This document shows, piece after piece, positions 1 through 64,000 of a DNA stretch of 64,000 nucleotides. The position numbers and the translations under genes were made by a program. Every line of letters starts with the position of its first letter. Positions within the stretch are counted from its first letter, which is position 1. The stretch is from NCBI RefSeq assembly GCF_024700885.2, contig NZ_CP117014.1, one strand, 5' to 3'. The notes under the pieces are model-generated. The model was not told the DNA's origin, ran no database searches, and was given only the letters and a program-made list of their open reading frames with translations. The DNA is from Escherichia coli (GTDB taxonomy: Bacteria; Pseudomonadota; Gammaproteobacteria; Enterobacterales; Enterobacteriaceae).

Positions 1-42
1 GTGGTGGACGACGAGTGATGGGAAAAGACTGTAGTTGTTCAT
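1..42 (-). CDS. Partial ORF start (MNNYSLFPSLVVHH...) running off the left window edge
   Basis: ATG at 42-40 on minus strand preceded by AAGGAG (53-58); only 14 codons visible. By P1 synteny the gene after ref would be mat, unverified. Confidence 0.2.
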   Translation of the reverse strand, partial: MNNYSLFPSLVVHH

Positions 43-287
43 AGTGTAGTGACTCCTTGCTTTCGGAGCCGCCATCGACTGTTCCACGGTCTGGTGGCGG
101 CGCAATAAAGGCTGGAACACCGTGAGTCAACGGGGGCTTTTCAGCCACCTATATTGCACCGCCATAGGTATGACGGCGGCAATAATACGAAAAACTAAAC
201 AGTTTGTCTCAAAAAGTTGACCGGTGTGCCAATCGGTAGTGAATGTACATCGGAGAAATTTACAATTCAACTTAAAATGTTAGAAAA

Positions 288-866
288 CTAATTTATCGAT
301 TCAATCGCCATCTGATACAACGTCATTTCATCGGCATTGTGCCGTATGAAATCTGCTTTTCCGCCTATTTTTCCATCAGCATGAACAGGGACCAGCCAGG
401 GATATTGTTCTCGGACCTCGGCTGGCGCTGCGTACTGGTGGTGCCATTTACACAAAGGGAGGACATATTTATGCGCGTTCTCTGCCGTTCTCCCGAAGAT
501 ATGGTGCAGGGATACCACTGGGCTATGTTGCCCGTGAATATGGCAGGCAATGCAGGGGAGAGTACCTATAGCGGTCTGTATCCGGCGTTCATCGGCTGTG
601 AGTGATCTGCCTTTCAGGCCGCGTGACGTGCGTGTTTTTTTGGGCGGAGCGGATACAGCTTTATCTTTTCTCCGCTGTTCATATTGCTTTGCTTTTTCAT
701 TTTTCTTTTGCCGATATTCAGGCGATGCGGCCTTTTCTCTCGCTCGCTGCTGCTGGCGTTGAGCTTGTTGAAGGCGCTTTGCCCTTTGTTCCTCTCGCCA
801 GGCCGGGTCAGCCAATTTTTGCATGGCTTTTTGTCTCTGTTTCTCCCAATAACTCTGTTTCTGCAT
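288..866 (-). CDS. ref: Ref-like HNH endonuclease (recombination enhancement function)
   Basis: 192 aa; Cys/His motifs LPCIACHIHG, SLHHIFGRT, PLCKWHH, APAEVREQYPWLVPVHADG match my recollection of P1 Ref. Confidence 0.65.
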   Translation of the reverse strand: MQKQSYWEKQRQKAMQKLADPAWREEQRAKRLQQAQRQQQRAREKAASPEYRQKKNEKAKQYEQRRKDKAVSAPPKKTRTSRGLKGRSLTADERRIQTAIGTLPCIACHIHGQHSPVVSLHHIFGRTAENAHKYVLPLCKWHHQYAAPAEVREQYPWLVPVHADGKIGGKADFIRHNADEMTLYQMAIESIN

Positions 867-936
867 GATGGCAGTCTCTTACTTTTCAACGATTTTTCTA
901 TGATTGATCAAAACGGTTAGATATTCAAAATTGATT

Positions 937-944
937 TTCTAACA
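937..944 (+). promoter_or_regulatory. Operator-like motif TTCTAACA in the ref promoter region
   Basis: Lies within GTTAGA-N-ATTGATTTT-CTAACAC about 70 bp upstream of the ref start; same motif recurs at about 12 other promoters. Confidence 0.45.
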
Positions 945-1138
945 CAAAACATTAATATCATCACTGATAAATGTTTGGAGGACATGATGCTTATAGCTTT
1001 AAGTGCGATCCACCAGCCATCTGTGAATGAGATTGGCCTGTTCTATGTGTTGTTTTTCGGGGCGTTGGCGCTACTTGAGCTTGGTATTGAGCTTTTCGCA
1101 GTGCTTATGTTTTGCGTCACGATTTTGGGGAAATTTTG

Positions 1139-1750
1139 ATGGTGAAACGTGTTTTGAAAATTTACATCGCGGGGCCGATGACTGGTTATCCAGATTACAA
1201 CCGTGCTGCGTTTAATGCGAAAGCGAGCGAGCTGATGGCTGAAGGGCATATCGTTCTGAATCCAGCTGTGTTACCTGGTGGCCTTTGTCAGAGTGAATAC
1301 ATGGATATTTGCCTGGCAATGGTGCGTTCTGCTGATGCGATCTACTTGCTCAATCGATGGGAGGAATCGATTGGTGCTCGTGCAGAGCACGCGCTGGCTG
1401 AAAAGCTGGGGCTGACTGTAATTTATGAGTCACCAACCAACATTGAATGCCAGGTTGCTCCGCATATTTACCGGGAACTGGTCAATGCACTGCGTGATAT
1501 CGCTGCTGTATATCACGGCACAGAACAGCTTCGTGAGCGTTTAGCCCATACCATTTCCTATTACCTGTCTTTATCTCATGAGCACAAGCTCCGCCAGAAG
1601 GTAATGATCAAATTTATCATGAGGTTATCGAAATCCCTGGCAAACGCCGATCCAAAGAATCCATTACCGAAAGAGGCAATGAATTACCTGAAGTCCTGCA
1701 ACGTTGTTTCTGAAGATGGCGTTCTTTTGGTTAGAAGGAGTTCTGCGTGA
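1139..1750 (+). CDS. DUF4406-like (nucleoside 2-deoxyribosyltransferase-fold) protein with a C-terminal module shared with the 8866-10386 protein
   Basis: KIYIAGPMTGYPDYNRAAF...VLNPA motif; C-terminal PHIYRELVNALRDIA..GTEQLRERL recurs as PHVYRELVNRLHDTA..GTQQLRERI. ATG at 1139 chosen over the upstream alternative start at 1112. Confidence 0.5.
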   Translation: MVKRVLKIYIAGPMTGYPDYNRAAFNAKASELMAEGHIVLNPAVLPGGLCQSEYMDICLAMVRSADAIYLLNRWEESIGARAEHALAEKLGLTVIYESPTNIECQVAPHIYRELVNALRDIAAVYHGTEQLRERLAHTISYYLSLSHEHKLRQKVMIKFIMRLSKSLANADPKNPLPKEAMNYLKSCNVVSEDGVLLVRRSSA

Positions 1751-1779
1751 GCTGGCGGGGATGGGGAAGGGCAGAAATC

Positions 1780-2064
1780 ATGATACTCCGCCAGTGCGCC
1801 GGAACTATGACGGTCGAGAGTATTGGGAAGCTGATCGGTCGTACCGGTGATGCCGTCAGGACTAAAGCGCGGGAGTTGGGGATCAGCATGATTCTGAAAG
1901 GAGACTTTCATCCGTCAGCCAAATTCCGGCAGAGCGATATAGAACTGGCGCGGCAGCTTCATCAGTGTGGTGTTCCCCGCCGTGAGATCGCGGAAAAACT
2001 CGAAATGCCCCTGGGCATGATTAATCAGTACGTTTATTTCGAAAGGAGAGTACATGAAGTCTGA
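1780..2064 (+). CDS. Small putative DNA-binding (HTH) protein
   Basis: ORF; segment TVESIGKLIGRTGDAVRTKARELGI is HTH-like. Start taken at the internal ATG with an RBS. Confidence 0.4.
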   Translation: MILRQCAGTMTVESIGKLIGRTGDAVRTKARELGISMILKGDFHPSAKFRQSDIELARQLHQCGVPRREIAEKLEMPLGMINQYVYFERRVHEV

Positions 2065-2557
2065 AGGTTTAACGCCAGCACAACTGGCAGAGCGTAACGC
2101 TGAGTATGTAACGGAAATTTCCCGACTTGAGAAAGCGTGTGCTGCGCTGGCGGCGGAGAATGCGAGACTGAATGCGATATGTGAGGATCGCCGCACGTTC
2201 ATTATGAATGGCGTGCAGCTTGGCTTTATCAAGGTGCCAACAGTGGAAATAGATCCAGCTCTCGAAACAATTCGTCTCGCCCTATCACCACAAAAAACCA
2301 CTCCTGCGACCGACACTTTCCTGGATGAAGTGAAGACTGAAGCACGCAAGGAGGGCGCTTACTTTGTGGCGAACAGGATGCTGGCTGCTTGGGAAGCTGG
2401 TTTTATTGATGATACTGCGAAGAACGCCGCGGATATTGCCCGGATGATTCTTACCTCTACTGAGTTTATGGCTAATGCGCGGGAAGGCGATTTTGACCGC
2501 TCATTCTCTGATGGCGTTCTCGAAGATATCGCCGAACAGCTTAGAAAAGGAAGGTAA
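2054..2557 (+). CDS. Ead/Ea22-like coiled-coil protein (paralog family member)
   Basis: ACAALAAENARL motif and C-terminal similarity to 5775-6488 (FLDEVKTEARKEGAYF / FLAEIRAEARNEGVNY); RBS AAGGAGAG. Confidence 0.5.
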   Translation: MKSEGLTPAQLAERNAEYVTEISRLEKACAALAAENARLNAICEDRRTFIMNGVQLGFIKVPTVEIDPALETIRLALSPQKTTPATDTFLDEVKTEARKEGAYFVANRMLAAWEAGFIDDTAKNAADIARMILTSTEFMANAREGDFDRSFSDGVLEDIAEQLRKGR

Positions 2558-2560
2558 ACA

Positions 2561-2809
2561 GTGAGTAATACCGCACGACTACAGCTTGGTTTTTCACCGC
2601 TATCAAAAACCATCGTGTTGGCAAAAATGCGTGACTTAGGGGATGGAACAAAACGTCGTGTTGGCAATGATCGCGGTCGTGATGTAACCAACGAGGCCGC
2701 TCAACTCCTCTGGCATCTGGTCATGGCAGAAGGCGGTGAAATTAATTGGGAGCTGGATGATGGTTCTCGCATGGTATTGAAGGCAGAAAAGCAGGAACCA
2801 CCACAGTGA
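2561..2809 (+). CDS. Hypothetical small protein
   Basis: ORF with GTG start and RBS, translationally coupled to neighbours. Confidence 0.35.
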   Translation: MSNTARLQLGFSPLSKTIVLAKMRDLGDGTKRRVGNDRGRDVTNEAAQLLWHLVMAEGGEINWELDDGSRMVLKAEKQEPPQ

Positions 2810-3081
2810 ATATCGACACCACGATAACGCTCGATACGGCCCTAAATACCGGTCTGGCACTTCTTGGTTGGCTTTACATCATGTCCCGTACCTGGCGATG
2901 GCTGGGTTCCATTTTCCTAAAAGAGTGGAAAAAACGGCGCAAACAGGAACTACGCCAGAAGGCATTAGAAGCGTTCTATGACGCATTTGAACTTAGCCGC
3001 ATTGAACCAGGCACAACAGCCAGAATAGCGACAAAAGGCGACCTGATGATAGTGATGTTCAGACAGGAGAAAACCAAATGA
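2806..3081 (+). CDS. Hypothetical small membrane protein
   Basis: ORF with hydrophobic stretch LNTGLALLGWLYIM; overlapping start/stop coupling. Confidence 0.35.
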   Translation: MNIDTTITLDTALNTGLALLGWLYIMSRTWRWLGSIFLKEWKKRRKQELRQKALEAFYDAFELSRIEPGTTARIATKGDLMIVMFRQEKTK

Positions 3082-3302
3082 CAGAACAGACGATGACAAA
3101 TCGCGAACTTGTTGATGCCGCGATTGAACTTGCTGGCGATTTTTATTCCATGATGGGGTACACGCATCGCCCAGGCTTCAAATATTGGGAGTCTCCGCAC
3201 CCGCAAGAGCAACGGGTATTTCAAATGGCCTGCCGCGCTTTTGAAGTTATTCGCGGTTCTGATGTGATGGACGCGGTTGCTGATTTGGAGGATGAAGAGT
3301 GA
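3078..3302 (+). CDS. Hypothetical small acidic protein
   Basis: ORF with ATG and RBS AGGAGA; coupled to neighbours. Confidence 0.35.
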   Translation: MTEQTMTNRELVDAAIELAGDFYSMMGYTHRPGFKYWESPHPQEQRVFQMACRAFEVIRGSDVMDAVADLEDEE

Positions 3303-3610
3303 ACACAATTAAAGAAATGCCGGTAGAACGTGATGAATATGGCTGCTGGACACATCCGGAGTATGAGAAGTTTTGCGCAGGTCGTGAATATATTTCCACT
3401 GAGGAATTTGACGCCTGGATGAAGGAAAATAATCTTCAGTGGACTATTCGCAGTATGGATGAAGATGATTTTGATCTGGACGCAGCTGGTCCCGATATTG
3501 CCGCCTGGGAACCGGAGCGACCAGAGGGTGAAGGCTGGTTTGTTGGCTCTATTCATGACACTGAAGATGGTCCGGTTTGTATCTGGCTGCGTGAGAAGGT
3601 TGCCGCATGA
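3299..3610 (+). CDS. Hypothetical small acidic protein
   Basis: ORF with GTG start and RBS GGAGGA. Confidence 0.35.
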   Translation: MNTIKEMPVERDEYGCWTHPEYEKFCAGREYISTEEFDAWMKENNLQWTIRSMDEDDFDLDAAGPDIAAWEPERPEGEGWFVGSIHDTEDGPVCIWLREKVAA

Positions 3611-3767
3611 CCCAGGCTCTGCATGAAGTGAATTTATATAGCCGTATTGATGGTTCTGGCTATAGAAACTAGACACGGGCGCGGTTTTTAGCGGAAATCT
3701 GACGCTAATGCAGGTGAAGGGAGGGCAGCTTAAAGTCTGATCAAATCATTTACGCACTCAAAATCAC

Positions 3768-3796
3768 GTTAGAACATTGATTTTAGTTTTCTAACA
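3768..3796 (+). promoter_or_regulatory. Operator-like inverted repeat GTTAGAA-N14-TTCTAAC overlapping a putative promoter
   Basis: Perfect 7-bp inverted half-sites 45 bp upstream of the 3839 start; contains the recurrent TTCTAACA motif. Confidence 0.45.
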
Positions 3797-3838
3797 TATT
3801 ATTTTACCGATCGGAACAAAACAGAGTCGGTATGCATT

Positions 3839-4834
3839 ATGAGTGCAATAATCACCCCATATGTCGTAAATGAAACTGGTGTGGCTGTCTTTCCTGTAGA
3901 TAAGCCCACCAGCAATTACATCGGCGCAGGACGCCGTTTTCTTATATCCCCATTGCCGCGTGAACAGGCTGAAAACACCCCTGATGGTGTCGTTGACCTG
4001 AATTATTCACTGGTTGCCAACCAGTCACTGGCACCCTTTTTTCAAAGTGAGCGCGTATTTAACGCGTTAGGTGGTGAGGATTCTCTCGTTCACTGGGTTA
4101 GCACCAACATTCACGATTGCCAGGTGCATGATAAGCGCGATTGCAGCCACCAGCTAACCACCCATTTCTATAACGGTTCTGCCGTTCGCCTGTGCTGGAA
4201 GCATGATGCGGAATACATGATGAAGGGATACGGCAAGCTGGAAGACCAACTGTCACTGAATCGCGCCAACTGGATTATGAACTGGGCTGCCAGCGAGTTA
4301 AAACTTCCGCCAGATCGCGATCTGAGCATGGTTGAACTCACCTTTTGGGCCATTCGCCGGAATCTTAAAGACGAACTGCCTGATGAAGCTGGTCGCATTG
4401 CATTTTGTCAGCCAAAAACTGAAATCCCTACCGGCACTCTGAAAGAGTCGGATATTACTTGGGAGCATAGTACCCGCGAGCTGGTGGATATTTCCGCAGA
4501 GCAGATCGTCAATCTGTCCGTCGATGAAGATTCTGGCCTCCTATATATGCGCCGTCCAAAAACCTTACTCGGAAAAAGCCCGGCTTATCTCCGGTTTGTG
4601 GTGTCTCGCCCGTGTGTAGGCTGCGGCGGCAAGGTTAATCACCCATTCATGTACCGCGCCCGCTCGTTAAACGAACACGACCGCTGGACTGTTCCTCTTT
4701 GCGATGACTGCGCCAGAAGCGCAGAAAACGATGTCCGGGCATGGGAAAAAGCACATGGCATACGCCTTTACGTAGCCGCTAACCAGCTTTTCGACTTCGC
4801 CATTGAGCGCGGAGTGATCACGTTCAATAACTGA
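3839..4834 (+). CDS. DUF968-like / HNH-like Cys-His protein
   Basis: 331 aa; C-terminal CVGCGG...HPFMYRARSLNEHDRWTVPLCDDCAR resembles the Ref-type Cys/His cluster. Confidence 0.5.
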   Translation: MSAIITPYVVNETGVAVFPVDKPTSNYIGAGRRFLISPLPREQAENTPDGVVDLNYSLVANQSLAPFFQSERVFNALGGEDSLVHWVSTNIHDCQVHDKRDCSHQLTTHFYNGSAVRLCWKHDAEYMMKGYGKLEDQLSLNRANWIMNWAASELKLPPDRDLSMVELTFWAIRRNLKDELPDEAGRIAFCQPKTEIPTGTLKESDITWEHSTRELVDISAEQIVNLSVDEDSGLLYMRRPKTLLGKSPAYLRFVVSRPCVGCGGKVNHPFMYRARSLNEHDRWTVPLCDDCARSAENDVRAWEKAHGIRLYVAANQLFDFAIERGVITFNN

Positions 4835-4847
4835 TGGGAGCAATGCA

Positions 4848-5141
4848 ATGAGTCAAGGTAATGGTGACGGAGCTGCAAAGTGCAGAATCTCCACTTGTTT
4901 GATTAATGACAAAAAAATAGAACCGTGCGCGGCGTTGGCACAATCTCTGGAGAAGGATGCTGAATACACGACGCGGAAAGGTCTGCTGAAATACAAAATC
5001 TATAACCATGAATTAATTCATTCACAAGACCTGATCATGCTGCGGTCTGGTGAATTTTCTAAATCGCCTATTCGAGTTTCATTTTGCCCATTCTGTGGTG
5101 AAAGTCTGAAAACGTGGGAAGCGGAGGCAACCAGTGAATAA
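4848..5141 (+). CDS. Small Cys-rich protein with C-terminal zinc-ribbon-like CPFCGE
   Basis: ORF with ATG and RBS; CxxC pairs. Confidence 0.35.
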   Translation: MSQGNGDGAAKCRISTCLINDKKIEPCAALAQSLEKDAEYTTRKGLLKYKIYNHELIHSQDLIMLRSGEFSKSPIRVSFCPFCGESLKTWEAEATSE

Positions 5142-5778
5142 CCGCTTTTACATGATGTGCTTGCGTGAAACTGTGGGTAATAACGCCTCATTCCATTGCC
5201 ATAACGGCAATGGTTACAGTTCTGATATCGATCGCGCTCATATTTACACGCTGGAAGAAGCCCAAAAAGCCTGGAATTGTGGGCGAGATATCGATCAGCC
5301 TGTTTGTGCCGATAGTGTGGATGCAATGGCTGTGTGGCACGTTGATTGCCAGTACATCCCTACAGAAAGCCTGATTGAGTCAGATTGCACTGAGTATGTG
5401 GCCTACAAAAAAGGTAGCTGGAACGGCAACGATGTTTACTGGCTTCAACACGGTGGATTGCCAACAGATGACTTCAGTAAAGCGACCATCTTTAGCTTCG
5501 CCAACAAAAACGAACCAGGAATAGTTTGGTTGCCATTTTCCATTGCTGATGCAGCAAAGCGCCGGACGTTCAATATCAATAACTTTAACCGCAGAACAAT
5601 GGTTCAGGGCGCAGGTTTGGTCATGCCTGACTGGTTGAAAGAGCAGAACAGAAGAAAGAAGTCGCGAAGCGGGAAGGTGCGTTGGAATTGTCCGCATTGC
5701 GGAAAAATAACCTGGCAGTACAGCCCATATGATTTTGAAGGCTGTCGTGATTACAACTGTGAAGGATGGCGAGAATGA
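5134..5778 (+). CDS. Hypothetical protein with C-terminal zinc-ribbon-like motif
   Basis: 214-aa ORF; WNCPHCGK...CEGW near the C-terminus; start uncertain (GTG 5134 or ATG 5152). Confidence 0.35.
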   Translation: MNNRFYMMCLRETVGNNASFHCHNGNGYSSDIDRAHIYTLEEAQKAWNCGRDIDQPVCADSVDAMAVWHVDCQYIPTESLIESDCTEYVAYKKGSWNGNDVYWLQHGGLPTDDFSKATIFSFANKNEPGIVWLPFSIADAAKRRTFNINNFNRRTMVQGAGLVMPDWLKEQNRRKKSRSGKVRWNCPHCGKITWQYSPYDFEGCRDYNCEGWRE

Positions 5779-6488
5779 CAATTGACTATCAGGTACTGCG
5801 TGAGGCGGCAGAAAAGGCAACACCAGACGAATGGGTCGCATTTATTTCGACGGATACTGGTACTTATGCGGTGCACACGCCCGGTGATGAACGATGTGAA
5901 GACGTTATCAAATGGACCGGCTTTGATGGACAGAAAAATGCAGAGAACAACGCTCGTTATGTTGCCGCGTTCAACCCAAAGGTTGCACTGGAGCTTCTTG
6001 GTGAAATTAAGCGCCTGGAGGACACAAATATTGATGCTATGTGTCGAATTGCAGAGCTTGAGACTAATCTCGCGGCGCTGGCGGCGGAGAATGAACTGGC
6101 TCGTAAGGCAGTTCAGGCATTCTGCGATGTTGTTGGCGACAACACCGAGGTTATCGCTGAGGAGGTTGGGCGAGATGGCGTTCTGGTTATTTTGGAGGCC
6201 ATGAAGGCAACAGGAAATATGCCAGCCACCGATGCTTTTCTGGCTGAAATTCGTGCGGAAGCACGCAACGAGGGAGTTAACTATACCGCCAGCCGTCTTG
6301 CTGCTGCGTTCAATCACGGATTTATCAATAAGTCTTTGCGTGAAGTTTTCGACGTTACACGCATGATTTTGTCAGCGAAAGAAGAGTTGGCTAATGAAGC
6401 GCATCCGATTGATGGCCTGTCTGGTGAATATGCGGAGAAATCCCTTGAAGAATGGGCGGAACAGATTCGCAAAGGAGCTGACAAGTGA
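5775..6488 (+). CDS. Ead/Ea22-like protein (paralog of 7423-8178 N-terminus and 2054-2557 C-terminus)
   Basis: N-terminal MTIDYQVLREAAEKAT...AAFNPKVALELL matches 7423 ORF (MSKINYQALREAAEKAT...AAFNPKVALALL); LAALAAENE coiled coil. Confidence 0.5.
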   Translation: MTIDYQVLREAAEKATPDEWVAFISTDTGTYAVHTPGDERCEDVIKWTGFDGQKNAENNARYVAAFNPKVALELLGEIKRLEDTNIDAMCRIAELETNLAALAAENELARKAVQAFCDVVGDNTEVIAEEVGRDGVLVILEAMKATGNMPATDAFLAEIRAEARNEGVNYTASRLAAAFNHGFINKSLREVFDVTRMILSAKEELANEAHPIDGLSGEYAEKSLEEWAEQIRKGADK

Positions 6489-6895
6489 AGAAGATGATTT
6501 TTATCGCGGCATTGTTGGTGAATATCCAACAAGTGCATGCTTCAGCAGCTATTGTAGCCTCTACCGCCGCGACTACGGCTGCTGTAGCTGCTGCGAACTC
6601 TGCGAATATCGCAAACCAACAGGCACAGCGTGCTGCTAATGCATCAGCCAGCGTTCACTCAATCACCATTAAGAGCAGTAAGCAAAATCTGGGATTCATA
6701 ACGTGCGGCACGCGTTCTAATGAAGCTGTAGGTTCACTTGGATGTACGGTATATGGGGGTAGTGAGAATAGAGAAATTCCATGGAAAACGTGGCCCGGAT
6801 ACGTTCTTGGCTCGAAGCTCCCGGCCAGTTATGAAGTAAACGCCGTATCGTTTGATCACTATAACGGCGTGGCAACGGTCTATTTTGCATATTGA
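6485..6895 (+). CDS. Small secreted/periplasmic protein (signal peptide)
   Basis: N-terminal MKKMIFIAALLVNIQQVHA followed by an Ala/Thr-rich region; no lipobox cysteine. Confidence 0.4.
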   Translation: MKKMIFIAALLVNIQQVHASAAIVASTAATTAAVAAANSANIANQQAQRAANASASVHSITIKSSKQNLGFITCGTRSNEAVGSLGCTVYGGSENREIPWKTWPGYVLGSKLPASYEVNAVSFDHYNGVATVYFAY

Positions 6896-6902
6896 GGCCC
6901 GC

Positions 6903-7436
6903 ATGAAATTCTCCAAATTTTCTGAGTTGGTGAATCGTATTTTGTTGAATCGTATTTTGTCCAACAACCACAGCCATCGTCGCGATATGGATGTAACGAT
7001 CGTTGTTCATTCGCCTGGCAGCATTGGTTCAACACCCTCAGTTGAGGTTCAGTCAATTCACGCTGGTTTTGATTGGGATTCCGGGAAAGTGCTGATTTTC
7101 CCAGCACAGCCACTGACCACTCTAACACCAGAACAGATTACTGATATTACTGATAGTGTGCGCAAAGGTCAGTCCTGGCACGCATATCAGGAATACAAGA
7201 AGCATAAAGAGCAGTTGGAAAAATTATCGATTGAACTTGATACCGCAAAACAGCGCATTGCAGAGCTGGAGAGCAATCGCGCGGCGCTGGCGGCGGAGCA
7301 TGGTATTCAGATTGCAATAAATGAACTGCTTGCTCTGGCCCCGCGTCTGGATAAACGAGCGGTGGATGCACTCTCTGTGGCTGTGGAGCACCTGTGTAAA
7401 CTGATTAAGAAGGAGGCAGTCAGTGAGCAAAATTAA
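6903..7436 (+). CDS. Ead/Ea22-like coiled-coil protein
   Basis: ELESNRAALAAEHG motif; ATG at 6903 with RBS chosen over the upstream alternative start. Confidence 0.4.
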   Translation: MKFSKFSELVNRILLNRILSNNHSHRRDMDVTIVVHSPGSIGSTPSVEVQSIHAGFDWDSGKVLIFPAQPLTTLTPEQITDITDSVRKGQSWHAYQEYKKHKEQLEKLSIELDTAKQRIAELESNRAALAAEHGIQIAINELLALAPRLDKRAVDALSVAVEHLCKLIKKEAVSEQN

Positions 7437-8178
7437 TTACCAGGCACTGCGTGAGGCGGCAGAGAAAGCAACGTGGGGAGACTGGGACTCATATAAACCA
7501 CACCGTGGCGCACGTGGTTATAAGGTCCGACTAAGTGGTCAGGCCATTGCGCAACACGTTCTGAAAAACAACGCTGAATTTATTGCTGCCTTTAATCCAA
7601 AGGTTGCTTTGGCATTACTGGATGAACTGGAAAGAAACCAGCAATACATCAAACGCCGCGACCAGAAGAACGAGGATATTGCTCTTACGGTTGGGAAGCT
7701 GAGAGTTGAGCTTGAGGAAGTAAAACAACACGCTGAAGAATTATCCGAAACCAAGGCTGTTCGTAACCAATGGCGGCCAGATATTTGCCCAATAACCGGA
7801 CGTGCATTTTTCATGTGGATTGAGCATCCAACATTGGGAAATGTGCCGACATATGGTGGCCCATTAGATAGTTACACCATTCCAACAAAGGACGGTGACG
7901 GTGAGTTTTCATGTGAGCGTTACGATCATGATTTTGGCGGTTGGGTAGAAAGCGAATGTCTTGGGTTATATCTGATTGATGATAGAGAACAATGCAGGGT
8001 CTACGAACTGGAGGAGCGCGTTAAGGAACTGGATGCTCGGGAAATATCGCTCCCGGAACGTAGCAGCATGCTTCATCGAACAGATTTTCACGATGATTAC
8101 CAAACGGTAATGGCATACAAAGTTTCTGAAGTCATCGATGCAATCCGCGCTACTGGCATTCGCATCAAAGGAGAGTGA
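7423..8178 (+). CDS. Ead/Ea22-like protein
   Basis: GTG start with RBS AAGGAGG; N-terminal paralogy to 5775-6488. Confidence 0.45.
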   Translation: MSKINYQALREAAEKATWGDWDSYKPHRGARGYKVRLSGQAIAQHVLKNNAEFIAAFNPKVALALLDELERNQQYIKRRDQKNEDIALTVGKLRVELEEVKQHAEELSETKAVRNQWRPDICPITGRAFFMWIEHPTLGNVPTYGGPLDSYTIPTKDGDGEFSCERYDHDFGGWVESECLGLYLIDDREQCRVYELEERVKELDAREISLPERSSMLHRTDFHDDYQTVMAYKVSEVIDAIRATGIRIKGE

Positions 8179-8179
8179 G

Positions 8180-8590
8180 ATGAACGCTATAACCAAAGAA
8201 CGTATCAAATTATTCATTAAAAATCCGCTTGATAACGGACTTACTCGTGGCGAACAAATGGAACTGGCACGAATTGCTCTGGCATCGCTGGAAGCAGAGG
8301 CAGTTATGTTCTGTATATCAGGACAAAATGTAGATTCAGAAGAACATGTATCAACCAGCAAAGCGGTTGTTGATGCCTGGGTTGAAGAATGGAATCAGGT
8401 TGACGGAAGTCCTGGCGAACCACTGTACAAAACTATGCCACTCTACTATCACGCTGCCTTGCCAGCGCCGGTAGTGCCGGATGAAATGTATTGGCAGGAT
8501 GCGCCAGTTGAAGGCAGCAGCAAAGCGGCTGCATACGCTACAGGCTGGAACGCCTGCCGCGCCGCTATGCTTCATGGGAAAGGAGAGTGA
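8180..8590 (+). CDS. Hypothetical protein, N-terminal paralog of the 8866-10386 protein
   Basis: First 40 aa (MNAITKERIKLFIKNPLDNGLTRGEQMELARIALASLEA) nearly identical to 8866 ORF; about 90% DNA identity over roughly 120 bp. Confidence 0.45.
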   Translation: MNAITKERIKLFIKNPLDNGLTRGEQMELARIALASLEAEAVMFCISGQNVDSEEHVSTSKAVVDAWVEEWNQVDGSPGEPLYKTMPLYYHAALPAPVVPDEMYWQDAPVEGSSKAAAYATGWNACRAAMLHGKGE

Positions 8591-8591
8591 T

Positions 8592-8855
8592 ATGGCAACT
8601 TTAACAAAAAAAGAACGGGCATGGTTGAACGAATTACAGGACGTTCTTGATCGCTGTCCATCACCGAAAAAAATTGGTTTTTACACCATTGGCGATAAAA
8701 GCATTTACCTGTATGACCTGCGCCGCATGGATGAAATCATGGAGACTCTTGATAATCGTTCGTCGATGGATTGGTGTGTTGCTGTTCATGATATGAATGC
8801 AGGGTTTGATGAAAAGATTTTGTTCCCCTCATCAGTTGAAAGCACTGCGGGTTAA
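8592..8855 (+). CDS. Hypothetical small protein
   Basis: ORF starting MATLTKKERAWLNEL at an ATG directly after the previous stop. Confidence 0.35.
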   Translation: MATLTKKERAWLNELQDVLDRCPSPKKIGFYTIGDKSIYLYDLRRMDEIMETLDNRSSMDWCVAVHDMNAGFDEKILFPSSVESTAG

Positions 8856-8865
8856 GGAGTAACAC

Positions 8866-10386
8866 ATGACCACTATTACCAAAGAACGTATTGAATTGTT
8901 CATTAAAAATCCGCTTGAAAACGGGCTTACCCGTGGTGAACAAATGGAACTGGCACGGATTGCGCTGGCATCGCTGGAAGCAGATCCAGTTAAACGAGTT
9001 AACTCAGATCAGATGCGCCGAGTCTGCTTAGAAGCTAATCGCCATTTAGATAAATATGACGCGATGGCGAAAGAGGTAAATAAGTTGCTTGGACGCATCG
9101 CCCCGCCAGCGCCGGTAGTGCCGGAAGAAGCAACTCCGGAAAACGTAGAAATGCTCTCTGGCTATGTTTCCACGTACAAATTAACCGATAGCGAGCGCGA
9201 TATTGCTGCCGAAATATGGAACGCCTGCCGCACCGCCATGCTTCAGTCCGGAAACTTTCGGGAAAGCAAGAATTCGTCAACCAATAATTTTCGGGAAATC
9301 GCGGAAACGTCAACCAACTATCCGGTAATTCCTAGTGAGGTGTTGTCAGCAATCCTGAAGTTTGCCAGAGTTCGTGCCGATTTCGATGATTTTGACGGTG
9401 ACAGGCGAGGTATCGGTGATTGTCTGGATGAGGCCGAGCAAGAGCTTATCGTTACCATTAACAAATATGCCAGTCAGTTGGCAGCAGAACCGATAGCGAC
9501 TAATGACGTTCGAGAGCAAACAGCCGTTCCGCCAATACAGGCTGATGTCGCGCAAGCAATTGAAAATCTCAAGCAGAAGTTAGTGGAATGCAATCGCTAT
9601 AACTACTGCGCAGATGCAGTTAAAGGCGTAGAGGATGCCAGCCGCGTCTTGGCACTCCAAAATCAAAATATGTCAGCACCGGTAACGCCGGAGGCCATTG
9701 AAAACGCAATTGAATATATCCGCAGTATCGCTTTTCACATCGATGAAGACGATTACCACGGCAAGCATATTGCGTATTTCATGCGACAAGCATTGGCCTG
9801 GCTGGAAGGGCATTCATGCAGCGACGACAGGCTGGGTAAGGCCGACAATCAACCCGCATCTGGTAACCAGTCTGCCGAATCCAATCGCGGTAATGAGTGG
9901 ACCGGCAATCCTGATATTGATAACGCCATCATCATGCTCGACCGCATAGATACGGCGGAAAGTTGCGATGATGACCGTATTGAGGCCGTTAAGGCTGTGT
10001 TGCGTAGACTGGCAGGCAACTATCCGGATATTCCGGATAGTTCGGTGCCAGCGCCAGGAAAGGGCGTCACCGGTGAACGTATCCGCATTAAGCCGCATGT
10101 TTATCGCGAACTGGTTAACCGTCTCCACGATACAGCGATCAAGTGTGCTGGCACCCAGCAATTACGAGAAAGAATTAGCCGTGTTTTGGGCGACGTTATT
10201 ACACCAGATCATCATAAACAAGCCGAGAAAAGTGGCCTGGAAAGGTGTCGCCTTGAGGCGGCATTAAACATTAAGCCGGGGCATACGCTTGGCATTATTG
10301 ATGCACTATTGGTTCATAAGATGGCCAGGGCTTTATTGCCGCTGGTGGCTGAAAAGCATGAGGTGGACCATGCCAACGAAAGCTGA
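8866..10386 (+). CDS. Hypothetical 506-aa modular protein
   Basis: N-terminal module shared with 8180 ORF; C-terminal PHVYRELVNRLHDTAIKCAGTQQLRERI module shared with 1139-1750 protein; RBS AAGGAG. Confidence 0.45.
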   Translation: MTTITKERIELFIKNPLENGLTRGEQMELARIALASLEADPVKRVNSDQMRRVCLEANRHLDKYDAMAKEVNKLLGRIAPPAPVVPEEATPENVEMLSGYVSTYKLTDSERDIAAEIWNACRTAMLQSGNFRESKNSSTNNFREIAETSTNYPVIPSEVLSAILKFARVRADFDDFDGDRRGIGDCLDEAEQELIVTINKYASQLAAEPIATNDVREQTAVPPIQADVAQAIENLKQKLVECNRYNYCADAVKGVEDASRVLALQNQNMSAPVTPEAIENAIEYIRSIAFHIDEDDYHGKHIAYFMRQALAWLEGHSCSDDRLGKADNQPASGNQSAESNRGNEWTGNPDIDNAIIMLDRIDTAESCDDDRIEAVKAVLRRLAGNYPDIPDSSVPAPGKGVTGERIRIKPHVYRELVNRLHDTAIKCAGTQQLRERISRVLGDVITPDHHKQAEKSGLERCRLEAALNIKPGHTLGIIDALLVHKMARALLPLVAEKHEVDHANES

Positions 10387-10654
10387 ATTACAGGTGCGCG
10401 TAGATGAGCTTGAAAAAGAGAACGCGAGCCTCAAAAAAATGCTGTCGCGGGCGGAAAGGGAATTATCAGGCAAATTATTGCCAGAAGAACTGCCACCAGC
10501 AGATATACCTGATCGAGTGTCCTGGTGGATGAAGTATTTCCGTGCACCGTGGGAGGCGTTTTGGTGCTACGACCATCGCAGATGGTGTGATGAGCTTGAT
10601 AGCAGTTTCCCCTATTTTGCAGAAGGGAACTCTTGCCCTGAATGTAGGCGTTAA
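10370..10654 (+). CDS. Small Cys-motif protein (tandem paralog 1)
   Basis: Ends WCYDHRRWCDELDSSFPYFAEGNSCPECRR; paralogous to next ORF. Confidence 0.4.
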   Translation: MPTKAELQVRVDELEKENASLKKMLSRAERELSGKLLPEELPPADIPDRVSWWMKYFRAPWEAFWCYDHRRWCDELDSSFPYFAEGNSCPECRR

Positions 10655-10959
10655 TGATGACCGGCGAGCTTTATTTTAAAATGGCACGGGAGCGGCGTGT
10701 GCATCTGGATCGGATATTTCATCTCCAGAAGAGAGTAGAAGAACTGGAACGTCGTCTGAACTGTTATCCTGTTGATATGGTGTCTGCAATACCGCCGATT
10801 CCAATAGAAATGCAGATCCGCCTATGGATGGAAGAATATGGAATGCCGTGGGAGATATTTTTCTGCTTCGACCATAAACAGTGGGTAGATGAGCTGGATA
10901 ATAGTTTCCCATATTTCACAGAGAACACATGCCCAGTATGCAGGAAGAACGGAATATGA
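10654..10959 (+). CDS. Small Cys-motif protein (tandem paralog 2)
   Basis: Ends FCFDHKQWVDELDNSFPYFTENTCPVCRK. Confidence 0.4.
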   Translation: MMTGELYFKMARERRVHLDRIFHLQKRVEELERRLNCYPVDMVSAIPPIPIEMQIRLWMEEYGMPWEIFFCFDHKQWVDELDNSFPYFTENTCPVCRKNGI

Positions 10960-11480
10960 CAAAATTTGGAAAGCTGGAAGCTCATTTGCTAACTCGCAAC
11001 TACCGCCATGATATACACCCATATAGACAGTGGATCGATGAAAGCGAAGGAGTAGTTACATTCCCTCTCTACAGGTTTGATGGGATGTTGGCTGGGTATC
11101 AGACATATAGACCAGGTGCACCTAAGCAGCATAGCAATCCGAAGATGGCCCGGTATTTCACGCGATCACACGGCAGACAGTTACTTTGGGGAACCTATCT
11201 TCCTTTAAAAGATGGCCCAATATGGATAACTGAGTCTATTTTTAAGAGCGCAGCTGTACACAACGCGGGCGGCAATTCGTGGGCGCTGTTAGGTTCAACT
11301 TTCTCCGCAGGATTACGCCGTCAACTTGCGATGCTGCCGTATGACTTTCGCGTAATAGGTGACAATGATGCGGCTGGTGAATCACTTGTGAAGTCTTTCG
11401 GAAAAGGTTTTGTGGCCCCGGATCTTGACGAGCTACAACCACATGAAGTGTCTCATTTGATTTTTAGCCATAGCCAATAA
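10956..11480 (+). CDS. Stand-alone Toprim-domain protein
   Basis: ESIFKSAAVHNAG ... VIGDNDAAGE resembles the Toprim conserved Glu and DxD motifs; ATGA overlap with the previous stop. Confidence 0.45.
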   Translation: MTKFGKLEAHLLTRNYRHDIHPYRQWIDESEGVVTFPLYRFDGMLAGYQTYRPGAPKQHSNPKMARYFTRSHGRQLLWGTYLPLKDGPIWITESIFKSAAVHNAGGNSWALLGSTFSAGLRRQLAMLPYDFRVIGDNDAAGESLVKSFGKGFVAPDLDELQPHEVSHLIFSHSQ

Positions 11481-11690
11481 GCATCTCTCCCCTTTGAGGT
11501 CACAATTAGTGGCCTTAAACAATGTGTTTTCTACCTCGATTTAGCCTTTATTATCGTTTTGCATTTCTCTAATCCGGGCAACGAGGTTACGCTGATTCGT
11601 TGGTGATGAATAGTAGCAAAGCGCACAAAATCATCTGCGGTGGTTGATGTACGTAACGCGTTTGCACCAAATGTGTCTCTTTAATGTATA

Positions 11691-11706
11691 CTGTATAAAT
11701 GAACAG
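11691..11706 (+). promoter_or_regulatory. LexA (SOS) box upstream of humD
   Basis: CTGTATAAATGAACAG fits CTGT-N8-ACAG, 22 bp upstream of the humD ATG. Confidence 0.6.
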
Positions 11707-11727
11707 TATTATTGAGGTGAAAACGCT

Positions 11728-12117
11728 ATGGGCTTCCCTTCTCCTGCGGCGGACTATGTTGAAAGCCGAATTTCTCTTGATCAGCAACTAATCAGGCATC
11801 CATCAGCGACATACTTCATGCGGGCGGCAGACAGCCATCACCGTGAGGGAATATTGCAGGGTGCTTTGCTGGTGGTTGATTCTTCGCTTACTCCAGTTGA
11901 TGGTTCGCTGCTTGTGTGCGCTATGGAGGGAGAATATCGCGTAAAAAGATACCGGAAGTATCCGCGCCAGCACCTGGAGGATTTAAGCACCGGGAAGAAA
12001 GAGGCGTTACCAGTAGATGACGATGGTTACACGGGTAGTAATGCTGTTTTTGGTGTGATCACCCACATTATCAATGACGCCAGGGGCGGTGAATTTGATG
12101 ATAGTCCTGCTATATGA
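11728..12117 (+). CDS. humD: HumD (UmuD-prime homolog, S24 peptidase-like)
   Basis: 129 aa starting MGFPSPAADYVE; P1 synteny humD-phd-doc; LexA box upstream. Confidence 0.65.
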   Translation: MGFPSPAADYVESRISLDQQLIRHPSATYFMRAADSHHREGILQGALLVVDSSLTPVDGSLLVCAMEGEYRVKRYRKYPRQHLEDLSTGKKEALPVDDDGYTGSNAVFGVITHIINDARGGEFDDSPAI

Positions 12118-12251
12118 TTTGTTTTCAGAGAAACCATAGAGAGGCATGACTGGATCTATATCGCCCTGGCCATTTAAATGATTCCTCCCATTAGACGCGG
12201 TTACTCACTTGAAGATAAGATGAGGTTATAATTCTCTTTTTAGGTACGCGA

Positions 12252-12674
12252 ATGAGTTCGTCTGCTTTTGTCACTGTTGTCACTGGAGTAAGCGTTTTTG
12301 TCCTAGGTCGACTCATCATCAAGGGGGTTGAGTCTTACATTTCATTCAAGGAACAGTTGGGGGAAATATCGCATCTGTTATTGTCTAACCAAGCAAAGCT
12401 ATCGAATCCCCGCTCTGACTTAAAACAAGAAATCATCCATGATTTGAAAGATGCGGCAGCACAGTTACGGGTGAAGTACGAACTATTACCTTTCTATATC
12501 AAAATGTTACACATCGGTTTTCGCCTTGTTCCATCAGAAACTGAAATTCGTAAAGCGGCGCAAGAATTGAATCTGATAGCCTCGATACATGATGGTAAAA
12601 CCGGAGAGCTGCCATATGAGCACATAGCCAAGATTGGATTACTGCTCAGAATTCCAACCACTTATTCTGCTTAA
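12252..12674 (+). CDS. Moron: membrane-anchored protein inserted between humD and phd
   Basis: N-terminal TM helix FVTVVTGVSVFVLGRLII; own TATAAT at 12226-12231; AT-richer than flanks; P1 has humD directly followed by phd. Confidence 0.5.
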   Translation: MSSSAFVTVVTGVSVFVLGRLIIKGVESYISFKEQLGEISHLLLSNQAKLSNPRSDLKQEIIHDLKDAAAQLRVKYELLPFYIKMLHIGFRLVPSETEIRKAAQELNLIASIHDGKTGELPYEHIAKIGLLLRIPTTYSA

Positions 12675-12782
12675 TCCCAGCAATTGCAAGACTGCATCTC
12701 GAGGATTTAAGGCACCAAGAAGTGGTATTCAGCATCATTAAAACCTATAATTGCGTACACATAACGAGCACACGAGGTGTTT

Positions 12783-13004
12783 ATGCAATCCATTAACTTC
12801 CGTACCGCGCGCGGCAACCTTTCTGAAGTGCTCAACAATGTTGAAGCCGGGGAAGAGGTTGAAATCACCCGCAGAGGCCGTGAGCCAGCAGTAATTGTCA
12901 GCAAGGCTACTTTTGAAGCCTACAAAAAAGCGGCGCTGGATGCCGAATTTGCATCCCTGTTTGACACCCTGGACTCCACCAACAAGGAACTGGTTAACCG
13001 ATAA
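12783..13004 (+). CDS. phd: Phd antitoxin
   Basis: [73 protein letters not shown] matches my memory of P1 Phd across the full length. Confidence 0.85.
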
Positions 13005-13384
13005 TGAGGCATATATCACCGGAAGAACTTATTGCGCTTCATGATGCGAATATAAGCCGCTACGGCGGCCTGCCGGGAATGTCAGATCCGGGTAGGGCAG
13101 AGGCCATTATCGGGAGAGTTCAGGCCAGAGTTGCCTACGAAGAGATCACCGACCTTTTCGAAGTCTCCGCCACCTACCTGGTGGCTACGGCGAGAGGGCA
13201 TATATTCAATGATGCCAATAAGCGTACCGCGCTAAACAGTGCGCTGCTATTTCTACGCCGTAACGGTATACAGGTATATGATGATCCCGTGCTGGTGGAG
13301 CTTGCAGTGGGGGCTGCAACTGGTGAAATCCCCGTATCTTCAGTAGCGAAAAAACTACGTGAACTATATGGTTCCAATATTTGA
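13004..13384 (+). CDS. doc: Doc toxin (Fic-fold kinase)
   Basis: 126 aa with [10 protein letters not shown] Fic-type motif; near-identical to recalled P1 Doc; ATGA overlap with phd. Confidence 0.85.
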
Positions 13385-13385
13385 A

Positions 13386-13415
13386 AAGAAGCCCGCTCAA
13401 CCAGGCGGGCTTCTT
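13386..13415. terminator. Bidirectional rho-independent terminator between convergent doc and 13420 gene
   Basis: AAGAA-GCCCGC-tcaaccag-GCGGGC-TTCTT hairpin with flanking A/T runs. Confidence 0.55.
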
Positions 13416-13419
13416 ACTA

Positions 13420-14514
13420 TCACTCAATGATTTTTTCTGCTGTCAGCCAGCTAATTTCTTGCCTGTCTTTCGGCGGTTTTAGCATGTGGGCGTATTCAGC
13501 GACATTCTCCCACGGAATTGTTTTTGCCCACTCAACGATAGCATTGTGATCTGCAGTGAAGAGTGGAATGGTGTGCGATTTCAACCATTCTAATGTCGTG
13601 ACGCCATGTTTTTTGGCGTGGTGCTGCGCATGATGCCGGGCTATCACTCGTAATGGTATTGTCCATTCACTACCATCAGGCATCGAAAAGCGCATTGTCT
13701 TCGGCATATCTGATTCAAGAACAGCCTCCCTAATACCAGGGAACTCACCAAGAATCATACGACGATAGTCATCACTATTTCGCCCGCCATACCTTTCGGC
13801 AAAATGATCAAGATATTCTTGGGTAATAAATGGTGAATCCTCCGCACTCAGCTTAATGGCTTTATATACACCACTCGGATTATCTTCAGCTAAAGCACGT
13901 CCATGATGTGAATCATAAAAAAAGCCTATTTCCTCTGGTGACGGAATTGAAGTGAGCAATATGCGTGAATCACCACTAGTCATGCTTGCCCACACAATGC
14001 TGTATGCCCGATCGCTGATATGTGCGGAATCCACAATAATGAATAAAAGATGGTCGGCGTAGTGACCTGCAATGCTATCTTCATAGTTAAGGCGGAAGTT
14101 ACAAAAGCACATTCCCCAAAATTCATTGAACATCAGACCGCTATCACCGACCTTAAAATACTCAATGATAAAAGGTTGTTTTTTCAGCAATGCCTCCCAA
14201 CATTGCCACACATATGCAACAATTCCTCTTTTGCAAACATTTGATTTTGGATAAACAATTACTGTCCGGGAATCAGGATACATAATCGTATAAAGGGTAC
14301 TAATAACAGCAAGCACTTGCGGTCGTCCGATCCCATACGGAGTGGTGACAGTAGCTTTTGCATTATTGGGCTGTATAGCTTCAACAATTTGTTGTTGCTG
14401 GTGGCTTAAATCAATATCAAACAATTCTTTTGCTGCCAGTACCCAATTGTCTTTATATTTCTCCACCAGCGACAGCCAGCGCGGATCTTTATAAATATTG
14501 CTCTTAGTCGCCAT
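13420..14514 (-). CDS. Terminase large-subunit (PacB) paralog with degenerate Walker A/B motifs
   Basis: Aligns with PacB (19603-21111): DPRW, SHQQQQI, FYDSHH, SPF, EYGGR shared; Walker A GHGTGKS replaced by PYGIGRP, Walker B ILDEAS by IVDSAH; divergent shorter C-terminus. Start set at MATKSNIYKD (ATG 14514). Confidence 0.6.
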   Translation of the reverse strand: MATKSNIYKDPRWLSLVEKYKDNWVLAAKELFDIDLSHQQQQIVEAIQPNNAKATVTTPYGIGRPQVLAVISTLYTIMYPDSRTVIVYPKSNVCKRGIVAYVWQCWEALLKKQPFIIEYFKVGDSGLMFNEFWGMCFCNFRLNYEDSIAGHYADHLLFIIVDSAHISDRAYSIVWASMTSGDSRILLTSIPSPEEIGFFYDSHHGRALAEDNPSGVYKAIKLSAEDSPFITQEYLDHFAERYGGRNSDDYRRMILGEFPGIREAVLESDMPKTMRFSMPDGSEWTIPLRVIARHHAQHHAKKHGVTTLEWLKSHTIPLFTADHNAIVEWAKTIPWENVAEYAHMLKPPKDRQEISWLTAEKIIE

Positions 14515-15271
14515 CTGCCACTTCCTTAACTTCTTCTTTGGCCTGTTCTGCAATCGCCGCACGGCATTTCGCCCTGGCTGTAGCGATTGCTTCAGCTCGC
14601 ACATCGTCTGGAATCGTTGACGTGATATACATATCCAGTTCTTCGGCACGGAATACTGTTTGGTCCAGATATTCGCGTAGCATCCAGGTAAATTCGAAAT
14701 CACACGCGATAATCTCTGCGCTACCTTCTGCACCATTTGGGAAATGAATAAATGCCTGTTTAGCCAAACCGATAACACGACATGCGGTTGCCAAAACAGC
14801 GACAACTAGGTTTACATTTTCACACGCTACGGGCTGGTTAACGCCGGAGATTACTCCATTTAACTGTCGGTTATATGGAAGGTAGTTTGAGATGCGTTCT
14901 ACGCGCCATGTGCCAGTCAGGCTGCCATTTTTAAATATAATTGGTGTAACGGATAGCCCAAGCTCGCGTATAAGTCGTTGCGCTATAGCAGGATCATTAA
15001 ACAGGTCTAATGCTACACATTCGAAAGACTGCGCAAGGGCAAACAGTTCTTCCAGAGAGTAGTCTTTGCCCCTGGCGGTGATGTAACGACGAACGCCGCT
15101 GTCTGCATCACTCCATATAGCTACGCCATGCTCTTCATTCAGCTCTTCATTAAAGCCGAGATACGTCATGATAGTGCGTTCAATCGTGTCAAACGGCAGT
15201 GACATGTCGGCGTTAACAGCCACCAGCAGGCCATTACGCAAGCGGTATTGAATTGTTTTAGTGCTTTCCAT
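14504..15271 (-). CDS. Hypothetical 255-aa protein
   Basis: ORF tightly coupled within the six-gene minus-strand operon. Confidence 0.4.
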   Translation of the reverse strand: MESTKTIQYRLRNGLLVAVNADMSLPFDTIERTIMTYLGFNEELNEEHGVAIWSDADSGVRRYITARGKDYSLEELFALAQSFECVALDLFNDPAIAQRLIRELGLSVTPIIFKNGSLTGTWRVERISNYLPYNRQLNGVISGVNQPVACENVNLVVAVLATACRVIGLAKQAFIHFPNGAEGSAEIIACDFEFTWMLREYLDQTVFRAEELDMYITSTIPDDVRAEAIATARAKCRAAIAEQAKEEVKEVADGD

Positions 15272-15277
15272 GTCAAA

Positions 15278-15718
15278 TCACTCCACAACAAACCAGTCAC
15301 AGGCCAGCAGGTCGCCAACTGAAGGCACCCACGGAACAACTACACCTTGTGCATTTTTTAAGGCGAAATAAGCACCATACGGAACGAGGTCGCCGGGGAA
15401 ATATCCCTTAATGGCTTCCATTCGTGCCGGGTACTGTCCTTCAGGAACCAGCCAGCAGAATTGGTTTTCGCCGTTCCACCCGCGTCGAGCAACTTTCTTG
15501 CCTTCCTTCAGCCACATCAGCGCGTCTGAAAAGTCGGCTGCTTCAAGGTCGATTTCTTCTTGCTGGGTGGTGATGCCACCAGCAGAAATAGTTACGCTCC
15601 CGGTAAGATTAATCATCACGCCGTTGTCATCCGTAATGATGACCGTGGTTCCATTTTTTTTGTGAGCTTTGTATTTGGGACGGAACTTAAAAAGCTCTTT
15701 CGTTGCCATGTTATTCAT
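15278..15718 (-). CDS. DUF2829-like protein (Tad2-like candidate) with N-terminal extension
   Basis: C-terminal half FSDALMWLKEGKKVARRGWNG...VPWVPSVGDLLACDWFVVE fits my recollection of the DUF2829 signature. Confidence 0.45.
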   Translation of the reverse strand: MNNMATKELFKFRPKYKAHKKNGTTVIITDDNGVMINLTGSVTISAGGITTQQEEIDLEAADFSDALMWLKEGKKVARRGWNGENQFCWLVPEGQYPARMEAIKGYFPGDLVPYGAYFALKNAQGVVVPWVPSVGDLLACDWFVVE

Positions 15719-15732
15719 AGTCTTTTCTCTGC

Positions 15733-16227
15733 TTATAACTTTTCGTACTGAAGCGGTGAACGCTTAATTTCAAAGTGGCCTTCCGATGTGCTACCAAAGC
15801 CACCAGCACCACGCTCCGTTTCGTTGAGTTCCTCAACCTCGACTAGTGAGACTTGTTCAACACGCTCAAAAATTCCTTGCATGACAGCCATTCCAGGCTT
15901 GAGACAAACGCCTTCCCCGCCGGGATCAGTAATCAGTTTTGCCATGATTTCGCCGCGATAATCGGAGTCGATAATTCCTACGCAGTTAGCCAGGCGAGTA
16001 TGTTTTTTGCAGCCCAATCCTGATCGCGGATAGAGTTTCAGACACCAGCCGGGCGGGATCTCCATAGCCAGTCCGGTATACACCCACCAGCTTGAGGAAA
16101 TTGCACCATTGCTATCGACGCATGGTTTTATTTCAACAGCCTCAAAATCCATCGCCGCCGATCCGGAGGTGGCATAAGCTGGAAGTTTTGCTGCCGGATG
16201 TAGGCGTTTCACTTTTACGTAAATCAT
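15733..16227 (-). CDS. dut: dUTPase (trimeric dUTP diphosphatase)
   Basis: Motifs SAAMDF, PRSG, GIIDSDYRGEI and RGAGGFGSTS. Confidence 0.75.
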   Translation of the reverse strand: MIYVKVKRLHPAAKLPAYATSGSAAMDFEAVEIKPCVDSNGAISSSWWVYTGLAMEIPPGWCLKLYPRSGLGCKKHTRLANCVGIIDSDYRGEIMAKLITDPGGEGVCLKPGMAVMQGIFERVEQVSLVEVEELNETERGAGGFGSTSEGHFEIKRSPLQYEKL

Positions 16228-16706
16228 TGTTTTTTAGCTCTCTGCGTGAAGGTGTAAACCCGACGTTTGATATGTGGAACGGTAGGAACAGGAAGACAGG
16301 AACTTTCAATAACTCCTTGCTCATCCAGCGATCGCACCGCCCGCAAGAACTGCGACGTGTCGCCGCCAAACTGGCGGGCATAGGTGCTGCCGTTATGAAG
16401 TATTTGAGCTATTACCCGAGTTTTTGTCTGGCTGTCACGATATGCGAATAGCCGCACGGCCTCTTCTGGCGCAATCGCTAACTGATAGCCTTTCCCGGCA
16501 CGGTGTCGAATGAATCCATGCGCCAGTAGGTTTTTGAGTTCGTTACGAGTGCGAACAGATCCGTAACCCAGGAAGTGTGGATTGATAACGACTGGCTTAA
16601 ACCATTCCGTAGGTGCTTTAGCTAATAGAGCTAACAGCTTCCCGGATAATTCTGGATAGGAAGACGGGTAACAATTCAGAGATGGGTAATAAGTTTTCAC
16701 CGACAC
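16224..16706 (-). CDS. Hypothetical 160-aa protein
   Basis: ORF with 4-bp overlap to the downstream gene. Confidence 0.35.
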   Translation of the reverse strand: MSVKTYYPSLNCYPSSYPELSGKLLALLAKAPTEWFKPVVINPHFLGYGSVRTRNELKNLLAHGFIRHRAGKGYQLAIAPEEAVRLFAYRDSQTKTRVIAQILHNGSTYARQFGGDTSQFLRAVRSLDEQGVIESSCLPVPTVPHIKRRVYTFTQRAKKQ

Positions 16707-17041
16707 CCCCTTGCAGGATATCGACCGGCATTAGTATCCGGTGCAATAAAGCCGGTAGTGGGGCGAGTGAAAGCGAGATTAATCTTCTCGACCATAGTGC
16801 GATAATTTTCCTGATAGTGGGCCAGGAGTTTTTCGGCGGCAATGATGGTTACTTTCCGGACGTAGCTTTCTGCTTCCTCCAGATTTCGCCAGTTTTTTTC
16901 GAGGGTAAACACAGGGACGGCCTCAAGCCCGGTCATGATGCCGAACACAACGACAGCATGACTGTTCTTAACACCAGCGGCGAAGGTTACGGTGTAACCA
17001 TCCACCTTGAAGCGTCTTGATTCCGTGATTTGACTCTGCAA
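16697..17041 (-). CDS. Hypothetical 114-aa protein, first gene of the operon (P1 c8 position)
   Basis: ORF preceded on its upstream side by the TGTTAGAA operator-like motif at 17099-17106. Confidence 0.35.
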   Translation of the reverse strand: MQSQITESRRFKVDGYTVTFAAGVKNSHAVVVFGIMTGLEAVPVFTLEKNWRNLEEAESYVRKVTIIAAEKLLAHYQENYRTMVEKINLAFTRPTTGFIAPDTNAGRYPARGCR

Positions 17042-17098
17042 AGCACCCTCCTAAATAGGCGAGGGTACTTTACAGCAAAGGCGTTAATCTAAAAAGAT

Positions 17099-17106
17099 GT
17101 GTTAGA
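17099..17106 (-). promoter_or_regulatory. Operator-like motif (TGTTAGAA) upstream of the 17041-13420 operon
   Basis: Same motif family as 937-944 and others. Confidence 0.4.
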
Positions 17107-17114
17107 AATTTAAT

Positions 17115-18143
17115 TTACGAATCCATCAGGCGGCTATTAGCCCCCACAGACACGCCGCCACGGCGAAGATACCGCATAAGTGTTTCCGGTTTCTTCCAGG
17201 TTCCTTCCTGCATGATCTCCACCATAGACACCTGCTTTTCAGCCATATCAATAGCGGCCCCGACGCGTGCACTATGCCCGGTCCACGTCCGGTATCTTCC
17301 TTTGTTTGGCGTAGCATCTCTTTTATTCAGCAACACCCAGGCGTCGCTGAATATTTTCTCCATTGCAGGTGCAGTAAGGGGCGTTGTCGTGATCCTGGCC
17401 TTATTGCTACGGTGTATCGGCGGGAACAGCACTGCGTCAGGATGTTCGCGAAGCCCGGAAACATCCAGCCAGTCATTCAGCACAGCGGTAGTGCGACGGG
17501 AAAGCACCTTATCAAGCCCGGCGGCGGTCGTTATTGTCTTCGTGTGTGAAATATGTAGCGTGACAGTGTCACCTGTTTGATCCAGATCTCCTACACGAAT
17601 ACGCGAGATTTCCGACATACGCATCAGCGTATTGTATGCAACAAAGAGAAAAGCCCGGTTGCGCAGGTCCACCAGCCGTTCTGACCTGGACAACAGGACG
17701 TCGAGCAGTTTCAGATCGTCCCACCGAAGCGGTATAGCCTGGCCTGTTCGTTCGCCTTTTTCAGTTGCCGCTTCGCGCCGGATGCGCCGCATAGCCAGAG
17801 AAACACTTTTATCATCCGAAAGTGGCGGAAGGCCACAATGCGAAAGCAGCATATTCAGCATGGCGTAGTGCTTATCAATGGTGGTCGAAGCCAGATCGGC
17901 ATCATGCAGCTGAAGAAAATACTCGCGGGCCATTTCTGGTGAGATCGGAAACCAGGCAAGCTGGCGAGCGTGACACCAGCGCGCCCATGAATGAAACACC
18001 AACCGGAGGTCGCGCAGAGTATTCGGCGCATAAGCCCCCTGGTCATTCATGAACCGCATAAAGTTTTCTGCAGCCTCCTGGTACTCTTTGCCAATGTTGC
18101 GCAGAAAACCACCGGAGCTGCCAGAGATAATTAATTCACTCAT
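17115..18143 (-). CDS. dre: Cre-family tyrosine recombinase (Dre-like)
   Basis: 342 aa; AVSLAMRRIRRE, AYNTLMRMSEISRIRVGDL, WTGHSARVGAAIDMA parallel recalled Cre (AVSLVMRRIRKE, AYNTLLRIAEIARIRVKDI, WSGHSARVGAARDMA) at roughly 40% identity; adjacent rox-type site. Confidence 0.85.
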   Translation of the reverse strand: MSELIISGSSGGFLRNIGKEYQEAAENFMRFMNDQGAYAPNTLRDLRLVFHSWARWCHARQLAWFPISPEMAREYFLQLHDADLASTTIDKHYAMLNMLLSHCGLPPLSDDKSVSLAMRRIRREAATEKGERTGQAIPLRWDDLKLLDVLLSRSERLVDLRNRAFLFVAYNTLMRMSEISRIRVGDLDQTGDTVTLHISHTKTITTAAGLDKVLSRRTTAVLNDWLDVSGLREHPDAVLFPPIHRSNKARITTTPLTAPAMEKIFSDAWVLLNKRDATPNKGRYRTWTGHSARVGAAIDMAEKQVSMVEIMQEGTWKKPETLMRYLRRGGVSVGANSRLMDS

Positions 18144-18295
18144 GAAACTATTTAACCTCTATATACAGATAACGCTACGCGAAAAATATAAAAATGACAG
18201 GGTAGCTATAAGTTAATTTTCAAGATTCAAGCCTTTGATTCGAGGCGCGTATTTTCAGTGATGTCAATACTGATCATCTACCCATAATTATAGCC

Positions 18296-18327
18296 TAACT
18301 TTAAATAATGCCAATTATTTAAAGTTA
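18296..18327. other. rox-type recombination site (14-bp inverted arms, 4-bp spacer GCCA)
   Basis: TAACTTTAAATAAT-GCCA-ATTATTTAAAGTTA, perfect arms; arm begins ATAACTT-like as in loxP; 150 bp upstream of the recombinase start. Confidence 0.8.
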
Positions 18328-18426
18328 TAAAATGCCGATTTTTTTTAATCCATCATAGATTGATGATGACCAGTAACACGTTGCCTTCATGGTCTTTAAT
18401 TTGCGAAGTGTGGTTTCTACGGTTGG

Positions 18427-18521
18427 TTTTCTAAAATTGATGACAAAAAATCACAGTTCGATCCTTTACTCACTCTGTTATTCGACATAAATTTGTCATA
18501 GTAATTTTATGTTAGAAAACT
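18427..18521 (+). promoter_or_regulatory. Two operator-like motifs upstream of the 18538 gene
   Basis: TTTTCTAAAATTGATGAC at 18427-18444 and TGTTAGAAAACT at 18510-18521. Confidence 0.4.
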
Positions 18522-18537
18522 AAATCGAGTAGGAATA

Positions 18538-19575
18538 ATGAGTAAGAAGTCGATCGAGAAAGAGTACAAACGGTTCCTGCAAACCGCTGAACGGTGGAAA
18601 GAGCTGGTGGTCGCAAACTCTGTTTTCCATGATACCAGTTATGCTGGCGAGGAATTCCGCCATGTTGCATTAACGCATGACCAAAACATATTAGAAGAAG
18701 CTGAAAAATGTCTTGCTGAATGGAAAGCCTTCGTTGACATGTGCCGCGATGCCGACGGCAAAGCGTCGAACATTGTTGAGTCTGTATATTCTCCGATCCC
18801 ATTCATCATTGAGGACACCAATCAAAGCACGCATGTCGTTGTGCAAAGCGCTACAACAACACGTACATTTACACGTGAACAATTGCTAAAAAAATACGAC
18901 AAAATCATAAAGAAAAGCCTTAAAAATAGGGTTTTTTCTCAAATCGTAGGTGATCTTGAAGAAGAACAGCGCTTCTTTGAAGCTGAGCCTGAAGGCGAGA
19001 TCTACCGGGCGCGTAAAGAGGCATATACAGATGTTGTGCTGACAACAAACATCGAAGGCAGCAATGCCCTTTCTCGCTTTAGAGTTGGCGCACATGGTGC
19101 ATTGGTTTTCGCAAGACTACCGAAGACAACGATCCCCGTTGTCAATAATGTTGGTGAACGCCGGAGCATTACAATTTATTCTGGCGTCGAATCGGTACCT
19201 TGCAGCCTTCTCGGCGATTTTAACTTATATCGTGTTCGTGACCTGGAAAAACACCAGCCAAGCTATGTTGCGAAGTCGTACATCTTAAGGAACATCGATA
19301 TTCGCAATGAAAGCCTTAAGCAGAAATCCGCTAAGATGCTGGAGGATGCCGATCCGGCTATTCGCCATATCATTGAGCGTAAGATACGTACATCACGTGA
19401 AGCAATGGCAAGGCTGGATAAAATGGATCTGGAATTGTTAGACGTAATGATGGCCTCTGGAGACGACCTGACCGGCATTAAACTGAATGAAGCTCGTAAA
19501 AAATACGGCAAAGCAATCGAAGAACGTTACGGATACACATTCCCCCAAACGCAGTACGCCGCGAAGCTCTGGTAA
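18538..19575 (+). CDS. Hypothetical 345-aa protein, candidate immunity repressor (C1 position)
   Basis: Lies between pacB and the rox/recombinase, transcribed opposite to pac as c1 is in P1; two operator-like motifs upstream. No sequence match to C1 verified. Confidence 0.35.
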   Translation: MSKKSIEKEYKRFLQTAERWKELVVANSVFHDTSYAGEEFRHVALTHDQNILEEAEKCLAEWKAFVDMCRDADGKASNIVESVYSPIPFIIEDTNQSTHVVVQSATTTRTFTREQLLKKYDKIIKKSLKNRVFSQIVGDLEEEQRFFEAEPEGEIYRARKEAYTDVVLTTNIEGSNALSRFRVGAHGALVFARLPKTTIPVVNNVGERRSITIYSGVESVPCSLLGDFNLYRVRDLEKHQPSYVAKSYILRNIDIRNESLKQKSAKMLEDADPAIRHIIERKIRTSREAMARLDKMDLELLDVMMASGDDLTGIKLNEARKKYGKAIEERYGYTFPQTQYAAKLW

Positions 19576-19584
19576 TCACAACCG

Positions 19585-19604
19585 GCCCCGCATCGCGGGG
19601 CTTT
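19585..19604. terminator. Bidirectional terminator between convergent 18538 gene and pacB
   Basis: GCCCCGC-atc-GCGGGGC followed by TTT. Confidence 0.5.
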
Positions 19605-21111
19605 ATATATCCAGATCCGGCATTTCGATATCCGCCAGAACCTGATCTCGGAAAGTTGCCATTTCGGCACCAATATCTTCATTAGCAGGCACATAGTCCA
19701 CCAGCATAGTGAAGCAGTAGGTATCCCATCGGTCAGGCGATTTGATGTTTAGCTTTTGCCGCATGTGCTCTTTGCGCATCATCGCCATTTTCCCTTCTTC
19801 ATTCAGTAAAAAGGGGATTTTTGACGCTTGCTCTGCCGTTTTAGGGTCACTGTCTATCCGCATACGCCCTGACTTTATGGCATCACGCGCCATAATGTTT
19901 GCGTAGGCACGCTGATTAACAAATCGCTCCCTGTCTTTGTTCGCAAACATGGGTTTTCCCCACCGAATACGTACCGGGTTCGCACCACGACGCACCAACT
20001 GCGCACACGTATCAGAACCAAAACCATCAGCATCAACCGCGATTGTTATATTCGGGTATTTTTCCGGCGTACATTCGTTATATATGAAGTCAGCAAAGGC
20101 CAATGGGTCCATAGTGCCAGGCATCTCCATTACCTTAAAGTTAACAACGCGCCGCTTATCCCTGTGACCTGATACCTTGCAGATGTTGAGGACCGACTTA
20201 TCTCGCCCATTACCAACGTCAGCCGTTGCCACCCATCCCCAGTTTTTCTCCAACAACACCTTGCGGCGAGCAGAGCGATCGCATTCATCACGACCAAGCA
20301 AATAGCCGTTAATTTCTCGTGGGAACTGACCAAGCACCTTGACCATGTACTCAATAGAATCGCGCCCACCATATTCCAGAAGCTTCTCCTTGATGAATTG
20401 TGGTGTGACGAACGGTGATTCTTCCGAGTTAAGAACAATTGCTGTCCAGATCCCTTTCGGGTTGTCTGGGGTTTTTGCTCGAGAATGGTGCGAATCGTAG
20501 AAATAACCACTTGGCCTTGTTGGCTGGGATAGCATCAACATCCGGTTATCTTCTTCAGTAAGAGCACCGGTCATTACGCCGATCGCCTTATCAGATATAC
20601 CAGATGCTTCATCCAGAATTAGAAGCAAATGTGCCGCGTGTTCCCCCGCCAGCGCTTCTTCGTTGCCGAGTCGATAACCTTTGCAGAGAACTTCCCAAAT
20701 CCCCTTACGGGAGCGCTCATAAAACATGGTGTCAGAGAGGACAAAATAGGTCTGCAACCACCCATGACGCTTAACTGCATTCGCCCAATACTGTTTAACG
20801 TATTTGAATACGCCTGTTTTTACCTGGCCTATCTTGTTAGCAACAATGATGACACGGGCATCGGGGAACAGGATCATAAAAATCAACAGCAACATCGCGG
20901 TAAGGGACGACTTCCCCGTTCCGTGTCCGGACGTGACGGTCGTCCTACTCCCCGTTTCCTGCACTGACTGAATGATCTGCTGCTGCTGGTGGGAGGGGAA
21001 CATCCCAAAAATATCGACTACAGCCTGGGTAAAGTTGTAGCGGTATTTGATTACCATATCGCGCCAGCGTGGATCGCTGGTGACGCATTTAATCTTGCGC
21101 CCGCCAGCCAT
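19603..21111 (-). CDS. pacB: Terminase large subunit (PacB-like)
   Basis: 502 aa; Walker A SGHGTGKSS, Walker B LLLILDEAS; downstream of pacA with overlapping stop/start. Confidence 0.75.
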   Translation of the reverse strand: MAGGRKIKCVTSDPRWRDMVIKYRYNFTQAVVDIFGMFPSHQQQQIIQSVQETGSRTTVTSGHGTGKSSLTAMLLLIFMILFPDARVIIVANKIGQVKTGVFKYVKQYWANAVKRHGWLQTYFVLSDTMFYERSRKGIWEVLCKGYRLGNEEALAGEHAAHLLLILDEASGISDKAIGVMTGALTEEDNRMLMLSQPTRPSGYFYDSHHSRAKTPDNPKGIWTAIVLNSEESPFVTPQFIKEKLLEYGGRDSIEYMVKVLGQFPREINGYLLGRDECDRSARRKVLLEKNWGWVATADVGNGRDKSVLNICKVSGHRDKRRVVNFKVMEMPGTMDPLAFADFIYNECTPEKYPNITIAVDADGFGSDTCAQLVRRGANPVRIRWGKPMFANKDRERFVNQRAYANIMARDAIKSGRMRIDSDPKTAEQASKIPFLLNEEGKMAMMRKEHMRQKLNIKSPDRWDTYCFTMLVDYVPANEDIGAEMATFRDQVLADIEMPDLDI

Positions 21112-22475
21112 TAATCATCCTCCGGCGGTTCTATCGCGATATCATCATCTCCGGCGTCATACCCTGCATCAGATGCATCATAATCACCGTAAATTTCAGC
21201 CGTTGCCGAAGGGTCAATATCCAGCTCTTCGTCGTTGGCCTCGAATTCTCCAGCTTTACGCTCGCCATTGCGGTCGTAATCTCCGCACCCCAATTCTTCA
21301 ACAATGGTTGCCACATCCGCCCGGCGCTCTGCCAGCCATTGCGGATGGTTAGCCTGAAGCGTTGCAAACTCCCTTGCCTCTTTGTCCAGCTGTTCATCAT
21401 CAACATCATTGACGTCAGAAACAGGTGGTTCGAGAAGAGTGATAGCTTTCGCCGCGCGCGCCGCGAGGATAGCCGGGACGCTGACACCCTGGCGCTCGAT
21501 GTATTCAGCAACACCGATATCATCCAGTTCCTCGCGCTCACGCATACGTATAGCGGCGGCGATAACTCTGGCTGCGCGTGCGTCAGCGCCAATGCGATAT
21601 TCAATCTCTTTGCCACGCTGTTCGGCCTGTAGGCGTGCTAATTCGAGTTTTTCTCTGGCCTCAGCCTCTTTGAATGCTTGCTGGCGAGCGCTCTGACGAA
21701 GCTTTTCATCCCCCTGTCGCAGCTTTTGTTCGGACTGATATATAGCTGCCAACCTACTGATAAAATCATTCATGTAGTAGGCCGCGTCACTGATTAGACC
21801 GAGAAGGCGCTGCCCAGGGTGCATTCCTTCTGGCTCTTTATCGCCCAAGGCGTCTATTTCCGCCTGTAGACGTTCGGCCTCCTGATCAACAATGCTTTGA
21901 TACTGAAGTGCGCGCTCTTGCGCCATTTGAATTGCTAACCGCAGGTGTTCTTCTGCGCCGTTCTTCATCATATCGCGAGCCACATTCGTAGTTGGCAATG
22001 TGGCACGCTGCACAGCACCGTCAGGGATCATTGCAGAAGATCCCTCAATTTTTGGGGCGTTTTTATCTTCTTCGGGGATCATTTTCGCCATTTTTTCGCG
22101 CAATGATCTCCTGACAGATTCTTTTATCTCATTGTTATTATTTGAATTATTTTCATGATCCGAAGTTTTCTTTCTCGGCATACTTCGGAAAGAACCTGCG
22201 CCCTGCGAATTGTCAATTTCTGTAAATTTTGTTTTTTCTGCACCCTCTTCCAGCTTTTTTGTTGCTCTTCCCGCCCGTTTTTTTTCAGGTGATTTGGTGC
22301 TTTTTTTTGTTGTCTTTACCTGCGACCGCACCTCATTTTTTTTCATATTGAGATGCTTTCTGGCTGTATTGAAGCTAAGGCCATGCTCCTCACAGTATTC
22401 CTTTACAGTGATCCCTTTTTCTTCACGCAACGCTATAAAGCGGGCGCGGTGCTCCTCCCAATTAACCAGACTCAT
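21111..22475 (-). CDS. pacA: Terminase small subunit (PacA-like)
   Basis: 454 aa, N-terminal HTH-like and Lys/Glu-rich region; position immediately upstream of pacB; GATC cluster inside. Confidence 0.6.
   Translation of the reverse strand: MSLVNWEEHRARFIALREEKGITVKEYCEEHGLSFNTARKHLNMKKNEVRSQVKTTKKSTKSPEKKRAGRATKKLEEGAEKTKFTEIDNSQGAGSFRSMPRKKTSDHENNSNNNNEIKESVRRSLREKMAKMIPEEDKNAPKIEGSSAMIPDGAVQRATLPTTNVARDMMKNGAEEHLRLAIQMAQERALQYQSIVDQEAERLQAEIDALGDKEPEGMHPGQRLLGLISDAAYYMNDFISRLAAIYQSEQKLRQGDEKLRQSARQQAFKEAEAREKLELARLQAEQRGKEIEYRIGADARAARVIAAAIRMREREELDDIGVAEYIERQGVSVPAILAARAAKAITLLEPPVSDVNDVDDEQLDKEAREFATLQANHPQWLAERRADVATIVEELGCGDYDRNGERKAGEFEANDEELDIDPSATAEIYGDYDASDAGYDAGDDDIAIEPPEDD
22026..22160. 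other. Candidate pac site (cluster of Dam GATC hexamers inside pacA)
   Basis: Five GATC sites within 135 bp (22026, 22039, 22077, 22105, 22157), far above chance; P1 pac is a cluster of TGATC(A/G) elements inside pacA. Confidence 0.35.
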
Positions 22476-22864
22476 AAAGCAACACCACGCTTTTTAACGG
22501 CGGCATTCCACAGCTTATTCGCCATGTCCACCAGCTCTCGTTGCTCTTTTCGCGCCTGTTCGACTGATTTCCTGCTACAGTTTTTAACCAGTAAACTGCC
22601 ATATTCAGGGGTTCGCCCACGCACCTTGAACTGATATCCGTTCAGGCCATGCAACCAGTATTTTCGTGGGTAAACACGATCATCAAGCTCACAGATTGCC
22701 CTGCTTGAACGAACAAAATGACGAATGATGTTAGTTACACTTACTCGTGAAACATGGAGATGAGGGTATTTTTCTTTGGCGAGAGTGGTAATTTCAGTGA
22801 CTGTCAGATAGCAGTCAGCCCTGATCATGATATCCGCAATTTCTGCGCTGCTGATTTGTTCCAT
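22472..22864 (-). CDS. Hypothetical 130-aa protein, positional analog of late-promoter activator Lpa
   Basis: Immediately upstream of pacA as lpa is in P1; operator-like motif TATTAGAA at 22941-22955 upstream. Confidence 0.3.
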   Translation of the reverse strand: MEQISSAEIADIMIRADCYLTVTEITTLAKEKYPHLHVSRVSVTNIIRHFVRSSRAICELDDRVYPRKYWLHGLNGYQFKVRGRTPEYGSLLVKNCSRKSVEQARKEQRELVDMANKLWNAAVKKRGVAL

Positions 22865-22972
22865 TAATCCCCCGGGCAGGAAATGACCGAGGGGATGATA
22901 ATGAGAATGTTAAAACTGTATAGACTGGTAAAAAGATGAATGTATTAGAAAATTAATACTAAATATCTAATG

Positions 22973-23365
22973 CTACCAGCTAGACAAACGAACAACATGT
23001 TTCACTTTTGCGATCCACTGTCCGCGATAACTATTGATTACGGCCTGTGCCAGCTTCAAATTGGCTTCAAAATCAGCCTTACTACCATCAGACTCCACCA
23101 GCATTCCTCCATCTATTTCTGGTAAACATAGATAATCCTGCTCAACCTGCAGCGGCATTGATGGCTCTCTGAATGGGGTTACTTGCTCTGCTTTCCAGCG
23201 AAATCTAACCCTTATCCCCCTGGTGGTCATTACTAGATAGCCTGTTATAGTGCTTTTATGGCCCACATCAGTACGCGTGGCATTGCATGACTCGATCTTA
23301 CAGTTAGCGATAGACCACTCCATATTGGTGGCCTGTTGAGTGCTTAATTTGGTAGTCCCGTACAT
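22973..23365 (-). CDS. Hypothetical 130-aa protein
   Basis: ORF coupled with the upstream 191-aa gene. Confidence 0.3.
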   Translation of the reverse strand: MYGTTKLSTQQATNMEWSIANCKIESCNATRTDVGHKSTITGYLVMTTRGIRVRFRWKAEQVTPFREPSMPLQVEQDYLCLPEIDGGMLVESDGSKADFEANLKLAQAVINSYRGQWIAKVKHVVRLSSW

Positions 23366-23940
23366 CAGAAAGCCTCCCAGTCAGTCGCGATAATATCCAC
23401 ACCAGTTGCAAACCAGTCTGTCTGCGCCTGTAAATCCCCATTCATCATTACCAGGCGAGGCATCACCATCACATCGCACCCTTCCACAATATCGAATGCC
23501 TCTTCCGGCAAGAATTCGAAGAGCTTTTCTTTGCTGCCAATACTGCCACGGAACATCGATATATAGCTCCCTTTGGGCCATGATGTCCGCCGGGCATCAA
23601 GCCCTTTCATCATCCAGTAAAAAGCCGAGGAAAAAGGGATATTCTTTTTGCCAATGATTACATTATTCGCTTCTGTGTATTTCAGGAACTTAACTAACCT
23701 TACCATTGACTCGGATAACGCAACGTATGGCTCATGATTGATTGCTGACACGCTTACACCGTGCAATCCAACGCTTACCACTGTCATATCGCCGCTCTGT
23801 GCGGTTTCGATATTGACGCCTTTGCGAACTAATGAGGCGTAAATTTCCTCTCGCTTTTGGGTCCAGCGTTCACGCTTCCCTATGAAGTCACTCAAAATGA
23901 GATCTTCTTCTGTATATGCGTTATCGTTCGCCATTAACAT
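23365..23940 (-). CDS. Hypothetical 191-aa protein with a possible DUF2829-like C-terminal region
   Basis: FYWMMKGLDARRTSWPKGSYISMF ... TDWFATGVDIIATDWEAF loosely parallels the 15278 ORF pattern. Confidence 0.3.
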   Translation of the reverse strand: MLMANDNAYTEEDLILSDFIGKRERWTQKREEIYASLVRKGVNIETAQSGDMTVVSVGLHGVSVSAINHEPYVALSESMVRLVKFLKYTEANNVIIGKKNIPFSSAFYWMMKGLDARRTSWPKGSYISMFRGSIGSKEKLFEFLPEEAFDIVEGCDVMVMPRLVMMNGDLQAQTDWFATGVDIIATDWEAF

Positions 23941-24392
23941 AACGTTTCCTTTTTTACACGCGCGACTATCCCCCGGAAGTACCGGTAGTGATGTCGTAAC
24001 TTCGTATTAATTAAGGGGTACAGCCTGAGCGGCTATATGATGAATTGAAAGGAGTTGTGGCGGTGGTGCCTCCACCTGCCAGGTTAGCCACTCCTGGCGA
24101 CGTCACTTATCAGAACGTAGTGAATGAAAATGGCTTCGTCACGAGCGCATAGCCGCAATTACCACAACGGAAACGGCGCTCACGCTAATTAAACGCCTTT
24201 TCCTGTTGTGCGCCGTGCTCTTCCGGCTGTCACACCGAATCGCCAGGATGGTGAATCCGCAGTCCGACGCTATGAACGGGGCTTGCACATTCCGGCTACC
24301 TGGTGTGCCCATGCAGTGTTAGTAAAAGGTACCTAACAGCTACACCAGACCGCTAACGACGCATGTGCCATACGCCGTGTTACAACCAAATG

Positions 24393-24468
24393 TGGTGGCC
24401 CCTACCGGACTTGAACCGGTGACCGTGCGATTATGAGTCGCCCGCTCTAACCACTGAGCTAAAGGGCC
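24393..24468 (-). tRNA. tRNA with CAT anticodon, most like tRNA-Ile2 (lysidine, reads AUA)
   Basis: GGCCCTTTAGCTCAGTGGTTAGAGCGGGCGACTCATAATCGCACGGTCACCGGTTCAAGTCCGGTAGGGGCCACCA; cloverleaf folds; closely resembles E. coli ileX as recalled. Confidence 0.75.
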
Positions 24469-24897
24469 AGATTACTGTTAATTACGCTTACGCTTTTTGC
24501 CAGAACCGCGTAAGGCTTTTGCCGCTTGCTCTACCCCGTATGCAACCACCAGCAGAAACAATAATGTCCACTCCGGGTTTTTATCGGCAAACGCCCAAAA
24601 ATCCATCACTTGCAGCCACCTTTTAAGACAAAACGCCATTGCTGTTAGGTTGCGGTGCCGGGCGCCTCCCGGTGACGTTAACCAGTTAACAATTAACGCC
24701 GGATCACTTATGGATTCTCGTTACGCCAGTAAAAAGACCACCTTTACTGTTTTAACTGTTCCGCGTGCGCTTAGCCGCATTCACCGCAATGGTAAGAGCA
24801 TTTGGCTGACTGGGCGGCGATGACGCCTGTACGCATTTGGTGATCCGGTTCTGCTTCCGGCATTCGCTTAATTAGCCAAATACCCTTAATGTTGCAC

Positions 24898-24984
24898 TGG
24901 CGGAGAGTAATGGAATCGAACCATCATCGCTTGCGCAATGGGACGGTTTTCAAGACCGCTTGAGCACCATGCTCCCTACTCTCC
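24898..24984 (-). tRNA. tRNA-Ser (anticodon TGA) with long variable arm
   Basis: GGAGAGT...GGTCTTGAAAACC...GGTTCGATTCC...CTCTCCGCCA; 87 nt. Confidence 0.7.
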
Positions 24985-25438
24985 CGTTATTGTGGCGACC
25001 GGTGCTGATCTCCGGCTTGCGGTTATTTCAGACTCTCACGGGCGTTTAATTGCCCCGCCGAACAGCTCTTTTCCGCAATAGCTGCAATGTCTTTCGCGCA
25101 TCAGCCTGCGCATTCACCACAATGTTGAGAACACTGGTTGTCACGCTGCAACGCAACATTTATTCGTAGATTGGGATATGACCCCGTTACGCCAGTGTTC
25201 TCAACGTTGTAGTGCCGGTTACGGTTCCGGCCAGACCTCTTCCTCAACGGGGTGTTCTCCATACGGACTACCGTTTATTGGTCGTTCCTGCGGTTTATGT
25301 TGTGAAGCCAGATGCTTATCTTCTGGTTGCTTCAAAGAGCTGCACTTCATCACAACGGTAAGAGCATTTATGGCTCGCATCGCGGGAAAAAGCCCACGGT
25401 AGAGAGTCGAACTCTACAAATGCTCTTACCTGTTGTGT

Positions 25439-25514
25439 TGGTGCCGGTTAACGGGATCGAACCGCTGACCATTCGCTTACAAAGCGACTGCTCTACCAAC
25501 TGAGCTAAACCGGC
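25439..25514 (-). tRNA. tRNA-Thr (anticodon TGT)
   Basis: GCCGGTTTAGCTCAGTTGGTAGAGCAGTCGCTTTGTAAGCGA...GGTTCGATCCC...AACCGGCACCA. Confidence 0.7.
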
Positions 25515-25518
25515 AATT

Positions 25519-25605
25519 TGGTGGGGAGTGATGGAGTCGAACCACCCGAGTCGCAATGACAGTAGATTTACAGTCTACCCCGCTACCCCTACGGACTAAC
25601 TCCCC
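25519..25605 (-). tRNA. tRNA-Tyr (anticodon GTA) with long variable arm
   Basis: GGGGAGTTAGTCC...AGACTGTAAATCT...GGTTCGACTCC...CTCCCCACCA. Confidence 0.7.
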
Positions 25606-25610
25606 TAAAT

Positions 25611-25687
25611 TGGCGATGGTGGGTGGATTCGAACCACCTACCGAAAGCTTAGAAGGCTGCTGTTCTATCCTACTGAGCTACACCATC
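25611..25687 (-). tRNA. tRNA-Arg (anticodon TCT, reads AGA)
   Basis: GATGGTGTAGCTCAGTAGGATAGAACAGCAGCCTTCTAAGCTTT...GGTTCGAATCC...CACCATCGCCA; anticodon loop CTTCTAA like argU; stem slightly degenerate. Confidence 0.6.
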
Positions 25688-26191
25688 ACTTGCCGGGTAC
25701 GTCTCCGGCGAGGGCTTCCACCTCCGTATGCTTTTCGGCGCACCGCGCCCTGGCTGCAATTCGGTAACAGGGGATGCACAACCCTGGCTTCCAGCGTGAT
25801 TAGCGCCTTCAGCATGACGGGATATACCCGTTACAAGAAGTTCTCCCAGGATGCCATTAAGCAATGGCTGTTACGCGGGAAGGACGCAACAGGTAAGGGC
25901 GCTGACCAGAAAGACCTGACCCTTCTCATTCATCTGGTTAATCACACCAGCGCCCTTGCCTGTTATGCCTCCCCGTTCCCTAATACACAGACGGGGACAC
26001 TCTGCGGTCGATTTTTTTGACGGGGGACGACTCATACCCCGTGGCGTCTGGCTTCTTAGGCCGCTACCATCATCAGATCATCGTTTGCATTTACTTTAAT
26101 GGTCAGTTTCTAAACCGCCGCAAAGTCGCTAACCATGACGAAAACCCTAAAAAAGCCCACCCGAAGATGGGCAAATACGCTACATCTCACA

Positions 26192-26270
26192 CAAGAAAGA
26201 AGCCGACTGCCTGAGCTGGATTCACTTTCAAATGCCCGCTGAAAGGGATCACAAGTCGGCTTCTTTCTTG
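26192..26270. ncRNA. Long perfect hairpin (17-bp stems, about 45-nt loop), candidate structured RNA
   Basis: CAAGAAAGAAGCCGACT ... AGTCGGCTTCTTTCTTG in a 1.2-kb ORF-poor region next to the tRNA array. Confidence 0.3.
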
Positions 26271-26756
26271 ATGCGGCACTCTCTCCGCCCGTCACCGCTC
26301 TGTCTCGGTTGTCGCGTTTGCCACGCCAGCCGTAACGAGGTTTAAAGTCTTTACACGTTTCCATCACTCGACTGCCGTCTGTGGCTGTTCGTTGCAGCGG
26401 GGGTGCCTCCCCCTGGGGATATCCCCGGCCTTACCCCATTCTTTCAAGACACAATGCAAGGCCACATCCGCATAGGTGCATTACCGCAACATTAAGGAGA
26501 CTCAGGGCAAAAGGTAACCGCCACAAAAATCCCTATGCCTCCTTAATGTTGAAGATGTGCATTGATGATTAGATGCAGCATGTACCGTTACTCTCTGCCG
26601 GACCATCATCAATGAACACCTTAAAAAGACCTTCCGTGGCTCAACATGTATTGTCGTTTACTCCGCAAAGTGCTCTCTCTGAAACCACTTTCCGCACTAA
26701 ACCTGCTGAACTTTGGCCTGCACGGTGCCAAAGCGTGCTCTTGCATTACTATACAT

Positions 26757-26920
26757 TTCTAACACTTTAATTTGTTAAATGCTGGTGGGCGAACAATAAC
26801 CAATAAGTGACTATCAAGCCCAGCAAGCGAAACGTGGGTACCGCCCACCAGCAAGGAAAATTCTATGTTAAGTTATCTTCACAATCAATACATTCGAATT
26901 GTGATTTTAGATTTCTAACA
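26757..26920. promoter_or_regulatory. Two operator-like motifs flanking an 11-bp perfect inverted repeat
   Basis: TTCTAACA at 26757-26764 and 26913-26920; GCTGGTGGGCG ... CGCCCACCAGC between them. Confidence 0.35.
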
Positions 26921-26922
26921 CA

Positions 26923-28131
26923 TTATTTCCCATAAAGATCTTCTACACCCCCATTCTTCTTATCCCATTCGTTCGCCCATACCCGGCAAGCGTCAATGAT
27001 TTCCTGACGACGATCTCCTTGCATGAACGGGATGCTTTCATGGAAACAGCTTGGAATGCAGGCCACACTGAATACAGTATCAAACTCCGTCTGCTTGATT
27101 GCCTCCAGCGTCTCCGGACGCATTTTTAATTCATCGATTGGCGCATCCTTAGAGTCCATAATCCGGCGATATAAGCGCGGAAAATCCGTCTCCAGATACG
27201 CCATAATTTTATCTGCGAGACATTCGTCTATGTCGGTATTCCAGTCCTTTTCGAAGCCCGGCAGGCGATAGTAAAGCGGCGTTCCCCATACCGATGGGAT
27301 CACATCCATCGTTAACAGGCGATTGGTTCTGATTTGTTGATGGTAATTAGCCGTCAGCAGTGCTTCGCCACGCTGCCCAGTTTCCGCAACCAGGCCGTGC
27401 GGATACTCATGGATGTAGGCAATGGCATCCCTTCCATCATACATAAGTGGAAATGTCTCTGGTCTTTGTCCCATGCCACAAGCACGGTTCAGATCGTGAC
27501 CAAGCTGTGAGCACTCTCGCTTTAATGTTTCGATAATGCTCTGCGCTGTAGCCAACTTTTTACGCAGTGTGACGCCTTCGCCTTGATAATCAATGCATTG
27601 CTGATTGAGCTTGGTTAAACGCTCTTTTAGTTCCCGGCGCTCTCTTTTCAGCGTGCGGTTATCCTTCTCCGCAACATCCAGCCGCTTTGTCAGGCTTGGC
27701 GGATAGTCTTTTTTGTAACGGTTCAAATCGGCTTCGGCAGATTTACGCAGTGTATTTGCCTGTTCAAGACGCGCTTCCAGATTGCCGATCTCATTACGCA
27801 TATTCGCGGCAAATTGATTAACTGCATCACCCAGGCTTTCAACTGTCGCTGATACGCCTGTGACTTGTGAAAAACGGATCAAGCCATCATTAACTGCTTG
27901 TTGGTATTCCTCAAACTGATCCACCAGCTTATTGTAATCAACTGCCCCATCATCAAGCAGCTTGTTGATTTCCGCCACCAGGTTATCTGTAGTGGCAATG
28001 ACACTCTCGTGCAGTCGCTTTGACAGGTCATCACCCGGATTCCGTTTCTGTATAAGAGCGATTTGTGTGCGCAGCGTTTCAATTGCTGTCGAGATAATTT
28101 CCAGATTAGAAGTATCAGTGTGTTGACTCAT
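26923..28131 (-). CDS. Hypothetical 402-aa protein: N-terminal coiled coil plus unrecognised C-terminal domain
   Basis: ORF with operator-like motif (28162-28169) in its promoter; no motif I can assign to a known family. Confidence 0.5.
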   Translation of the reverse strand: MSQHTDTSNLEIISTAIETLRTQIALIQKRNPGDDLSKRLHESVIATTDNLVAEINKLLDDGAVDYNKLVDQFEEYQQAVNDGLIRFSQVTGVSATVESLGDAVNQFAANMRNEIGNLEARLEQANTLRKSAEADLNRYKKDYPPSLTKRLDVAEKDNRTLKRERRELKERLTKLNQQCIDYQGEGVTLRKKLATAQSIIETLKRECSQLGHDLNRACGMGQRPETFPLMYDGRDAIAYIHEYPHGLVAETGQRGEALLTANYHQQIRTNRLLTMDVIPSVWGTPLYYRLPGFEKDWNTDIDECLADKIMAYLETDFPRLYRRIMDSKDAPIDELKMRPETLEAIKQTEFDTVFSVACIPSCFHESIPFMQGDRRQEIIDACRVWANEWDKKNGGVEDLYGK

Positions 28132-28212
28132 TGCTATTCCCGTTACTTTGTTAAATTATTTTTCTAACATATTTTATTAGTTTGATGACAGTATCGAAAG
28201 ATGCAATAAACA

Positions 28213-28238
28213 AAAAACCCGCTAATTGGCGGGTTTTT
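28213..28238. terminator. Rho-independent terminator separating the 104-aa gene from the 402-aa gene
   Basis: AAAAACCCGC-taattg-GCGGGTTTTT. Confidence 0.6.
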
Positions 28239-28244
28239 ATGCAA

Positions 28245-28559
28245 TTACTGTGTTGCAGCCTGATAAATAAGATACGCGATAAATACAGGTACGATGGCCC
28301 ATTGCAGCAATGAAAGTAGCCTCATTACTGTTATTGGGGTAACTCCATCCACGTATTGTTTCTCTGACATTTTCCCGAACCAACTAACCGACAACAGTGC
28401 CGAGTTTTCCCCCAATTCCAGCTCTCTGAGAGCTTCACGGATTAACGGCGCTGTCACAGCCTTAACCGGTGTGCTCAACGTGATACTCCGCGTCCTCCCC
28501 GCATCGTCAGCGAACGCCAGACTCACATAATATTTTTTGCTCAATGTACAAACTCCCAA
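28245..28559 (-). CDS. Small protein with C-terminal transmembrane helix
   Basis: C-terminal LLSLLQWAIVPVFIAYLIY; start uncertain, may be the shorter MSEKQYV form. Confidence 0.35.
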   Translation of the reverse strand: MGVCTLSKKYYVSLAFADDAGRTRSITLSTPVKAVTAPLIREALRELELGENSALLSVSWFGKMSEKQYVDGVTPITVMRLLSLLQWAIVPVFIAYLIYQAATQ

Positions 28560-28741
28560 TCATCAGCGCTTGCACTTTCCGGGGTTATGTGAACCTTATC
28601 GCCAGTAACAATATTGCGAGCTTCAAAACTTCCATTGATACGTTTCGAGATCTCAATACATAGAGCCTGCTGCCATGAGCGACGACGAGCGATAGCATTA
28701 GTTCCTGCAGGGATAAGTTCTGCCACGTTAAGTAACCGCAA
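28541..28741 (-). CDS. Hypothetical 66-aa protein
   Basis: ORF immediately downstream of the VRR-NUC gene; short overlap with the next ORF. Confidence 0.3.
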   Translation of the reverse strand: MRLLNVAELIPAGTNAIARRRSWQQALCIEISKRINGSFEARNIVTGDKVHITPESASADDWEFVH

Positions 28742-28755
28742 AACGATTTCTCCGT

Positions 28756-29250
28756 TTAATCAAGACAAACATACTCCGTGATAGCTTTTATGGCTTCAGC
28801 GGCACTGCGCGCCTCAAAGCAGTAGTAACCGGCTTCTGTGAGGCGAGTCATCCAGACGAGTTGTTCGGGAGTCAGGCGATTTCTCCCATGTTTCATCTCA
28901 ATGCGCATTCCGTGGTATCCCCCACAAGCAAGGTCTATAGAAAGATCGGGATATCCCTTCTTTTGGCCCTCTGCCACCATTTTTATTGCCGTCCTTATGC
29001 CTCGCAGGCCACCGTTTGGAGTGGCGTGAGTATGCTCATACACATAACGCATATTGCGATACATCCAGTCCAGGACGCGAACCTGCTCGTAATGCTCATG
29101 GTTCCTTTTGATTAGATCTGGGTTTTTCTCCAGTTCTCTAAGAGCTGCGGCATGTGGGGATGTTTCAGAATATTCACTGCGACGCCTTCTCTTTCGCGCT
29201 ATTTTTCTAACACACCCATTGATAGTAAATATGCGAAATAATAACAACAA
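28756..29250 (-). CDS. VRR-NUC domain nuclease (PD-(D/E)xK fold); true start probably internal
   Basis: GYPDLSIDLACGGYHGMRIEMKHG...LTPEQLVWMTRLTEAG fits the VRR-NUC pattern; operator-like motif at 29205-29212 lies inside the longest ORF, so the real start is likely Met63/Met67 (about 29064). Confidence 0.55.
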   Translation of the reverse strand: MLLLFRIFTINGCVRKIARKRRRRSEYSETSPHAAALRELEKNPDLIKRNHEHYEQVRVLDWMYRNMRYVYEHTHATPNGGLRGIRTAIKMVAEGQKKGYPDLSIDLACGGYHGMRIEMKHGRNRLTPEQLVWMTRLTEAGYYCFEARSAAEAIKAITEYVCLD

Positions 29251-29386
29251 CGTTAGATTTGTAAAACAAGAGAGATACTACTCAAGGATGGTCTATATGC
29301 AACAGGTCGGATTTGCTTTTAGAGTAAAGAGTGACCTTAATCAACAAGGAGGGTAAATCGCATGGCATTTACCCAACCTGTTATTT

Positions 29387-29647
29387 TTAAAGGGTTATTT
29401 TATCCTGTTCGGATAATTCTTTGATTGTCTTGTCGATTGCGATCAACCAACCTTCATAGGTTAAATCATCAACAAGTTCTACCAACTTATCATCGGTGTG
29501 AGGAAAGTATATCCAGCTCCAGTTCGCAGGGTTTTCTGCTTTTCGCAGCGTAAAAACCTTCTTGTATCGGTGGAACTCAAGGATATACCCCTTCGATATG
29601 GAATATTCCTTTAGGTCTTCGACCGTAAACCTACGATTCTTTCGCAT
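29387..29647 (-). CDS. Small protein, positional analog of P1 Lxc/Bof
   Basis: 86 aa, directly downstream of the ulx-like and darB-like genes as in P1; no sequence match verified. Confidence 0.35.
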   Translation of the reverse strand: MRKNRRFTVEDLKEYSISKGYILEFHRYKKVFTLRKAENPANWSWIYFPHTDDKLVELVDDLTYEGWLIAIDKTIKELSEQDKITL

Positions 29648-29649
29648 GG

Positions 29650-30084
29650 CTACCCCATAATTCGATATTTCTCTATAGACTCGTCGTAACTTGTGTACAC
29701 GTATGGCTCTGTATCATCGGCATAAGGTGCGACTTCCAGAGCATGAACAGGATTGTATACCGCGTCATTTTCCAGGCGATCGCTCGAATACAGATGCCCA
29801 GCCAAAACCGTAAGCGCCGGGCGACTCATTTTGTAGATCTCTGCCACATCACTATCTACAACTTGTCCAAATGATATGTCGCCGCGCTCCAGCAATAACG
29901 TTTTAAGCGCAGGCCACCACGGCCCATAAAGGTGATAAAGCTGTGGATCTCGTTTCAGCCTTTCCACCATGCCATTCAGATATGCATCCAGAAACGCCTC
30001 TTCACTCCTGCCATTGAGCGCCTGCGGCAAAATGTCCTCAAGGTAGGATTCCGTCGGTTTTACAGTGTCAATTAATGTCGTCAT
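29650..30084 (-). CDS. Hypothetical 144-aa protein, positional analog of P1 Ulx
   Basis: Immediately downstream of darB-like gene. Confidence 0.3.
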   Translation of the reverse strand: MTTLIDTVKPTESYLEDILPQALNGRSEEAFLDAYLNGMVERLKRDPQLYHLYGPWWPALKTLLLERGDISFGQVVDSDVAEIYKMSRPALTVLAGHLYSSDRLENDAVYNPVHALEVAPYADDTEPYVYTSYDESIEKYRIMG

Positions 30085-30120
30085 TCAAATTCGGCCCCAG
30101 TTGGGGCCGCTCCTTATCTG

Positions 30121-33100
30121 TTAGGCCGCATCGGCGATTATTTTACGCAGTTCATCTACCGAGTAACGCGTAGATACCATCCATGCAGGACGGTCAAAGT
30201 TCACATCAGCAACCGGGTTTGCTTCAAAATTCCAGAAACGTCCGCCAATCTTCTTAATCGCGTCTTTGGCGTTCCGTATTGTCGAGGAACCTGGTTGGTC
30301 GGCAATGAGATAAACCGCGCCAACGTCCTCGCTGACGCTCCACCAGCGCCCGCGAACACGCGCCTTAGCGCGAATCGGCTTATCATTAACCACAATGATA
30401 TAGTCATCATTCGCCGCTTCATCAGCTCTGGCTTCAGCCACTGCCGCCTGCTCTTCTCTTTTGCTTTCAGCCTGCTCAAGCCTTTCCGCGATCTCTGATT
30501 CAGTGGCCCCGCCGTTTTTCAGCGATACATAGTCCTGCCACGTTGCCGATTTGAGCGTATCCGGCAACTCATTCACATAGTCGCCGTCTTTCAACTCACG
30601 GGCGCGGCGGGTAGCCATTTCTACCAGGCGATTAACAGAAACAGCATCAGCAAAATCGTCCTTACTAATGTGTTTTTCATCAAATGCATTGATGACAGCC
30701 CCCACCTTAATCCACTGTGCTGCCGGTGATTCCAGGGGGTTATCAGCCTGAACAATGGCGAGTTTCGCTCCATCTACCCCATTATTCGCCAGCTGTTCCA
30801 ATGCCGCCCATCCATCTGCATCACTGAGTGATTTATATTGCTCAAACAATGCATCGCGCCAGGCCACCAGCGCAGAACGTGTTTTTTCGATCTTCGCCTT
30901 AATTTTCGCGATCTTGACCTGATTAAACATCCGTTCAATATCATCGATATTGCTAAAGGCTTTCATCCTGCCCTGGAATAAACGGTATGCCAGCACGGTC
31001 CTCCAGAATGATTCCAGACCTTCTCCGGACGGTTTGCGGAACAAGCTAAGAATATCTTCAGAAGTGACTTTATTAAGCGAACGACCTGACAGACCACGCC
31101 CAGCCATCCAGTTTTCGAACTCATGGGCAACATCATCCATCGTTGCCTGTGCGCCCCATGCCTGCATTCCCTGGGTGTAATCATACCCATACAATGCCTG
31201 GAGGAATCCCTCGCCGTCCACGATATTCAGCGGGTTATCACTGGCTTGTATTTTTGCCACTTCACGCTTCAGCGCCTCGTCGTTGCCATCAGGATATATC
31301 CATCGCTCAGGTGCTATATCCGATGCTCGCCCGATTTTTTGGCCTATCACGCCATCATAGGCCGATGACAGCGCGATCTGACCATCATCTGTGCGATATG
31401 CCCAGTATTTAATAGCTGACCCACCGCCCCATGCATTACCAGGTTTACCAGCAATAACATTCATTACCCCATTGCGAATAGCATCATAGAACTGATCGCG
31501 AGTAAGTATTGTTGATAGCTGGTGGCACTGAACACCACGCGCAGCCGTTGCGCGCGATTCAGCTACCCCCTCTTCAAAAGTTACCGCTTCAATCACAGAG
31601 TCAAACGGCAATGTAACGATTGACCCCGGTGCTCGAGCGTAACGACTTGCTCTATCCAGCCAGGCGATACGGCAGAGGTATTGTGCTTTTTCACCGTCAA
31701 TTTTTTCCACCCGGACAATCGCTGTTGTTTCGCGATCATCAATGACTGCACGGTAATAACTACCTTTATGCAACAGGATATTCTTGTCAGTGCGCATATA
31801 TTCCTGTGGGTTCTGAATAACATCGATACTGATATCCAGCACACCAGACTTAATAGCGCGCTCCACCTCACCACGAGAGCGTTTCATTATGGTATCCGCG
31901 TCTTTTGCCCTGGTGATCGCAAACCGCAGCACCCGCGCACGTTTTCTGTAGCTACTCAACTGCTCAAGCGCGTATTTTTGCCCATTCCTGTTCGTACCCG
32001 CTTTTATCAGGTCGTCAAGATTGCGCTGGTAATACTCTATCTGTTCCATCGCGCTTTTCAGTTCTGTCTCCATCATGCCGATATCTTTTCCGGCGGCGTT
32101 TGCCGCTTTCAGGTAGATATCGAGAGCATTGTTGGCCTCGCGCTGTGCTTTCAGTTTCAGACGTTCTTCACGCTCTTGCGCCTGGCGAGCCATGATTGCG
32201 CGGCGTTCTTCCGGGTTTGCCGCCAGCATAATGGCGCGTTCATCAGCATCATCCGCATCACCATTGGCGATCTCTGACATGTCGGATGTCATCACCATCT
32301 TGATCCAGTCTTTCTTACGTTTCAGCGTATCCAGACGGAAGTCGTCGAATGTGCCTTTGCCACAATAGTAGTGAACATTGACCTTTTCTTGCGGTGAACC
32401 TACGCGCGCACCGCGCCCATTTCGTTGGTCGATACTGGCTGGTGTCCAGGGTAGTGTCAGGTGGTGGATATCGGTTGTCCCGATGTGCAGGTTAATACCT
32501 ACTTCAGCCTTCTTGTTACAGATTATGATGCGCGTGCGACCTTCGTTATAGTCGGCGGCAATACCTTCCATGCCCTCAAGGCCAGCATCATTTTTAGCGG
32601 AGAGATAATCCTCATATTGGGCAAGTTTGCTGTAGTAGGTTTCCCATGCCCCTTCTTTGTATTCACCGTTTTTGTTTGGAGTAGGTTCGGTCGGCTTATT
32701 CACCTTCTTCAGCTTGATGCCACCAGCCTGGCTAACTGTCGTCGCATTGATAATGCCAATCTCCTGCTCCGGCATTTGCAGTGCACTGGCGATAATACGG
32801 CGCAGCTTCTGGTGCTGGGCTTTTTCATCAATAAAGACGATCTGCTTACCGTTCTTCAGACCTTCACGAAGATTTTCGATCAGCGCGGCATACTTCGGCG
32901 GGATGGGGTGCGACACCTGCTGCATATCAATGCCGGCAGCCGCAATGGCCTTCAGTATTTCAGCTTCCAGTTCAATGCTGGCACGTATTTCAACATGCGT
33001 CGGATGTTCACTAAAAGCGGTCTTCACTACCTTGCTGGTACGCGTACTGACCAGCCCGCCAGCGCCGTCTTCCTCGGCCTCATCAACATCATCTGCCACT

Positions 33101-36100
33101 TTACCGCCAGCTACTTTTGGCAAGGCATCAGCAATAGCTTTTACCTGGTCTGCAAGCTCAACGGGGAACTGGAATGTAATCGCACTGGCATACAGATCCG
33201 GGTCTATAGCAACCTTATCCATGTCACGGATGATGGAGAAGATGAAATCATCCGGTTTGTCGTTAGTGATATGCCCGTTTTCATCGACTGTCAGCTCATC
33301 ATTGCGACTTAACTCCTGAGCACGCTTACGAAGCTCTTCATAAGCAGTCTCCTGCTCCCCTGTCATCGGGATCTGCAAGGTGTTCTCGATGATGTCGGGA
33401 ATTTTAACCGTCGCTCCGACATCTGCAGCAGTCTTCAGAGTGGTCCAACGATGGAAAATACCACGCAGGCCGTCAAGGTTCTGGAAGCCCACCAGCCCCT
33501 GCTTCTCTTCCACTTCCCCGGAAATTTTCTGGACCTGAACTGTGGCTGTTTTGCCAAACACACGAACGAAATCATCAGGCGTAATGATGCCCATGCGCAT
33601 CCACTCTTCCTGCGGAATGACAGTAGACAGCATGTTGAAGGCATCAATCGGACTGTTCACCAGCGGTGTTGCCGTCAGCATGACTACACCACGCCCGTTG
33701 TTGCGTTTCATCATGTACGCAGCTTTTACAGCCATGTCGCGGGCCATCTTGGATACTGCCGGGTTAGGCAAATATGCCAGTTGTCCCGCTTCACGCCCGG
33801 CATTAAAGGAGTTGCGGTAGTTATGCCCCTCGTCGGCAATCACGCTATCGAAGTTCATATCCTCAAAGTACGGGATATTCTGCTTCTTCGTTGTACCGGT
33901 ATTCGCGGCCTGATCCTTAATCTTGTTCTTCTTCTGCGCATCACGGTGTTTACCGGACGCCAGGTCAAGACGCCCCATTTCCACAGCATTAAAGACAGCT
34001 TGCTGTGAGTTCTCCTCGATGGTTTTTTCTCGTAGCGGGATAGACGCGAATTGTTCTTTTGTCATGATGACCGTTCGCCAATTTGACGACGGGATCATGT
34101 TCATGCGCTGAACGATAACGGCGCTGGCGGACTCTTTCACAACATTTCTGGTAAGAGGCTGCCCGTTACTGTCGAGGCGTGGTTCGCCATTTTCATCAAG
34201 CACCGGCGCGGTCAGAATATTTCCGCTGTCATCACGAACTTCATCCAAACCGATAAACATCATATTGGCGAAGGCATCAGCACTGTAGAAACTCTGTGCC
34301 TCGTGATACCAGTTCTGATAAACCGCCTTCGGAACAACAATACACGTGCGTTTAGTGCGACCTGTTTCGAAGTTATACGCCTCAAGCGCAAGCGCGGTCG
34401 TGGTTTTACCCAGCCCGGTACCAAATCCCATGATGCCGCGCCCATCTTCTGACAAGCTACGAACTTCTTCATTCTGATAAGTCAGAGGAATGCGCTTTCC
34501 ACTAATCCCTTCCAGGCCAAGCGGTGCGTTAGAGTGCGTGAACGGAATGAAGCCATTGAATGCGTCGTTATAGTCACGGGCTATCTGATCCGCCTGCGGG
34601 TGGGTGCGTAACCAGTCGTTAAAGCTAACTTCCAGTTGAGCAATTTTATCCAAGTACTCGTTAGCGTTCTGCCCACGCGGTTTAACACCGTTCAGGTAGT
34701 TTTCTAACTGGTTCAGGAAGCCGTCTTTATTGTTGGCCTTCTTGAACTCATTCCCGTTTTTGCCGTTTACGGTTCGTAGTTGATAGCCGGTAAATACCCC
34801 GTCCTTACCTTCGTAATCGTCCGGAGATACCAGAATGCCATCGACGACCTTCAGATCAGGTTCAGTGTACTTAAACTCGTCATAGCCCTGCTCTGCCAGG
34901 AACTCTTTTATCAAGCGGCGATCCAGCCAGCGGGCATTCAGATTAACGGTGACTTTATTTAGTGGCGTGAAAATGCGTTTCTCTTCGATTTTCGCCAACT
35001 GACGCTCAAAGTTCGCTTTCTGCTCACCTGTTGACGCATCACGCCAGCCCACCAGCAGTGCTGTTTTGGTTGCAACATCGCCGCTGGTGGCGCGGTCCAT
35101 CGGCAGCAGACAGCCATACCCATCAATAGCGATATCATCAAATTTCGCCAGGTATTCAAGGACCGCGTCGTCGTCCTCTGGCAGTTCACCAGCAAACGCC
35201 TCACGAAAGTCGCCCAGCGTTATAGGATTAAGGGCTACATCACTAAAAAGATGTGCTATCACTTGTTCAGGACGCGTAAAGTCAATACCGGCAGCACCAT
35301 CCGTTACATCAAGTCGCCCTGCCAGAAGGTCAGAAGTGGAACCATCCTGTTTCACATTGCCAGTGAACGTCATCCAGTTTTTAGCGCCAGCTTCAGCAAG
35401 CCCATTCAGCTTAATCGCGTGCGGTGGTCCATACTTCGCAACTTCTGCTGCCGCCAGGCGGGATGCATCTGCCAGTTTGTCATCAACGTTCACCCCCAGG
35501 TTACGCAAATCAAGTGCCTTGTTGATCAACTGACCTATCAGTGCACCGCGCATAACGCGCTCCCTGTCTTTTTCTCGCTGCTTGCCAGCAAAGCGAATCA
35601 TTGCTGCCACTTCATCACTGACAACCGATGGATAGTCGGACGCGATCGCCGATATCTGGTCCCATGACAAAGCCAGAATCCCGTTTGTTGACTGGAACGC
35701 GATCTGCAGATCGCCAAACGTCGAAACACCATATCGACTTACATCAAGCGCGGAGGATTTGGTTGTCGTGTCCTTAACCCATTTCAGACCATCAAACTCA
35801 TGCCAGATACCGCCTACAAGGCGTTTATCGCCCACTTTCGCGCCCTGCCATGCCTGAGTAGTTACGCCGAGCAAATCCCAATTGATGCGACTATCAAAGC
35901 GACGAGATAGCGCGGTTTTCATCGACTCATTGGATACACGACCGTCTTTTTTCACCACCAGGGTATTGCGGAAGCTGGTACGTTCCATGTCGCCGTAAAC
36001 AAATCGCTTCCCTTCGGTTGTAAACCATTTCCCTTTGAGGAAGGTATCCCAAAGGACGTTTGCCGATTTGAGCGTCGAATCATCCGTATCGGGGATCATC

Positions 36101-36957
36101 ACCAGGAAGGCTTCCGGGTGTTTACGCAATACCCATACGTCCACCACGGTATCTGTACCTGATTCACTGAACGTACCGGAAGGCATACGATGCGCGCCCA
36201 AAAATTCCGCTTTACGGCTGACTTTATCGCGCAATTTTTTGTATTTCGTACCATCAGTCATGCCATTCGGCACCACCAATACGATAAGCCCACCAGGTTT
36301 AACCTTGTCGATCGTGCGCAGCACAAAGTAATTGCCAACGTTCTTCTCGTTTGCATATGCCGGATCAAGCCCTGCAACGCCGGAACGGCCTTCGCCAAAC
36401 GGTACGTTACCAACAGCGTGGTCATACATTGCGTCTTTCGCCGCCAGCGCCTCAAACGCCCCGATATTCACATCGTCTTCCGGGTGCAAAAGCTGGTTTA
36501 TTCGACCGGAAATCGGAGACAGCTCGGCGCTGGTCATTATCATTCCCTGCCGTTTTGTCTCCTGGAAAATACCCGTGCCAGCTGATGGTTCCAGTACGTG
36601 ACCGCCATCAATACCGTAGTCAGCAAACAGCTCCCATATACCTTCAGCCATAAACTGTGGCGTGTAGTATTCGTATTGGCTGCCCTCACCATCTGTCAGG
36701 CCGCCTTCACCGGTATACCCAGCAAGAATCTGACGTTGTTCGTCAGTTAATTTCGCCCCATCGAAGCCGGGCGGAAGGGAATTAAGAAGATTTACTGCGG
36801 CATTGTTTGCTGCCCGGCGTGTTTTCTGAATACTGACGCCATCGGCTTTCCTGACGCCAAAGGTCGCAACAGCACGTAATTTATGCAACCGACTAACAAT
36901 TTCAATCAGTTCGCCTAAGCTGGAGGCTTCACTGATTGAATGAAGTAGTTTGTCCAA
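30121..36957 (-). CDS. darB: DarB-like virion anti-restriction protein (N6-adenine methyltransferase plus helicase)
   Basis: 2278 aa (P1 DarB about 2255 aa as recalled); methyltransferase motifs LEPSAGTGIF and NVPFG; helicase Walker A GFGTGLGKTT and VIADEGHNYRN. Confidence 0.75.
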   Translation of the reverse strand: MDKLLHSISEASSLGELIEIVSRLHKLRAVATFGVRKADGVSIQKTRRAANNAAVNLLNSLPPGFDGAKLTDEQRQILAGYTGEGGLTDGEGSQYEYYTPQFMAEGIWELFADYGIDGGHVLEPSAGTGIFQETKRQGMIMTSAELSPISGRINQLLHPEDDVNIGAFEALAAKDAMYDHAVGNVPFGEGRSGVAGLDPAYANEKNVGNYFVLRTIDKVKPGGLIVLVVPNGMTDGTKYKKLRDKVSRKAEFLGAHRMPSGTFSESGTDTVVDVWVLRKHPEAFLVMIPDTDDSTLKSANVLWDTFLKGKWFTTEGKRFVYGDMERTSFRNTLVVKKDGRVSNESMKTALSRRFDSRINWDLLGVTTQAWQGAKVGDKRLVGGIWHEFDGLKWVKDTTTKSSALDVSRYGVSTFGDLQIAFQSTNGILALSWDQISAIASDYPSVVSDEVAAMIRFAGKQREKDRERVMRGALIGQLINKALDLRNLGVNVDDKLADASRLAAAEVAKYGPPHAIKLNGLAEAGAKNWMTFTGNVKQDGSTSDLLAGRLDVTDGAAGIDFTRPEQVIAHLFSDVALNPITLGDFREAFAGELPEDDDAVLEYLAKFDDIAIDGYGCLLPMDRATSGDVATKTALLVGWRDASTGEQKANFERQLAKIEEKRIFTPLNKVTVNLNARWLDRRLIKEFLAEQGYDEFKYTEPDLKVVDGILVSPDDYEGKDGVFTGYQLRTVNGKNGNEFKKANNKDGFLNQLENYLNGVKPRGQNANEYLDKIAQLEVSFNDWLRTHPQADQIARDYNDAFNGFIPFTHSNAPLGLEGISGKRIPLTYQNEEVRSLSEDGRGIMGFGTGLGKTTTALALEAYNFETGRTKRTCIVVPKAVYQNWYHEAQSFYSADAFANMMFIGLDEVRDDSGNILTAPVLDENGEPRLDSNGQPLTRNVVKESASAVIVQRMNMIPSSNWRTVIMTKEQFASIPLREKTIEENSQQAVFNAVEMGRLDLASGKHRDAQKKNKIKDQAANTGTTKKQNIPYFEDMNFDSVIADEGHNYRNSFNAGREAGQLAYLPNPAVSKMARDMAVKAAYMMKRNNGRGVVMLTATPLVNSPIDAFNMLSTVIPQEEWMRMGIITPDDFVRVFGKTATVQVQKISGEVEEKQGLVGFQNLDGLRGIFHRWTTLKTAADVGATVKIPDIIENTLQIPMTGEQETAYEELRKRAQELSRNDELTVDENGHITNDKPDDFIFSIIRDMDKVAIDPDLYASAITFQFPVELADQVKAIADALPKVAGGKVADDVDEAEEDGAGGLVSTRTSKVVKTAFSEHPTHVEIRASIELEAEILKAIAAAGIDMQQVSHPIPPKYAALIENLREGLKNGKQIVFIDEKAQHQKLRRIIASALQMPEQEIGIINATTVSQAGGIKLKKVNKPTEPTPNKNGEYKEGAWETYYSKLAQYEDYLSAKNDAGLEGMEGIAADYNEGRTRIIICNKKAEVGINLHIGTTDIHHLTLPWTPASIDQRNGRGARVGSPQEKVNVHYYCGKGTFDDFRLDTLKRKKDWIKMVMTSDMSEIANGDADDADERAIMLAANPEERRAIMARQAQEREERLKLKAQREANNALDIYLKAANAAGKDIGMMETELKSAMEQIEYYQRNLDDLIKAGTNRNGQKYALEQLSSYRKRARVLRFAITRAKDADTIMKRSRGEVERAIKSGVLDISIDVIQNPQEYMRTDKNILLHKGSYYRAVIDDRETTAIVRVEKIDGEKAQYLCRIAWLDRASRYARAPGSIVTLPFDSVIEAVTFEEGVAESRATAARGVQCHQLSTILTRDQFYDAIRNGVMNVIAGKPGNAWGGGSAIKYWAYRTDDGQIALSSAYDGVIGQKIGRASDIAPERWIYPDGNDEALKREVAKIQASDNPLNIVDGEGFLQALYGYDYTQGMQAWGAQATMDDVAHEFENWMAGRGLSGRSLNKVTSEDILSLFRKPSGEGLESFWRTVLAYRLFQGRMKAFSNIDDIERMFNQVKIAKIKAKIEKTRSALVAWRDALFEQYKSLSDADGWAALEQLANNGVDGAKLAIVQADNPLESPAAQWIKVGAVINAFDEKHISKDDFADAVSVNRLVEMATRRARELKDGDYVNELPDTLKSATWQDYVSLKNGGATESEIAERLEQAESKREEQAAVAEARADEAANDDYIIVVNDKPIRAKARVRGRWWSVSEDVGAVYLIADQPGSSTIRNAKDAIKKIGGRFWNFEANPVADVNFDRPAWMVSTRYSVDELRKIIADAA

Positions 36958-37108
36958 AGGATTTCCCCCTCTAAACCGTAAAAAATTCCGCTATGCGGTA
37001 CGGTTGAGAGGGTATGGAGAATGTTATTTTCAGGGGGACGATACTACCGTCAAAATCACATACTCCCCATAGTTTGCCTACTTATTAACCCATGACCGGG
37101 AGAAAAAT

Positions 37109-37594
37109 ATGGCAAACATTGAACCTCGCTGGCTAATTGAAGCCCGTAAGCACATTGGCTTGACTGAAATAAAAGGCGCTAAACACAACCCTGAAATCGT
37201 TCAGTTCTGGCGCGACATCAAGCGCGGCGGAATTAAAGACGATGAAACGCCGTGGTGCGCAGCATTTGTCGGTGCAATGCTGGAACGTGTAGGCATTCGC
37301 TCAACAAGATTTGAGTCGGCAAAATCCTATCTGGATTGGGGCGAGAAATTAGATACACCGGCATACGGATGTATCGTTGTATTTACCCGCGTAGGCGGTG
37401 GGCACGTAGGCTTCGTTGTCGGACGCCGCGCCAATGGCGATCTGCTTGTCCTGGGTGGGAACCAGGGGGATGCGGTTAATATTCGCGCATTCCCAACATC
37501 AAGAGTGTCTGGCTATCGCTGGCCTGCTGGCGAACCACGCAATACCGCCCTGTTACCAGTCGGAGACGCAGCAACCTCAACTAATGAGGCATGA
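37109..37594 (+). CDS. CHAP/NlpC-P60-like peptidoglycan hydrolase (candidate endolysin)
   Basis: Cys in ETPWCAAFVGA and His in GGGHVGFVVG typical of the TIGR02594-type family; occupies the lyz region relative to P1. Confidence 0.5.
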   Translation: MANIEPRWLIEARKHIGLTEIKGAKHNPEIVQFWRDIKRGGIKDDETPWCAAFVGAMLERVGIRSTRFESAKSYLDWGEKLDTPAYGCIVVFTRVGGGHVGFVVGRRANGDLLVLGGNQGDAVNIRAFPTSRVSGYRWPAGEPRNTALLPVGDAATSTNEA

Positions 37595-37622
37595 AAAAAG
37601 CCCCGGCCAGGCCGGGGCATCA
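37594..37622. terminator. Rho-independent terminator after the hydrolase gene
   Basis: AAAAAAGCCCCGGCC-a-GGCCGGGGC. Confidence 0.55.
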
Positions 37623-37823
37623 CGCTTCAAGTCACGATCCAATCATTACCGACTATATCAGCCGTCGATAAATCAACTTCCCGGATCTGGAGTCCATTAA
37701 TACAAAACCATCCGGTAGTAGAGTAATTATCAGGCCAGGCCCATACACCAACACTCCATGCTTTACGGCGGCACACTTCAGCCTGTCCTTCCCTGATTTT
37801 TTTTACCGCCTGCATGATGTCCA

Positions 37824-38531
37824 TCACTCACCTCCCCAACCGATCACCTGGAATTGCCCCATTTTGGGGTGATACCAGCGTTTTCCTCGGTGTTCAGCCT
37901 CCGACATCATCCGGTTAAAAGCATTCATGAAGGGAGATAAGGCCACGATGGAACGACGCGACAATACCCCCTCTGGAGTCAAAAACTCATGTGTATCGGT
38001 GGGAATCCGGTAAGCGTTGACAAGGTTTCGGCATTTGGCTTCAGTCAGGCCGCATTTCGCCGCCAGCTGGCGGTAGCCAATGTAGCCTTCCGGAATATTG
38101 CCTTTCTTTATTTGCTCGACGGTTTCAGCGACCTGGCTAACCTTTGACTCAACAGCATGAATCAGCTTTTGCTGCTGAACTGCATTCGCAGCCATTGCAG
38201 CGATCATCTCTATTTCGGTCAACGGCTGGCGTACTTGTTCTTCCAGTTCGCGCCAGCGGTCCACCAGCCGGGCGGTGAATTCGGGAGAGAGCTGCGCGAC
38301 GACAATGATGCTGTCTCGTTTGCCTTGCTCGCCTTCGAAGACGTAAGCCTCAACGCCACGACGCAATCCTAAGTTATTGATTTTTTCGAAAACAGCCATT
38401 GGCGGTTTTCGGATAATGCTTCGAGCAACCATACGCTCAATACTACGTTTAACGTCAGAGTGTTGGCTTCCCACCAGCTCCGCAATCTCAATGCTGGTCA
38501 TTGATAGTTTTTCGAGAATGCAGATACCCAT
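37824..38531 (-). CDS. Rha-family phage regulatory protein
   Basis: N-terminal MTSIEIAELVGSQHSDVKRSIERM resembles the Rha domain. Confidence 0.45.
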   Translation of the reverse strand: MGICILEKLSMTSIEIAELVGSQHSDVKRSIERMVARSIIRKPPMAVFEKINNLGLRRGVEAYVFEGEQGKRDSIIVVAQLSPEFTARLVDRWRELEEQVRQPLTEIEMIAAMAANAVQQQKLIHAVESKVSQVAETVEQIKKGNIPEGYIGYRQLAAKCGLTEAKCRNLVNAYRIPTDTHEFLTPEGVLSRRSIVALSPFMNAFNRMMSEAEHRGKRWYHPKMGQFQVIGWGGE

Positions 38532-38755
38532 CAGTGTGCCTCCGCAATTCCGGGATTGGTAATATTGCGATACCAGGGATTAGTGTTTGGTTGTGGGGAA
38601 GTAGAGAAACGACCAGTAAGAACACCATGCTGATCAGGGATCAGAGAACGGGCTTCTTTTTCGGTTGCGGCAATTGCGAAGTGATCGCAGCGTTTTTGCA
38701 GGGAGTGGAAACGCCAGATGAATTCTGGACGTGAGCAAGGATTGGCATTAACCAT
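38531..38755 (-). CDS. Hypothetical 74-aa protein
   Basis: ORF coupled to Rha-like gene. Confidence 0.3.
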   Translation of the reverse strand: MVNANPCSRPEFIWRFHSLQKRCDHFAIAATEKEARSLIPDQHGVLTGRFSTSPQPNTNPWYRNITNPGIAEAH

Positions 38756-39168
38756 AGTTACGGCCTCACTAACAGGTTTAACAACCTGCCACCCGCTGTC
38801 AAACAGGTGGCAGGACGTGACAGGGTTGACAGACTGGCGTTAGTGAAACCAGCAGGCCGAAGCCTCCCCATCACGCCCCACCATAATTCGGGCGTAACGC
38901 GGTTTACGGACACAAAAATACCGCAATATCGGAAATCTGCGGTTGTCCGCACTAACATTCAGGCTGTCAAACCCGGTCGCAGAATTTGCTACGACGGCAT
39001 GAATATAAGCCTGAAAACATGGAAGATCAACTAAAAATTTCAGCAATGGATGACTTCAGTCGATGATGCAGATCATACATTCCGTTTTAGAAACAGCAAA
39101 TTAATTTTCTAACATAAATAATCGGCCGAGCATTTTCCGATCATTGGGATGTTTTGTAGACACACAGG

Positions 39169-40131
39169 TCATCCCCTAAATCCCGCAGGGATTGACCAAT
39201 CCTCACGGTCAAATTCAGACCGATAGCCACGCTGTTTCATCAGGTCAAAGGCTTCACCAATGGTTGCACACCCCTGGGAGCCAGAATAATCCATTGAGAA
39301 ATCTAGGGCACTGGATTGTTTAGGCTTATTCACTGCGGTAGCGGCACTACGTATCCATGCAAATTTTTTTGCCAGCTTTTCAGCGGTACGATACAGAGCC
39401 TGCCGTTTTGCGTGCCCCTCGTCTGAACGACGCTTTGCAGCTCTCGCTTTTGCCGCCGCCAGGCAGTGGTTGGTATGTTCTTCCCTGATTACTGGTTTTT
39501 TATCCAGTACCCCGTTATCCGTTTGAGAACTATCTGCAGGTGAAGCCTTTGGCTGAACCGCGCATGATCTTTCTCTTCTTTTGGCTATAGAGTGACTCTT
39601 ATTTTCTATTGGCTGTTCATTTTGAACATGGGGGGACTTGTTCAATTTGAACAGGGGGTTCCCAGTTTCAAAAAAATAACGAACCTTTGAAATCAACTGC
39701 TTAACCAGTTTTGTGGCGTTGGCAAATTTGATGCCCTGCTTACCCCCTATCTCCATTGCTACATGAATGAAGTGGAGAAATTGTGTCGTAAACCGATATA
39801 CGTTACACACCTGGGCATTGTTATTCGCTACCTGATGTTGCTTAACAAGCATTCCGCACTTCGTCGCTTCAGCAAATGCCCGGCGCACAGTAGAAATACT
39901 GCGTCCTGTAATCTCGGACATATCAGCATATGAGCGACGGATCATGTATTCATCGGTAGACCCTGCCAGGTTGGCGAACTCGGCAATAATGGCGCTATGT
40001 GAAGGGGAAAGAAGACCGCTATGACGAGCAAAAAAACTCAACTGATGACCTTTGATTTTTTTGTGGTATTCAGTGTTGTTTTTATACTCAGAAGTGTTGA
40101 AAGTTACTGAAACTGAATTTAAAATACTCAC
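39169..40131 (-). CDS. Putative replication initiator (RepL-like) with internal palindromic repeats
   Basis: HTH-like MSEITGRSISTVRRAFAEATKCGML; two tandem palindromes inside the coding sequence; operator-like motif upstream. Confidence 0.4.
   Translation of the reverse strand: MSILNSVSVTFNTSEYKNNTEYHKKIKGHQLSFFARHSGLLSPSHSAIIAEFANLAGSTDEYMIRRSYADMSEITGRSISTVRRAFAEATKCGMLVKQHQVANNNAQVCNVYRFTTQFLHFIHVAMEIGGKQGIKFANATKLVKQLISKVRYFFETGNPLFKLNKSPHVQNEQPIENKSHSIAKRRERSCAVQPKASPADSSQTDNGVLDKKPVIREEHTNHCLAAAKARAAKRRSDEGHAKRQALYRTAEKLAKKFAWIRSAATAVNKPKQSSALDFSMDYSGSQGCATIGEAFDLMKQRGYRSEFDREDWSIPAGFRG
39614..39657. repeat. Two tandem palindromic sites TGTTCA-N3-TGAACA inside the RepL-like gene (candidate internal origin)
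   Basis: TGTTCATTTTGAACATGGGGGG and TGTTCAATTTGAACAGGGGG about 24 bp apart. Confidence 0.4.
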
Positions 40132-40304
40132 CAGATAGTTCCGTGAAAAAATCTATCTACCGTATAAATCTATGGCAGTGGATTTATACACCCAAAAAGC
40201 CGCTTCTCAGCGGCTTTTGCTTTTTTGGCAGTCGCTACCGGAGCAGTGACCGCGATCCTACTCGATCCCATCCACCAGGATCAACAGTGTATATAAATAC
40301 ACTA

Positions 40305-40312
40305 TGTTAGAA
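40305..40312 (-). promoter_or_regulatory. Operator-like motif upstream of the RepL-like operon
   Basis: TGTTAGAA about 175 bp upstream of the 40131 start. Confidence 0.35.
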
Positions 40313-40331
40313 ATTTAACTTAACAAGGCGA

Positions 40332-41330
40332 TTACCCCCTTCTGGAAACGAAGAGTAACGGGGTAGTGTTTTTGTTCTCCTTCGGTGATAACTCTGGTTC
40401 TTTCTTGCCTGATACCGGTAAGCCATAAGTAGCATTTGCCCCAAGAGATTCAAGCATCGCAGCCACTATGCGGGCATCATCTTCAGACTGCATACGGCAG
40501 AGCGCCCGGCGCTGTTCTGCGCTGATAAAAACAGGCATTTCCTGGATAGCTTCACGCAAAATCCGGCGGCATTGCTTTGCATTTTCCCCCTGGCTTTCCA
40601 TCATCGCTGTTTGAGCGCGCAGCTTATCTCGAAGCTGTATGTTTTCCACTTCAAGGAGCATCAATTCTGATTCCAGGGCTTCACGATGTGCAGATTCGAG
40701 CATGGCTTGCTGATTTTTCATTGCTGAAAAGTGGTGAACCAGATCCGTAGCAGCGTTATCGGTAAAACCTTGTTCGATAAGTGCTGCATGAATAGCCGCA
40801 TCGCGCTCTTCTGCTGATTCAAGCATCAGGCTTTTCTTGTCGAGGCTGATATAGTTAGGCACAGTTACGTAATCAAAGCCGTGGAAAGACTTTACCAGGG
40901 ATACCGATGAATCTGGACCAGATGTAGCCCACGACCAACCACCAGCACCAGAATTAATCATGCCCTGAACAATACGCCCGGTGTCTGTATTCAGTATTTC
41001 CTGCGTATGAGTAACAATGCCGTTGTCGTCAATCGAAATGTCGATAGTCCTGTTTGACGGCACGTTCTCCAATACAACAGGCTTCCCATCTACCATCACA
41101 ACAGAGACTTCCGGCAAGTTCAGGCTTTTCGTTTTGTTATAGTGCATCGCCCGGCGACCATGACCGTAATAACCATACATCTCACCCAGCGCGATACGCT
41201 CTTTTGTTTCTGGCGAGTTGAATGTGTCTCGTACCGACTGAATGACGTAATTTCGGTTGTTCTGCGGTGTGTGTTTGCGGATTTTCTCTACCAGGGAGAA
41301 GCGATCCGTAACAGTATTCAGTGATTGCAT
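40332..41330 (-). CDS. Putative prohead protease/scaffold (Pro-like)
   Basis: 332 aa with C-terminal coiled coil; directly downstream of the portal candidate. Confidence 0.4.
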   Translation of the reverse strand: MQSLNTVTDRFSLVEKIRKHTPQNNRNYVIQSVRDTFNSPETKERIALGEMYGYYGHGRRAMHYNKTKSLNLPEVSVVMVDGKPVVLENVPSNRTIDISIDDNGIVTHTQEILNTDTGRIVQGMINSGAGGWSWATSGPDSSVSLVKSFHGFDYVTVPNYISLDKKSLMLESAEERDAAIHAALIEQGFTDNAATDLVHHFSAMKNQQAMLESAHREALESELMLLEVENIQLRDKLRAQTAMMESQGENAKQCRRILREAIQEMPVFISAEQRRALCRMQSEDDARIVAAMLESLGANATYGLPVSGKKEPELSPKENKNTTPLLFVSRRG

Positions 41331-41343
41331 TATTTCCCTCCGG

Positions 41344-43026
41344 TTAATTGCTCATCACAAATTTTGCAAAGTTTATTAACTGTTCTGGCGTCCAGTTTTC
41401 CGGATCGTCACCGGACGACAACGGCGCGGATTCGTACATACCATGCTCGTTGTTTTGCTCTGATTCATTCGCCTTAAACTCTTTGATCATGGTGTTGAGA
41501 GTGTCATCGTCGATGTGCAACTGCTCAGTGAACAGATAACGCATAAACGCGTCGCTACCAGCCAGTTTCGGGTTGTTCTGGATCTGGTCCATAATTTGGG
41601 AGATGACAGCAACAAAGTTGGCGCGTGCATCCAGTTCTCGGTTTTCCTCTTCCTGGATAGCTGTGTTCATTGAGTTGAATTGCACGTCATAAGGGCGGTT
41701 TGTTTCGGTGTAAACCTTGCCGTATTTATAAGCGAGGTGAATGTCCAGAAGCCGATAAATAGTTCGCTGGGCGGCCTGTCTGATCCAGTTCGCACGCAAT
41801 GCAGCCTGGATAGCAGTTTGCTGCCAGCCGCCTTCTCCAAGCCCTCCGCTCATCTGATCAGCCCAGCCAAGCATTGTTGCGTCAATGCCGAGGCTTGCAG
41901 CAAGCTGCCGGAGGTGAAACATAACGTCTTCGATACCACTGATATCTGCGGGTATGGATTGCGTATCAATGGTGATGCCGTTCTTCCCGTCTCCCATAAC
42001 AGGTATCAGATGGTTAAGCACAGTCGGAATAGCGTTGGCATTAATCGACCTTTGCGCCACCAGGTCACTATGACGCTTCAATGCCTGGCTGACGCCACGC
42101 GTATAGTTCGCCGCATTAACCGGGTCCAGTGTGTTCGTCGTAAGAGCAATCAGGCGGTCAATTTTGGCTGCATTATTTCGCGTTGATTTCAGCGCGGCGA
42201 GCGAAGCACATAAATTAAGGTAAGGTTCATAGCTGTATTCCAGGAATGAAGTTCCGTAATTCTGCGTCTCCATTAACGGCTTATCAGCCTGATCACTTAA
42301 CAGTGAGTACCCTTTTGTGCCGTAGCTAACCGGAATAACTTTATGCTGTGGCGTCCAATAGGGATTTTTCATGGAAACCAGATTCCACGGTTCGGTTATT
42401 ACTCTGCGCAAACTATGCGTATCCAGAATGTAATCACCACTGAAACCTACCAGCTGGCTACCACGATAAAACTCCTGGACGAAGTGTGGCAGAGTGTAAT
42501 AACTGGACTCAATGCCTGTTATCCCCCTGCCCTGTTCAGCATAAGGTCGGACATAAGACACCCCAAAGATCGCCATAATCATGGCCCATGAAGGAAGTCC
42601 GTCATTAATCACCGTCCCCAAATCAGCGGTTAACTCTTCACATCTACTTACTGCCTCGGCATCGGAACCATCCTTTGGCGAAAGGATGAATGCTTGTCCG
42701 GTTTTTTTTGAAGGCGCAAGCGCATGTGCAATGTGAATATTTAAAGCCGTCGAGATAGTCGGGCTTTTAGCCATCGTTTCCAGGATGTTGTACTTTTGCA
42801 GGCGGTCGCCGGGCAGTTCTGCCGAAATTGATACTGTATCTGCCGCGCTTGTCATGCCATCGCTATTGCCACCCAGTATCCCCGGACGTAAAGCGGACAG
42901 ACCAGAACGCGCAACGACACTATGACCGCTCGTAAAAACGACCGGATCGGCAGGCGTGACATCGCCACTGTTGAAGGCTTTCTTCAATGCCGACAGAAAG
43001 CCTTTGTTTTTGTCTTTCGTTGCCAT
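41344..43026 (-). CDS. Putative portal protein (Prt-like)
   Basis: 560 aa; size and position next to protease gene and the dar cluster. Confidence 0.4.
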   Translation of the reverse strand: MATKDKNKGFLSALKKAFNSGDVTPADPVVFTSGHSVVARSGLSALRPGILGGNSDGMTSAADTVSISAELPGDRLQKYNILETMAKSPTISTALNIHIAHALAPSKKTGQAFILSPKDGSDAEAVSRCEELTADLGTVINDGLPSWAMIMAIFGVSYVRPYAEQGRGITGIESSYYTLPHFVQEFYRGSQLVGFSGDYILDTHSLRRVITEPWNLVSMKNPYWTPQHKVIPVSYGTKGYSLLSDQADKPLMETQNYGTSFLEYSYEPYLNLCASLAALKSTRNNAAKIDRLIALTTNTLDPVNAANYTRGVSQALKRHSDLVAQRSINANAIPTVLNHLIPVMGDGKNGITIDTQSIPADISGIEDVMFHLRQLAASLGIDATMLGWADQMSGGLGEGGWQQTAIQAALRANWIRQAAQRTIYRLLDIHLAYKYGKVYTETNRPYDVQFNSMNTAIQEEENRELDARANFVAVISQIMDQIQNNPKLAGSDAFMRYLFTEQLHIDDDTLNTMIKEFKANESEQNNEHGMYESAPLSSGDDPENWTPEQLINFAKFVMSN

Positions 43027-43209
43027 GAGTCACCGCGAAATGTTTTCAGTTTGCGGCAGCATAATCAGTATGTGATTTTTGATGATGGATCTTTTCAACT
43101 AGAAATATTGGCTGGCCCCTCTCGTAACAAAGTGAAGAATAAAACTTGAATATGCACATTGTGCGCATTAAGATTGAAAAAGTTGACCACTTTGCTGCGG
43201 AGAAATCCC

Positions 43210-43512
43210 ATGAAAAGCTCTTTAATTAATTCCAAATTACACCAACTTGCTATCAAAAATCGAGTTCCTGCATGGTCGGTTTACATGCATATCAGCCGCG
43301 CATGTCTGAGCAATGAAAACATTTACAATCTGCAAATTCTAAGCCGGGAAGGCAGGACTTTGTTTAGCGTTGCAGAGGATTCCTATAAGGCCTGGGATAT
43401 GCTGGATGACGCGTTAAGCCAATACGCGCAAACAGAAGAATGCCAAAAAGAATGGGCCAGGTACTGTGATGAAGGGATGCCATGCTGCGGTCTATTCGGC
43501 GCAGCTCTGTGA
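43210..43512 (+). CDS. Hypothetical small protein
   Basis: ORF; ATG at 43210 with GGAG upstream. Confidence 0.3.
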   Translation: MKSSLINSKLHQLAIKNRVPAWSVYMHISRACLSNENIYNLQILSREGRTLFSVAEDSYKAWDMLDDALSQYAQTEECQKEWARYCDEGMPCCGLFGAAL

Positions 43513-43524
43513 ATCGATTCAACG

Positions 43525-43788
43525 ATGATATACTTCGTTGCGAATCACAGCATTGGCAAAGGGCATATTGTGAAACAACTCCCACCAAACACCCCGGAAA
43601 CTATAATTGAAATCCGCCAGCGAATGGGGCTAACGCAAACGGAGTTAGCCCACAAAATGGGGTATCAACTCCGGGCTTGGCAATTCAAAGAAGATAGAAA
43701 TAAACCGAGACGCCTTATGGCTGGTGAATTTGAGTACCTGTTATTGCTTGCTGGAGAGCATCCTGAATTTATTCTTACACCACGCTAA
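43525..43788 (+). CDS. XRE-type HTH regulator (Hxr-like)
   Basis: IRQRMGLTQTELAHKMG helix-turn-helix; same position relative to ddrB as hxr in P1. Confidence 0.5.
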   Translation: MIYFVANHSIGKGHIVKQLPPNTPETIIEIRQRMGLTQTELAHKMGYQLRAWQFKEDRNKPRRLMAGEFEYLLLLAGEHPEFILTPR

Positions 43789-43792
43789 AAAA

Positions 43793-43808
43793 ACCCGCCT
43801 GACGGCGG
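43793..43808. terminator. Bidirectional terminator between convergent hxr-like and 43823 gene
   Basis: AAAAAAACCCGCC-tgac-GGCGGGATT. Confidence 0.55.
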
Positions 43809-43822
43809 GATTATCAATCATA

Positions 43823-44116
43823 TCAATTCACATCAATGTCTTGATATGATTCGCCAGTATCGTCTTCGTCGTCAGGATCTCCTTCCACCTCTGGCCACTC
43901 AACCTCCCAGCCAACAGTTTCCAGGCTCCGCAGAACAAACACCCCATCGGCATGAATGGTATTCACGATCCCCATTGCGGAATTTGAGTTGATAAAGCGT
44001 AAATCTTGCGCAATATTTTCTTCCGAAATATCGCCTTCAAATATACGCAATGTGCCGTCATCAGAGCATTCAACAATCCCTCTAATCCCAGCGGGACTCA
44101 CAATGCTATACTTCAT
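43823..44116 (-). CDS. Small acidic protein (IddB-like position)
   Basis: 97 aa, acidic C-terminus; overlaps the stop region of the upstream 1013-aa gene. Confidence 0.3.
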   Translation of the reverse strand: MKYSIVSPAGIRGIVECSDDGTLRIFEGDISEENIAQDLRFINSNSAMGIVNTIHADGVFVLRSLETVGWEVEWPEVEGDPDDEDDTGESYQDIDVN

Positions 44117-47100
44117 TTTGCAACTCCTTCATACATCCCAAGAAAAATTCCAGCACGCCGTCATTGTTTAATACAGAGTTAGTCGCCTGCTCCGGATCGG
44201 CATACATCTGCAAGGCCATAGAAAAAATCTCAGTCGCCCTGCAATTGCTTAATGCAGGTGGCTTTGATATAAATCTGCCGCTGACAGAACTTACCGTATT
44301 TTCCATATAAATTTTAGACATATATCCATGACTTAGGTCGGTTCGCACCAAATACTCAGCACTGCCACGGCTACCAATATTATGATAAGAAACTTTACCG
44401 TTAGTTTTTGATTTAATGAAGGCTTTGGCCCTCTCCAATAGATGGGGATTTGAATGTTCTATATGGTGACCTATTTCATGCCATAATACACGCTCGTGAT
44501 CACTATTAGCATCAATTGTTATATTCCCATTTCGACTTGCAAAAGCACGAACATTGTTCTTGTGGTTAATATTTTTTAATGTAGATAAAGTCCCTCCTGA
44601 AATAATATAGGCTTTTTCAATCGTCTCGCGAATACTGTATGCTTTACGGGAGAAAGTTTCATTATCGTGACCACTTAACTGCTCTGCTTCATCAGAAATA
44701 GCAATCCCACGACTCCATTCCTTAGACTGGTCATGTGACACATTTGACGATTCAAGAATCATGTCAAATGCGGCTCTGACTTTTTTATGTACTACATTTT
44801 CAAGCGCATTAGGATAGGCTTTTTGTCCACGTGTTAATGAAGCTATTTCATATAGTTCTGCTTGCAAGTCTTCCGGTATGTCCAGATTAAAAACAAGCAT
44901 TTTTTTCAGATCATATCCAATCCCATGATCATTCTGGTGCAAAACCTCAGCAAGGTAGTCAGTGAGTTTTTCCTTATTTGACCTAACTTTATTGATTTGT
45001 TCTATAGTAAAGTCAACACGCTCCTTGATTCCGTAATATGAGGAATGCTCTGCTAATTCCACTATCTCCTTAAGCCTGACAAGTGTCTCAATATACGCAT
45101 CAGCGATCTCCTCTGCCGTTAGTTCAGAGCTAACTCCGACACTGGCTGTTATTTTCCTACCAGCCGCCATAATATCGTCGATATTATGCAAGCTCTTTTT
45201 GAATAACTTCAAAGTATTTTGGATTATGCACACCATCTCTTCTGCGCTTCCAGCTTTATTCATTTCCTTTCTAAATCTTAAAGCTGTTTTCTCTGCAATA
45301 GACGCTGGAGATTTTAAATAGTTACCTAACCAAACAAGACAACCATTGCGCAATTCATCAATACTAAAGTCATCAGGAATATGTTTTGCTGCATTATGTA
45401 AAACACGTATAAATTGTTCAGCGGGCACGCCTTCTTCTGATATGTTGCAAAACGTTTCAATATCACAATCAATATTTCTTTCATCTGCGAGCGAAGGAGC
45501 TTCATCTCCTTTTTCAATCGCGTCACGCAGTGCGTTAGCATAAAAATTGCTGCGTTGATAAGACAATAACATCGTTGTTAACACAGCGTCGCTGTATCCA
45601 TAACGTTTAGCCCACTCCTTAATCTCATTAACGGTGACATTGCGAATATAAAAACCAAGTTCCAAAAATACATTGCGCTTTATTTTTTTTGCGGACTCCT
45701 TAATTTTTTCTGACACCTTCACGATTCGGATCAAGTCCTCCACGCTGGTCGCATCAGCAATTAGCTTTGAAATGTATGGTTCGACATCTCCTGAAACCGA
45801 TTCAAACATGGCGAAATTAAGCCCTTTACCTTCGCCATACTCAGCCTCAATTTCATCAGAAACGGCAGATAAAATGCTACGCAGATCGACATCTCCGCCG
45901 CCGAACATATCGCCTAACGCTTGTTGCTGGTGAATAAGTTCATCGTTAATTTTTTGCGCCAGTTTCTTGAAAGCTGCCCCCATTCGCTTAGCGCTTCGGT
46001 TGTTGGCAACAATAAACAGAGCAAGCGCTTCTGCTTCCGGAGTGCTATCTCCAAACAATCCACGCTGTGCGATCACCTCTTCTACTGCCTGACCGTTATC
46101 TTTTGCTTCACGAACAAGGTTAATTGCTTCCTGTAGCGCGGCAATAGCCTGTTTATCCAGACCATTCAATTGCTCTATACCGTCTACCAGTCCGGTTACC
46201 GTGTCATGGTGAACATCACCTGAAAGCGACTGCATTTGCGCAAAATCGCTGGCTGCCGTATTTAATGCGGTAAGAATGTTACGCATTTCCGGATCTGGCT
46301 CTTCCGCCACCAGCCGAACAAGCCTTTCATCCTTGTACGCTTTGGCAAAAATTGCATTCTGGATGCGGTCGATAAGTTGTTTCGTTGGACGCCCATCGGC
46401 AGTAAGCAAACCTGCCGTCGCCGTATCACCTATTTCGCGCAAAAACGCACGAATAAACGCATCATTGGACCGCGCCAGTAGATTTCCATCATCTGAAGGA
46501 TTAAATAGCGCCATGACGCTCTCAGTGAGAAATTGCGCATCCGCATACGCTTTTTCACTTGCAGCCATCTCTTGCAGATCGCTGATGTTTGAATCGCGGG
46601 CAAATTGTGCGCGGTCTACATCTGTGAGTCTTTCTCGCACCAATACGGGCATAGACATTTGTGAAATGTCGTCAGGATTCAGACCAAACTCTTTTGCATG
46701 ATCGATCAGGTACTGGCGATATTCATCCGCCTGCCCTTGCTCATAGGCACGCCAGATACCCATGCTCCTTCCGTTGCCGGATTCAACAACGTTGTCCGGA
46801 CCAACTATCGGCGCTCCGTGGCTGCTCATGCCGGAATCCGTTAATTGTGCCGGGCGTAAATTGGAGGCAATACGGTTAACCTGGAGTTTGCTTGATAGCC
46901 GTGTACGGTCACGTGGCTGGAGTTCTTCCGGGAAGGCCGGATTAATCGTACCGTCAAGGTTGTTCGAAATGATCAGACTGCTGGCATCAACGACCTTAAA
47001 AGCCGTCTTTACCTCTGCCCCTTTACTGGTGACTACGTAACTACTGCGCCCCTGGCGTGTTTCTCGCCTCTCTAATGAAGAAACCAGCGCAATAACACTG

Positions 47101-47147
47101 TTAATGTCTGCTGCTTCGGATAGCGCGGAAGTAACTGACTTGTTCAA
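44106..47147 (-). CDS. Large virion/anti-restriction-cluster protein (DdrB-like position) with HExxH motif
   Basis: 1013 aa; LWHEIGHHIEH zinc-metallopeptidase-like motif near C-terminus; position in the dar operon. Confidence 0.45.
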   Translation of the reverse strand: MNKSVTSALSEAADINSVIALVSSLERRETRQGRSSYVVTSKGAEVKTAFKVVDASSLIISNNLDGTINPAFPEELQPRDRTRLSSKLQVNRIASNLRPAQLTDSGMSSHGAPIVGPDNVVESGNGRSMGIWRAYEQGQADEYRQYLIDHAKEFGLNPDDISQMSMPVLVRERLTDVDRAQFARDSNISDLQEMAASEKAYADAQFLTESVMALFNPSDDGNLLARSNDAFIRAFLREIGDTATAGLLTADGRPTKQLIDRIQNAIFAKAYKDERLVRLVAEEPDPEMRNILTALNTAASDFAQMQSLSGDVHHDTVTGLVDGIEQLNGLDKQAIAALQEAINLVREAKDNGQAVEEVIAQRGLFGDSTPEAEALALFIVANNRSAKRMGAAFKKLAQKINDELIHQQQALGDMFGGGDVDLRSILSAVSDEIEAEYGEGKGLNFAMFESVSGDVEPYISKLIADATSVEDLIRIVKVSEKIKESAKKIKRNVFLELGFYIRNVTVNEIKEWAKRYGYSDAVLTTMLLSYQRSNFYANALRDAIEKGDEAPSLADERNIDCDIETFCNISEEGVPAEQFIRVLHNAAKHIPDDFSIDELRNGCLVWLGNYLKSPASIAEKTALRFRKEMNKAGSAEEMVCIIQNTLKLFKKSLHNIDDIMAAGRKITASVGVSSELTAEEIADAYIETLVRLKEIVELAEHSSYYGIKERVDFTIEQINKVRSNKEKLTDYLAEVLHQNDHGIGYDLKKMLVFNLDIPEDLQAELYEIASLTRGQKAYPNALENVVHKKVRAAFDMILESSNVSHDQSKEWSRGIAISDEAEQLSGHDNETFSRKAYSIRETIEKAYIISGGTLSTLKNINHKNNVRAFASRNGNITIDANSDHERVLWHEIGHHIEHSNPHLLERAKAFIKSKTNGKVSYHNIGSRGSAEYLVRTDLSHGYMSKIYMENTVSSVSGRFISKPPALSNCRATEIFSMALQMYADPEQATNSVLNNDGVLEFFLGCMKELQNEV

Positions 47148-47240
47148 AATACACTCCCCTTACATAGAAAGCAGGAAGTGTAAAAAGTGTGTGATTTATG
47201 GACTTACAGGAAAGTGAAAGGGGCATTTCAGCCCCTTTGA

Positions 47241-47609
47241 TTACCCTGCATAACCGTTGGCTTTCACCCAGCTTATGGTCTGCTCTTTTGCCTGTTCCAA
47301 CGTAAGGAACTCGCCAACATAGTTTGAGATCCCACGCAGCGCATCAATAAATTCCATTTGTGTGGACTTTGTGAACACACCGCCCAGGAAGTCAGTCACT
47401 ATCTTAGGAACTTCATCTACAACAGGATCAGTCTGTTGTTGCGGTTCCGCTGCCGGTTGCGCGGCAGTCCCCAAGCCCAATTTCAGCATCACATCAACAA
47501 TCTGCTTACCAATGGTGACGCGTTGCAATACTGGCGCCGTTTTCTGCGCCTGCATTAGATCTGATAGCTCTTTACCTAATTTCAGGCGGTCTAAAACAGA
47601 GATGGTCAT
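47241..47609 (-). CDS. Small protein (DdrA-like position)
   Basis: 122 aa; located between DarA-like and DdrB-like genes. Confidence 0.35.
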   Translation of the reverse strand: MTISVLDRLKLGKELSDLMQAQKTAPVLQRVTIGKQIVDVMLKLGLGTAAQPAAEPQQQTDPVVDEVPKIVTDFLGGVFTKSTQMEFIDALRGISNYVGEFLTLEQAKEQTISWVKANGYAG

Positions 47610-49534
47610 TAAGCACCTCCCTGCTGAATTTCAGCCAGAATGTTGATCAGGTAGTCAACTGCTGCACCAACAGTGGCTTCGTTCTCGTCGTATCGACCTG
47701 CGCTGATTAGAGCGTTTGCTGCTTCCTGCACATGATCAAGTTCAGCACTGATGACCGTCAGATCGCGGGATGTAAACTGCTCCGGCACGGATTTCAGGTA
47801 CTCCAGTGCTTTATCTGCCTCCTGATCAGCTTCACTTGCTGATTCACCAGCTTCTTCTGGCTCCGGCTCCTGTTCTGGTGCTGGTTGTGGTTGTGATTCC
47901 GGCTCAACCACATGCTCTGCTTTTACTTCGCTTGAATGATTTTGAAGGGCGTTATACACGTCCATAATGAAAAGGTTCTCCCCATCACCAAGTGGATACG
48001 CCACGTTTGGAAACGCTTTGCGGAAAAGAATTTTCACTTGCGCCTTGAATGTTTTCAGGTCACTGCCAAACAGGTCTACATAGCCATCAATATGTTTCGA
48101 CATGCTGGACACAACCAATTGGCCTGCAAAATCTTTCAGCTCATCTTCATCAGGAAGATAGAGCAACTCGTACTGGCTGACTTCTTCATCTGTCAGTTTA
48201 CGGTCATACGTAATGATACCGTGACGAGCATATTCGTAATACTGATCAGCCTGGTCAGGACGATCAAGCACGGCTTTATTTCCATCCGGCACAGCACCAA
48301 CACCAGCCGGGCGAGATTGAAGTGCATAGTGGTATTTACCTACATCCTGGCTCTCTGGTTGTGATACTGGGTTCGTCTCGGGGTCTGTCTGTGGTGGTTC
48401 GGGGTCTTCCTGCTGGCCTGGTAACACATCAACTTTATATTTATCTGCGTTATGCTCTCGGTAGGCTTTAAGTAATTTGGTTGCAGCATCTGCCAAACTG
48501 CCTCCTTTGACAGCACTGGCATCAATACTGAATTTACCTTCAGGTGCTACTATCGTAACGAAATTGTCACTGCCGGACGTGATATAATTAACTTCAGCGC
48601 CATTATCCAGCACTGTTTTTCCGTCAATGGCAAGATTATGTTTTACATGTCGCAGCTGGTCACTAAACGCTCGTTCCTTCGTTTTTTCACCTTTAGCAGA
48701 CAACAATTTATCGCGTTTTTCTTGTAATTCCTCGTTGATGGCTTTCTGGGCATCAAGTTTTTTTTGCATCTCCGTAAGAGCAGCACGCTTTTCAGTCAGC
48801 CCACGTTGCGCAACGTCCACCTGATCAATCATTATTGACCGTTCTTCTGCCAGTTTATCTGCTTCATTGAGATAACTCTCAATATCTGCCTTCATTTTGT
48901 CCTGGCGCTCTTTTGCTTTCTTAAATTTTTCGCTGTTACGCTCAATCAAATTAGATAGCGCCTGGCATACCTGGCTTAAAGAAACATCTCTCCCACCAAT
49001 CGGGGCGACAACGTGAGTTACGTTACGCTTATTAAGTAAAAACTGAAATGCAACAAGCTCGTCGTTACTCTTTATTTTTGCCCCGTCAGCTGTTGGAGAG
49101 TGGAAAATTATGCTTGTACTCTGCCCGTCAGTAAGTGGTATCTGCGCGGTCAAAACAGGGATATTAGCTACCCGACGTACACGACCGATAATCGCACCAC
49201 CAATACAATTACGTCCATTTTCATCGGTCCCGGCTTCATCAGTCCCTGCCATAATATTCGTACCATTCAGGCCACGATTCAGCGCACGGACGAAAGCTCG
49301 CATTGTTTGGGCTAACCGAATTCTGGTTGTAGTTATGGACTCAAACATAGCTTCGTCAGACACAACCAGAATTTCATTGCCCATATAGGCAAGCTCAATA
49401 TCTTCTAAGGTCGCCGCCTCAAAAATCAGGTCATCTTCGCTTAATTCTTCTGAAGACCAGCGACTTGGCACATAGCCGGGGATCGTATCAGCAAAAGTAG
49501 ACTGAATATTAATTCGTAAAGGATTGTTAATCAT
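47609..49534 (-). CDS. DarA-like internal head/anti-restriction protein
   Basis: About 641 aa from ATG 49534 (GGAGG RBS); P1 DarA about 639 aa as recalled; coiled-coil centre, acidic Pro/Glu-rich linker. Confidence 0.45.
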   Translation of the reverse strand: MINNPLRINIQSTFADTIPGYVPSRWSSEELSEDDLIFEAATLEDIELAYMGNEILVVSDEAMFESITTTRIRLAQTMRAFVRALNRGLNGTNIMAGTDEAGTDENGRNCIGGAIIGRVRRVANIPVLTAQIPLTDGQSTSIIFHSPTADGAKIKSNDELVAFQFLLNKRNVTHVVAPIGGRDVSLSQVCQALSNLIERNSEKFKKAKERQDKMKADIESYLNEADKLAEERSIMIDQVDVAQRGLTEKRAALTEMQKKLDAQKAINEELQEKRDKLLSAKGEKTKERAFSDQLRHVKHNLAIDGKTVLDNGAEVNYITSGSDNFVTIVAPEGKFSIDASAVKGGSLADAATKLLKAYREHNADKYKVDVLPGQQEDPEPPQTDPETNPVSQPESQDVGKYHYALQSRPAGVGAVPDGNKAVLDRPDQADQYYEYARHGIITYDRKLTDEEVSQYELLYLPDEDELKDFAGQLVVSSMSKHIDGYVDLFGSDLKTFKAQVKILFRKAFPNVAYPLGDGENLFIMDVYNALQNHSSEVKAEHVVEPESQPQPAPEQEPEPEEAGESASEADQEADKALEYLKSVPEQFTSRDLTVISAELDHVQEAANALISAGRYDENEATVGAAVDYLINILAEIQQGGA

Positions 49535-50147
49535 GCTCATCCTCCAGGCGCGCGATTTCTTCTTTAAGAGCACGTGTCTTAGCTACTTCCTGAGACAAGG
49601 CAGCTTTAACGTTACCCGTATCTTGCATTACTTTGTCTGACTTGCTCTGGAGTTTAGACAGTTTGTCGTTAGCATTAGCGATATCTTCACGGAGTGCATC
49701 ACGTGATTCTTTCGCTTCAGCTAATTTCTGAGCGTTAGATTTAACTCCCTGCCGCTTCTTATTTCCGTCATCAATATTTTTTGCTGCACGAGCAAGTTTT
49801 CGAGCTAATGACTTCTGGAAAGAAGTTGCTCCGCGATTAAATAAAGCCGCAAGAGATTGCCCCAAAGCCGACATTGTTTTTACTGGCTTGAACGGTACTG
49901 TTTTACCATTCAGTTTGATCCCAGATATATCACCGGTATCGTTAACCTGAACTTCCATTGTCTGTTCATCAATACCAATAAGGGTAAATGTGCGCGTCAT
50001 GATCCCATCTTTCTTCCTGCCATTACTTGCAGGGATCACCCTCGCTATCTTGTAACCACCTTTGCTGATTTCTTTGACGAGTTTTGCCAGCCCCTTTTCG
50101 TTTAACTCATCATAATTAAGAAGAACATAATTATTCTTATTTGACAT
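49527..50147 (-). CDS. Hdf-like protein
   Basis: 206 aa from ATG 50147 (AAGGAG RBS); coiled-coil; position between lydB-like and darA-like. Confidence 0.35.
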   Translation of the reverse strand: MSNKNNYVLLNYDELNEKGLAKLVKEISKGGYKIARVIPASNGRKKDGIMTRTFTLIGIDEQTMEVQVNDTGDISGIKLNGKTVPFKPVKTMSALGQSLAALFNRGATSFQKSLARKLARAAKNIDDGNKKRQGVKSNAQKLAEAKESRDALREDIANANDKLSKLQSKSDKVMQDTGNVKAALSQEVAKTRALKEEIARLEDEHD

Positions 50148-50583
50148 CCCAGTCTCCTTCACGCTTTTCGATCGTAAACTGGCGCTCTATGCAGTCATTG
50201 ATAGGGAAAATGCGATAAAGCGGATTCAGTCGGCAGTTACCGTTAGTCAATGTGACTTTCAGATCCCACTTCGTTGGCTCAAGATATTTCGTATCGATGA
50301 GCAAATACTCTTCTCTCTCACCGCGTTTTGAGGCGTCAACTGGTCGCGTTTTCCCTGAAATAACCACAGATGGATTTTTCAGGTCTTGCAACCAATATTC
50401 GATTTGAGCATTGCTGACCCAGCTTCGCTTAACACGTAGCGAAACAGGAAATGCTATAGCGGATTCTTTCACTACAGCGTCACCAATACTCAAAATCTCA
50501 ACACTCTTGCGACGAAAAATGAAACGGTCAATGATGGCAACAAATGCCATGATAAAAATGAAATAATTTCCAAAGTTACCCAT
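50137..50583 (-). CDS. LydB-like (antiholin position)
   Basis: 148 aa with N-terminal hydrophobic segment; directly after the holin candidate. Confidence 0.35.
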   Translation of the reverse strand: MGNFGNYFIFIMAFVAIIDRFIFRRKSVEILSIGDAVVKESAIAFPVSLRVKRSWVSNAQIEYWLQDLKNPSVVISGKTRPVDASKRGEREEYLLIDTKYLEPTKWDLKVTLTNGNCRLNPLYRIFPINDCIERQFTIEKREGDWDVK

Positions 50584-50909
50584 TATTTCTCTCCACCTTT
50601 TCCCCCATTCGCTATTACGCTTAAGAGATTCAAGACGTAACTAGCTCTGGACTTCAAGCCCTGTAAAATTTCACTACCGTTGTTACTGGCAATCAGAACA
50701 ACGCAGAAAATGATACCTTCAGGCCATTCTTGGCTAACCGCCACCCCATACCCCGCAAGCCCGGCTGTTACCGCAGTAAACAATTCACTCGCAAGATTGA
50801 GCAGGGACGCAGAAATGCGCCCGTCTCTAACTCCGAGAAGGAATACGCCGGTTCCACTTAGTAGGGATGTTATGACTACTACAGCCAGATTTTCATAATC
50901 TGCAAACAT
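50583..50909 (-). CDS. Holin candidate (LydA-like)
   Basis: 108 aa with multiple hydrophobic helices; first gene of the operon next to the invertase. Confidence 0.45.
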   Translation of the reverse strand: MFADYENLAVVVITSLLSGTGVFLLGVRDGRISASLLNLASELFTAVTAGLAGYGVAVSQEWPEGIIFCVVLIASNNGSEILQGLKSRASYVLNLLSVIANGGKGGEK

Positions 50910-51012
50910 ACCCCTCCAGAAATAACATCTAATGCGCCACTAACTTAGTCAGTTTGTTATTTCCTTACAGGACATCTTCTAGGATCGTATCCTTAGCATA
51001 CAAGGGAGACAT

Positions 51013-51048
51013 ATGCTTATTGGATACATTCGCATATCAACAAATGAT
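51013..51048 (+). pseudogene. Relic of a second invertase 5-prime end (MLIGYIRISTND...) in inverted orientation
   Basis: About 80% identical to the first 36 bp of the intact invertase gene (51698-51663) but frame diverges immediately. Confidence 0.5.
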
Positions 51049-51125
51049 GATGCGCCGCGCGATAAATGCACTCTATCTTGTGCGATAAATGGCATCCACG
51101 CGGCGTTTCATTATTTGAAAAAGAA

Positions 51126-51698
51126 TTACATTTCAGGTTGCGTTATGACAGTCCCAACAGGGTGATAGCGGTAGATCGTTGACAGTCCAATATCATAGAT
51201 AATTGCCAGCCGCTTTCTGTCATACCCTTTCTGGAGCAATCTTGCGATCTGCTCATGCTGCTCCTTCGTCAGTTTCGGGCGACGTCCTCCAACTCTTCCT
51301 TGTGCTCGCGCAGCAGCCAGTCCTGCCAGCGTGCGCTCAACTATCAGTTCACGCTCCATTTCTGCCAGTGCACCCATCATATGAAAAAAGAACCTTCCCA
51401 TCGGAGTGCTGGTATCGATTGAATCCGTCAGACTGCGAAAATTGACACCTTTTGCGCGTAACTCTTCTGTGAGAGCAATGAGGTGTTTCATTCTTCTACC
51501 CAACCGATCCAGCTTCCAGACCACCAATGTATCCCCTCTTTTAAGGCACTTTAAAGCGCGTTTCAGGCCTGGTCGTTCCGACTTGGTTCCGCTCATTTTG
51601 TCCTCAAAAATCTGTTCACATCCTGCGCACATTAATGCATTGCGTTGCAAATCTGTGTTTTGGTCATTTGTTGACACACGTATGTAGCCAATCAGCAT
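51126..51698 (-). CDS. cin: Serine DNA invertase (Cin/Gin/Hin family)
   Basis: MLIGYIRVSTNDQNTDLQ...LVVWKLDRLGR...C-terminal HTH (GLSTIYRY); about 190 aa from ATG at 51698; adjacent invertible segment. Confidence 0.85.
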   Translation of the reverse strand: MLIGYIRVSTNDQNTDLQRNALMCAGCEQIFEDKMSGTKSERPGLKRALKCLKRGDTLVVWKLDRLGRRMKHLIALTEELRAKGVNFRSLTDSIDTSTPMGRFFFHMMGALAEMERELIVERTLAGLAAARAQGRVGGRRPKLTKEQHEQIARLLQKGYDRKRLAIIYDIGLSTIYRYHPVGTVITQPEM

Positions 51699-51742
51699 TA
51701 AAAATACTCCCTTTTGAGTGGTTAAAGTACTGAGATAATGTG

Positions 51743-51768
51743 GGGAGGATTTGAGAGATAAACGTTGG
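51743..51768. repeat. Left crossover site (cix/gix-like) of the invertible segment
   Basis: Reverse complement TTCTCCCAAACC-AA-CGTTTATCTCTC; inner half-site identical to the right site. Confidence 0.65.
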
Positions 51769-51769
51769 T

Positions 51770-52123
51770 TTGGGAGAAGCGGCAAAACGGAATGTGGGCA
51801 CAGGAGATAATCAGATACCGGATATGGGAGCATTCGCTTCTGGTTCGGGATGGTTCAGGCTACCAGGTGGATATATTGTTCAGTTTGGCACTTTTTCAGG
51901 AAACACGACCCGCTTTATCAGTGGACACTTCCCTATACCATTCCCTAATCGGCCGATGGTTTCAGTCAGTGTTATGTCTGATGCCGTTCAGTCAGACCCG
52001 TCGAATCCTGCCCCGCATGTTTTGTCTGTAAATTTTGAACATATCAGTAATTCAGCGTGGCGTGTGGCAACCAGTGATATCTCACAGCAATACAGATTCA
52101 GTTATATTTCGATAGGATGGTAG
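51770..52123 (+). CDS. Alternative tail-fibre C-terminal exon (Sv-prime), currently silent
   Basis: Starts directly at the left crossover site; no own ATG; would fuse in frame to ...YLGLGE of the fibre after inversion. Confidence 0.6.
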
Positions 52124-52566
52124 AAATGCAGAAATATATTTTCAGTGCCGATAAAAATGCGTTTTTCCCTGTGGAGCTTAAAATCGCTTATCAGGAATCC
52201 GGCGAATGGCCCGATGATGGAATCGAAATTGACGACACTGTTGCTGCCGAATTTATGAAGGAAGCACCAGAAGGAAAATACAGAGGTGTCATCGACGGAA
52301 TGCCTGCATGGATTGATATTCCACCGCCAACTCATGAGGAACAAATTGCCGCAGCCGAACTGAAAAAGCAGCAATTGATTAATCAGGTCAACGAATACAT
52401 AAACAGTAAGCAATGGCCTGGTAAAGCGGCGATTGGTCGCCTGAAAGGTGAGGAACTGGTGCAATATAATTTGTGGCTGGATTATCTGGACGCACTGGAA
52501 CTGGTCGATACTTCCAGTGCGCCAGATATTGAATGGCCTACGCCTCCGGCAGTTCAGGCCAGATGA
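52117..52566 (+). CDS. Alternative tail-fibre assembly chaperone (U-prime)
   Basis: 149 aa; C-terminal [23 protein letters not shown] parallels the other Tfa ([25 protein letters not shown]). Confidence 0.65.
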
Positions 52567-53131
52567 CATCAGGCGCGGTGCTGGTATCTGTTGCCTCCAC
52601 CGCGTCAATGTAATCCAGCACAGCGTTAAGTCGGGTGGTTTCTGCCTGCGTCAGCTTCCGCCCGGCCCGTAATTTCAGCTGAATCAGACTGATGGAAGCC
52701 ATTGCAGCATCAATCAGCGACTGGCGCTTTACTTCTGCCGCGTCTAGTGCGGCGCTATGCTGTGCCTCGGTATCCGTCACCCATTTCTCACCATCCCATT
52801 TATCGTATGGCGTTAACGGTGAAAGCGTGACATAACCGTCTTTGATGGCACCGATATAATCCACTGTAACAGCTGCGCCATTTTCTGTTGAGTAAACAGT
52901 CTCATTGCGATGGTCTTCTTCATGGCTCCATCCCTTACCCGTAAATACTGCCACTCTTCCCGGAATGTATTCGCCCGGGTCAATACCAGTGGAACAGGCG
53001 GGCATACTTACGCCAGTATTAATATATTCATCAGACCAGCCAGTATATTCATACGTAACTGCCTCATAATAAAAACAACGCATATTACCCGGTACTGTAG
53101 CCAGCCCATTTTCATCAAAAACAGGTTTCAT
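52538..53131 (-). CDS. Tail-fibre assembly chaperone (U), expressed orientation
   Basis: 197 aa; MKPVFDENG...Tfa-type sequence; directly downstream of the fibre gene. Confidence 0.7.
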   Translation of the reverse strand: MKPVFDENGLATVPGNMRCFYYEAVTYEYTGWSDEYINTGVSMPACSTGIDPGEYIPGRVAVFTGKGWSHEEDHRNETVYSTENGAAVTVDYIGAIKDGYVTLSPLTPYDKWDGEKWVTDTEAQHSAALDAAEVKRQSLIDAAMASISLIQLKLRAGRKLTQAETTRLNAVLDYIDAVEATDTSTAPDVIWPELPEA

Positions 53132-55740
53132 TATGCAGCCCTCACAATATAATTAAAGGCGATGTTACGTGGACGGTTTTCATTAGCTGTTGGCACGACA
53201 CGAGAGGCGTCGAATCCAAGGTCATCGGTTTTGCCTATATCAGTTGTGTTATTCGGCATTCTCGCTGATCGTGTTCCTGCATCGTAAAAAGCCCCTCTGA
53301 TTGCATCAAAAGACATACCGATCCCGCCATCTGCGAATCCCTCAATATTTCTTATTGCATCCCCCTGTGAAGATAATAATTGTCGCCCGGCATCCACTCC
53401 ACGTCCGTCATCCCAGCCACGAATAAATTCACCGCGTAAATCAGGCAATTTATTTGTCGGATAAACCTTTGCCAGTTCCGGGTATTCTTCAGCAGAAAAA
53501 GCCGCACCGTTGCATTTCAGCCAGCCTGTTGGCGGAGTGGCGGAAGGCCACGGAACAGGCACACCAACGGGTAATGCCGAACCTTCTCCCAAACCAAGGT
53601 AATTGAGGACATCTTTTATACTGCCCTTAGCGATAATAGCGCGACCAATAGCTGTAAGGGTTGTCAGCGCTGCGCGGTCTGCTCCGGTAAAATAAGGCAA
53701 CCGATCTGCTGCAGTGGCAAGTCCTGCCAGAGCAGTGAGCGTGGCATCTGCCGGTTGTTTTCCGTTTGCCAGATCGTATGCAGCCTTGACAGCTTTCGGT
53801 GTAGCGGCCAGCACTTCAGACGTGCTGTTAGTGGCACTACTGAGCTGAGTGATGCCTTTCGCTGTCAATGAAGCTGTTGGCACACCAGTGATCTGATTCC
53901 AGGGATGTATATGATTGGATGGTGCCTTTCCGGCTGCTAGATCGTATGCAGCTTTAACCGCTTTTGGAGTTGCAGCTAATGTTTCAGAAGTGCTGTTGGT
54001 GTCGCTACTGAGCTGAACTATCCCTTTTTGTGTCGTGGTTGCATCCTGGGCTGTGTACTTCCCGTTAGCCAGGTCATATGCAGCCTTGACAGCTTTCGGT
54101 GTAGCGGCCAGCACTTCAGACGTGCTGTTAGTGGCACTACTGAGCTGAGTGATGCCTTTCGCTGTCAATGAAGCTGTTGGCACACCAGTGATCTGATTCC
54201 AGGGATGTATATGATTGGATGGTGCCTTTCCGGCTGCTAGATCGTATGCAGCTTTAACCGCTTTTGGAGTTGCAGCTAATGTTTCAGAAGTGCTGTTGGT
54301 GTCGCTACTGAGCTGAACTATCCCTTTTTGTGTCGTGGTTGCATCCTGGGCTGTGTACTTCCCGTTAGCCAGGTCATATGCAGCCTTGACAGCTTTCGGT
54401 GTAGCGGCCAGCACTTCAGACGTGCTGTTAGTGGCACTACTGAGCTGAGTGATGCCTTTCGCTGTCAATGAAGCTGTTGGCACACCAGTGATCTGATTCC
54501 AGGGATGTATATGATTGGATGGTGCCTTTCCGGCTGCTAGATCGTATGCAGCTTTAACCGCTTTTGGAGTTGCAGCTAATGTTTCAGAAGTGCTGTTGGT
54601 GTCGCTACTGAGCTGAACTATCCCTTTTTGTGTCGTGGTTGCATCCTGGGCTGTGTACTTCCCGTTAGCCAGGTCATATGCAGCCTTGACAGCTTTCGGT
54701 GTAGCGGCCAGCACTTCAGACGTGCTGTTAGTGGCACTACTGAGCTGAGTGATGCCTTTCGCTGTCAATGAAGCTGTTGGCACACCAGTGATCTGATTCC
54801 AGGGATGTATATGATTGGATGGTGCCTTTCCGGCTGCTAGATCGTATGCAGCTTTAACCGCTTTTGGAGTTGCAGCTAATGTTTCAGAAGTGCTGTTGGT
54901 GTCGCTACTGAGCTGAACTATCCCTTTTTGTGTCGTGGTTGCATCCTGGGCTGTGTACTTCCCGTTAGCCAGGTCATATGCAGCCTTGACAGCTTTCGGT
55001 GTAGCGGCCAGCACTTCAGACGTGCTGTTAGTGGCACTACTGAGCTGAGTGATGCCTTTCGCTGTCAATGAAGCTGTTGGCACACCAGTGATCTGATTCC
55101 AGGGATGTATATGATTGGATGGTGCCTTTCCGGCTGCTAGATCGTATGCAGCCTTGACAGCTTTCGGTGTAGCCGCTTTTCTTTCTTCTGTACTGCTTAT
55201 TTCATTAGAGAATTCGACACCAACAGCCCGGTTAACCCGGTATTTAAGCACAATCATTTCTTTAGTCACAGCCGTTGCGCCGCTAGGCACGATAACTCGA
55301 CATAATTCAATTTGATTCTGCCCAATAGTATTGTCCGTACGCGCGTAAATTCTTGCAGCACTGACAGAAGATGCGCTATCTACCTGTGTCGTTTTTACAC
55401 CATGTTCAAAATTGGCTTCCAGCACAATAATGTTGGTAGCCCCTGCCTTTACCGAGACAGTCACATCTTCTATTTGCTGAACGGATATCTGAACATTATT
55501 TACATCTACTGAAGCAGCCCCTTTACCTTCGGAGTTTTCAGAAGTTATGCGGACACTCAACCCTGTGCCGGGAACCGGTTCAAATCCACAGTAAAAGCCA
55601 GGCAAAACAATATTTTTTAGTTTTCTGTTAAGAGCCAGACTACTATAGAGTTCGAAATATTGAACATCAGCAAGCAACGACTGTGAGACACCAGAGGATA
55701 GTGTCATTATGTTGTTCGTTTTATCAGCCCCCATAATCAA
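53131..55740 (-). CDS. Tail fibre protein S with tandem-repeat shaft and invertible C-terminus
   Basis: 869 aa; repeated ATPKAVKAAYDLA units; C-terminal GEFIRGWDDGRGVD...NIAFNYIVRAA; right crossover site inside the gene. Confidence 0.8.
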   Translation of the reverse strand: MIMGADKTNNIMTLSSGVSQSLLADVQYFELYSSLALNRKLKNIVLPGFYCGFEPVPGTGLSVRITSENSEGKGAASVDVNNVQISVQQIEDVTVSVKAGATNIIVLEANFEHGVKTTQVDSASSVSAARIYARTDNTIGQNQIELCRVIVPSGATAVTKEMIVLKYRVNRAVGVEFSNEISSTEERKAATPKAVKAAYDLAAGKAPSNHIHPWNQITGVPTASLTAKGITQLSSATNSTSEVLAATPKAVKAAYDLANGKYTAQDATTTQKGIVQLSSDTNSTSETLAATPKAVKAAYDLAAGKAPSNHIHPWNQITGVPTASLTAKGITQLSSATNSTSEVLAATPKAVKAAYDLANGKYTAQDATTTQKGIVQLSSDTNSTSETLAATPKAVKAAYDLAAGKAPSNHIHPWNQITGVPTASLTAKGITQLSSATNSTSEVLAATPKAVKAAYDLANGKYTAQDATTTQKGIVQLSSDTNSTSETLAATPKAVKAAYDLAAGKAPSNHIHPWNQITGVPTASLTAKGITQLSSATNSTSEVLAATPKAVKAAYDLANGKYTAQDATTTQKGIVQLSSDTNSTSETLAATPKAVKAAYDLAAGKAPSNHIHPWNQITGVPTASLTAKGITQLSSATNSTSEVLAATPKAVKAAYDLANGKQPADATLTALAGLATAADRLPYFTGADRAALTTLTAIGRAIIAKGSIKDVLNYLGLGEGSALPVGVPVPWPSATPPTGWLKCNGAAFSAEEYPELAKVYPTNKLPDLRGEFIRGWDDGRGVDAGRQLLSSQGDAIRNIEGFADGGIGMSFDAIRGAFYDAGTRSARMPNNTTDIGKTDDLGFDASRVVPTANENRPRNIAFNYIVRAA
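53584..53609. repeat. Right crossover site (cix/gix-like) inside the tail-fibre gene
   Basis: TTCTCCCAAACC-AA-GGTAATTGAGGA, inverted relative to the left site; segment between sites about 1.84 kb. Confidence 0.65.
53761..55160. repeat. About 4.6 copies of a 300-bp tandem repeat inside the tail-fibre gene (copies 2-5 perfect)
   Basis: Identical text recurs at 54061, 54361, 54661, 54961; first copy at 53761 slightly divergent; encodes a 100-aa unit. Confidence 0.85.
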
Positions 55741-56183
55741 CCCTCAACTTGCTCGATTGTCATGAGAATACTGTAACGTTTACCTTTATAGAGGGTATCT
55801 TGCTGGGTGCAAAGCACACCAAAAGCCTGTTCCTCAGCATCAACAAGCACAAGCGTGTTAAAGTCGTAAGGCGTGTTATCCGGCATTCTTTCTTGAGGGA
55901 AGGCTGCATTGATCGTGATAATCCCATCCACGCTGGACAATATCAGATCGGACACAGCAAACTGTTGAGCGCCACTCAATTTAAAATCGAGCGGAATGTC
56001 CGCTATATTCCAGCCTCCTGCACCATTAGCAGTTACCAGACTAGATTTGCACCAATACGCCTTAGAGATAACAAAACGCGCACCTTTGCCGATCGCCGAC
56101 TCTGCGCGGCGTGAATAATAGTAGGAAAGTAATTGCGCCTTATACAGGCGGTTACCATCTCTTGCCTTTAAATTTTCAGCCAT
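55737..56183 (-). CDS. Tail-fibre-associated protein (gene R position)
   Basis: 148 aa; 4-bp overlap with the fibre gene start. Confidence 0.4.
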   Translation of the reverse strand: MAENLKARDGNRLYKAQLLSYYYSRRAESAIGKGARFVISKAYWCKSSLVTANGAGGWNIADIPLDFKLSGAQQFAVSDLILSSVDGIITINAAFPQERMPDNTPYDFNTLVLVDAEEQAFGVLCTQQDTLYKGKRYSILMTIEQVEG

Positions 56184-56277
56184 ACGAACATAGCCCCTTC
56201 ATAAGCAATGAACCAAAGGAGAGTATGCTCAGTTTGTGATTTCCGTTGTTCTTCCCCCAAATGCGGGGGAAGAATTA

Positions 56278-57123
56278 TTAAACAGATTGAAGGTGGTAAT
56301 CCAAAGGCCACGCATCGAGTGGGGTTACATCAAGATGTAATTGCTTTTCTGCCGTTCGGTTCGGTATGGCATTAAGAGAAATATTGTCTGCCTGGCAGGA
56401 GGTATCACTACGGGATAGCATATCAGCCATACTCTCAGTAACATAAACACCTTCAATTACCGAAACATCCGTAGACAGGTAATTTAATATTTCTGCCACT
56501 TCAGGGAATACAGCACTAAGCCGAAACGAGACGCCATCAAAAACAATATGCAATGGCAACAAAGGGGCTATTACTGTTTCGAAGTCAGATAACAATTTCT
56601 GCACAGCGGCTTCTTTATCCTGCTCTCCATATGAGCGATATAGCTTGTTCTGATCAACAACGACCAGCCCCCTTGATGTCAGGAAGAGCTCACCGAATTG
56701 AGCCTGTGCCGTAGGTATTTCTATTTCGGTCGCAAAATATGAACCATAGGGGTGTTTTTCTATATTTACAGGTGCATACAGCGGTTCCCAACTAACAGGA
56801 ATACAACCGAATTCACGCCAGAATGTCTGCTCAATAGGCAAGATAGTACCTTTAAAGTGCACTTCATCTAAACGCTGCGCCAGAAGCATTGGCCTACGGG
56901 CATTATCTTTTTCAGTGATAACGAAAAAACGCCCGTATTCAGCAATGCGGGCATCCATATCCTCACTGTCCATAGTGAAGAAGGATTTTCTGTTACTTAT
57001 TCTTGTTAATATTGGTTCTACTGCCTCATTCCAGACATCCTGTAAAGCGTCTATAAATGCACTCCAGAGATGTGAATCCTGTTTTACTTTAGTTAATCGT
57101 TCCTTAAGCCAATTATCTTTCAT
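56278..57123 (-). CDS. Baseplate protein (gene 16 position)
   Basis: 281 aa in the baseplate cluster. Confidence 0.4.
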   Translation of the reverse strand: MKDNWLKERLTKVKQDSHLWSAFIDALQDVWNEAVEPILTRISNRKSFFTMDSEDMDARIAEYGRFFVITEKDNARRPMLLAQRLDEVHFKGTILPIEQTFWREFGCIPVSWEPLYAPVNIEKHPYGSYFATEIEIPTAQAQFGELFLTSRGLVVVDQNKLYRSYGEQDKEAAVQKLLSDFETVIAPLLPLHIVFDGVSFRLSAVFPEVAEILNYLSTDVSVIEGVYVTESMADMLSRSDTSCQADNISLNAIPNRTAEKQLHLDVTPLDAWPLDYHLQSV

Positions 57124-57133
57124 GCTAACCTCA

Positions 57134-58564
57134 TTACGGGTAAGAAATGCTGAACGTTGAAGATTTTACGTTAAGATAAATGAAGTCATTAAAGTAAACA
57201 GCATCTTTCATATTTTGTATTGTTATGTCGTAAGACAGAAACATATCCAGAGACTCTATTACTCGCCAAATATCTTTAACTTTTACCTGTGCATAACATT
57301 GCTGGGAATCATCATCACTCTGTAGTAATAAACTGAATGATGACGAATCACGGCCAAAATTATCTTCCAACGCTGCTTTAATAGCATTTTGAGCATCGTC
57401 TATCAGAACATTTTTACGTGCAATACCTATAAATTTTATAGTAAATGGCTGTTCATTTGTATCTACATACTCGAACCGCTTGTTCAACTCATTTGGAACA
57501 TTCTCTAGAGCTTTCAGTATTTCTGATTTTAGCTGAGCCTGGCTTACACCCGGCTTATGTCCGCAAAAGAAAATTTTGTTGATGTTTCGAACGTCAAACC
57601 CAGTTATTTTCTCTTGTAACGCTTCGCCCCAAACGTTCAACCATGAAGTTCCATGAACAACATTCTGAATGAATTGGCGATAATCACCGCCCCATACCAC
57701 TTGTTCATCGTATGCAACATAATACTGAGCACGATTTCGAGTTTCTTCTGTAGTTTCCATACCACTACCACCGGTAATGATCGAATCAGTTTTAAACTCT
57801 AGTGACTCCGCATATTGAGCGATATTTCCAGCCGGTTCTAACTTTTGTCCTTCAGCCAAAGTATAGTCGCCAAGGCTAGCCATAACATCGATTCGAACCT
57901 GACAGCCTGCTGGAGGCATCATACCCATAGAACCATCACCAAACTTGACTCCAAGTTGTTCTGTAGGTTTATATGCCAATGAATAGTGCTTACTCTTGTC
58001 TCTGGACATTCTAAATAATGGGTTATATGTCCATTTTTCTTCTACTCCATCTGTAATAACATAAACATCCAGGCTAGAGACTTCTTTTGTTAACTCTCTG
58101 GAAAGCAACAATGTCAGAAATAAAGTTTCCTTCTCAATATCAAATGTAATGCTAACAGCTTCATGCTGTTTAGTTTCTACGCCAGAAACAGTTCCTCCAG
58201 CAGGAATTACAACACTGTTAATAATTGCCAAAGGTGTTTGGTCATTGGCAAGCAATTCAGCCCCGGCTGGTAACGTAATATCCCGATCAGTTTTATTGGT
58301 TATAGACGTTGTTCCGTATGAAGCACTAACAAATCGCCCTACGTAGCTACGGTCTTCAGCAACCGCTAAAATACTTGAGCGACGCGTTGCCGTTGAAATA
58401 AGTCCCTCAGTGAGGCCGCGGCTTGCAAATGTACGGGCAATATAAATAAGCTGCGCTCCGAATATAGCGTGCATCTGCACAAACTGACTATTTACAAATC
58501 GTGACCACCATGTGTTTTCGTTTAACTTGGCGTTAAATTTGTCCAGTAATTCTGTAATCGTCAC
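57134..58564 (-). CDS. Baseplate protein (BplA / gpJ-like)
   Basis: 476 aa; position and size. Confidence 0.45.
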   Translation of the reverse strand: MTITELLDKFNAKLNENTWWSRFVNSQFVQMHAIFGAQLIYIARTFASRGLTEGLISTATRRSSILAVAEDRSYVGRFVSASYGTTSITNKTDRDITLPAGAELLANDQTPLAIINSVVIPAGGTVSGVETKQHEAVSITFDIEKETLFLTLLLSRELTKEVSSLDVYVITDGVEEKWTYNPLFRMSRDKSKHYSLAYKPTEQLGVKFGDGSMGMMPPAGCQVRIDVMASLGDYTLAEGQKLEPAGNIAQYAESLEFKTDSIITGGSGMETTEETRNRAQYYVAYDEQVVWGGDYRQFIQNVVHGTSWLNVWGEALQEKITGFDVRNINKIFFCGHKPGVSQAQLKSEILKALENVPNELNKRFEYVDTNEQPFTIKFIGIARKNVLIDDAQNAIKAALEDNFGRDSSSFSLLLQSDDDSQQCYAQVKVKDIWRVIESLDMFLSYDITIQNMKDAVYFNDFIYLNVKSSTFSISYP

Positions 58565-58935
58565 GCGCCCACCCCACTTGATTTCTGCATAACAATATCC
58601 ATGCTCCCACCTTTCGCATAAAAACTAATTAATAAAGAATCTTCAGAAATTGATGTGCAACGAATCCCCTGCACATCCAAACCTGGCAAGTCTTGTCGTA
58701 GTTTTTTCATCATTCTCCCTTCAATAGCCACTTCAACTATGTGCGAAGTTTCAGAGCCGAATGGTTCATGCTTAAATTCTTCCATTGGACTCCCCCAAGA
58801 GGGTAAACCATAAACACTCCCTTCAGGGGTTCGTAGCCACTCGTCAAGTCGGGCCATCCATGCTGCGGTACTTCCTTCTGCAATAATGACACCGCTCTCA
58901 TTCGTTTGAAGTCTTGCGTCTATTTCGTAAAGCAT
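58561..58935 (-). CDS. Small baseplate protein (PmgA position)
   Basis: 124 aa; 4-bp overlap with the downstream gene. Confidence 0.4.
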   Translation of the reverse strand: MLYEIDARLQTNESGVIIAEGSTAAWMARLDEWLRTPEGSVYGLPSWGSPMEEFKHEPFGSETSHIVEVAIEGRMMKKLRQDLPGLDVQGIRCTSISEDSLLISFYAKGGSMDIVMQKSSGVGA

Positions 58936-58940
58936 CAGTA

Positions 58941-61900
58941 TTAATCCTCAAGCAGAGCATCCAGCGACTGGTCATTAATAGTTGTGCTCGCACGTGGTCG
59001 CGGCTGCGGCTGCGATGTTTTGACAACATTATCCGGATCGCCTTTTGTATTGTTCTTGTTCACATTCAGCAGATCGTTCAGGATAGAGCAGATGTTATCC
59101 AGCGCCTTCAACATAGCAGGATCGTTATTTATAGTGTCAGTAGTTAATGGTTGTCTTATTCCGCTTCGTGCGAGATCGGTTACAGTAGGGAGTTGTGGCG
59201 GCATAGCAAGAAAAGGTTCTTGCACAGCTGAAGCAGAGCCAAATATGGCGTTATTGGCACCAGTTGCTATTCCCCTAATGCTATTAGCGGTTTGTTGAAT
59301 CCCCCCATTCAGCCAGTCTCCAACATTTCTTGTTAATGGGCTAATAGCTCGCGCAATCGCACTATTCTGCCCAGTAGACTGCATTACAAGATCGTTCAAT
59401 ATCCCTGTACTATCAATCCCCCCAACAAGTCGTGAAAGGTTATCGCCAACGGCAGGAATTACTGCGGTTCCTGTCTGTTTAAGCCCTGACACCGTGGAAT
59501 CAAATAGCGAACCAAAGAAGCTCTTATCCTCACCTGTAACCACCTTGTAGCCGTTGTCATAAATCTGCACATCACTTGGTGCCGTGATAGTTCGTTTTCC
59601 AGAGGTAACTACTGGCGCAGCTCCCGCCATAGCCTGGCTGATTGCTAGAGCCTGCTCCTGCTGTGGAGTTTTCGGAGTAGAAGGGGATACTTGATCTCCC
59701 GGAAGTAGATCAATGATTTCTGTATCGTGATTAACAGTGCGTTTTTGTTGTATGGCTGTTGCGATATCAGCCACTTGAGAAGCTTTTTTAAATCCAAAAG
59801 ATTTACCGGTTAAGCCGGATATCTTTTCAGTAAGAGCCTGATCCATTCCTTTCGCTTTTTCGGAAAGCGAAGATATAGAACCAAACGAAGTAGCCAACGC
59901 AAAATCCTTTACCAGGTCCAGACTTGTTCCAGCAAGGCTGGTAGCCGCGCCGCCAAATAAATTACTTGCACCACTGATTCCGCTTTCATTTATTGCGATT
60001 AACCGCTCAAGCAAACTCGATGGAGAGCCGGTATTAACATCAGCGTTCTCTGGATTAATCGGTTGTGGTTGGTTACCTGTTTTTTGTGGCTTTTTGACTG
60101 CCTGGGCATGTTGTGCAACCTCAATTGGCTGTTGTGTTGCTGTCGGAACGGCATTCAAAACTGGTTGAGCTGGAGATTTTCCATTAGCATATTTTACCTT
60201 GCGACCAACACTATATTGCGAATCGCGGGCAATTAGCTGACCACCATTTTCTTTCTGAATTTTATTAATCCGCGCCAAGGTTTCGTCAGAGAATTGCCCC
60301 TCCCATCGACCAGTGTTTGTGTTAAATGCTCCAAGTGCGTTCTTAATGAACTCATTATTAACTGCCGGATTTCCGCCTTCTTTCGTCGCAATTGCACGAA
60401 CTAATTGCGTCATAACCTCTGGTTTGCTGACATCTATTTTTTCATTAGGCGATACACCAAGATATTTACTGACGTTATCAATATATTGGTTAGTATTGTT
60501 CTCATTTGGCGGTGCCCATTTTGAAATGATGCTGGATACCGTCTGTAACTTCTGATATCCCGCTGCGGCACTGGTGCCGTTGTAATAGCTGGAAACCTGG
60601 TTTGCCAGTGCCCTGATCCCTTCTTCAGGTGTGTTAAATCGCGCAAAACGTTGTTCACCTTTTGCATTTGGCGATTCCAGCGTCGCCCCTTCCTGGTTGG
60701 CAAAAACAAGATTGCCGAGATTATTATTTCGGTAATTGCGGTTTTTAGCGTTGCTGCCGCCAATATTCAGATCCGCTGCAATGGTGTTGTTGGCAGGTGC
60801 ACTAAATTCAGTTGGAGAAGTATACCCGTGCTCACCAACTCCATCCTCGCCATTACGCCCACCTTGTAATTGTTCACCTAGAGAATGAATCGCATCGACA
60901 GTTTTTTTGGTGCCGTCTTCAACAGCTTTTTTTACTTGTTTCGTGTTTTCGTCAGTGGATAAAAATGTATCCTTAAGGCTACCAAAAACAGATTTGGTGA
61001 TATCTACCGCGCCGTTAACACCACGAGCAATATCTCCGGTATCAAAATTCTGAAGTTTTTCACCTGCTCTTTCAAATCCTAGCGCAGAAATTCCTTTCCC
61101 TATCAAGTTCGTTGCGCCCGACACCAAGCCCCCCATATCGAGCACATTAGCTGTTGCGTAAGCCGTTTTTTGCTGTTCGGATACAGCATTATCGTCACTT
61201 AATCCAAAGGCTGCCTTTTGCGCCTCTGTATCTGTGTAACCATCTATGGCGTCATATCCAGCCATTGCCAGCGAACCGATGATAGGGACCGCTCTTGCCG
61301 CTGTGGATGCTGCTGATTTAACACCTATTTTTGCAGCACTTTTGAGGGCTACAGATTCAGTTTTTTTCTTTGCAATGGCTTCGCCGGTTTTAATGGTGGC
61401 ATCTTCAGCCACAACACCAGCTGACTTCACGGCCTTAGCAGTATTTTTTGTTTCCTTTGCAATCCCCTTTGATGTATCGCTGATAGTGCTTACATCTTTG
61501 GGTTTGCTGATCTTATTTTTAACTACTTTTGCTGCTCCGACACCAGTGCCAGCCGCAGCGCTACCGGCAGCAACTTTTTCGCCAGCGGAGAGTGCTTTTT
61601 TCCCAAGATTGCGTCCTTTCCTTTTCGATTTGTTCCGTTTATTTTTTCCCGTCTGATCACCAATATTGATTTTATTTCTTCTGCTTGCTCGATTTTTCCA
61701 GAGATCACTTAAGCCGAACTTATTTCCAGAAGACACTGATTTCCGAAGCTTAACTATCTCGTCAGAAACATTTTCCAGACCATCAATTATTTCGTTGTCA
61801 TTGGTCTGAAGGATTTTGGTTTGCTCTTCTACTGCTTGTGCGGATTTTGTCTCAACAGCGTTATTGAACGCTTTTGCAGATGTTGCTTTTTGAGAATTCA

Positions 61901-62810
61901 CCGCCGCCGGATAAGTAATTACTGGTGATATTGCTTTCGAGGTTGATGTTTCTTTTTTCCCCTTTTCTACCCATTCTTTAAGAGATTCTGCTTTACCTGT
62001 GATCTCTTTAGTTATATCGTACATGCCACGAGCCGCCATCCAGAACGGCCCACCAGCACCGACACCAGCTGCATTTGTTAAAGACTCTTCACTGGAAGAC
62101 CGATTGCCATCTACCCCCATAATGGAACCTAGCTTTCTGAGAAAGCCAGCTTGTAATTTTGCGTCGGCTTTACGTGCGTTCTGCAATTCTTTTTTTCTGG
62201 CTACATCCTCATTGCTTTTTTGGGATACAAAACGTCCATTACTATCCCGCAGCGGGCCTTTTAGACTTTGGGGGGATTGTGGTTCAAGAGGGGCTGAATT
62301 AGCAGCTACCGGTATAAAACCGTCCGATTTTCGGATGGTCTGACGTGATTGCACGGAGCGAACACTTTCTGGTGTGTTCGTTGCAACGATAGAGCGGTCC
62401 ACGGTTTGGTTTATCGGTGCCCTCTCCTTTTTAGCAGGGAGACGTTTTTTATATGGGTTAGTTTGGACATCTCTAACGCTATCAGATGTACTTTGCTCGT
62501 ACTCTTTACGCCTGCGTGATAGTCTGTTGCTAACTCTGCCTTGCCTTTCGTCCTGTTGAGTTATGGTGCTTGCCCCAGAAAGAATGGCGTCTTTTACCTC
62601 AGCAAGAGCTTTAAGTTCGTTTGTGCTCGCTTCCTGAATAGCGTCAATTATTGCGATACGGTCTTTATTCTCTTTCAAAATAACCTCTCTTTTACCAGCG
62701 CGATCAACGTTTCCCGGCTTGAGCTTTGTATTTTTCTTCCAGGGCTTTTGACATATGGAGTGCTCGCCATTGCGGTAATTGTTCAGCGTCACTAACGGGC
62801 TGATATCCAT
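58941..62810 (-). CDS. Tail tape-measure/injection protein (Sit-like)
   Basis: 1289 aa, Lys/Ala/Gly-rich with repetitive low-complexity stretches; position upstream of baseplate genes. Confidence 0.55.
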   Translation of the reverse strand: MDISPLVTLNNYRNGEHSICQKPWKKNTKLKPGNVDRAGKREVILKENKDRIAIIDAIQEASTNELKALAEVKDAILSGASTITQQDERQGRVSNRLSRRRKEYEQSTSDSVRDVQTNPYKKRLPAKKERAPINQTVDRSIVATNTPESVRSVQSRQTIRKSDGFIPVAANSAPLEPQSPQSLKGPLRDSNGRFVSQKSNEDVARKKELQNARKADAKLQAGFLRKLGSIMGVDGNRSSSEESLTNAAGVGAGGPFWMAARGMYDITKEITGKAESLKEWVEKGKKETSTSKAISPVITYPAAVNSQKATSAKAFNNAVETKSAQAVEEQTKILQTNDNEIIDGLENVSDEIVKLRKSVSSGNKFGLSDLWKNRASRRNKINIGDQTGKNKRNKSKRKGRNLGKKALSAGEKVAAGSAAAGTGVGAAKVVKNKISKPKDVSTISDTSKGIAKETKNTAKAVKSAGVVAEDATIKTGEAIAKKKTESVALKSAAKIGVKSAASTAARAVPIIGSLAMAGYDAIDGYTDTEAQKAAFGLSDDNAVSEQQKTAYATANVLDMGGLVSGATNLIGKGISALGFERAGEKLQNFDTGDIARGVNGAVDITKSVFGSLKDTFLSTDENTKQVKKAVEDGTKKTVDAIHSLGEQLQGGRNGEDGVGEHGYTSPTEFSAPANNTIAADLNIGGSNAKNRNYRNNNLGNLVFANQEGATLESPNAKGEQRFARFNTPEEGIRALANQVSSYYNGTSAAAGYQKLQTVSSIISKWAPPNENNTNQYIDNVSKYLGVSPNEKIDVSKPEVMTQLVRAIATKEGGNPAVNNEFIKNALGAFNTNTGRWEGQFSDETLARINKIQKENGGQLIARDSQYSVGRKVKYANGKSPAQPVLNAVPTATQQPIEVAQHAQAVKKPQKTGNQPQPINPENADVNTGSPSSLLERLIAINESGISGASNLFGGAATSLAGTSLDLVKDFALATSFGSISSLSEKAKGMDQALTEKISGLTGKSFGFKKASQVADIATAIQQKRTVNHDTEIIDLLPGDQVSPSTPKTPQQEQALAISQAMAGAAPVVTSGKRTITAPSDVQIYDNGYKVVTGEDKSFFGSLFDSTVSGLKQTGTAVIPAVGDNLSRLVGGIDSTGILNDLVMQSTGQNSAIARAISPLTRNVGDWLNGGIQQTANSIRGIATGANNAIFGSASAVQEPFLAMPPQLPTVTDLARSGIRQPLTTDTINNDPAMLKALDNICSILNDLLNVNKNNTKGDPDNVVKTSQPQPRPRASTTINDQSLDALLED

Positions 62811-62824
62811 ACAGAGTCAGGTTG

Positions 62825-63646
62825 TTAATAATGGTTAGCCATCCATTCAGATCTAATTGATGGGATAAACTCTCTATTGAGAAAGGGGACGTACAGTGTG
62901 GTTGTCACATCTGCACCCTCCTTAGCGTTTTTGCAATGTTGCGGAGGCAGGATCAGTCGGCTTGAGCCTCTCTCAATAGACATTTTCAGGCCGTGACGTA
63001 GGTCTTTTTGCATAAGCTGTATGCGAGCCACAAGCGGAGTAAATTCGGTTTCAAGCGCCATGCTTTCAATGATGTCAAAGCGTCGGTTAGCGGCCTGCGT
63101 GAAGTCCTCCGGATCGTCTTCAAGCGCCGTGCATAAAGCGAGTTCAGCAATTCGCATCCGTGCTACGCCAGCACTGTATTCGGGACTTTTCATATCAGGA
63201 AGTGACGCTCGCATTCGTTCAAGGAGTTCCGCACCTTTCCCGGTTAATGGTTTAAGTATCCAGTCAGTTGGTACTCCATTTACTGGTACGTTGGTTTTCA
63301 CGTAAGGAGGTACAGTGAGTATTTCTACTGTTTGGGCCAGGTCGCTCAGGTTAATATCTGCATGATGCGTATTACCGCAGTGACTGCACTCATAGGAGTA
63401 GGTCATTACTGCATCGGGGCGCGAATTAACAAATATCCACCAAAGGGCAGTTCTGCGATCCTGGACTGTCCAGTAAGCACTGTCGTTAATTTCACCATCC
63501 TGCATAGAGTTAAGGTACTCTGTAGTAGTTGCCTCATCTTCTGCCGGGTTCAGGTCAGAATATTTCAGCGCATCCTTCACGGTAGGGGCGTGGAACTGAA
63601 TTTCTGTCTCAGGACGGGAAGGCAATGGGAATTTTGGAATGTTCAA
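62825..63646 (-). CDS. Hypothetical tail-morphogenesis protein (PmgB position)
   Basis: 273 aa with CSHCG motif; directly upstream of sit-like gene. Confidence 0.35.
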   Translation of the reverse strand: MNIPKFPLPSRPETEIQFHAPTVKDALKYSDLNPAEDEATTTEYLNSMQDGEINDSAYWTVQDRRTALWWIFVNSRPDAVMTYSYECSHCGNTHHADINLSDLAQTVEILTVPPYVKTNVPVNGVPTDWILKPLTGKGAELLERMRASLPDMKSPEYSAGVARMRIAELALCTALEDDPEDFTQAANRRFDIIESMALETEFTPLVARIQLMQKDLRHGLKMSIERGSSRLILPPQHCKNAKEGADVTTTLYVPFLNREFIPSIRSEWMANHY

Positions 63647-63732
63647 GTATTCCTCCGATAAGCAGATGTCTGTTTATTCGTTGGAGGATAGGTAGTGTGT
63701 GAAATTGGGTGGAGCTTTGTAATTCTTCTTTT

Positions 63733-63941
63733 TTATCCACAGGATAGATCCAATATATAGATCCTGATTAGATCCATATAGTACCAAATAGATCCCGTAG
63801 CTCTTCAGGCCGCGCCACATAAGGCTTTAACCACTATTCAGATGTGTGCTGGAGGGAGAACGATGTGTGCTGACGGGAAAAATATGTGTGCTGGAGGGTT
63901 TTACATGTGTGCTGACGGGATGTAGGATGTGTGCTGACGGG
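63733..63941. other. Plasmid-type replication origin (oriR-like): DnaA box, GATC heptamer cluster, five iterons
   Basis: TTATCCACA at 63733-63741; AGATCC repeats at 63746-63795; five 21-bp-spaced iterons (G/C/T)ATGTGTGCTG(G/A)(A/C)GGG at 63841, 63862, 63883, 63904, 63926. Confidence 0.75.
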
Positions 63942-64000
63942 AAAAAAAGCCGGATATCCACTGTCGTAAACTTTATTCACAACATGACGGTAACTTATTG

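Follow-up and report, generated by a model that had tools for sequence, protein, structure and literature searches.

The closest described systems are the C1 immunity repressors of phages P1 and P7, which act at many dispersed operators of 17-19 bp, monovalent as well as bivalent, and the asymmetry of the P1 operator is an oddity long known. The lambdoid CI repressors likewise control their own gene and the lytic functions, while their operators are palindromes clustered at one or two control regions. The stretch of Escherichia coli DNA analysed here (64,000 nucleotides, hereafter the window) is a D6-like plasmid prophage related to P1, of a kind frequently found in E. coli, Salmonella and also Shigella; it is 98-99.7% identical to D6 (MF356679, AY753669) across c1-pac-lpa, and differs from it in several mosaic segments and in the tRNA set. 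Our results revealed a short motif scattered over this element, which from its sequence and its positions is very probably the operator recognised by a D6-type C1 immunity repressor, the product of 18538-19575. As a whole it appears to be a heteroimmune C1 regulon, namely a system of known kind whose recognition sequence is new. No operator is annotated in MF356679 or AY753669; the motif may be described in Gilcrease & Casjens 2018 (genome) or Sauer & McDermott 2004 (immC).

Exact copies of the core TTCTAACA, on either strand, number 11 in the window (starts at 278, 937, 3789, 17100, 18510, 26757, 26913, 28162, 29205, 39107 and 40305), against 2.06 +/- 1.43 expected and a maximum of 6 in dinucleotide shuffles. 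It is embedded in an asymmetric 19-bp motif, AAwTTAnwTTTCTAACAyA, and a weight matrix built on this motif finds 13 sites of at least 15 bits, herein called strong, where 0.05 would be expected (Table 1). A first-pass annotation had listed about 13 copies of the core with coordinates that prove correct within 1-2 bases; 11 of them are exact, and the other two (22941-22959 and 18420-18438) are one-mismatch variants, while the thirteenth strong site, at 29250-29268, was absent from its list. Its proposal that the copies are almost always intergenic holds for 12 of the 13 strong sites, the exception being 29196-29214, which falls within the 5' part of pmgM as annotated, with an uncertain TTG start. 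An ORF set made greedy on purpose leaves 9.2% of the window non-coding, and ten of the 13 lie in that fraction (P = 1e-8). All 13 are present in D6, and of the 16 or so sites in that complete annotated genome 15 fall in its 10.2% non-coding DNA (P = 2e-14).

Table 1. Putative C1 operators and the candidate repressor gene in the window
Feature	Position	Strand	Score or remark
Operator AAATTAGTTTTCTAACATT	276..294	-	27.7 bits
Bivalent operator, ref (-) / orf88 operon (+)	913..946	.	P1 equivalent Oref
ref/orf88, strong site	928-946	+	26.5 bits
ref/orf88, weak inverted partner	913-931	-	6.4 bits
Bivalent operator upstream of pdcB (3839)	3765..3798	.	Conserved in D6 and Shigella plasmid
pdcB, strong site	3780-3798	+	27.7 bits
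pdcB, partner site	3765-3783	-	8.1 bits
Operator directly after dre stop codon	17098..17116	-	28.7 bits
Weak second site upstream of c1, core TTTTCTAAAA	18420..18438	+	Only 8.2 bits
Strong c1 operator, 12 bp upstream of start codon	18508..18526	-	27.5 bits
c1, candidate repressor, 345 aa	18538..19575	+	99.7% identical to D6 C1
Operator upstream of lpa (late-promoter activator gene)	22941..22974	.	P1 equivalent Olpa
lpa site, one-mismatch core TTCTAATA	22941-22959	-	20.3 bits
lpa, weak partner	22956-22974	+	5.7 bits
Operator in non-coding region upstream of leftward tRNA cluster	26748..26766	+	20.3 bits
Operator right after pmgS stop codon, upstream of leftward tRNA unit	26904..26922	+	26.8 bits
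Operator 22 bp upstream of pmgS ATG	28153..28171	+	28.6 bits
Operator within first 55 nt of annotated pmgM ORF	29196..29214	+	21.3 bits
Weaker site, core TTGTAAAACA	29250..29268	+	15.1 bits
Operator heading immI operon	39098..39116	+	29.5 bits
Operator 172 bp upstream of repL (lytic replication gene)	40303..40321	-	27.7 bits

The candidate repressor put forward by the first-pass annotation is indeed the protein encoded by D6 c1, remotely homologous to P1 C1. It shares 21% identity with the P1 protein over 268 collinear residues (BLASTP, E 1e-8), its C terminus extending 62 aa further; its match to NCBIfam NF041318 phage_rep_C1 (E 6e-6) reaches 25.9 bits where the cut-off is 500, and therefore it is a remote relative and not an equivalog. 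No Pfam hit was obtained even at E <=10, and no solved structure was found for it. A lambdoid helix-turn-helix repressor class was rejected, as the protein has neither such a domain nor any Pfam domain, and as the D6-type operators are asymmetric and genome-scattered. The gene order is dre - rox - c1 - pacB - pacA - lpa, so that c1 stands between a Cre-type recombinase site and pacB as it does in P1, and 148 PLSDB plasmids carry a D6-type c1 or a relative. The position between dre and c1 where coi, the antirepressor gene, would lie has no ORF of at least 50 aa. The co-repressor Lxc is reported as undetected in D6-like elements (PMC6799933), and the control circuit may therefore differ from that of P1.

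The positions of the sites closely follow those of P1. The P1 counterparts in the window are Oref, Omat, Ossb, Oc4, OrepL, Obanab, O26, OpmgR, OpmgT, Olpa and Oc1, and in D6 a counterpart of Odmt is also present outside the window; the gene set is the same as in P1, namely ref, c4-icd-ant, repL, lpa, c1, pmgR/S, pmgL/M, tRNA/ban, the isaA operon and dmt-hrdC. At ref, lpa, repL and the c1 position, named as targets by the first-pass annotation, the sites lie where the P1 record annotates C1 operators, and the same is true for units that it did not name, i.e. pmgR/S, pmgL/M, the ban-tRNA operon and ssb-isaA, as well as for the pdcB-pmgU operon. Its reading as an immunity-repressor regulon is therefore supported for this P1 relative, with binding by C1 as the probable basis. 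The late structural region of the window, from 40.3 to 64 kb, contains no motif site, and the late operons bear a different conserved box without a C1-type motif site. The suggestion that no late structural gene is targeted thus stands, yet pmgS and pmgM are among the putative targets and are called 'morphogenetic', as in P1.

At the left end, the site at 276-294 overlaps the ref stop codon (288), as P1 Omat does, and faces a leftward operon, orf86-orf85-isrK/c4-icd2-ant2, which is a second c4-icd-ant-like unit lying mostly beyond the left end of the window. Its D6 counterpart is at 75978-75996 and is followed downstream by a second C4 RNA; differently from P1, the D6-type element has two immI-like loci, each behind an operator. 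The ref promoter site is the one at 937, and the one at 278 sits at the 3' end of ref instead. The ref/orf88 operator is overlapped by a sigma-70-like -35 TTGATT and -10 TAATAT, and in the Shigella plasmid both of its halves are strong (25.7 and 23.7 bits), while the pdcB operator occupies the spacer between the hexamers of a predicted promoter, TTGATT-17-TATTTT. The site after dre lies 57 bp upstream of the orf117-orf116-dut-orf114-isaA operon, and isaA is controlled via Ossb in P1. Upstream of c1, the weak site carries the one-mismatch variant TTCTAAAA, and the strong one is located just downstream of a conserved promoter-like TTTACT-17-TAAATT and probably autoregulates c1.

In the right half of the listed sites, the one at 26748-26766 is the equivalent of P1 Obanab, which heads the tRNA-tci-ban operon, the tRNA cluster here being at 24393-25687 on the minus strand; the neighbouring site at 26904-26922 has a predicted minus-strand promoter, TTGATT-17-TAGAAT, 16 bp downstream. 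The site before pmgS abuts a predicted -10 TAAAAT and has its equivalents in OpmgRa/b, which control pmgR-pmgS in P1. At pmgM, a promoter match of 10/12 (TTTACA-16-TATTAT) lies upstream of the site at 29196-29214, while the site at 29250-29268, with a D6 copy at 11412-11430, overlaps the -35 predicted for pmgM and is the equivalent of P1 O26 upstream of pmgL-pmgM. The immI operator abuts a -35 and is followed by the a1/b1 targets (38956-39008), the C4 antisense RNA (38803-38888) and then icd and ant, with Rfam matches to C4 and c4-a1b1 just downstream; the alignment of this Oc4 region with P1 is base for base, both operators falling on the same 17 bp. The repL operator, equivalent to P1 OrepL, is kept in the Shigella plasmid. 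In general the sites overlap or abut predicted sigma-70 promoters; these predictions are weak, with 8-10 of 12 consensus positions matched, and none was obtained for the 17098 site.

Moreover, the operators of the two phages are alike in their core. The P1 consensus ATTGCTCTAATAAATTT contains CTCTAATA, which bears out the resemblance suggested in the first-pass annotation, and TCTAA is common to four immunity types. Within 3 mismatches ATTGCTCTAATAAATTT has no match in the window, and no D6-type site was found in P1; therefore the element is predicted to be heteroimmune to P1. An inverted weaker partner accompanies five sites in one fixed geometry far above chance frequency, with the cores 21 bp apart and facing outward, whereas the P1 Obanab cores are 13 bp apart and face inward. 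The register between D6 and P1 operators is ambiguous, since one orientation agrees better with the TCTAA anchor and the lpa alignment, the opposite one with the Oc4 alignment and the bivalent geometry.

The motif is conserved in relatives according to their C1. In the Shigella plasmid, the C1 of which is 69.5% identical, the 9-bp core is 98.9%, the 19-bp site 83% and the 30-bp flanks 53% identical. Both sites upstream of c1 are invariant islands in five relatives: the strong one is unchanged over C1 identities of 69-100%, and at the weak one TTTTCTAA is invariant while the surrounding 100 bp diverge. In plasmids with C1 27-30% identical the D6 motif is absent, and other variants (TTCTAAGG, wTCTAAGG, TTCTAAAw) are carried at the same intergenic positions. 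For example in the Leclercia, Citrobacter and CP060164 plasmids, the position of 17098-17116 bears a type-specific motif and that of 26904-26922 is also occupied. The bases just after TCTAA may set the immunity specificity, being TA in P1, CA in D6, GG in Citrobacter/Leclercia and AA/AT in CP060164.

Considering that both the motif and intergenic DNA are AT-rich, the recurrence could be imagined as an artefact of composition or chance, and we regard the probability of this as practically negligible: the observed core count was never reached in the dinucleotide shuffles, the weight-matrix count is far above its expectation, the core is 99% conserved against 53% in the flanks, and the partners stand at a single fixed spacing. 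It is very unlikely, too, that the motif is a common early-promoter element, such as an unusual -10/-35 or a UP-like element, rather than a repressor site. The TAACAT in the motif does fit a -10 pattern TAnnnT, and the partner in bivalent sites offers a -35-like TTAGAA 17 bp upstream. However, about 7 sites point the same way as the downstream gene and 6 the other way, a mixture unlike a directional element, several sites follow the predicted promoter hexamers or lie between them, and the motif varies with C1 type while the host RNA polymerase is constant.

A real regulatory site might also be bound by another protein, either a different phage-encoded regulator or a host factor. In fact the covariation with C1 type would be equally expected for any protein diverging with the genome, and, since the plasmids bearing other motifs have diverged throughout, C1 is not set apart by it. 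We nevertheless consider such a binder improbable, for the sites map onto experimentally defined P1 C1 operator positions, a strong one is only 12 bp before c1, the TCTAA core is common to the motif and the P1 C1 operator, and the C1 homologue is the sole protein tied by homology to dispersed asymmetric sites.

Taking the D6-type C1 as the probable binding protein, and its binding as repressing transcription, the prophage state can be pictured as follows. C1 would occupy the strong asymmetric 19-bp sites, approximately 13 of them in the window, and at the promoters it would shut off lytic replication through repL and the late-gene activator lpa, the late structural operons being controlled only indirectly via lpa, as P1 late genes are through Lpa. 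It would likewise silence both antirepressor operons (c4-icd-ant), the ref and orf88 module, the pdcB-pmgU module, the dut-isaA and tRNA operons, and pmgS and pmgM, and repress its own gene; the five sites with inverted partners would correspond to the bivalent operators of P1. Such an operator sequence would define the early regulon of D6-like elements, place accessory modules under prophage repression and make immunity groups predictable from sequence alone. It also gives a concrete target for engineering D6-type vectors, D6 being already the source of the Dre/rox recombination tool.

As for the repressor itself, the AlphaFold models of the D6-type and P1 C1 proteins have Tus, the replication terminator of E. 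coli, as their only match, with modest TM-scores of 0.34-0.48. By sequence, C1 and Tus have no significant similarity (hhalign probability about 2%), and hmmsearch against PDB sequences found nothing. Against the Pfam Ter family (PF05472) only 2 of 103 C1 family members touch (E 0.03-0.1) and none reaches 0.001; membership in this family was rejected, given the hhalign value and the lack of a Pfam hit for the window C1. Tus acts as a monomer, at a site of about 21-23 bp that is AT-rich and asymmetric. By analogy with P1 C1 and from the predicted fold, the D6-type C1 would also bind as a monomer, and Tus-like monomeric binding would explain the asymmetric C1 operators. It differs from the Tus-Ter system in that C1 works at many sites and represses transcription, and we know of no fork-arrest role for C1; our search of the literature found no paper linking the two. 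On these models, it seems an evenly balanced question whether the C1 repressors of P1, D6 and relatives are structural, possibly evolutionary, relatives of Tus that sit as monomers on asymmetric sites with a TCTAA core. If the fold is confirmed, the way in which P1-family repressors read asymmetric sites would have its first structural explanation, and a classic phage repressor would be linked to a replication fork trap protein. If the kinship is true, the immunity groups of P1-like phage-plasmids would have a readable code, the C1-operator complexes would possibly be polar roadblocks, and Tus and C1 would possibly share a mobile-element origin.

The recurrent motif is best explained by an ImmC regulon of the P1 kind whose specificity is new, and in which binding and repression by C1, the candidate repressor encoded at 18538-19575 (+), are what we infer. 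The core TTCTAACA or its complement occurs exactly 11 times in the window, against 2.06 +/- 1.43 times in shuffled sequences with a maximum of 6; the first-pass annotation had counted about 13 occurrences, and the other two in its list are variants, namely the lpa site with TTCTAATA and the site at 18427-18444. When the sites are aligned, the core sits within an asymmetric 19-bp motif, AAwTTAnwTTTCTAACAyA, and a weight-matrix scan of the window with a threshold of 15 bits or more detected 13 sites where 0.05 are expected, which are the 11 exact cores, the lpa site and a weaker one at 29250-29268. At 18427-18444 the score is no more than 8.2 bits, but the site is accepted as real, since five relatives keep its TTTTCTAA core unchanged amid diverged surroundings. 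The motif had been described as mostly intergenic and as missing from the structural late genes, and both statements agree with the scan: 10 of the 13 sites fall in the non-coding 9.2% of the window (P = 1e-8), a fraction defined against a deliberately greedy ORF set, and there are no weight-matrix sites across the late region of 40.3-64 kb. As for the fully annotated D6 genome, 15/16 sites are intergenic with a non-coding fraction of 10.2% (P = 2e-14).

Over the c1-pac-lpa segment, Escherichia phage D6 (AY753669, MF356679), a relative of P1, shares 98.4-99.0% identity with the window, and for ~90-kb E. coli plasmids the identity to this segment rises up to 99.7%. When the D6 genes are mapped onto it, the window emerges as a D6-like plasmid prophage that is collinear and has undergone mosaic replacement in several places. 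The D6 records label c1, lpa, pacAB, dre/rox (recombinase gene and recombination site), repL, icd, ref and others as 'similar to P1', and operators are annotated in neither of them. Our literature search on D6 operators found nothing relevant, and the bare motif string retrieved unrelated primer sequences alone; the operator might already be described in the D6 genome or immC-Dre papers (Gilcrease & Casjens 2018; Sauer & McDermott 2004).

The site contexts were compared among the window, the D6 annotation and the richly annotated P1 record AF234172, and a P1 C1-operator counterpart was found for every window site, as listed in the table together with the late-operon boxes.

Predicted operator sites (by start coordinate) and late-operon boxes in the window
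Feature	Position (strand)	Context	P1 counterpart
Operator	276	overlapping ref stop codon	Omat
Operator	928	between divergent ref / orf88 promoters	Oref
Operator	3780	pdcB...pmgU operon	OpmgT
Operator	17098	3' of recombinase gene, head of dut-isaA operon	Ossb (ssb-isaA)
Operators	18508 and 18420	5' of c1	Oc1
Operator	22941	5' of lpa	Olpa
Operators	26748 and 26904	5' of leftward tRNA cluster	Obanab (tRNA-tci-ban operon)
Operator	28153	5' of pmgS	OpmgRa/b
Operators	29196 and 29250	5' of pmgM	O26
Operator	39098	immI operon head	Oc4
Operator	40303	5' of repL	OrepL
Late box	37055-37073 (+)	orf16	
Late box	43058-43076 (-)	prt	
Late box	47177-47195 (-)	ddrB	
Late box	50942-50960 (-)	lydA	
Late box	56222-56240 (-)	R	
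Late box	63685-63703 (-)	pmgB	

At the immI operon, the a1/b1 targets and a C4 RNA (Rfam) lie directly downstream of the operator, and when this region is aligned with P1, the window operator and Oc4 fall on the same 17 bp. The 276 site points, in D6, to a second isrK/C4-icd-ant locus, and therefore both antirepressor operons stand behind an operator; beyond the window, D6 has a bivalent site 5' of hrdC-dcm-dmt, equivalent to Odmt, and another 5' of orf52. The tRNA cluster is on the minus strand by both Rfam and ARAGORN, and its leader at 25.7-26.9 kb has no significant Rfam match. For pmgM (28756-29250, -), a good predicted promoter and an operator site are both downstream of the annotated TTG start, and no alternative in-frame start was found near this TTG. 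Just 3' of the repL operator, at ~40278-40302 (-), lies the palindrome GTGTATTTATATACAC and after it TGTTGATC; this stretch is kept in the Shigella plasmid and may act on the repL promoter as a further control element. The equivalent promoter in P1 carries Dam sites.

The product of 18538-19575 is 99.7% identical to D6 C1 and 21% identical to P1 C1, with which it is collinear (E 1e-8). NCBIfam phage_rep_C1 is hit at E 6e-6, far under the equivalog cut-off, and the protein has no Pfam domain and no relative with a solved structure; tblastn against a phage collection retrieves only D6, P1 missing E 1e-5. P1 C1 uses ~22 dispersed asymmetric 17-bp operators with the consensus ATTGCTCTAATAAATTT (PMC8546580). 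This consensus is absent from the window within 3 mismatches, and no D6-type site is present in P1; therefore P1 and D6 are predicted to be mutually heteroimmune. The recurrence of the motif is confirmed and the proposed C1 regulon supported: the sites are most likely the operators of a heteroimmune repressor of the C1 family.

By tblastn, 148 plasmids carry C1 relatives, which fall into identity classes of ~100, 89, 80, 68-70, 28-30 and 25%. In a Shigella plasmid with a 69.5% identical C1, TTTCTAACA is kept at 13 equivalent places, and the identity to the window is 98.9% in the 9-bp core, 83% in the 19-bp site and 53% in the 30-bp flanks. The D6 motif was not found in Leclercia and Citrobacter plasmids (C1 29-30% identical), which have 9 copies of wTCTAAGG against 0.77 expected, 8/9 of them intergenic and at positions matching the D6 sites: after the recombinase gene, before c1, ref and rdgC-dam, and after pmgS. 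At equivalent places the CP060164 plasmid (C1 27.7% identical) carries acacayAwTTCTAAAw. When anchored on TCTAA, the consensuses are ATTGCtCTAATaAaTtt for P1, A..TTA.tTTTCTAACAcA for D6, aAtTCTAAGG.tTt for Citrobacter/Leclercia and aaTTCTAAAa for CP060164, so that all four operator types have a TCTAA core. This line-up bears out the likeness to the P1 C1 operator stated in the first-pass annotation, and suggests that specificity may be set by the two bases 3' of TCTAA and the flanks. As to how P1 and D6 sites should be superposed, TCTAA anchoring leaves 9-11 of 17 positions in common and is consistent over the four immunity types, whereas the opposite orientation fits better with the local alignment at Oc4 and with the geometry of the bivalent sites. 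The right arm of rox (window 18321-18331) continues in three relatives into an operator core, GTTAGAAA, in place of which the window and D6 have GTTATAAA; the rox-adjacent core may be a third C1 site in some lineages.

Five strong sites have an inverted, weaker partner with an overlap of exactly 4 bp and cores 21 bp apart. The partners score 8.1, 6.4, 5.7, 0.3 and -0.2 bits, a score of 5 bits being reached at only 0.03% of window positions, and the partner sites at ref and pdcB are strong in the Shigella plasmid. Most sites are overlapped or abutted by sigma-70-like hexamers, which are consensus matches only (8-10 of 12 positions); none were found at the 17098 site.

C1 is predicted from structure models to have a Tus-like fold. 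The P1 C1 model (pLDDT 80) matches Tus with E 6.6e-10 and TM 0.45-0.48, the next match being at E 0.19, and the match is stronger than for the D6-type model. Profile comparisons show no significant link to Tus at the sequence level: hhalign of C1 against Tus has a probability of ~2% with both the 8-sequence and the 103-sequence profiles, and hmmsearch of the C1 profile against PDB sequences did not find Tus. Of the Pfam families, Ter alone is hit by more than one of the 103 members; its two hits (2/103) are sub-threshold, at E 0.03-0.1. The C1 family is a small one, accounting for 130 clusters out of 1.84 billion representatives, and in the literature searched no paper linking C1 and Tus was found. 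Tus binds as a monomer to the asymmetric Ter site, and P1 C1 is reportedly monomeric as well (Dreiseikelmann et al. 1988); with the predicted fold, this would help to explain why the operators are asymmetric. What merits further work is the putative four-type TCTAA 'code' together with the predicted Tus-like fold.

In the prophage state, C1 on its sites would block the early promoters, including those of repL, lpa and both antirepressor operons, and would repress its own gene; the late genes would be silent because lpa is off. The P1 late-promoter box, AAGTGACTT-N-TAnnnT, is absent from the window, and in its place the late operons orf16, prt-pro, ddrB, lydA-dar, R-S and pmgB-sit have a different common box found de novo, ATCACAhACT-N3-yAnnnT, a pattern derived post hoc from those same six regions. 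This box probably serves as the Lpa-dependent late promoter of D6-type elements.

The segments of the window with little or no nucleotide similarity to D6 (5141-9538, 10532-11728, 13384-14531, 23940-26900, 43026-45802 and 51000-55150) are mosaic replacements covering accessory genes, the tRNA region and the tail-fibre/cin region, and no operator site is gained or lost through them. The window has five tRNA genes at 24393-25687 (-), with a CAT anticodon, Ser, Thr, Tyr and Arg, and D6 has three (Ser, Thr and Asn, D6 7145-7850), which are on the plus strand in the GenBank record and on the minus strand by ARAGORN. The tail-fibre S gene (53131-55740) contains tandem repeats at ~53800-55050 (-) with a period of ~300 bp, roughly 4-5 copies in which two variants alternate; the enriched k-mers CTACTGAG and GCTCAGTA were rejected as a regulatory motif, being these repeats. 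The Chi sequence GCTGGTGG has 36 copies in the whole window against ~5 expected, and related plasmids are likewise rich in it.

Follow-up and report, generated by a model that had tools for sequence, protein, structure and literature searches.

The analyzed 64,000 nucleotides of Escherichia coli DNA (GCF_024700885.2, NZ_CP117014.1; hereafter the window) belong to an ordinary D6-family phage-plasmid, the arrangement of which is already known from the published D6 genome and ~110 sequenced plasmids. A large segment that lies on the strand opposite to its counterpart in phage P1 is oriented as is standard for D6, an orientation that in all likelihood is also ancestral to the P1-related group as a whole, the difference from P1 then being due to a single inversion of ~20 kb on the P1 branch. 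The original prediction had described a large inversion and expansion of the window's ref-to-lpa block relative to P1; the core of this observation was borne out relative to P1, but its details, limits, and polarity required correction. For the window itself the significance is small, this being the normal arrangement of D6-type phage-plasmids. These occur commonly in E. coli, Salmonella, and Shigella, and a reference genome for them is already available, reportedly published by Gilcrease and Casjens in 2018.

Collinearity with D6 extended from end to end of the window, in 12 blastn blocks covering ~49 kb of the 64 kb (~77%) at 92-98% nucleotide identity, apart from one block at 82%. Beyond these blocks, matches between the two consisted of two weak, paralogous ones (~69-74% identical). 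In a nucleotide dot plot, the check proposed alongside the original prediction, collinearity was likewise seen with D6 but not with P1. The closest database records were complete circular plasmids of 89-96 kb. Moreover, Dre, C1, Lpa, PmgS, PmgM, and Ulx were each identical (100%) to the D6 proteins at the amino acid level.

The genes around the recombinase carried the traits of the D6 cluster. Specifically, Dre (17115-18143, minus strand), a Cre-like tyrosine recombinase with a Pfam Phage_integrase domain and 41% identity to P1 Cre, was encoded together with a rox site beside c1, as is typical of that cluster. The 32-bp site, TAACTTTAAATAATGCCAATTATTTAAAGTTA (18296-18327), was read directly from the sequence, matched exactly the rox sequence as reported, and coincided with the rox half-sites at 91144-91159 and 1-16 of the D6 record. 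It was followed by a D6-type c1 repressor gene (18538-19575, plus strand), the product of which was 21% identical to P1 C1 over 268 amino acids (E ~1e-6), and, on the minus strand, by the packaging genes pacB (19603-21111; 99% identical to D6, 56% to P1) and pacA (21111-22475; 99% to D6, 21% to P1) and the late-promoter activator gene lpa (22472-22864). C1 and Lpa were thus both of the D6 type and not that of P1. In P1 proper, gene 26 adjoins pmgL and pac-c1-lox-cre-ref-mat run opposite to the tail genes, whereas in the window this segment was on the other strand; Cre/loxP was not present, and P1-type C1 operators (ATTGCTCTAATAAATTT) had no window match at up to three mismatches, as against 17 in P1. 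Searches of the window's pacA for P1-type pac hexamers (TGATCA/G) found a single hexamer and no cluster, and the densest GATC cluster in the window lay in the 5′ part of pacA. When 11 late promoters annotated in P1 were used to derive a search pattern (−22 box plus −10), it gave four weak matches in the window, none of them at the junction; D6-type late promoters probably differ from those of P1, since Lpa was only 31% identical to its P1 counterpart.

When P1 proteins were used in tblastn searches, ref, the Cre-like recombinase gene, pacB, pacA, and lpa (all minus) and c1 (plus) were each located on the strand opposite to that in P1 and in reversed order, just as the original prediction had stated in reading lpa-pacA-pacB-c1-site-recombinase to ref from right to left. 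The leftmost gene of this block within the window was ref (288-866, minus), encoding a RecA-dependent nuclease (Pfam RecA_dep_nuc, E = 2.6e-34) that was 97% identical to its D6 counterpart in amino acid sequence and 55% identical to P1 Ref. In the same searches ulx, darB, hxr-ddrB-ddrA-darA-hdf-lydB-lydA, and S-R-16-bplA-pmgA-sit-pmgB kept P1 order and strand. A P1-like order had been claimed for lxc-ulx-darB through cin-S-sit-pmgB; this was correct for ulx, darB, and S to pmgB, but lxc had no support in the sequence and cin (51150-51698) was inverted, lying opposite to both P1 and D6. Additionally, the interval between darB and ddrB was not P1-like, c4/icd/repL being translocated and inverted and pro-prt inverted.

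When the genes of D6 and of the window were mapped onto P1 with their strands, all homologous core genes between gene 26 and ulx were flipped (mat, ref, cre, c1, pacB, pacA, lpa, tciAB/plp, pmgS, and pmgM), as were the homologues of isaA and simB, which P1 keeps elsewhere. The segment flipped relative to P1 therefore runs from mat to pmgM, and the proposed limit at position 24000 was too short. In tblastn searches, both pmgS (26923-28131; 21% identical to P1 PmgS) and pmgM/VRR-NUC (28756-29250; 57% identical to P1 PmgM) were on the minus strand, opposite to P1, with a pmgR-like gene (28245-28559, minus) between them; this right-hand end of the segment (26923-29250) was 98-100% identical to D6. 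Because pmgS and pmgM are flipped too, the right boundary falls at 29251-29649 (~29.25-29.65 kb, minus), an interval holding the 86-amino-acid ORF (29387-29647) that had been called lxc, for which similarity to neither Lxc nor PmgL could be detected. Lxc was not detected in D6-like genomes in earlier work (PMC6799933). The first P1-oriented genes to the right of the segment were ulx (29650-30084, minus; 46% amino acid identity to P1) and darB (~30121-36957, minus; 43.5%). The left boundary, between 26 and mat, falls beyond the window and was studied in D6 (~70.98-71.31 kb) and related plasmids. A tRNA array at 24393-25687, in an ORF-poor region, comprised five minus-strand tRNAs detected by ARAGORN (Met(CAT), Ser(TGA), Thr(TGT), Tyr(GTA), and Arg(TCT)), four of which were recovered by Rfam. 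This array was 84-89% identical to P1 at the nucleotide level, in inverted orientation, and was relocated relative to P1 (68.9-71.2 kb); a module in its own right within the flipped segment, it does not form the end of that segment, contrary to its proposed position at the junction.

The interval between ref and the recombinase gene measured 16,248 bp in the window, as opposed to 610 bp with one gene (c8) in P1, so the predicted difference in size was real, but it reflects neither expansion nor inversion in place. Most of the gap was filled by an accessory island on the plus strand (1112-13384; Pfam), which included genes for DUF4406 (1112-1750), DUF4752 (2806-3081), and DUF968/PdcB-like (3839-4834) proteins, all by Pfam, and a 506-amino-acid ORF with a PmgT/U-like end (8866-10386). 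The lambdoid-like Ea22 genes that had been predicted were confirmed as two Ead/Ea22 genes (5766-6488 and 7423-8178; Pfam Ead_Ea22, E = 3e-20 and 9e-30), both within an ea-region cassette of the lambdoid, Stx-prophage type (5123-8991, plus) that was 97.4% identical at the nucleotide level to the Stx2c-converting phages LC645408 and LC645426. Parts of the island matched P7 and SJ46 at ~95%, and against D6 the island was mosaic.

The island ended in a P1-type humD-phd-doc cassette (11577-13384, plus; Pfam S24, PhdYeFM, and Fic), composed of humD (11728-12117), phd and doc (12783-13384), a LexA box, CTGTATAAATGAACAG (11691-11706), and a 140-amino-acid ORF inserted between humD and phd (12252-12674). 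This module had been predicted to be inverted; it was indeed located in the gap but kept its P1 strand, so that its inversion holds only with respect to the genes that now flank it. At the nucleotide level the cassette was 94-96% identical to P1 and D6, and the proteins were 95% (HumD), 100% (Phd), and 91% (Doc) identical to those of P1. Since the neighbouring core proteins were only 21-57% identical to P1, the cassette is a recent exchange. Between doc and the recombinase gene, the minus strand encoded a PacB N-terminal paralogue (~13420-14517), IsaA-like (14504-15271) and Tad2-like/DUF2829 (15278-15718) proteins, a dUTPase (15733-16227), and the products of two unassigned ORFs (16224-16706 and 16697-17041), a gene set (13420-17041) also annotated in plasmid p702_18_3. 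Collectively, the 16.2-kb gap is a variable accessory island transcribed on the opposite strand, with cassettes exchanged with P1/P7-type phage-plasmids (humD-phd-doc) and with lambdoid/Stx prophages (the Ea22 region). The ref-recombinase gap is a cargo hot spot of D6-type elements, in which lambdoid early genes are found together with a Tad2-like anti-defence domain and with functions in addiction (phd-doc) and SOS mutagenesis (humD).

We pursued the polarity of the backbone difference in further lineages, with one genome examined for each that was not P1. The window's orientation was found in an Aeromonas plasmid (NZ_CP121796), Vibrio plasmid pE7G, C. freundii NZ_CP056338, and Cronobacter phage JK004, so that the window is unlikely to be the rearranged genome, as had been implied; the Vibrio genome, which has neither mat nor ref, informs only the order 26-cre-pacB. 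In JK004 (MZ188976) and the C. freundii plasmid (pRHBSTW-00697_3), mat-ref-cre-c1-pacB-pacA-lpa through pmgM showed the window's orientation with respect to 26 and ulx-darB, although both sit on the P1 side and are nearer to P1 than to D6. A neighbour-joining reconstruction from 20 core proteins (5,614 columns), rooted on the most divergent genome (Vibrio), had the topology (Vibrio,(Aeromonas,(D6,(C. freundii,P1)))), recovered in all 500 bootstraps, and the orientation change mapped to the P1 branch. Two further candidates were considered. In a Spartinivicinus plasmid (50 kb around PacB), the annotated genes beside the terminase were not recognisably P1-like and a serine recombinase followed the terminase. 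PacB of Xanthomonas phage Rb1, a possible outgroup, was 33% identical. By parsimony on this rooted distance tree, we infer that P1 is the genome that flipped the segment, so the window's "inverted" block would represent the original order of the family. In P1 coordinates the inversion would span pmgL through lox to mat, and it would have occurred on the P1 branch after the split from phages such as JK004, to be fixed now in P1-type plasmids.

A single event is questioned by the several other rearrangements relative to P1, with c4/icd/repL and tRNA/plp translocated, prt-pro and hrdC-dmt inverted, and the humD cassette relocated, and by the clear signs of horizontal cassette exchange, all of which would be expected had the arrangement arisen through piecemeal modular shuffling by many illegitimate recombinations. 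However, blastn showed P1 and JK004 to be collinear throughout apart from exactly one inversion, a clean one (P1 78684-94402 plus 237-3344), within which the order was fully preserved, and the C. freundii segment was the exact mirror of that of P1, including the opposite strand of lxr. Shuffling accounts for the accessory cassettes but not for the backbone flip, for which we consider it improbable. That the inversion instead took place in the D6 lineage, with P1 retaining the original order and the window bearing a flipped and expanded ref-to-lpa block, has in its favour that P1 is the reference and that the comparison is symmetrical: the window and D6 against P1 alone cannot say which changed. 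Yet JK004, C. freundii, Aeromonas, and Vibrio all share the D6 orientation, the first two being closer to P1 than to D6, and at least three to four independent identical inversions, or a reversal, would be needed, making this course of events very unlikely.

An invertible segment would have both orientations among close relatives and inverted crossover sites at both ends. Close relatives instead had one orientation throughout: the junction between pmgM and ulx (window type) was contiguous in all 111 matching plasmids and that between 26 and mat (D6 type) in 112 of 116 plasmids, the latter junction being carried both by D6 and by p702_18_3, the closest plasmid, whereas the junction between 26 and pmgL (P1 type) was contiguous in 488 P1-type plasmids, with a probe that matched no D6-type arrangement. 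Crossover sites were sought at the right boundary and the P1 breakpoints. No long inverted repeats involving the right boundary were found within positions 1-31000 of the window; at the P1 breakpoints the longest inverted match was 11 nt, and neither breakpoint yielded a repeat, microhomology, or recombination site. Short-word blastn searches with the P1 junctions gave only chance-level matches in D6, the window, C. freundii, and Aeromonas, and an alignment of JK004 and P1 junction DNA exposed no similarity across the junctions. In favour of a switch, both a serine invertase (cin) and a tyrosine recombinase are encoded by these phages, and Cin is reported to act at secondary (quasi-cix) sites in P1. 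A programmed, reversible element driven by Cin, Dre/Cre, or inverted repeats, of which the window and P1 would be two states, is nonetheless exceedingly unlikely given that either lineage has its own fixed orientation and that the one rox site lies inside the segment and not at its ends.

Returning to an inversion on the P1 branch, the segment carries its own controls, namely c1, lpa, the pac-to-rox packaging/cyclisation cassette, and lineage-specific 17-mers where P1 has C1 operators. It may for this reason be functional in either orientation, and its orientation may be functionally neutral. The 17-mer in the window, TTAGWTTTCTAACAYAT, was present in nine copies as against 0.02 expected by chance, adjoining ref, dre, c1, lpa, pmgS, c4, and repL, with the copy at 18507-18523 just upstream of c1. 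It was specific to D6-type genomes and is a dispersed candidate for the D6 immunity operator. In every other examined lineage that has mat, the tail genes 26-25-7-24-6-5 were directly downstream of it on the same strand. We propose only tentatively the combined reading that P1 is the rearranged genome, with a recent inversion of ~20 kb that is fixed in ~490 P1-type plasmids and parted mat from 26-25-7-24-6-5, and that the 17-mer is a putative D6 C1 operator. Should this hold, and not already have been described, the reference P1 map would have to be read differently for the whole family. In practice, gene-order differences from P1 should not be taken as rearrangements of the query genome, P1 itself being atypical for this segment.

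Among known systems, D6 (NC_050154/MF356679) and D6-like elements such as pYU39_89 share gene order and strands with the whole window. Unlike D6, the window has replaced cassettes in the accessory island (2172-2804, 5137-9538, and 10648-11659) and an inserted PacB N-terminal paralogue (13374-14531), and is without ppp and tciAB; its tRNA set has Tyr and Arg(UCU) where D6 has Asn, and cin and the tail-fibre segment also differ. P1 (NC_005856, Punavirus) has a homologous backbone at 21-57% amino acid identity and shares with the window the local unit lpa-pacA-pacB-c1-site-recombinase-ref, but carries the segment from mat to pmgM/pmgL in the opposite orientation, with the EcoP1I res-mod genes at one breakpoint. 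It also uses Cre/lox where the window has Dre/rox, has a different operator 17-mer, and has prt-pro on opposite strands and immI/repL at other places. JK004, with P1-type operators and core proteins 70-86% identical to those of P1, and the C. freundii plasmid both have a short ref-recombinase gap (~2.5-3 kb), their accessory genes being located not there but between lpa and pmgS, mostly on the pac strand, and including homologues of humD (JK004), pdcB (JK004), and lxr. Finally, the C-segment of P1 (the Cin/cix invertible tail-fibre segment) likewise involves DNA inversion in the same phage family. That switch measures 4.2 kb, is flanked by cix sites with an invertase gene next to it, and occurs in both states within one population, whereas the flipped segment spans 20-31 kb, lacks detectable repeats at its ends, and exists in one state per lineage.

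The best match of window positions 1-24000 among phage records (megablast) was Escherichia phage D6, and alignment to the complete D6 genome (NC_050154; blastn) showed the two to be collinear end to end, D6 75703-91159 corresponding to window 1-18311 and D6 1-45508 to window 18312-63702. Approximately 49 kb of the 64 kb aligned, in 12 collinear blocks with 92-98% identity, apart from one at 82%. Dre (the D6-type tyrosine recombinase), C1, Lpa, PmgS, PmgM, and Ulx were 100% identical to their D6 counterparts, PacA and PacB were 99% identical, and a 32-bp rox site (18296-18327) coincided in position with the rox half-sites annotated in the D6 record. Some 110 complete plasmids from E. coli, Salmonella, and Shigella, ~90-96 kb in size, had the same organization. 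Given this collinearity, the near-identical key proteins, and the similarly organized plasmids, the window is a D6-type phage-plasmid.

Searches with all P1 (NC_005856) proteins against the window and D6 (tblastn) showed six genes to be switched in strand and reversed in order relative to P1: ref (288-866; Ref confirmed by Pfam), the Cre-like recombinase gene dre (17115-18143; Pfam integrase), c1 (18538-19575), pacB (19603-21111), pacA (21111-22475), and lpa (22472-22864). Alignment to both references therefore gave collinearity with D6 and reversal of ref-recombinase-c1-pacB-pacA-lpa against P1, as the original prediction of a block matching P1 only when read backwards had proposed. P1 order and strand were kept in ulx and darB, in hxr-ddrB-ddrA-darA-hdf-lydB-lydA, and in S-R-16-bplA-pmgA-sit-pmgB. 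The P1-like order predicted from lxc to pmgB thus held for ulx, darB, and S through sit-pmgB, but not for lxc or cin: the ORF taken for lxc (29387-29647) had no similarity to Lxc or PmgL on comparison, and cin (51150-51698) lay on the strand opposite to cin of both P1 and D6. Lxc is likewise undetected in D6-like genomes (PMC6799933). The cin gene had 69% nucleotide identity to that of D6, its protein was 73% identical to P1 Cin, and the adjoining tail-fiber (S/U) segment was replaced relative to D6; no other region varies as much in D6-like plasmids (PMC6799933) as this cin/tail-fiber region, at 51047-55154 in the window. Between darB and ddrB, c4/icd/repL was translocated and flipped relative to P1, with the C4 antisense RNA and its a1b1 target (both by Rfam), icd, and the repL region (38803-39008, 39172-40050, and 40404-42939, minus strand) placed between darB and pro-prt, differently from P1; pro-prt, in the same interval, was also flipped.

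The flip ran on past lpa. The tRNA/plp module (24.2-26.2 kb; P1 68.9-71.2 kb), pmgS (26923-28131), and pmgM (28756-29250) were also flipped, which places the right boundary at 29251-29649, adjoining ulx, and not at the tRNA array and ORF-poor region, where the junction had been proposed. In D6, the flipped region extends left beyond the window start, via a second icd copy, to mat, which abuts tail gene 26. The segment differing from P1 hence takes in all the DNA that separates gene 26 from ulx; it measures ~31 kb in D6 and ~19.7 kb in P1, where it extends from pmgL via lox to mat. The original prediction is accordingly a correct relative description of known D6 architecture, with boundaries and several gene calls in need of correction. 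Within the segment, the tRNA set (24393-25687, minus strand; D6 6084-7850, locus L001) was unlike those of D6 and P1. The tRNA-Asn homologue retained its acceptor and T arms, while replaced D and anticodon arms gave anticodon TCT (Arg), and an extra tRNA-Tyr was inserted between it and tRNA-Thr. ARAGORN placed the D6 tRNAs on the minus strand, versus the plus strand in the RefSeq record. Additionally, tciA and tciB (D6 6282-6877) were absent at 24608-24645, and the ppp phosphatase gene was reduced to an 18-aa remnant (3669-3722; D6 80052-80612 missing).

We mapped P1 and D6 proteins onto Aeromonas, Vibrio, and C. freundii plasmids and Cronobacter phage JK004, and all four were oriented as the window, reversing the implied direction of change, in which the window was the rearranged genome. 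Aeromonas hydrophila plasmid NZ_CP121796 had genes 5, 6, 7, 25, and 26, then mat, ref, c8, a cre-like gene, pacB, pacA, and pmgM, all on the minus strand, while Vibrio cholerae pE7G carried pacB, a cre-like gene, 26, 25, and others in D6 relative order and strand, nearly all genes being co-directional. In C. freundii plasmid NZ_CP056338 the segment was an exact mirror of that in P1: 26, mat, ref, and cre (minus), c1 (plus), pacB, pacA, and lpa (minus), lxr (plus), then pmgS-R-Q-P-O-M, ulx, and darB (minus). JK004, with core proteins 70-86% identical to P1, carries cra, c8, coi, lxc, pmgL-Q, parAB, and 18 P1-type operators; its order was 26 (minus), mat, ref, c8, cre, and cra (minus), coi and c1 (plus), pacB, pacA, lpa, pdcB, humD, pmgU, pap, and pmgS through pmgL (minus), then lxc, ulx, and darB (minus), and an lxr-like gene separates 26 from mat. 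By blastn, P1 and JK004 were collinear throughout apart from a single clean inversion, P1 78684-94402 plus 237-3344. Its breakpoints, as defined against JK004, are P1 78466|78684 (31066-31284 in P1 locus L004) and 3344|9907 (L003 3344-9907), the latter occupied by the EcoP1I res-mod genes and IS5; the corresponding JK004 regions are L012 38153-38754 and L013 22921-23663 (JK004 69921-70663).

A neighbour-joining distance tree (20 core proteins, 5,614 ungapped columns, one genome per lineage, the Vibrio plasmid being without mat and ref), its root assumed at the most divergent genome, had the topology (Vibrio,(Aeromonas,(D6,(C. freundii,P1)))), and the P1+C. freundii and P1+C. freundii+D6 groups each appeared in 500/500 bootstraps. 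Because the other orientation was confined to the P1 tip, the most parsimonious reading of these gene orders is that the P1 branch underwent a single inversion once it had split from JK004, with the window keeping the ancestral orientation. In every examined lineage having mat except P1, mat and gene 26 were immediate neighbours on one strand, mat being the upstream gene, so that it was the P1 inversion that parted them. In the window, D6, Aeromonas, and Vibrio, prt-pro shared the strand of the structural genes, whereas P1, JK004, and C. freundii had it on the other strand; this pattern suggests that the P1 side of the tree underwent another inversion at an earlier date.

A reversible switch was rejected, since each lineage's junction was contiguous in most or all matching plasmids (P1 26|pmgL in 488/571, window pmgM|ulx in 111/111, D6 26|mat in 112/116) and boundary repeats were lacking: the window had no long inverted repeat involving the right boundary, and the two P1 breakpoints shared an inverted match of at most 11 nt. 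No repeats or recombination sites were found in the P1 and JK004 junction DNA, which was unalignable between the two.

The segment would probably function in either orientation. The lpa-pacA-pacB-c1-rox-dre cassette was conserved as a unit, so the spacing from packaging gene to cyclization site would be the same either way round; pacA lies 2.8-4.1 kb from rox, and the P1 pac site 4.0 kb from lox. The densest GATC cluster of the window (22021-22221; 5 per 200 bp versus a mean of 0.75) falls within the 5′ part of pacA, ~3.8 kb from rox, and is a possible pac site; P1-type TGATCA/G hexamer clusters were absent from the window's pacA. The segment also carries its own putative regulatory sites, so a flip against the surrounding genome would probably be neutral. 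The 17-mer TTAGWTTTCTAACAYAT occurred nine times versus 0.02 expected by chance (275-291, 3783-3799, 17097-17113, 18507-18523, 22940-22956, 26907-26923, 28156-28172, 39101-39117, and 40302-40318): at the ref 3′ end, immediately 3′ of dre, immediately 5′ of c1, flanking pmgS on either side, and upstream of lpa, c4, repL, and a DUF968 gene. Several positions match those of P1 C1 operators (Omat, Oref, Olpa, OpmgR, Oc4, and OrepL). In P1, operators also lie upstream of c1. D6 has eight copies of TTAGWTTTCTAACAYAT, whereas none occurred in P1, JK004, or the plasmids of C. freundii, Aeromonas, and Vibrio; for the 17-mer of the P1 operators the distribution was the reverse. We consider TTAGWTTTCTAACAYAT a candidate operator for D6-type C1. 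The D6 genome was published with a detailed comparison to P1 (PMC6799933), and the polarity of the inversion and this motif are possibly the sole new points.

The ref-recombinase interval, predicted to be much expanded, spanned 16,248 bp, versus 610 bp with one gene (c8) in P1. It was a patchwork of D6-type genes, P7/SJ46-type genes, and Stx-prophage ea-region genes: positions 5123-8991 had 97.4% identity to Stx2c prophages, and the anticipated lambdoid-like genes were present as two Pfam Ead/Ea22 proteins (5766-6488 and 7423-8178). Internal direct repeats at 8138-9245 (a 139-nt one at 86% identity and several of 24-34 nt at 74-93%) point to tandem duplication of small ORFs where the 506-aa ORF region of the accessory island begins. 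A ~1.1-kb insertion absent from D6 (13374-14531) contained a minus-strand gene for a ~365-aa protein (13420-14517) without a Pfam match, residues 104-356 of which matched the first 264 residues of this same element's PacB at 37% identity; this PacB paralogue is annotated as a 364-aa hypothetical protein in plasmid p702_18_3. A 146-aa Tad2-like protein (Thoeris anti-defence 2-like, formerly DUF2829; 15278-15718, minus strand; Pfam E=6e-23) was encoded next to the dUTPase gene.

HumD, Phd, and Doc were confirmed by Pfam. The proposal that their module is inverted did not hold against P1, as humD-phd-doc and the pdcB-like and pmgT/U-like sequences lie on P1's own strand and run counter only to the genes that now surround them. 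Whereas core proteins of the block were 21-57% identical to P1, HumD was 95%, Phd 100%, and Doc 91% identical, with cassette DNA at 94-96%; these identities indicate a recent exchange of humD-phd-doc between elements of the P1 and D6 types, as opposed to inheritance with inversion in place.

Among D6-type plasmids, gap content varied cassette by cassette. The ref-recombinase gap measures ~2.5-3 kb in JK004 and the C. freundii plasmid, whose accessory genes, including an lxr homologue, lie instead between lpa and pmgS, with humD and pdcB homologues there in JK004. The Aeromonas plasmid has an 11-kb gap with an unrelated plus-strand cargo block. In several lineages, then, the gap acts as a hot spot for cargo.

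Follow-up and report, generated by a model that had tools for sequence, protein, structure and literature searches.

An orthodox Ref and a distant PdcB-like relative without catalytic histidines behind matching putative operators in a D6-like plasmid prophage

Ref is among the few nucleases that RecA filaments target. Does the Escherichia coli element described here encode a second one? The window, a 64-kb stretch of contig NZ_CP117014.1, has 95% identity to phage D6 and 99.6% identity to the E. coli plasmid pB2C_96, and on these matches it is a D6-like (P1-type) plasmid prophage. An initial annotation had noted that a Ref-like and a DUF968-like protein carry similar Cys/His clusters, had judged both genes repressor-controlled by motif and had proposed the latter protein as a second Ref-like nuclease. 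Both genes are already annotated in databases, and both families, DUF968 and Ref, are classed as His-Me fingers (PMC5714182). We give a probability of about 0.6 to the overall reading that this prophage combines an orthodox Ref with a distant PdcB relative that lacks catalytic histidines and does not cut DNA, the two being co-regulated in the manner of C1 targets. The features discussed are collected in Table 1.

Table 1. Positions of the ref and pdcB-like genes, their protein modules and the associated regulatory elements in the window
Feature	Position	Strand	Basis or context
Single half-site AAATTAGTTTTCTAACA	271..287	-	directly after the ref stop codon, upstream of C4-like antisense RNA
ref, Ref-family RecA-dependent HNH endonuclease (predicted), 192 aa	288..866	-	PF16786, phrog_2321, PDB 3PLW, RefSeq
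Ref HNH core, residues 90-190	297..599	-	alignment to 3PLW
Ref N-terminal basic, low-complexity region, about residues 1-89	600..866	-	charge count
Inverted C1-type half-site pair	916..943	.	between ref (leftward) and the orf88/DUF4406 operon (rightward); pattern search and half-site alignment
ppp (metallophosphoesterase) remnant, 21 codons	3607..3672	+	alignment to the D6 orf96/ppp junction and ppp 3' end; D6 annotation
Second inverted operator pair	3768..3795	.	44 bp upstream of the pdcB-like start; pattern search
pdcB-like gene, YdfU/PdcB-family DUF968 protein, 331 aa	3839..4834	+	PF06147, phrog_96, D6 orf98, P1 PdcB
Putative N-terminal zinc-knuckle beta-beta-alpha module, residues 94-130	4118..4228	+	
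C-terminal His-Me finger, residues 248-300, homologous to the Ref core	4580..4738	+	
c1-like prophage repressor gene, 345 aa	18538..19575	+	tblastn with P1 C1, E = 9e-7; D6 orf1

Judged by its matches and layout, the leftward gene encodes an orthodox Ref, with a predicted basic, disordered DNA-binding tail and an HNH core. The protein matches the Pfam family RecA_dep_nuc (PF16786; E = 2.6e-34; score 117.9 bits, cut-off 26.9), phrog_2321 (E = 6.6e-82) and the P1 Ref structure (PDB 3PLW; E = 1.8e-50, residues 28-190 aligned), and it is 98% identical to a RefSeq "Ref family recombination enhancement nuclease." Its first 85 residues include 27 Lys or Arg and 9 Asp or Glu; this region corresponds to the 76-residue N-terminus of P1 Ref, which is disordered, binds DNA and has 25 positive and 9 negative residues (PMC4330346). 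Residues C105, C108, H121, H122, H132, C139, H142, H143, and H162 are all present in the core, where C105, C108, C139, and H142 are the putative zinc ligands. These ligands, together with H121, H122, H143, and H162, are invariant or nearly so in 31 Ref homologues, and H162 is the equivalent of the P1 Ref active-site residue H153. The C-terminal cluster, LPLCKWHHQ, lies at residues 137-144 (nucleotides 438-458). Family, layout and conserved Cys/His residues are common to P1 Ref and the window protein; visual comparison of the two shows good conservation of the core and much less of the tail.

The rightward gene belongs, by its matches, to the YdfU/DUF968 family and is the D6 counterpart of P1 pdcB. 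Its product covers the whole DUF968 profile (PF06147, positions 1-171 of 171; E = 4.1e-45; score 154.3 bits, cut-off 27.8), matches phrog_96 (E = 4.9e-104) and is 94.6% identical to D6 orf98, which is annotated as "similar to P1 pdcB." Along the full length, 37.8% of positions are identical with P1 PdcB, a figure that falls to about 26% for lambdoid-phage proteins of the YdfU type. P1 PdcB, D6 orf98 and YdfU of the E. coli Qin prophage share a three-part architecture with the window protein, including the C-terminal zinc-knuckle His-Me finger; Jablonska et al. 2017 place the family in their His-Me finger group 7. Neither this protein nor Ref is matched in an NCBIfam search, a PDB sequence search with the DUF968 protein returns a chance-level match only (E = 1.1), and Foldseek comparison of the full model with the PDB gives nothing significant, the best match being EcoKMcrA (E = 0.18), with the Cap5 HNH domain also listed. 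P1 pdcB is listed with function "unknown," and pdcB::kan phage are viable (PMC10067587). Our literature search on "PdcB" returned unrelated genes only, and in the literature searched we came across no YdfU/PdcB protein that had been assayed biochemically. The single-module proteins YbcO (DUF1364; PDB 3G27) and lambda NinG/Rap differ from it in architecture. NinG/Rap is a demonstrated structure-specific nuclease; to our knowledge, PdcB has, in contrast, no known activity.

The two ORFs carry the Cys/His motifs first remarked on, and the clusters prove to be homologous. Pairwise BLASTP places PCIAC...LPLC of Ref and PCVGC...VPLC of the PdcB-like protein in register, with an E value (0.24) that is not significant alone. 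Profile-profile comparison with hhalign, however, is significant both for whole family alignments (95.9%, E = 5.6e-9) and for the C-terminal domains (96.9%, E = 1.5e-10), which places the similarity beyond chance. Judged from these profiles, the C-terminal module of PdcB and the Ref core are truly, if distantly, homologous. The relation emerges at the profile-profile level only: the PdcB-like protein does not match PF16786 at a maximum E of 1, and PF06147 is its sole Pfam match. It also fails each Ref-specific feature that we examined, as it lacks the basic disordered N-terminal tail and the finger-loop insertion in the core helix, Ref AAPAEVREQYPWLVPV being aligned to a gap by hhalign.

The divergence is sharpest at the catalytic positions. 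The C-terminal module of the PdcB-like protein has the beta-beta-alpha fold after a zinc knuckle that marks the His-Me/HNH superfamily and retains C259, C262, H280, D281, C288, and C291, the last two within PLCDDCAR at residues 286-293 (nucleotides 4694-4717; VPLCDDCARS in full). The putative zinc ligands C105/C108/C139/H142 of Ref align with C259/C262/C288/C291, whereas H121, H122, H143, and H162 stand opposite F270, M271, A292, and E296 in the profile alignments. The canonical DUF968 finger reads C-x2-C ... D-P-H-H ... A-H-D ... P-L-C-x2-[CH]-H-x3-H; relative to this motif the cysteines and the H-D pair are kept, but HH has become FM and the two later histidines A and E. All four catalytic histidines are replaced in the window protein, D6, P1 PdcB, P0116 and P0117, and are kept in about 50 canonical relatives. 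Canonical YdfU retains DPHH...C-x2-[CH]-H-x3-H, whereas none of these four histidines survives in the P1/D6 PdcB clade, from which the GGMG loop is also missing. Where strand 1 ends, His-Me fingers almost always have a catalytic His; the window protein has F270/M271 there, and the PdcB clade has no conserved His at this point. Near the site, the window protein has H268, H280, D281, D289, D290, E296, and D298. In some His-Me fingers, Tyr, Asp, Asn or Glu replaces a canonical histidine (PMC5714182). Purifying selection on the gene is strong: comparison with D6 gives a dS of 0.49 and a dN/dS of 0.059 overall, with 0.10 for the C-terminal domain. From these residues, the PdcB-like protein is probably a conserved, noncatalytic zinc-finger protein, and Ref-type nuclease activity is unlikely.

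The N-terminal part of the protein contains a Cys/His cluster that the initial annotation overlooked, C94...C102...C119-W-K-H122-D. The first 160 residues are predicted to fold (pLDDT 91), and within them C94 and C102 precede two strands (106-111 and 114-119) and a helix (120-129) with C119-W-K-H122-D123. The domain resembles an additional HNH-like zinc module, one that has so far gone unannotated. Its motif is weakened in the window protein and D6, which have CWKHDA versus the conserved CWHHDN, and within the PdcB clade the module has no conserved His at the end of strand 1. A Pfam scan of 45 such N-terminal domains found no relevant family, and a PDB search with their profile found no match. 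Internal duplication was considered and is unsupported at the sequence level, as hhalign gives only 1-2% probability for the N-terminal module against either the Ref core or the C-terminal finger.

The proposal that both genes are repressor-controlled agrees with the distribution of operator-like sequences. The core TTTCTAACA of a C1-type operator occurs 11 times in the 64-kb window versus 0.77 expected, and the inverted arrangement GTTAGA-N16-TCTAAC is found at the two positions in Table 1 only (0.02 expected); the genes with an inverted pair of the operator word upstream are ref and the pdcB-like gene, and no others. The putative operator is a dispersed, asymmetric motif of 17 bp, approximately AAATTAnTTTTCTAACA, and also precedes c1 (a copy at 18510-18518 lies just upstream), the C4-like RNA and a replication-initiator-like ORF (39169-40131). 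The C4 match (RF01695, 90-169 on the minus strand; E = 2.8e-5) is under the gathering score. P1 C1 operators are likewise dispersed, asymmetric and 17 bp long, with inverted pairs at some promoters, and the set of genes with upstream copies resembles the P1 C1 regulon. P1 ref sits behind Op2a/b, and the window ref is comparable in lying behind an operator pair. The consensus differs, however, from that of P1 (ATTGCTCTAATAAATTT), and the D6-type C1 shares only about 21% identity with P1 C1. D6 orf1 (also 345 aa) is annotated as "similar to P1 gene C1." The c1-like protein is presumed to bind the motif, and from the motif distribution only we infer repressor binding at these operators. The ref-side pair overlaps candidate promoters read by eye, TTGATT-16-TAATAT (rightward) and TTGAAT-17-AATCAT (leftward). 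The pdcB-side pair, which is identical in D6 (L001 8008-8035), overlaps TTGATT(3777-3782)-17-TATTTT(3800-3805). These hexamers are hand-picked 4/6 matches, and a strict sigma-70 scan calls no promoter at either operator. The shared motif, together with its presence before c1, the C4 RNA and the replication-initiator-like ORF, suggests that in the lysogen the C1-like repressor most likely keeps ref and the pdcB-like gene silent, and that induction would switch on both together.

What, then, does the PdcB-like protein do? Judged from residues alone, it would no longer cleave DNA by the HNH mechanism and may instead act in early phage DNA metabolism as a zinc-stabilised factor that binds DNA, probably DNA structures, or protein. 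The strongest competitor, which we consider unlikely though deserving of attention, is a still active nuclease with a noncanonical site, supplied either by the C-terminal finger (acidic residues with H268/H280) or by the conserved C-W-H-H-D-N of the N-terminal module. Such a nuclease would process intermediates of recombination or replication, a role that has been proposed for YdfU proteins and for lambda NinG/Rap. The fold is retained in a strongly conserved gene, H280-D281 is invariant family-wide, an acidic cluster (D289, D290, E296, D298) is at hand, W120, H122, and D123 are kept in the N-terminal module, PHROGs and RefSeq apply the label "HNH endonuclease," and His-Me fingers with substituted catalytic residues have precedents (PMC5714182). 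Against this, neither module offers a clade-conserved His at the end of strand 1, four canonical histidines are replaced at once along with deletion of the GGMG loop, and the N-terminal motif that might substitute is itself the weakened one.

It is highly improbable that the protein is another RecA-dependent nuclease of the Ref type, whether modulating recombination or attacking foreign DNA. Although Ref is the best structural match, the profiles are homologous and the operator architecture is common to both genes, the protein fails PF16786, has a folded N-terminal domain (pLDDT 91) in place of a basic tail, lacks the finger loop and aligns F270, M271, A292, and E296 with the Ref histidines; it is a YdfU/PdcB protein instead. 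Chance or convergence between unrelated CxxC...PLC zinc knuckles, to which the BLASTP E value of 0.24 and the lack of a significant Foldseek match might point, has scarcely any credibility given the profile comparisons. Nor do we put much weight on a decaying relic, a functionless pseudo-nuclease: catalytic residues are lost, the P1 pdcB::kan phage is viable (PMC10067587) and the adjoining ppp gene is deleted in the window, but dN/dS of 0.06 led us to reject a pseudogene, the full-length frame is kept from P1 to D6 at 38% identity and the gene's own operator/promoter region is conserved.

Beyond current annotation, the noncutting reading draws attention to a P1/D6 PdcB clade without catalytic histidines yet under purifying selection, so that "HNH endonuclease" database labels probably overstate PdcB activity, and to the second HNH-like zinc module suggested for the YdfU/PdcB N-terminal domain. 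Both points are useful for annotation and for the design of P1 pdcB experiments; they open no major question. A bolder and rather doubtful extension is that the PdcB clade is a "dead" double His-Me finger, two tandem zinc beta-beta-alpha modules of which neither has the catalytic His, derived from a YdfU-type recombination nuclease and turned into a noncutting binder of branched DNA or of RecA-DNA intermediates. Given co-induction with Ref, such a protein could guide or limit Ref or host nucleases at D-loops, or compete with them there, and a co-regulated Ref homologue encoded by the same phage would naturally come to mind as a candidate partner for Ref. Were this so, the whole YdfU family would have an unrecognised tandem-finger architecture, as its N-terminal domain falls in no Pfam family.

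The gene neighbourhoods differ from those of relatives. In lambdoid phages the ydfU-type gene adjoins rusA and Q, unlike in the window. The P1 pdcB gene follows phd-doc-pdcA, whereas the pdcB-like gene follows the ppp remnant and has its own operator; in D6, by comparison, the ppp gene precedes pdcB. Unlike P1 ref, the window ref has the C4/icd/ant immunity region immediately downstream. The P0117 gene is followed by an Lpa homologue, the same order as at P1 pdcB, which places the PdcB clade in P1-like elements.

The ref ORF and the DUF968 ORF, both described in the initial annotation as ending in Cys/His clusters, are present as stated (see table). Pfam assigns the ref product to PF16786 (E 2.6e-34), PHROGs assigns it to the family 'Ref-like RecA filament endonuclease', and its sequence matches that of 3PLW, the solved structure of P1 Ref, at E 1.8e-50. 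None of the Cys and His residues conserved among 31 aligned homologues is missing (C105, C108, H121, H122, H132, C139, H142, H143, and H162). H162 is equivalent to H153 of P1 Ref, an active-site residue in a protein whose tail is disordered and binds DNA (PMC4330346); residues 1 to 85 here, with 27 K/R versus 9 D/E, correspond to that tail. We take this protein to be an orthodox Ref and predict that it is functional; the known phenotype of Ref is enhanced killing by ciprofloxacin.

Features of the window with their coordinates
Feature	Position	Strand	Details
C4 antisense RNA match (RF01695, Rfam)	90-169	-	40.2 bits, E 2.8e-5; gathering score of 45 just missed
Operator copy	271-287		directly after the ref stop, upstream of the C4 match
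ref	288-866	-	192 aa; ...LPCIACHIHG...SLHHIFGRT...LPLCKWHHQ...VPVHADG
pdcB-like gene	3839-4834	+	331 aa; ends ...RPCVGCGGKVNHPFMYRARSLNEHDRWTVPLCDDCARSAEND...
Operator core TTTCTAACA	18510-18518		some 20 bp before the start of the c1-like gene
c1-like repressor gene	18538-19575	+	345 aa; tblastn with P1 C1, E 9e-7
Operator core	40305-40313		upstream of replication-initiator-like ORF 39169-40131(-)
Further TTTCTAACA copies	17100-17108, 26756-26764, 26912-26920, 28161-28169, 29204-29212, 39106-39114

The proposed similarity between the two proteins falls short of significance in one kind of formal alignment and is clear in another. A direct BLASTP comparison of the pair reaches only E 0.24, which is not significant, yet it aligns PCIAC...LPLC of Ref with PCVGC...VPLC of the DUF968 protein. 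Profile-profile comparison of the collected homologues (35 YdfU/PdcB proteins against 31 Ref proteins) gives 95.9% probability and E 5.6e-9 over 75 columns, rising to 96.9% and E 1.5e-10 for the C-terminal domains alone. The signal drops to 69% (E 4.5e-5) when the Ref profile is compared with only 8 sequences of the clade around P1 PdcB; the profile of this PdcB clade leaves no doubt that its finger is a homologue of the canonical YdfU one (99.5%, E 6e-23). After Ref, the next matches for the DUF968 protein are the IscB HNH domain, YbcO (3G27), ScoMcrA, and Cap5, all His-Me fingers, while Foldseek with its predicted model returned no significant match. The likeness is real, and among solved structures Ref comes closest. 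Ref (E 1.9e-15) and the DUF968 protein (E 0.012) also both match phrog_1588, a PHROGs family listed without a function, which may be an intermediate joining the Ref and YdfU-type fingers. Neither the two genes nor their superfamily relationship is new: Jablonska et al. 2017 (PMC5714182) assign DUF968, together with DUF1364/YbcO, to group 7 of the His-Me fingers and Ref to groups 26/31.

Judged by its family consensus, QPC-x2-CG-x3-DDPHH-IGHG-GGMG-KAHDLF-PLCR-x-[CH]-H-x-ELH, the canonical YdfU C-terminal finger is a textbook zinc-knuckle HNH. In the window protein, its phage D6 counterpart orf98, P1 PdcB, and two relatives labeled P0116 and P0117 in the alignment, the cysteines C259, C262, C288, and C291 and the pair H280-D281 are kept, while the GGMG loop is absent and none of the four catalytic or metal positions holds a histidine. 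The window protein has F270, M271, A292, and E296 there, which hhalign sets opposite Ref H121, H122, H143, and H162; its four cysteines fall opposite C105, C108, C139, and H142. The alignments thus show a C-terminal finger that is a homologue of the Ref core and is without the catalytic histidines of Ref. As an Lpa homologue comes after P0117, the order also seen with pdcB in P1, this degenerate clade appears confined to P1-like elements.

A further Cys/His cluster, missed in the initial annotation, lies at residues 94 to 130 (C94-QVHDKRD-C102-SHQLTTHFYNGSAVRL-C119-WK-H122-D; family consensus CQ-x6-8-[CH]-x3-LT-x8-RLCWHHDN). C94, C119, W120, and D123 are conserved at 90% or more among the 35 YdfU/PdcB proteins, and both predicted models fold the segment as a zinc knuckle, beta-hairpin, and helix (N-domain pLDDT 91). 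This module is unlike either finger at the profile level, has no family in a Pfam scan, and carries no conserved histidine in its first strand; the models indicate that it is probably a second, non-catalytic His-Me-like zinc module. The active-site loss in the PdcB clade and this possible tandem-finger architecture are modest new points, at the level of annotation.

The pdcB-like product matches PF06147 (DUF968) over residues 161 to 325 (E 4.1e-45) and shares 37.8% full-length identity with P1 PdcB and about 26% with YdfU-type proteins of lambdoid, Vibrio, and Klebsiella phages, which are annotated beside a Holliday-junction resolvase or antiterminator Q (also PMC5714182). The ATG at 3839 is supported as the start because the family N terminus, M-x-A-I-I-T-P, is conserved; the RefSeq CDS in the E. 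coli plasmid pB2C_96 is 954 nt, 42 nt shorter, starting near window position 3881 (mapping estimated). Against D6, dN/dS is 0.059 (0.10 for the C-terminal domain) at dS 0.49; the gene is under purifying selection, and decay was rejected. For P1 pdcB the published entry reads 'function unknown', and a pdcB::kan phage is viable (PMC10067587).

The interpretation offered in the initial annotation is supported only in part. Homology of the C-terminal finger with the Ref core and a common operator architecture stand, whereas membership of the Ref family does not: of the four Ref-specific features tested, namely the profile match, the histidines, the finger loop, and the basic tail, the protein has none, so 'Ref-like' is the wrong label for it at the family level. 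We propose that it would not cut DNA through HNH chemistry, that it may serve as a zinc-stabilized factor binding DNA structures or a protein partner, and that induction would switch it on together with Ref. In the chief alternative, it would still be a nuclease, working through a non-canonical site. Both PHROGs (phrog_96, 'HNH endonuclease') and D6 ('HNH endonuclease, similar to P1 pdcB') label it as one; with its finger stripped of histidines at the catalytic positions, we consider this rather unlikely and favor the non-cleaving binder.

Control of both genes by a repressor, also proposed at the outset, agrees with the motif data. GTTAGA-N16-TCTAAC occurs in the whole window only at 916-943, before ref, and at 3768-3795, before the pdcB-like gene (0.02 expected), and the latter pair is identical in D6. 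Each arm belongs to a 17-bp motif, about AAATTAnTTTTCTAACA, whose core TTTCTAACA has 11 copies in the window versus 0.77 expected. The c1-like gene corresponds to D6 orf1, annotated 'similar to P1 C1'; its PHROGs family, phrog_1678, is listed as function unknown. The C4 match and the half-site at 271-287, directly downstream of ref, resemble the P1 immI (Op51-c4-icd-ant) arrangement. The motif distribution mirrors the C1 regulon of P1, to which ref and immI belong along with c1 and the lytic replicon, so that the predicted co-repression of ref and the pdcB-like gene by the C1-like repressor is well supported by motif. Both inverted pairs overlap plausible but weak promoters picked by eye, and a strict scan called no promoter at either; for the pair at 916-943, the rightward orf88/DUF4406 operon may be an additional target or even the main one. 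Two of the other core copies flank the replication-initiator-like ORF and another is found immediately upstream of a pmgS-like gene; a full operator map of the phage-plasmid could be drawn from them.

The first 7 kb is 95% identical to D6 (NC_050154, 75.7-82.1 kb) and 99.6% identical to pB2C_96, which identifies a D6-like, P1-type plasmid prophage; D6 annotates its ref counterpart as 'Ref-like RecA filament endonuclease, similar to P1 ref'. Since dS against D6 is about 12-fold higher in the pdcB-like gene than in ref (0.04), the comparison suggests mosaic exchange inside the early region holding both. In D6 and in a 99.5%-identical plasmid, pdcB is preceded by ppp, a metallophosphoesterase gene; here an internal deletion of about 0.6 kb has left only a 21-codon remnant of it (3607-3672, +). 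Directly downstream of the pdcB-like gene, in a region matching P7 upf87.4/upf87.6, ORFs 4848-5141(+) and 5134-5778(+) also end in CxxC clusters (...CPFCGESL... and ...CPHCGK...GCRDYNCEGW). ORFs 2054-2557(+) and 5766-6488(+), annotated in pB2C_96 as hypothetical and ead/Ea22-like, respectively, are alike in their C-terminal segment (ATDTFLDEVKTEARKEGAYF... and ATDAFLAEIRAEARNEGVNY...) and look like paralogous modules repeated in the early operon.

Follow-up and report, generated by a model that had tools for sequence, protein, structure and literature searches.

The DNA analysed is a window of 64,000 nucleotides from Escherichia coli, and the genes described here form a tightly packed plus-strand operon near its left end (block 1139-11480, Table 1). 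The start of ORF 1747 overlaps the stop of the DUF4406 gene. The remainder of the window is 97-98% identical to phage D6 over 70-74% of positions 12000-64000, a collinear backbone that includes pac, c1, portal and tail genes. D6 has been assigned to subgroup 2 of the P1 group (P1g2; PMC10879196). A first-pass annotation had described a P1-family backbone, and this is correct, though "D6-type" is the more exact label; at the DNA level P1 and P7 have no more than small pieces in common with the window. The block is best read as a set of accessory, non-essential genes carried by an E. coli plasmid prophage of the D6 type (P1 group, subgroup 2).

Table 1. Features of the accessory block and its flanks (window coordinates).
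Feature	Position	Strand	Evidence or remark
Ref-like nuclease	288-866	minus	left flank of block
16-nt operator-like motif AATTGATTTTCTAACA	929-944	+	motif recurrence in window
DUF4406 protein, 203 aa	1139-1750	+	PF14359, E=1e-33
Small DNA-binding-like protein	1747-2064	+	phrog_323 "transcriptional regulator", E=8e-28
Ea22-type protein without Pfam N-domain	2054-2557	+	phrog_14548, phrog_614, phrog_368 matches
Coiled-coil-coding DNA repeat D2, copy 1	2114-2162	+	
ppp-like metallophosphoesterase gene remnant	3607-3838	+	comparison with L003
Ead/Ea22-like protein, 240 aa	5766-6488	+	PF13935, 73.6 bits; phrog_368, E=3e-70
Repeat D2, copies 2 and 3	6045-6093, 7254-7302		
177-aa protein	6903-7436	+	phrog_6026, E=1e-54; phrog_368, E=1e-34
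Ead/Ea22-like protein, 251 aa	7423-8178	+	PF13935, 104.5 bits
Repeat D4, three copies	8167-8200, 8579-8612, 8853-8886		
136-aa short form of EaA-type N-terminal domain (ITKERI module)	8180-8590	+	phrog_5117, phrog_60, phrog_660
87-aa protein	8592-8855	+	phrog_1714, E=5e-50
506-aa EaA/Upf89.5/PmgU-like mosaic protein	8866-10386	+	PHROG matches map to separate segments
CxxC mini-protein 1, 94 aa	10370-10654	+	phrog_3797, E=1e-58
CxxC mini-protein 2, 101 aa	10654-10959	+	tandem paralog of mini-protein 1
Toprim/primase-like protein, last gene of block	10956-11480	+	phrog_849, E=6e-54
Terminator-like hairpin	11493-11519		3' of 10956-11480; terminator scan
humD-like gene	11728-12117		right flank of block

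The block's first gene starts 195 nt downstream of the 16-nt motif AATTGATTTTCTAACA, which overlaps a weak promoter pair (-35 TTGATT at 931-936, -10 TAATAT at 953-958). Nine sites of this type occur in the window at up to three mismatches compared with 1.68 expected, and 0 of 100 shuffles reach nine. The motif is a candidate operator for a D6-type repressor; taken with where homologs sit in other phage genomes, it would be consistent with repressor-controlled early expression of the block. Counterparts of the 1747 protein in relatives carry the annotation "DNA-binding protein", and those of the last gene product are annotated "toprim domain-containing protein". In the ppp-like remnant 559 nt have been lost internally relative to L003, with the junction at 3669/3670.

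The block was compared with itself by all-against-all BLASTP of 22 ORFs, by pairwise BLASTP, and by Pfam and PHROG profile searches. The four claims of paralogy made in the first-pass annotation hold at significant scores, with one of them needing qualification. The DUF4406 protein matches PF14359 with 116 bits over aa 7-96 (gathering cut-off 22 bits), and its C-terminal 107 aa fall outside that domain. This extension contains a PHIYRELVN…GTEQLRERL module (aa 105-154, nt 1451-1600) that, as had been proposed, links it to the 506-aa product of ORF 8866 (aa 407-455, nt 10084-10230; 44% identity, E=1e-10). The module is about 45-50 aa long. At E<=1e-10 its profile picks up 357 representatives, in which about 14 residues hardly vary, among them the polar H, R, E, N, D, Q, R and E, and 1,367 representative clusters were counted at 50% identity. 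Its partners are diverse and include DUF551, DUF3850/ASCH, Ead_Ea22, a dATP/dGTP pyrophosphohydrolase, DUF4406 and an exoribonuclease; the ITKERI N-module described below accompanies it in 29 of the 150 top matches. AlphaFold2 (AF2) predicts a two-helix hairpin with moderate confidence (pLDDT ~65). The PHxYRELVN sequence is a widespread module, helical as modelled, for which no Pfam model and no PDB relative were found, and this is a mildly new point. None of the shared modules of the block gave a match in Pfam, NCBIfam or the PDB that points to a role. Perhaps PHxYRELVN is an unrecognised domain of temperate-phage accessory regions, serving as a docking or oligomerisation handle that brings unrelated small enzymes to one host or phage target. 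This is a doubtful suggestion; if it were true, the cargo would comprise the nucleoside-deoxyribosyltransferase-like DUF4406, a MazG-like dNTP pyrophosphohydrolase, ASCH, the exoribonuclease and DUF551, with the ITKERI N-module as a frequent partner.

The qualification concerns the Ead/Ea22-like coiled-coil proteins, which had been counted as four. Two of these, ORFs 5766 and 7423, pass the PF13935 (Ead_Ea22) gathering cut-off of 27 bits, whereas ORFs 2054 and 6903 gave no match in the Pfam search. The latter are tied to the other two by a coiled coil, a common C-terminal domain and phrog_368, which is matched by all four (E from 1e-23 to 3e-70). In ORF 5766 the Ead_Ea22 N-domain leads into a putative coiled coil, and the C-terminal domain that follows recurs in ORF 2054 (39% over 93 aa, E=4e-18, BLASTP). 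ORF 2054 reaches that domain through a short N-terminus and the coiled coil EISRLEKACAALAAEN. In ORF 6903 a phrog_6026 N-domain is followed by a coiled coil of the same kind, RIAELESNRAALAAEH, and a short tail, so that only the coiled coil is held in common with ORF 5766 (57% over 30 aa, E=2e-3); the underlying DNA is a 49-nt repeat with 88% identity. ORF 7423, a homolog of P7 Upf88.3 (81% identical), resembles ORF 5766 in the N-domain and has a different C-terminal half. ORFs 5766 and 7423 have only their N-domains in common, and ORFs 5766 and 2054 only their C-domains. The three-part layout of lambda Ea22 consists of a short N-region, a central coiled coil and a variable C-terminal domain, DUF551 among them; the protein is a tetramer with a separate C-terminal domain and has pro-lysogenic activity (PMC10834534). 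The four-way alignment and the sequence layout of ORFs 2054, 5766, 6903 and 7423 would be consistent with the three-part layout.

The N-terminal 40 aa of ORFs 8180 and 8866, the ITKERI module, had been called near-identical, and 35 of the 40 residues are indeed the same. Across the whole pair BLASTP gives E=3e-26, and 44% of the 147 aligned columns are identical. Beyond the N-module the alignment is gapped, below 30% identity and barely alignable, with two more conserved islands, PAPVVP(D/E)E and WNACRxAML; because of these, the homology spans about 130 aa and not just 40. At the DNA level the repeat is 86% identical (8168-8306 and 8854-8992). For the first 42 codons dS=0.32 and dN=0.066, a dN/dS of about 0.2. 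The intervening gene, 8592, repeats the ribosome-binding site and first codons of both of its neighbours (repeat D4). ORF 8866 itself opens with the ITKERI N-module (aa 1-130) and has the PHVYRELVN module after a set of middle modules. Its identity to relatives changes by segment (63%, 95%, 97%). The databases contain more than 4,590 relatives with other C-termini, DUF551 among them. The exact 506-aa combination is rare, with a single cluster of seven members at 100% identity. AF2 models the protein as all-helical with low confidence (pLDDT 49). Sequence matches in Pfam, NCBIfam and the PDB lend no support to the names that databases give such proteins, "dTDP-6-deoxy-L-hexose 3-O-methyltransferase" and "morphogenetic protein".

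The tandem CxxC mini-proteins are a genuine pair (42% identity, E=6e-23, BLASTP). They fall just outside the range originally annotated, which ended at 10386; the other adjacent CxxC-bearing ORFs within that range, 4848 and 5134, have no significant similarity to each other (E=3). Mini-protein 1 has a leucine-zipper-like helix followed by a C-x2-H-x18-C-x2-C knuckle, and C71, H74, C93 and C96 are invariant in 16 aligned sequences. With four invariant putative metal ligands and CxxC spacing, these proteins are probably of the zinc-knuckle or zinc-ribbon type. Mini-protein 2 is modelled by AF2 with a pLDDT of 83.6, and a fold search of the PDB with the mini-protein model returned no match. Hybrids between the two tandem genes are present in the database (P0281, P0292 and P0293).

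The same modules are found in other combinations elsewhere. Six to thirteen relatives have reciprocal chimeras of just these modules, and domain-level chimeras and a moved cassette are seen across thirteen relatives. For example, in pKOr024_2 the ORF at 3067-3549 joins the N-terminus of ORF 2054 to the C-terminus of ORF 5766 (96.6% identical to aa 153-240 of the latter), and the ORF at 8420-8884 joins the N-terminus of ORF 5766 to the C-terminus of ORF 6903, with the junction on repeat D2. Five relatives have a cassette corresponding to 6222-7302 placed where one window segment stops at 2172 and the next begins at 2141. Repeat D2, whose copies are 67-88% identical, is a recurrent recombination junction: breakpoints occur at 2141 and 2163-2173 in nine relatives, on copy 2 in four, and at 7257 and 7302, at copy 3, in eight. 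Four relatives have breakpoints near aa 98 of ORF 7423. Overall, 22 of 49 breakpoint clusters lie on intra-locus module-coding repeats (13% expected, P=7e-8), an enrichment that is partly circular in that BLAST alignments start and stop at conserved modules; a further 10 of the 49 are at gene boundaries. Many relatives share breakpoints by descent, so that independent events number fewer than 49. These chimeras, the CxxC hybrids, the position of breakpoints on module repeats and the absence of any record with at least 80% coverage of the block in the three collections searched, although the D6 backbone is 97-98% identical, suggest that the domain shuffling proposed earlier is indeed active.

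The region had also been described as lambdoid in type, and close relatives are in fact found in lambdoid phages. A P22-like prophage on a chromosome (L014) has an ea region with 98.8% identity to window positions 7619-10042; in it the segment sits between erf/anti-RecBCD and xis-int in the early-left (PL-side) region. Another lambdoid phage has homologs of block genes in the nin position, and Stx phages have pieces in common with the block at 94-97% identity. Of 5,426 complete E. coli genomes, 2,949 (more than half) contain pieces of 7400-11500, for the most part on chromosomes. The block is probably drawn from the gene pool that also supplies lambdoid prophages (P22-like, Stx) with their "ea"/exo-xis and nin accessory regions.

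The most probable explanation, to which we assign a probability of roughly 85%, is that the block is a D6-type accessory operon of semi-independent short modules from the lambdoid ea/nin gene pool, made mosaic by recombination at module repeats. The module set would comprise the Ead_Ea22 N-domain, the coiled coil, several alternative C-terminal domains, ITKERI, PHxYRELVN and the CHCC zinc-knuckle-like tail; the genes look like paralog families because the same modules recur in several of them. Repeats coding for modules are 49-139 nt long; their copies match one another at 86-88%, and they match co-resident prophages far more closely. These repeats and the conserved junctions of ribosome-binding site and start codon would be the substrate for homologous recombination, both inside the element and between it and lambdoid prophages of the same cell. 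The pathway may be that of RecA or of phage functions of the Ref, Erf or Red type, and would be expected to yield gene chimeras, deletions and cassettes in new positions. The coiled coils may act as oligomerising scaffolds that display exchangeable C-terminal domains, by analogy with the proposal for lambda Ea22.

The modules might instead be kept mainly by function, as common docking or oligomerisation interfaces, with recombination a by-product. This is a tentative possibility, compatible with mosaicism by recombination. The nearly invariant polar residues and many unrelated partners of PHxYRELVN, the low dN/dS of the ITKERI module and the tetrameric organisation of lambda Ea22 would agree with it; the modest confidence of the PHxYRELVN hairpin and its lack of Pfam or PDB relatives weigh against it. 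Tandem duplication in situ followed by divergence, without modules passing from gene to gene or from genome to genome, would suit the adjacent CxxC genes, whose divergence is fairly even over the C-terminal 55 aa, and ORFs 8180 and 8866, only 686 nt apart, but it is improbable and largely refuted by the chimeras: paralog identity is strongly uneven along ORFs 8180 and 8866, ORF 5766 matches different partners in its two ends, relatives combine the same modules differently at 92-98% identity, and part of the block is nearly identical to a chromosomal prophage. That the similarities are a compositional artefact of coiled-coil or low-complexity sequence is highly improbable, for although the match of ORFs 5766 and 6903 is confined to coiled coil and such parts also draw weak bZIP and scaffold Pfam matches, the remaining pairs have E values of 1e-10 to 3e-26 under composition-adjusted statistics, the coiled-coil copies are conserved as DNA, ORF 6903 also matches phrog_368, and PHxYRELVN has a large profile with nearly invariant residues.

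The block is an ordinary example, well documented in relatives, of the highly recombining "ea-type" accessory genes of lambda- and P22-like phages. Mosaicism of this kind has precedents in Ea22/EaA proteins and in P1-like elements, and the block is no new kind of system. It is a clean case of shuffling at the level of domains besides that of genes, and of genes passing directly between lambdoid prophages on the chromosome and a phage-plasmid of the P1/D6 type. Domain shuffling also makes the automatic annotation of these genes unstable; labels on the same proteins range from pseudogene fragments to "methyltransferase", "morphogenetic protein" and "antitoxin PHD". Two modules without a family model deserve a curated family.

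Among known systems, D6 and other P1-group phage-plasmids have a variable block between ref and hot/humD with the same flanks as here and the same opening genes (DUF4406, DNA-binding protein, DUF4752, DUF968). The high variability of P1-like gene repertoires is itself known (PMC10879196). D6 covers just 44% of the present block, and the best-covering plasmid reaches 74%. The ppp-like phosphatase gene, deleted here, is intact in D6, L003 and L005-L009. C1-repressor operators of the P1 type, controlling early operons, would be expected in this group; the P1 C1 operator consensus has no match in the window at up to three mismatches, and the recurring 16-nt motif is a different one. P7 Upf89.5 is 63% identical to ORF 8866 in one segment and 97% in another, D6 orf104 differs at the N-terminus yet matches aa 220-506 at 95%, and many relatives have the same N-terminal 78% followed by a DUF551 C-terminus.

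ORFs 5766 and 7423 resemble lambda Ea22 and P22 Ead in the PF13935 domain and probably in the three-part layout. The C-terminal domains of the Ea22-type ORFs had no match among PDB sequences, the solved lambda Ea22 C-terminal domain included. The genes here lie on a plasmid prophage and do not neighbour xis-int. Lambdoid phages evolve in a modular, mosaic manner, with exchange at gene boundaries and at short conserved boundary sequences. The same is seen here in repeat D4, which covers the ribosome-binding sites and starts of three neighbouring genes, and in the breakpoints at gene boundaries; in contrast, many junctions in this block lie inside genes, in linkers between domains (the coiled coil is one), and the exchanged units are thus whole protein domains as well as whole genes.

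The paralogy that the first-pass annotation saw among the early genes of the window is real, and the interpretation given to it is supported. About 20 closely spaced ORFs, named here by their start coordinates, lie on the plus strand at window 1139-11480 (the block), and for most of them the stop overlaps the next start by 1-17 nt. Outside the block the window is 97-98% identical to phage D6 over 70-74% of its length, the pac, c1, portal and tail genes included; within the block, coverage by D6 drops to 44%. D6 belongs to subgroup 2 of the P1 group (PMC10879196). The proposed P1-family backbone is right in the broad sense, and its exact label is D6-type. A ppp-like metallophosphoesterase gene at 3607-3838 carries a 559-nt internal deletion (junction 3669|3670) that leaves only a 21-aa stub. 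The gene is intact in D6 and most relatives; the same deletion is found in plasmid pB2C_96.

Features in and around the block (window coordinates)
Feature	Coordinates	Strand	Remark
Ref-like nuclease gene	288-866	minus	one flank of the block
humD-like gene	11728-12117		other flank of the block
Terminator-like hairpin	11493-11519		3' of the block's last gene; from a terminator scan
Relocated segment	6222-7302		C-terminus of ORF 5766, ORF 6485, N-domain of ORF 6903
Motif AATTaaTTTTCTAACA	929-944, 28154-28169, 39099-39114	plus	
Motif AATTaaTTTTCTAACA	278-293, 17100-17115, 18510-18525, 22943-22958, 40305-40320, 51112-51127	minus	

Paralogous modules within the block have been identified by all-against-all BLASTP of 22 ORFs and by pairwise comparisons. 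The near-identical N-termini reported for ORFs 8180 and 8866 align at E=3e-26, with 35 of the first 40 residues identical, and two further conserved islands, PAPVVP(D/E)E and WNACRxAML, follow. The underlying DNA repeat (8168-8306 and 8854-8992) is 86% identical. Because this N-terminal module has dS=0.32 and dN=0.066 while the parts downstream are barely alignable, the two portions have different histories. The C-terminal PH(I/V)YRELVN…GT(E/Q)QLRER link is likewise significant, joining aa 105-154 of the DUF4406 protein (ORF 1139, a solid assignment with Pfam E=1e-33) to aa 407-455 of the 506-aa protein (ORF 8866) at 44% identity and E=1e-10. The tandem CxxC mini-proteins are paralogous (10370-10654 and 10654-10959, 42% identity, E=6e-23), but the pair lies just past the region in which it had been placed. 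ORFs 4848 and 5134, the only neighbouring ORFs with CxxC inside that region, show no significant similarity (E=3).

The AF2 model of the CxxC protein (pLDDT 83.6) has two helices, of which the N-terminal one is long, and a small knuckle, C-x2-H-x18-C-x2-C, with invariant ligand positions. A word-index protein search finds 14 matches at 61% to 99% identity. Foldseek with the model gave 0 matches in the PDB, and its sole match in BFVD is an uncharacterised homolog from Klebsiella phage LASTA. Several database names in these families, on ORF 8866 relatives (P0001-P0047) and on the gene at 12336-12620 of relative L005, are doubtful. For example, 'dTDP-6-deoxy-L-hexose 3-O-methyltransferase', a name carried by ORF 8866 relatives, was ruled out, as sequence searches of Pfam, NCBIfam and the PDB lent it no support. 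The same searches gave no match behind 'putative morphogenetic protein', or 'antitoxin PHD' for a CxxC mini-protein. All three look like propagated misannotations.

The block had also been credited with four Ead/Ea22-like coiled-coil proteins. Of these, ORFs 5766 and 7423 score above the threshold of Pfam PF13935 and ORFs 2054 and 6903 do not; all four match the heterogeneous family phrog_368. ORF 2054 has its C-terminal domain in common with ORF 5766 (BLASTP E=4e-18); ORF 6903 has the coiled coil alone in common with it (30 aa, E=2e-3; a 49-nt DNA repeat, 88%). A four-way alignment shows a network of three modules, not one family: an N-domain in ORFs 5766 and 7423, the coiled coil RIAELExNxAALAAE in ORFs 2054, 5766 and 6903, and a C-terminal domain in ORFs 2054 and 5766. 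PDB sequence searches with ORFs 5766 and 7423 gave no match. Lambda Ea22 is a pro-lysogenic tetramer whose C-terminal domain differs in Stx phages, and, as proposed for that protein (PMC10834534), the coiled coils may be oligomerising scaffolds that carry exchangeable C-terminal domains.

The PHxYRELVN module, about 45 aa long, is far more widely distributed than these two genes. A search of 1.84 billion representatives with its profile (alignment A1) yields 1,367 proteins at E<=1e-3, of which 357 reach E<=1e-10; their consensus reads lppHxyRELVNxLRDtAvkyxGtqQLRErisrtL and has about 14 nearly invariant positions. Among the top 150 matches, 76 carry the module at the C-terminus, 57 internally and 13 at the N-terminus, and in 6 it stands alone; the N-terminal module of ORFs 8180 and 8866 (ITKERI) co-occurs in 29 of the 150. 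Most matches lack any Pfam domain. Where there is a partner it can be DUF551 (7), DUF3850 (4), Ead_Ea22 (3), ASCH (3), DUF5490 (2), or, once each, a dATP/dGTP pyrophosphohydrolase, DUF4406, an Rv2179c-like exoribonuclease or DUF1382. Two distant members are encoded in same-strand blocks of a similar kind, alongside Ead_Ea22, DUF968, P1 Lpa-like and ParM genes. It takes an exhaustive profile search to reveal this breadth: a word-index search, queried with the DUF4406 protein's C-terminal half, returned ten matches, all DUF4406-type relatives. No relative of either module was found in Pfam, NCBIfam or the PDB: the isolated modules gave nothing in Pfam at E<=10, ten key ORFs had no NCBIfam match, and PDB sequence searches with ORFs 8866 and 1139 and the module profile were empty. 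AF2 models the 506-aa protein with low confidence (mean pLDDT 49), as helices separated by disordered linkers; the module is predicted to form a hairpin of two helices (aa 410-426 and 433-445, pLDDT ~65). A widespread module without a Pfam model, frequently partnered by ITKERI, is the most novel residue of the analysis.

Modular homologies, chimeras, a moved cassette, and breakpoints at repeats and gene boundaries all occur at this locus. Coverage of the block by at least 80% was found in none of 50,697 phages, 72,556 plasmids and 5,426 complete E. coli genomes, the best match reaching 74% at 99.2% identity. Among 13 relatives mapped to the window by blastn and BLASTP, there are reciprocal chimeras of the block's own modules. 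In pKOr024_2, for example, one ORF joins the N-terminus of ORF 2054 to a C-terminus 96.6% identical to aa 153-240 of ORF 5766, a type with which the C-terminus of ORF 2054 in the window itself has just 39% identity. A second carries the N-domain of ORF 6903 (92% identical) with a different C-terminus, and a third fuses the N-domain of ORF 5766 to the ORF 6903 tail on D2, a coiled-coil-coding repeat with three copies in the window. In five relatives the relocated segment is flanked by two pieces of the window, one with its end at 2172 and the other with its start at 2141; a cassette of three genes has therefore moved from one copy of the coiled-coil repeat to another. Its middle gene (6485-6895, 136 aa, phrog_8805) has a signal-peptide-like N-terminus, MKKMIFIAALLVNIQQVHA. 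pB2C_96 has the N-domain of ORF 7423 (aa 1-98) at 98% identity, there with another C-terminus.

ORF 8866 is a mosaic too. D6 orf104 matches it at 95% over aa 220-506 with a different N-terminus, P7 Upf89.5 at 63% over aa 1-274 and 97% over aa 383-494, and many database relatives retain the first 78% but terminate in DUF551. Hybrids between the two tandem CxxC genes are represented by three database proteins (P0281, P0292, P0293). A 271-aa ORF of pB2C_96 (15467-16282) combines a segment like the ORF 8866 tail (70% over aa 456-492) with one like a CxxC mini-protein (37%), which points to a fusion spanning the 8866/10370 gene boundary.

Alignment ends collapse to 49 breakpoint clusters, representing events partly common to the relatives by descent. 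Intra-locus repeats hold 22 of the 49 (13% of the region expected; binomial P=7e-8), gene boundaries 10 (9.8% expected; P=0.02), and either one 30 (21% expected; P=1.5e-9), in a test that is partly circular because alignments stop at conserved modules. Rearranged gene orders with >92% identity on both sides of the junctions are stronger evidence than these counts. Together with the chimeras and the moved cassette, they support the active domain shuffling first suggested. A tandem 33-nt direct repeat occurs within ORF 8866 (9253-9317, NFRESKNSSTN / NFREIAETSTN); breakpoints 9315 and 9332, recurrent in four relatives, fall at or just past its 3' end. The variants seen at this locus would be generated by homologous recombination at conserved module-coding DNA; at 8167-8886 this DNA takes in the ribosome-binding-site and start junctions that recur at three genes. 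The recombination could depend on RecA or on phage functions, for instance the Ref nuclease next to the block or the Erf/Red systems of prophages in the same cell.

The block might be expressed as an early, repressor-controlled operon, as a 16-nt motif over a weak promoter hints. The motif AATTaaTTTTCTAACA has 9 copies in the window at <=3 mismatches (1.68 expected; 9 reached by 0 of 100 shuffles), and the copy at 929-944 overlaps a weak promoter upstream of the block's first gene. A simple promoter scan gave no site upstream of 1139, and the P1 C1 operator consensus has 0 matches in the window. The motif may be a D6-type C1 operator.

The lambdoid character proposed for this accessory region is borne out by a P22-like prophage in the chromosome of E. 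coli EC5931, in which 9001-11247 is 98.8% identical to window 7619-10042. The segment sits there between erf/anti-RecBCD and xis-int, where the early-left operon has its classical 'ea' region; PGAP calls several genes of this region pseudogene fragments. The match indicates recent exchange with a lambdoid prophage. Stx phages also have pieces in common with the block (94-97% identity), and one other lambdoid phage has homologs in the nin position. Of 5,426 complete E. coli genomes, 2,949 carry pieces of 7400-11500; these lie at 5,789 places on chromosomes and 698 on plasmids. GenBank notes for D6 liken its ORFs of this region to genes of ES18, phiV10, 933W, N15 and others. Mosaic ea/nin-type accessory blocks, variable Ea22/EaA architectures and variable gene repertoires of P1-group phage-plasmids are already well known, and the block is a new mosaic of this familiar ea/nin-type kind.
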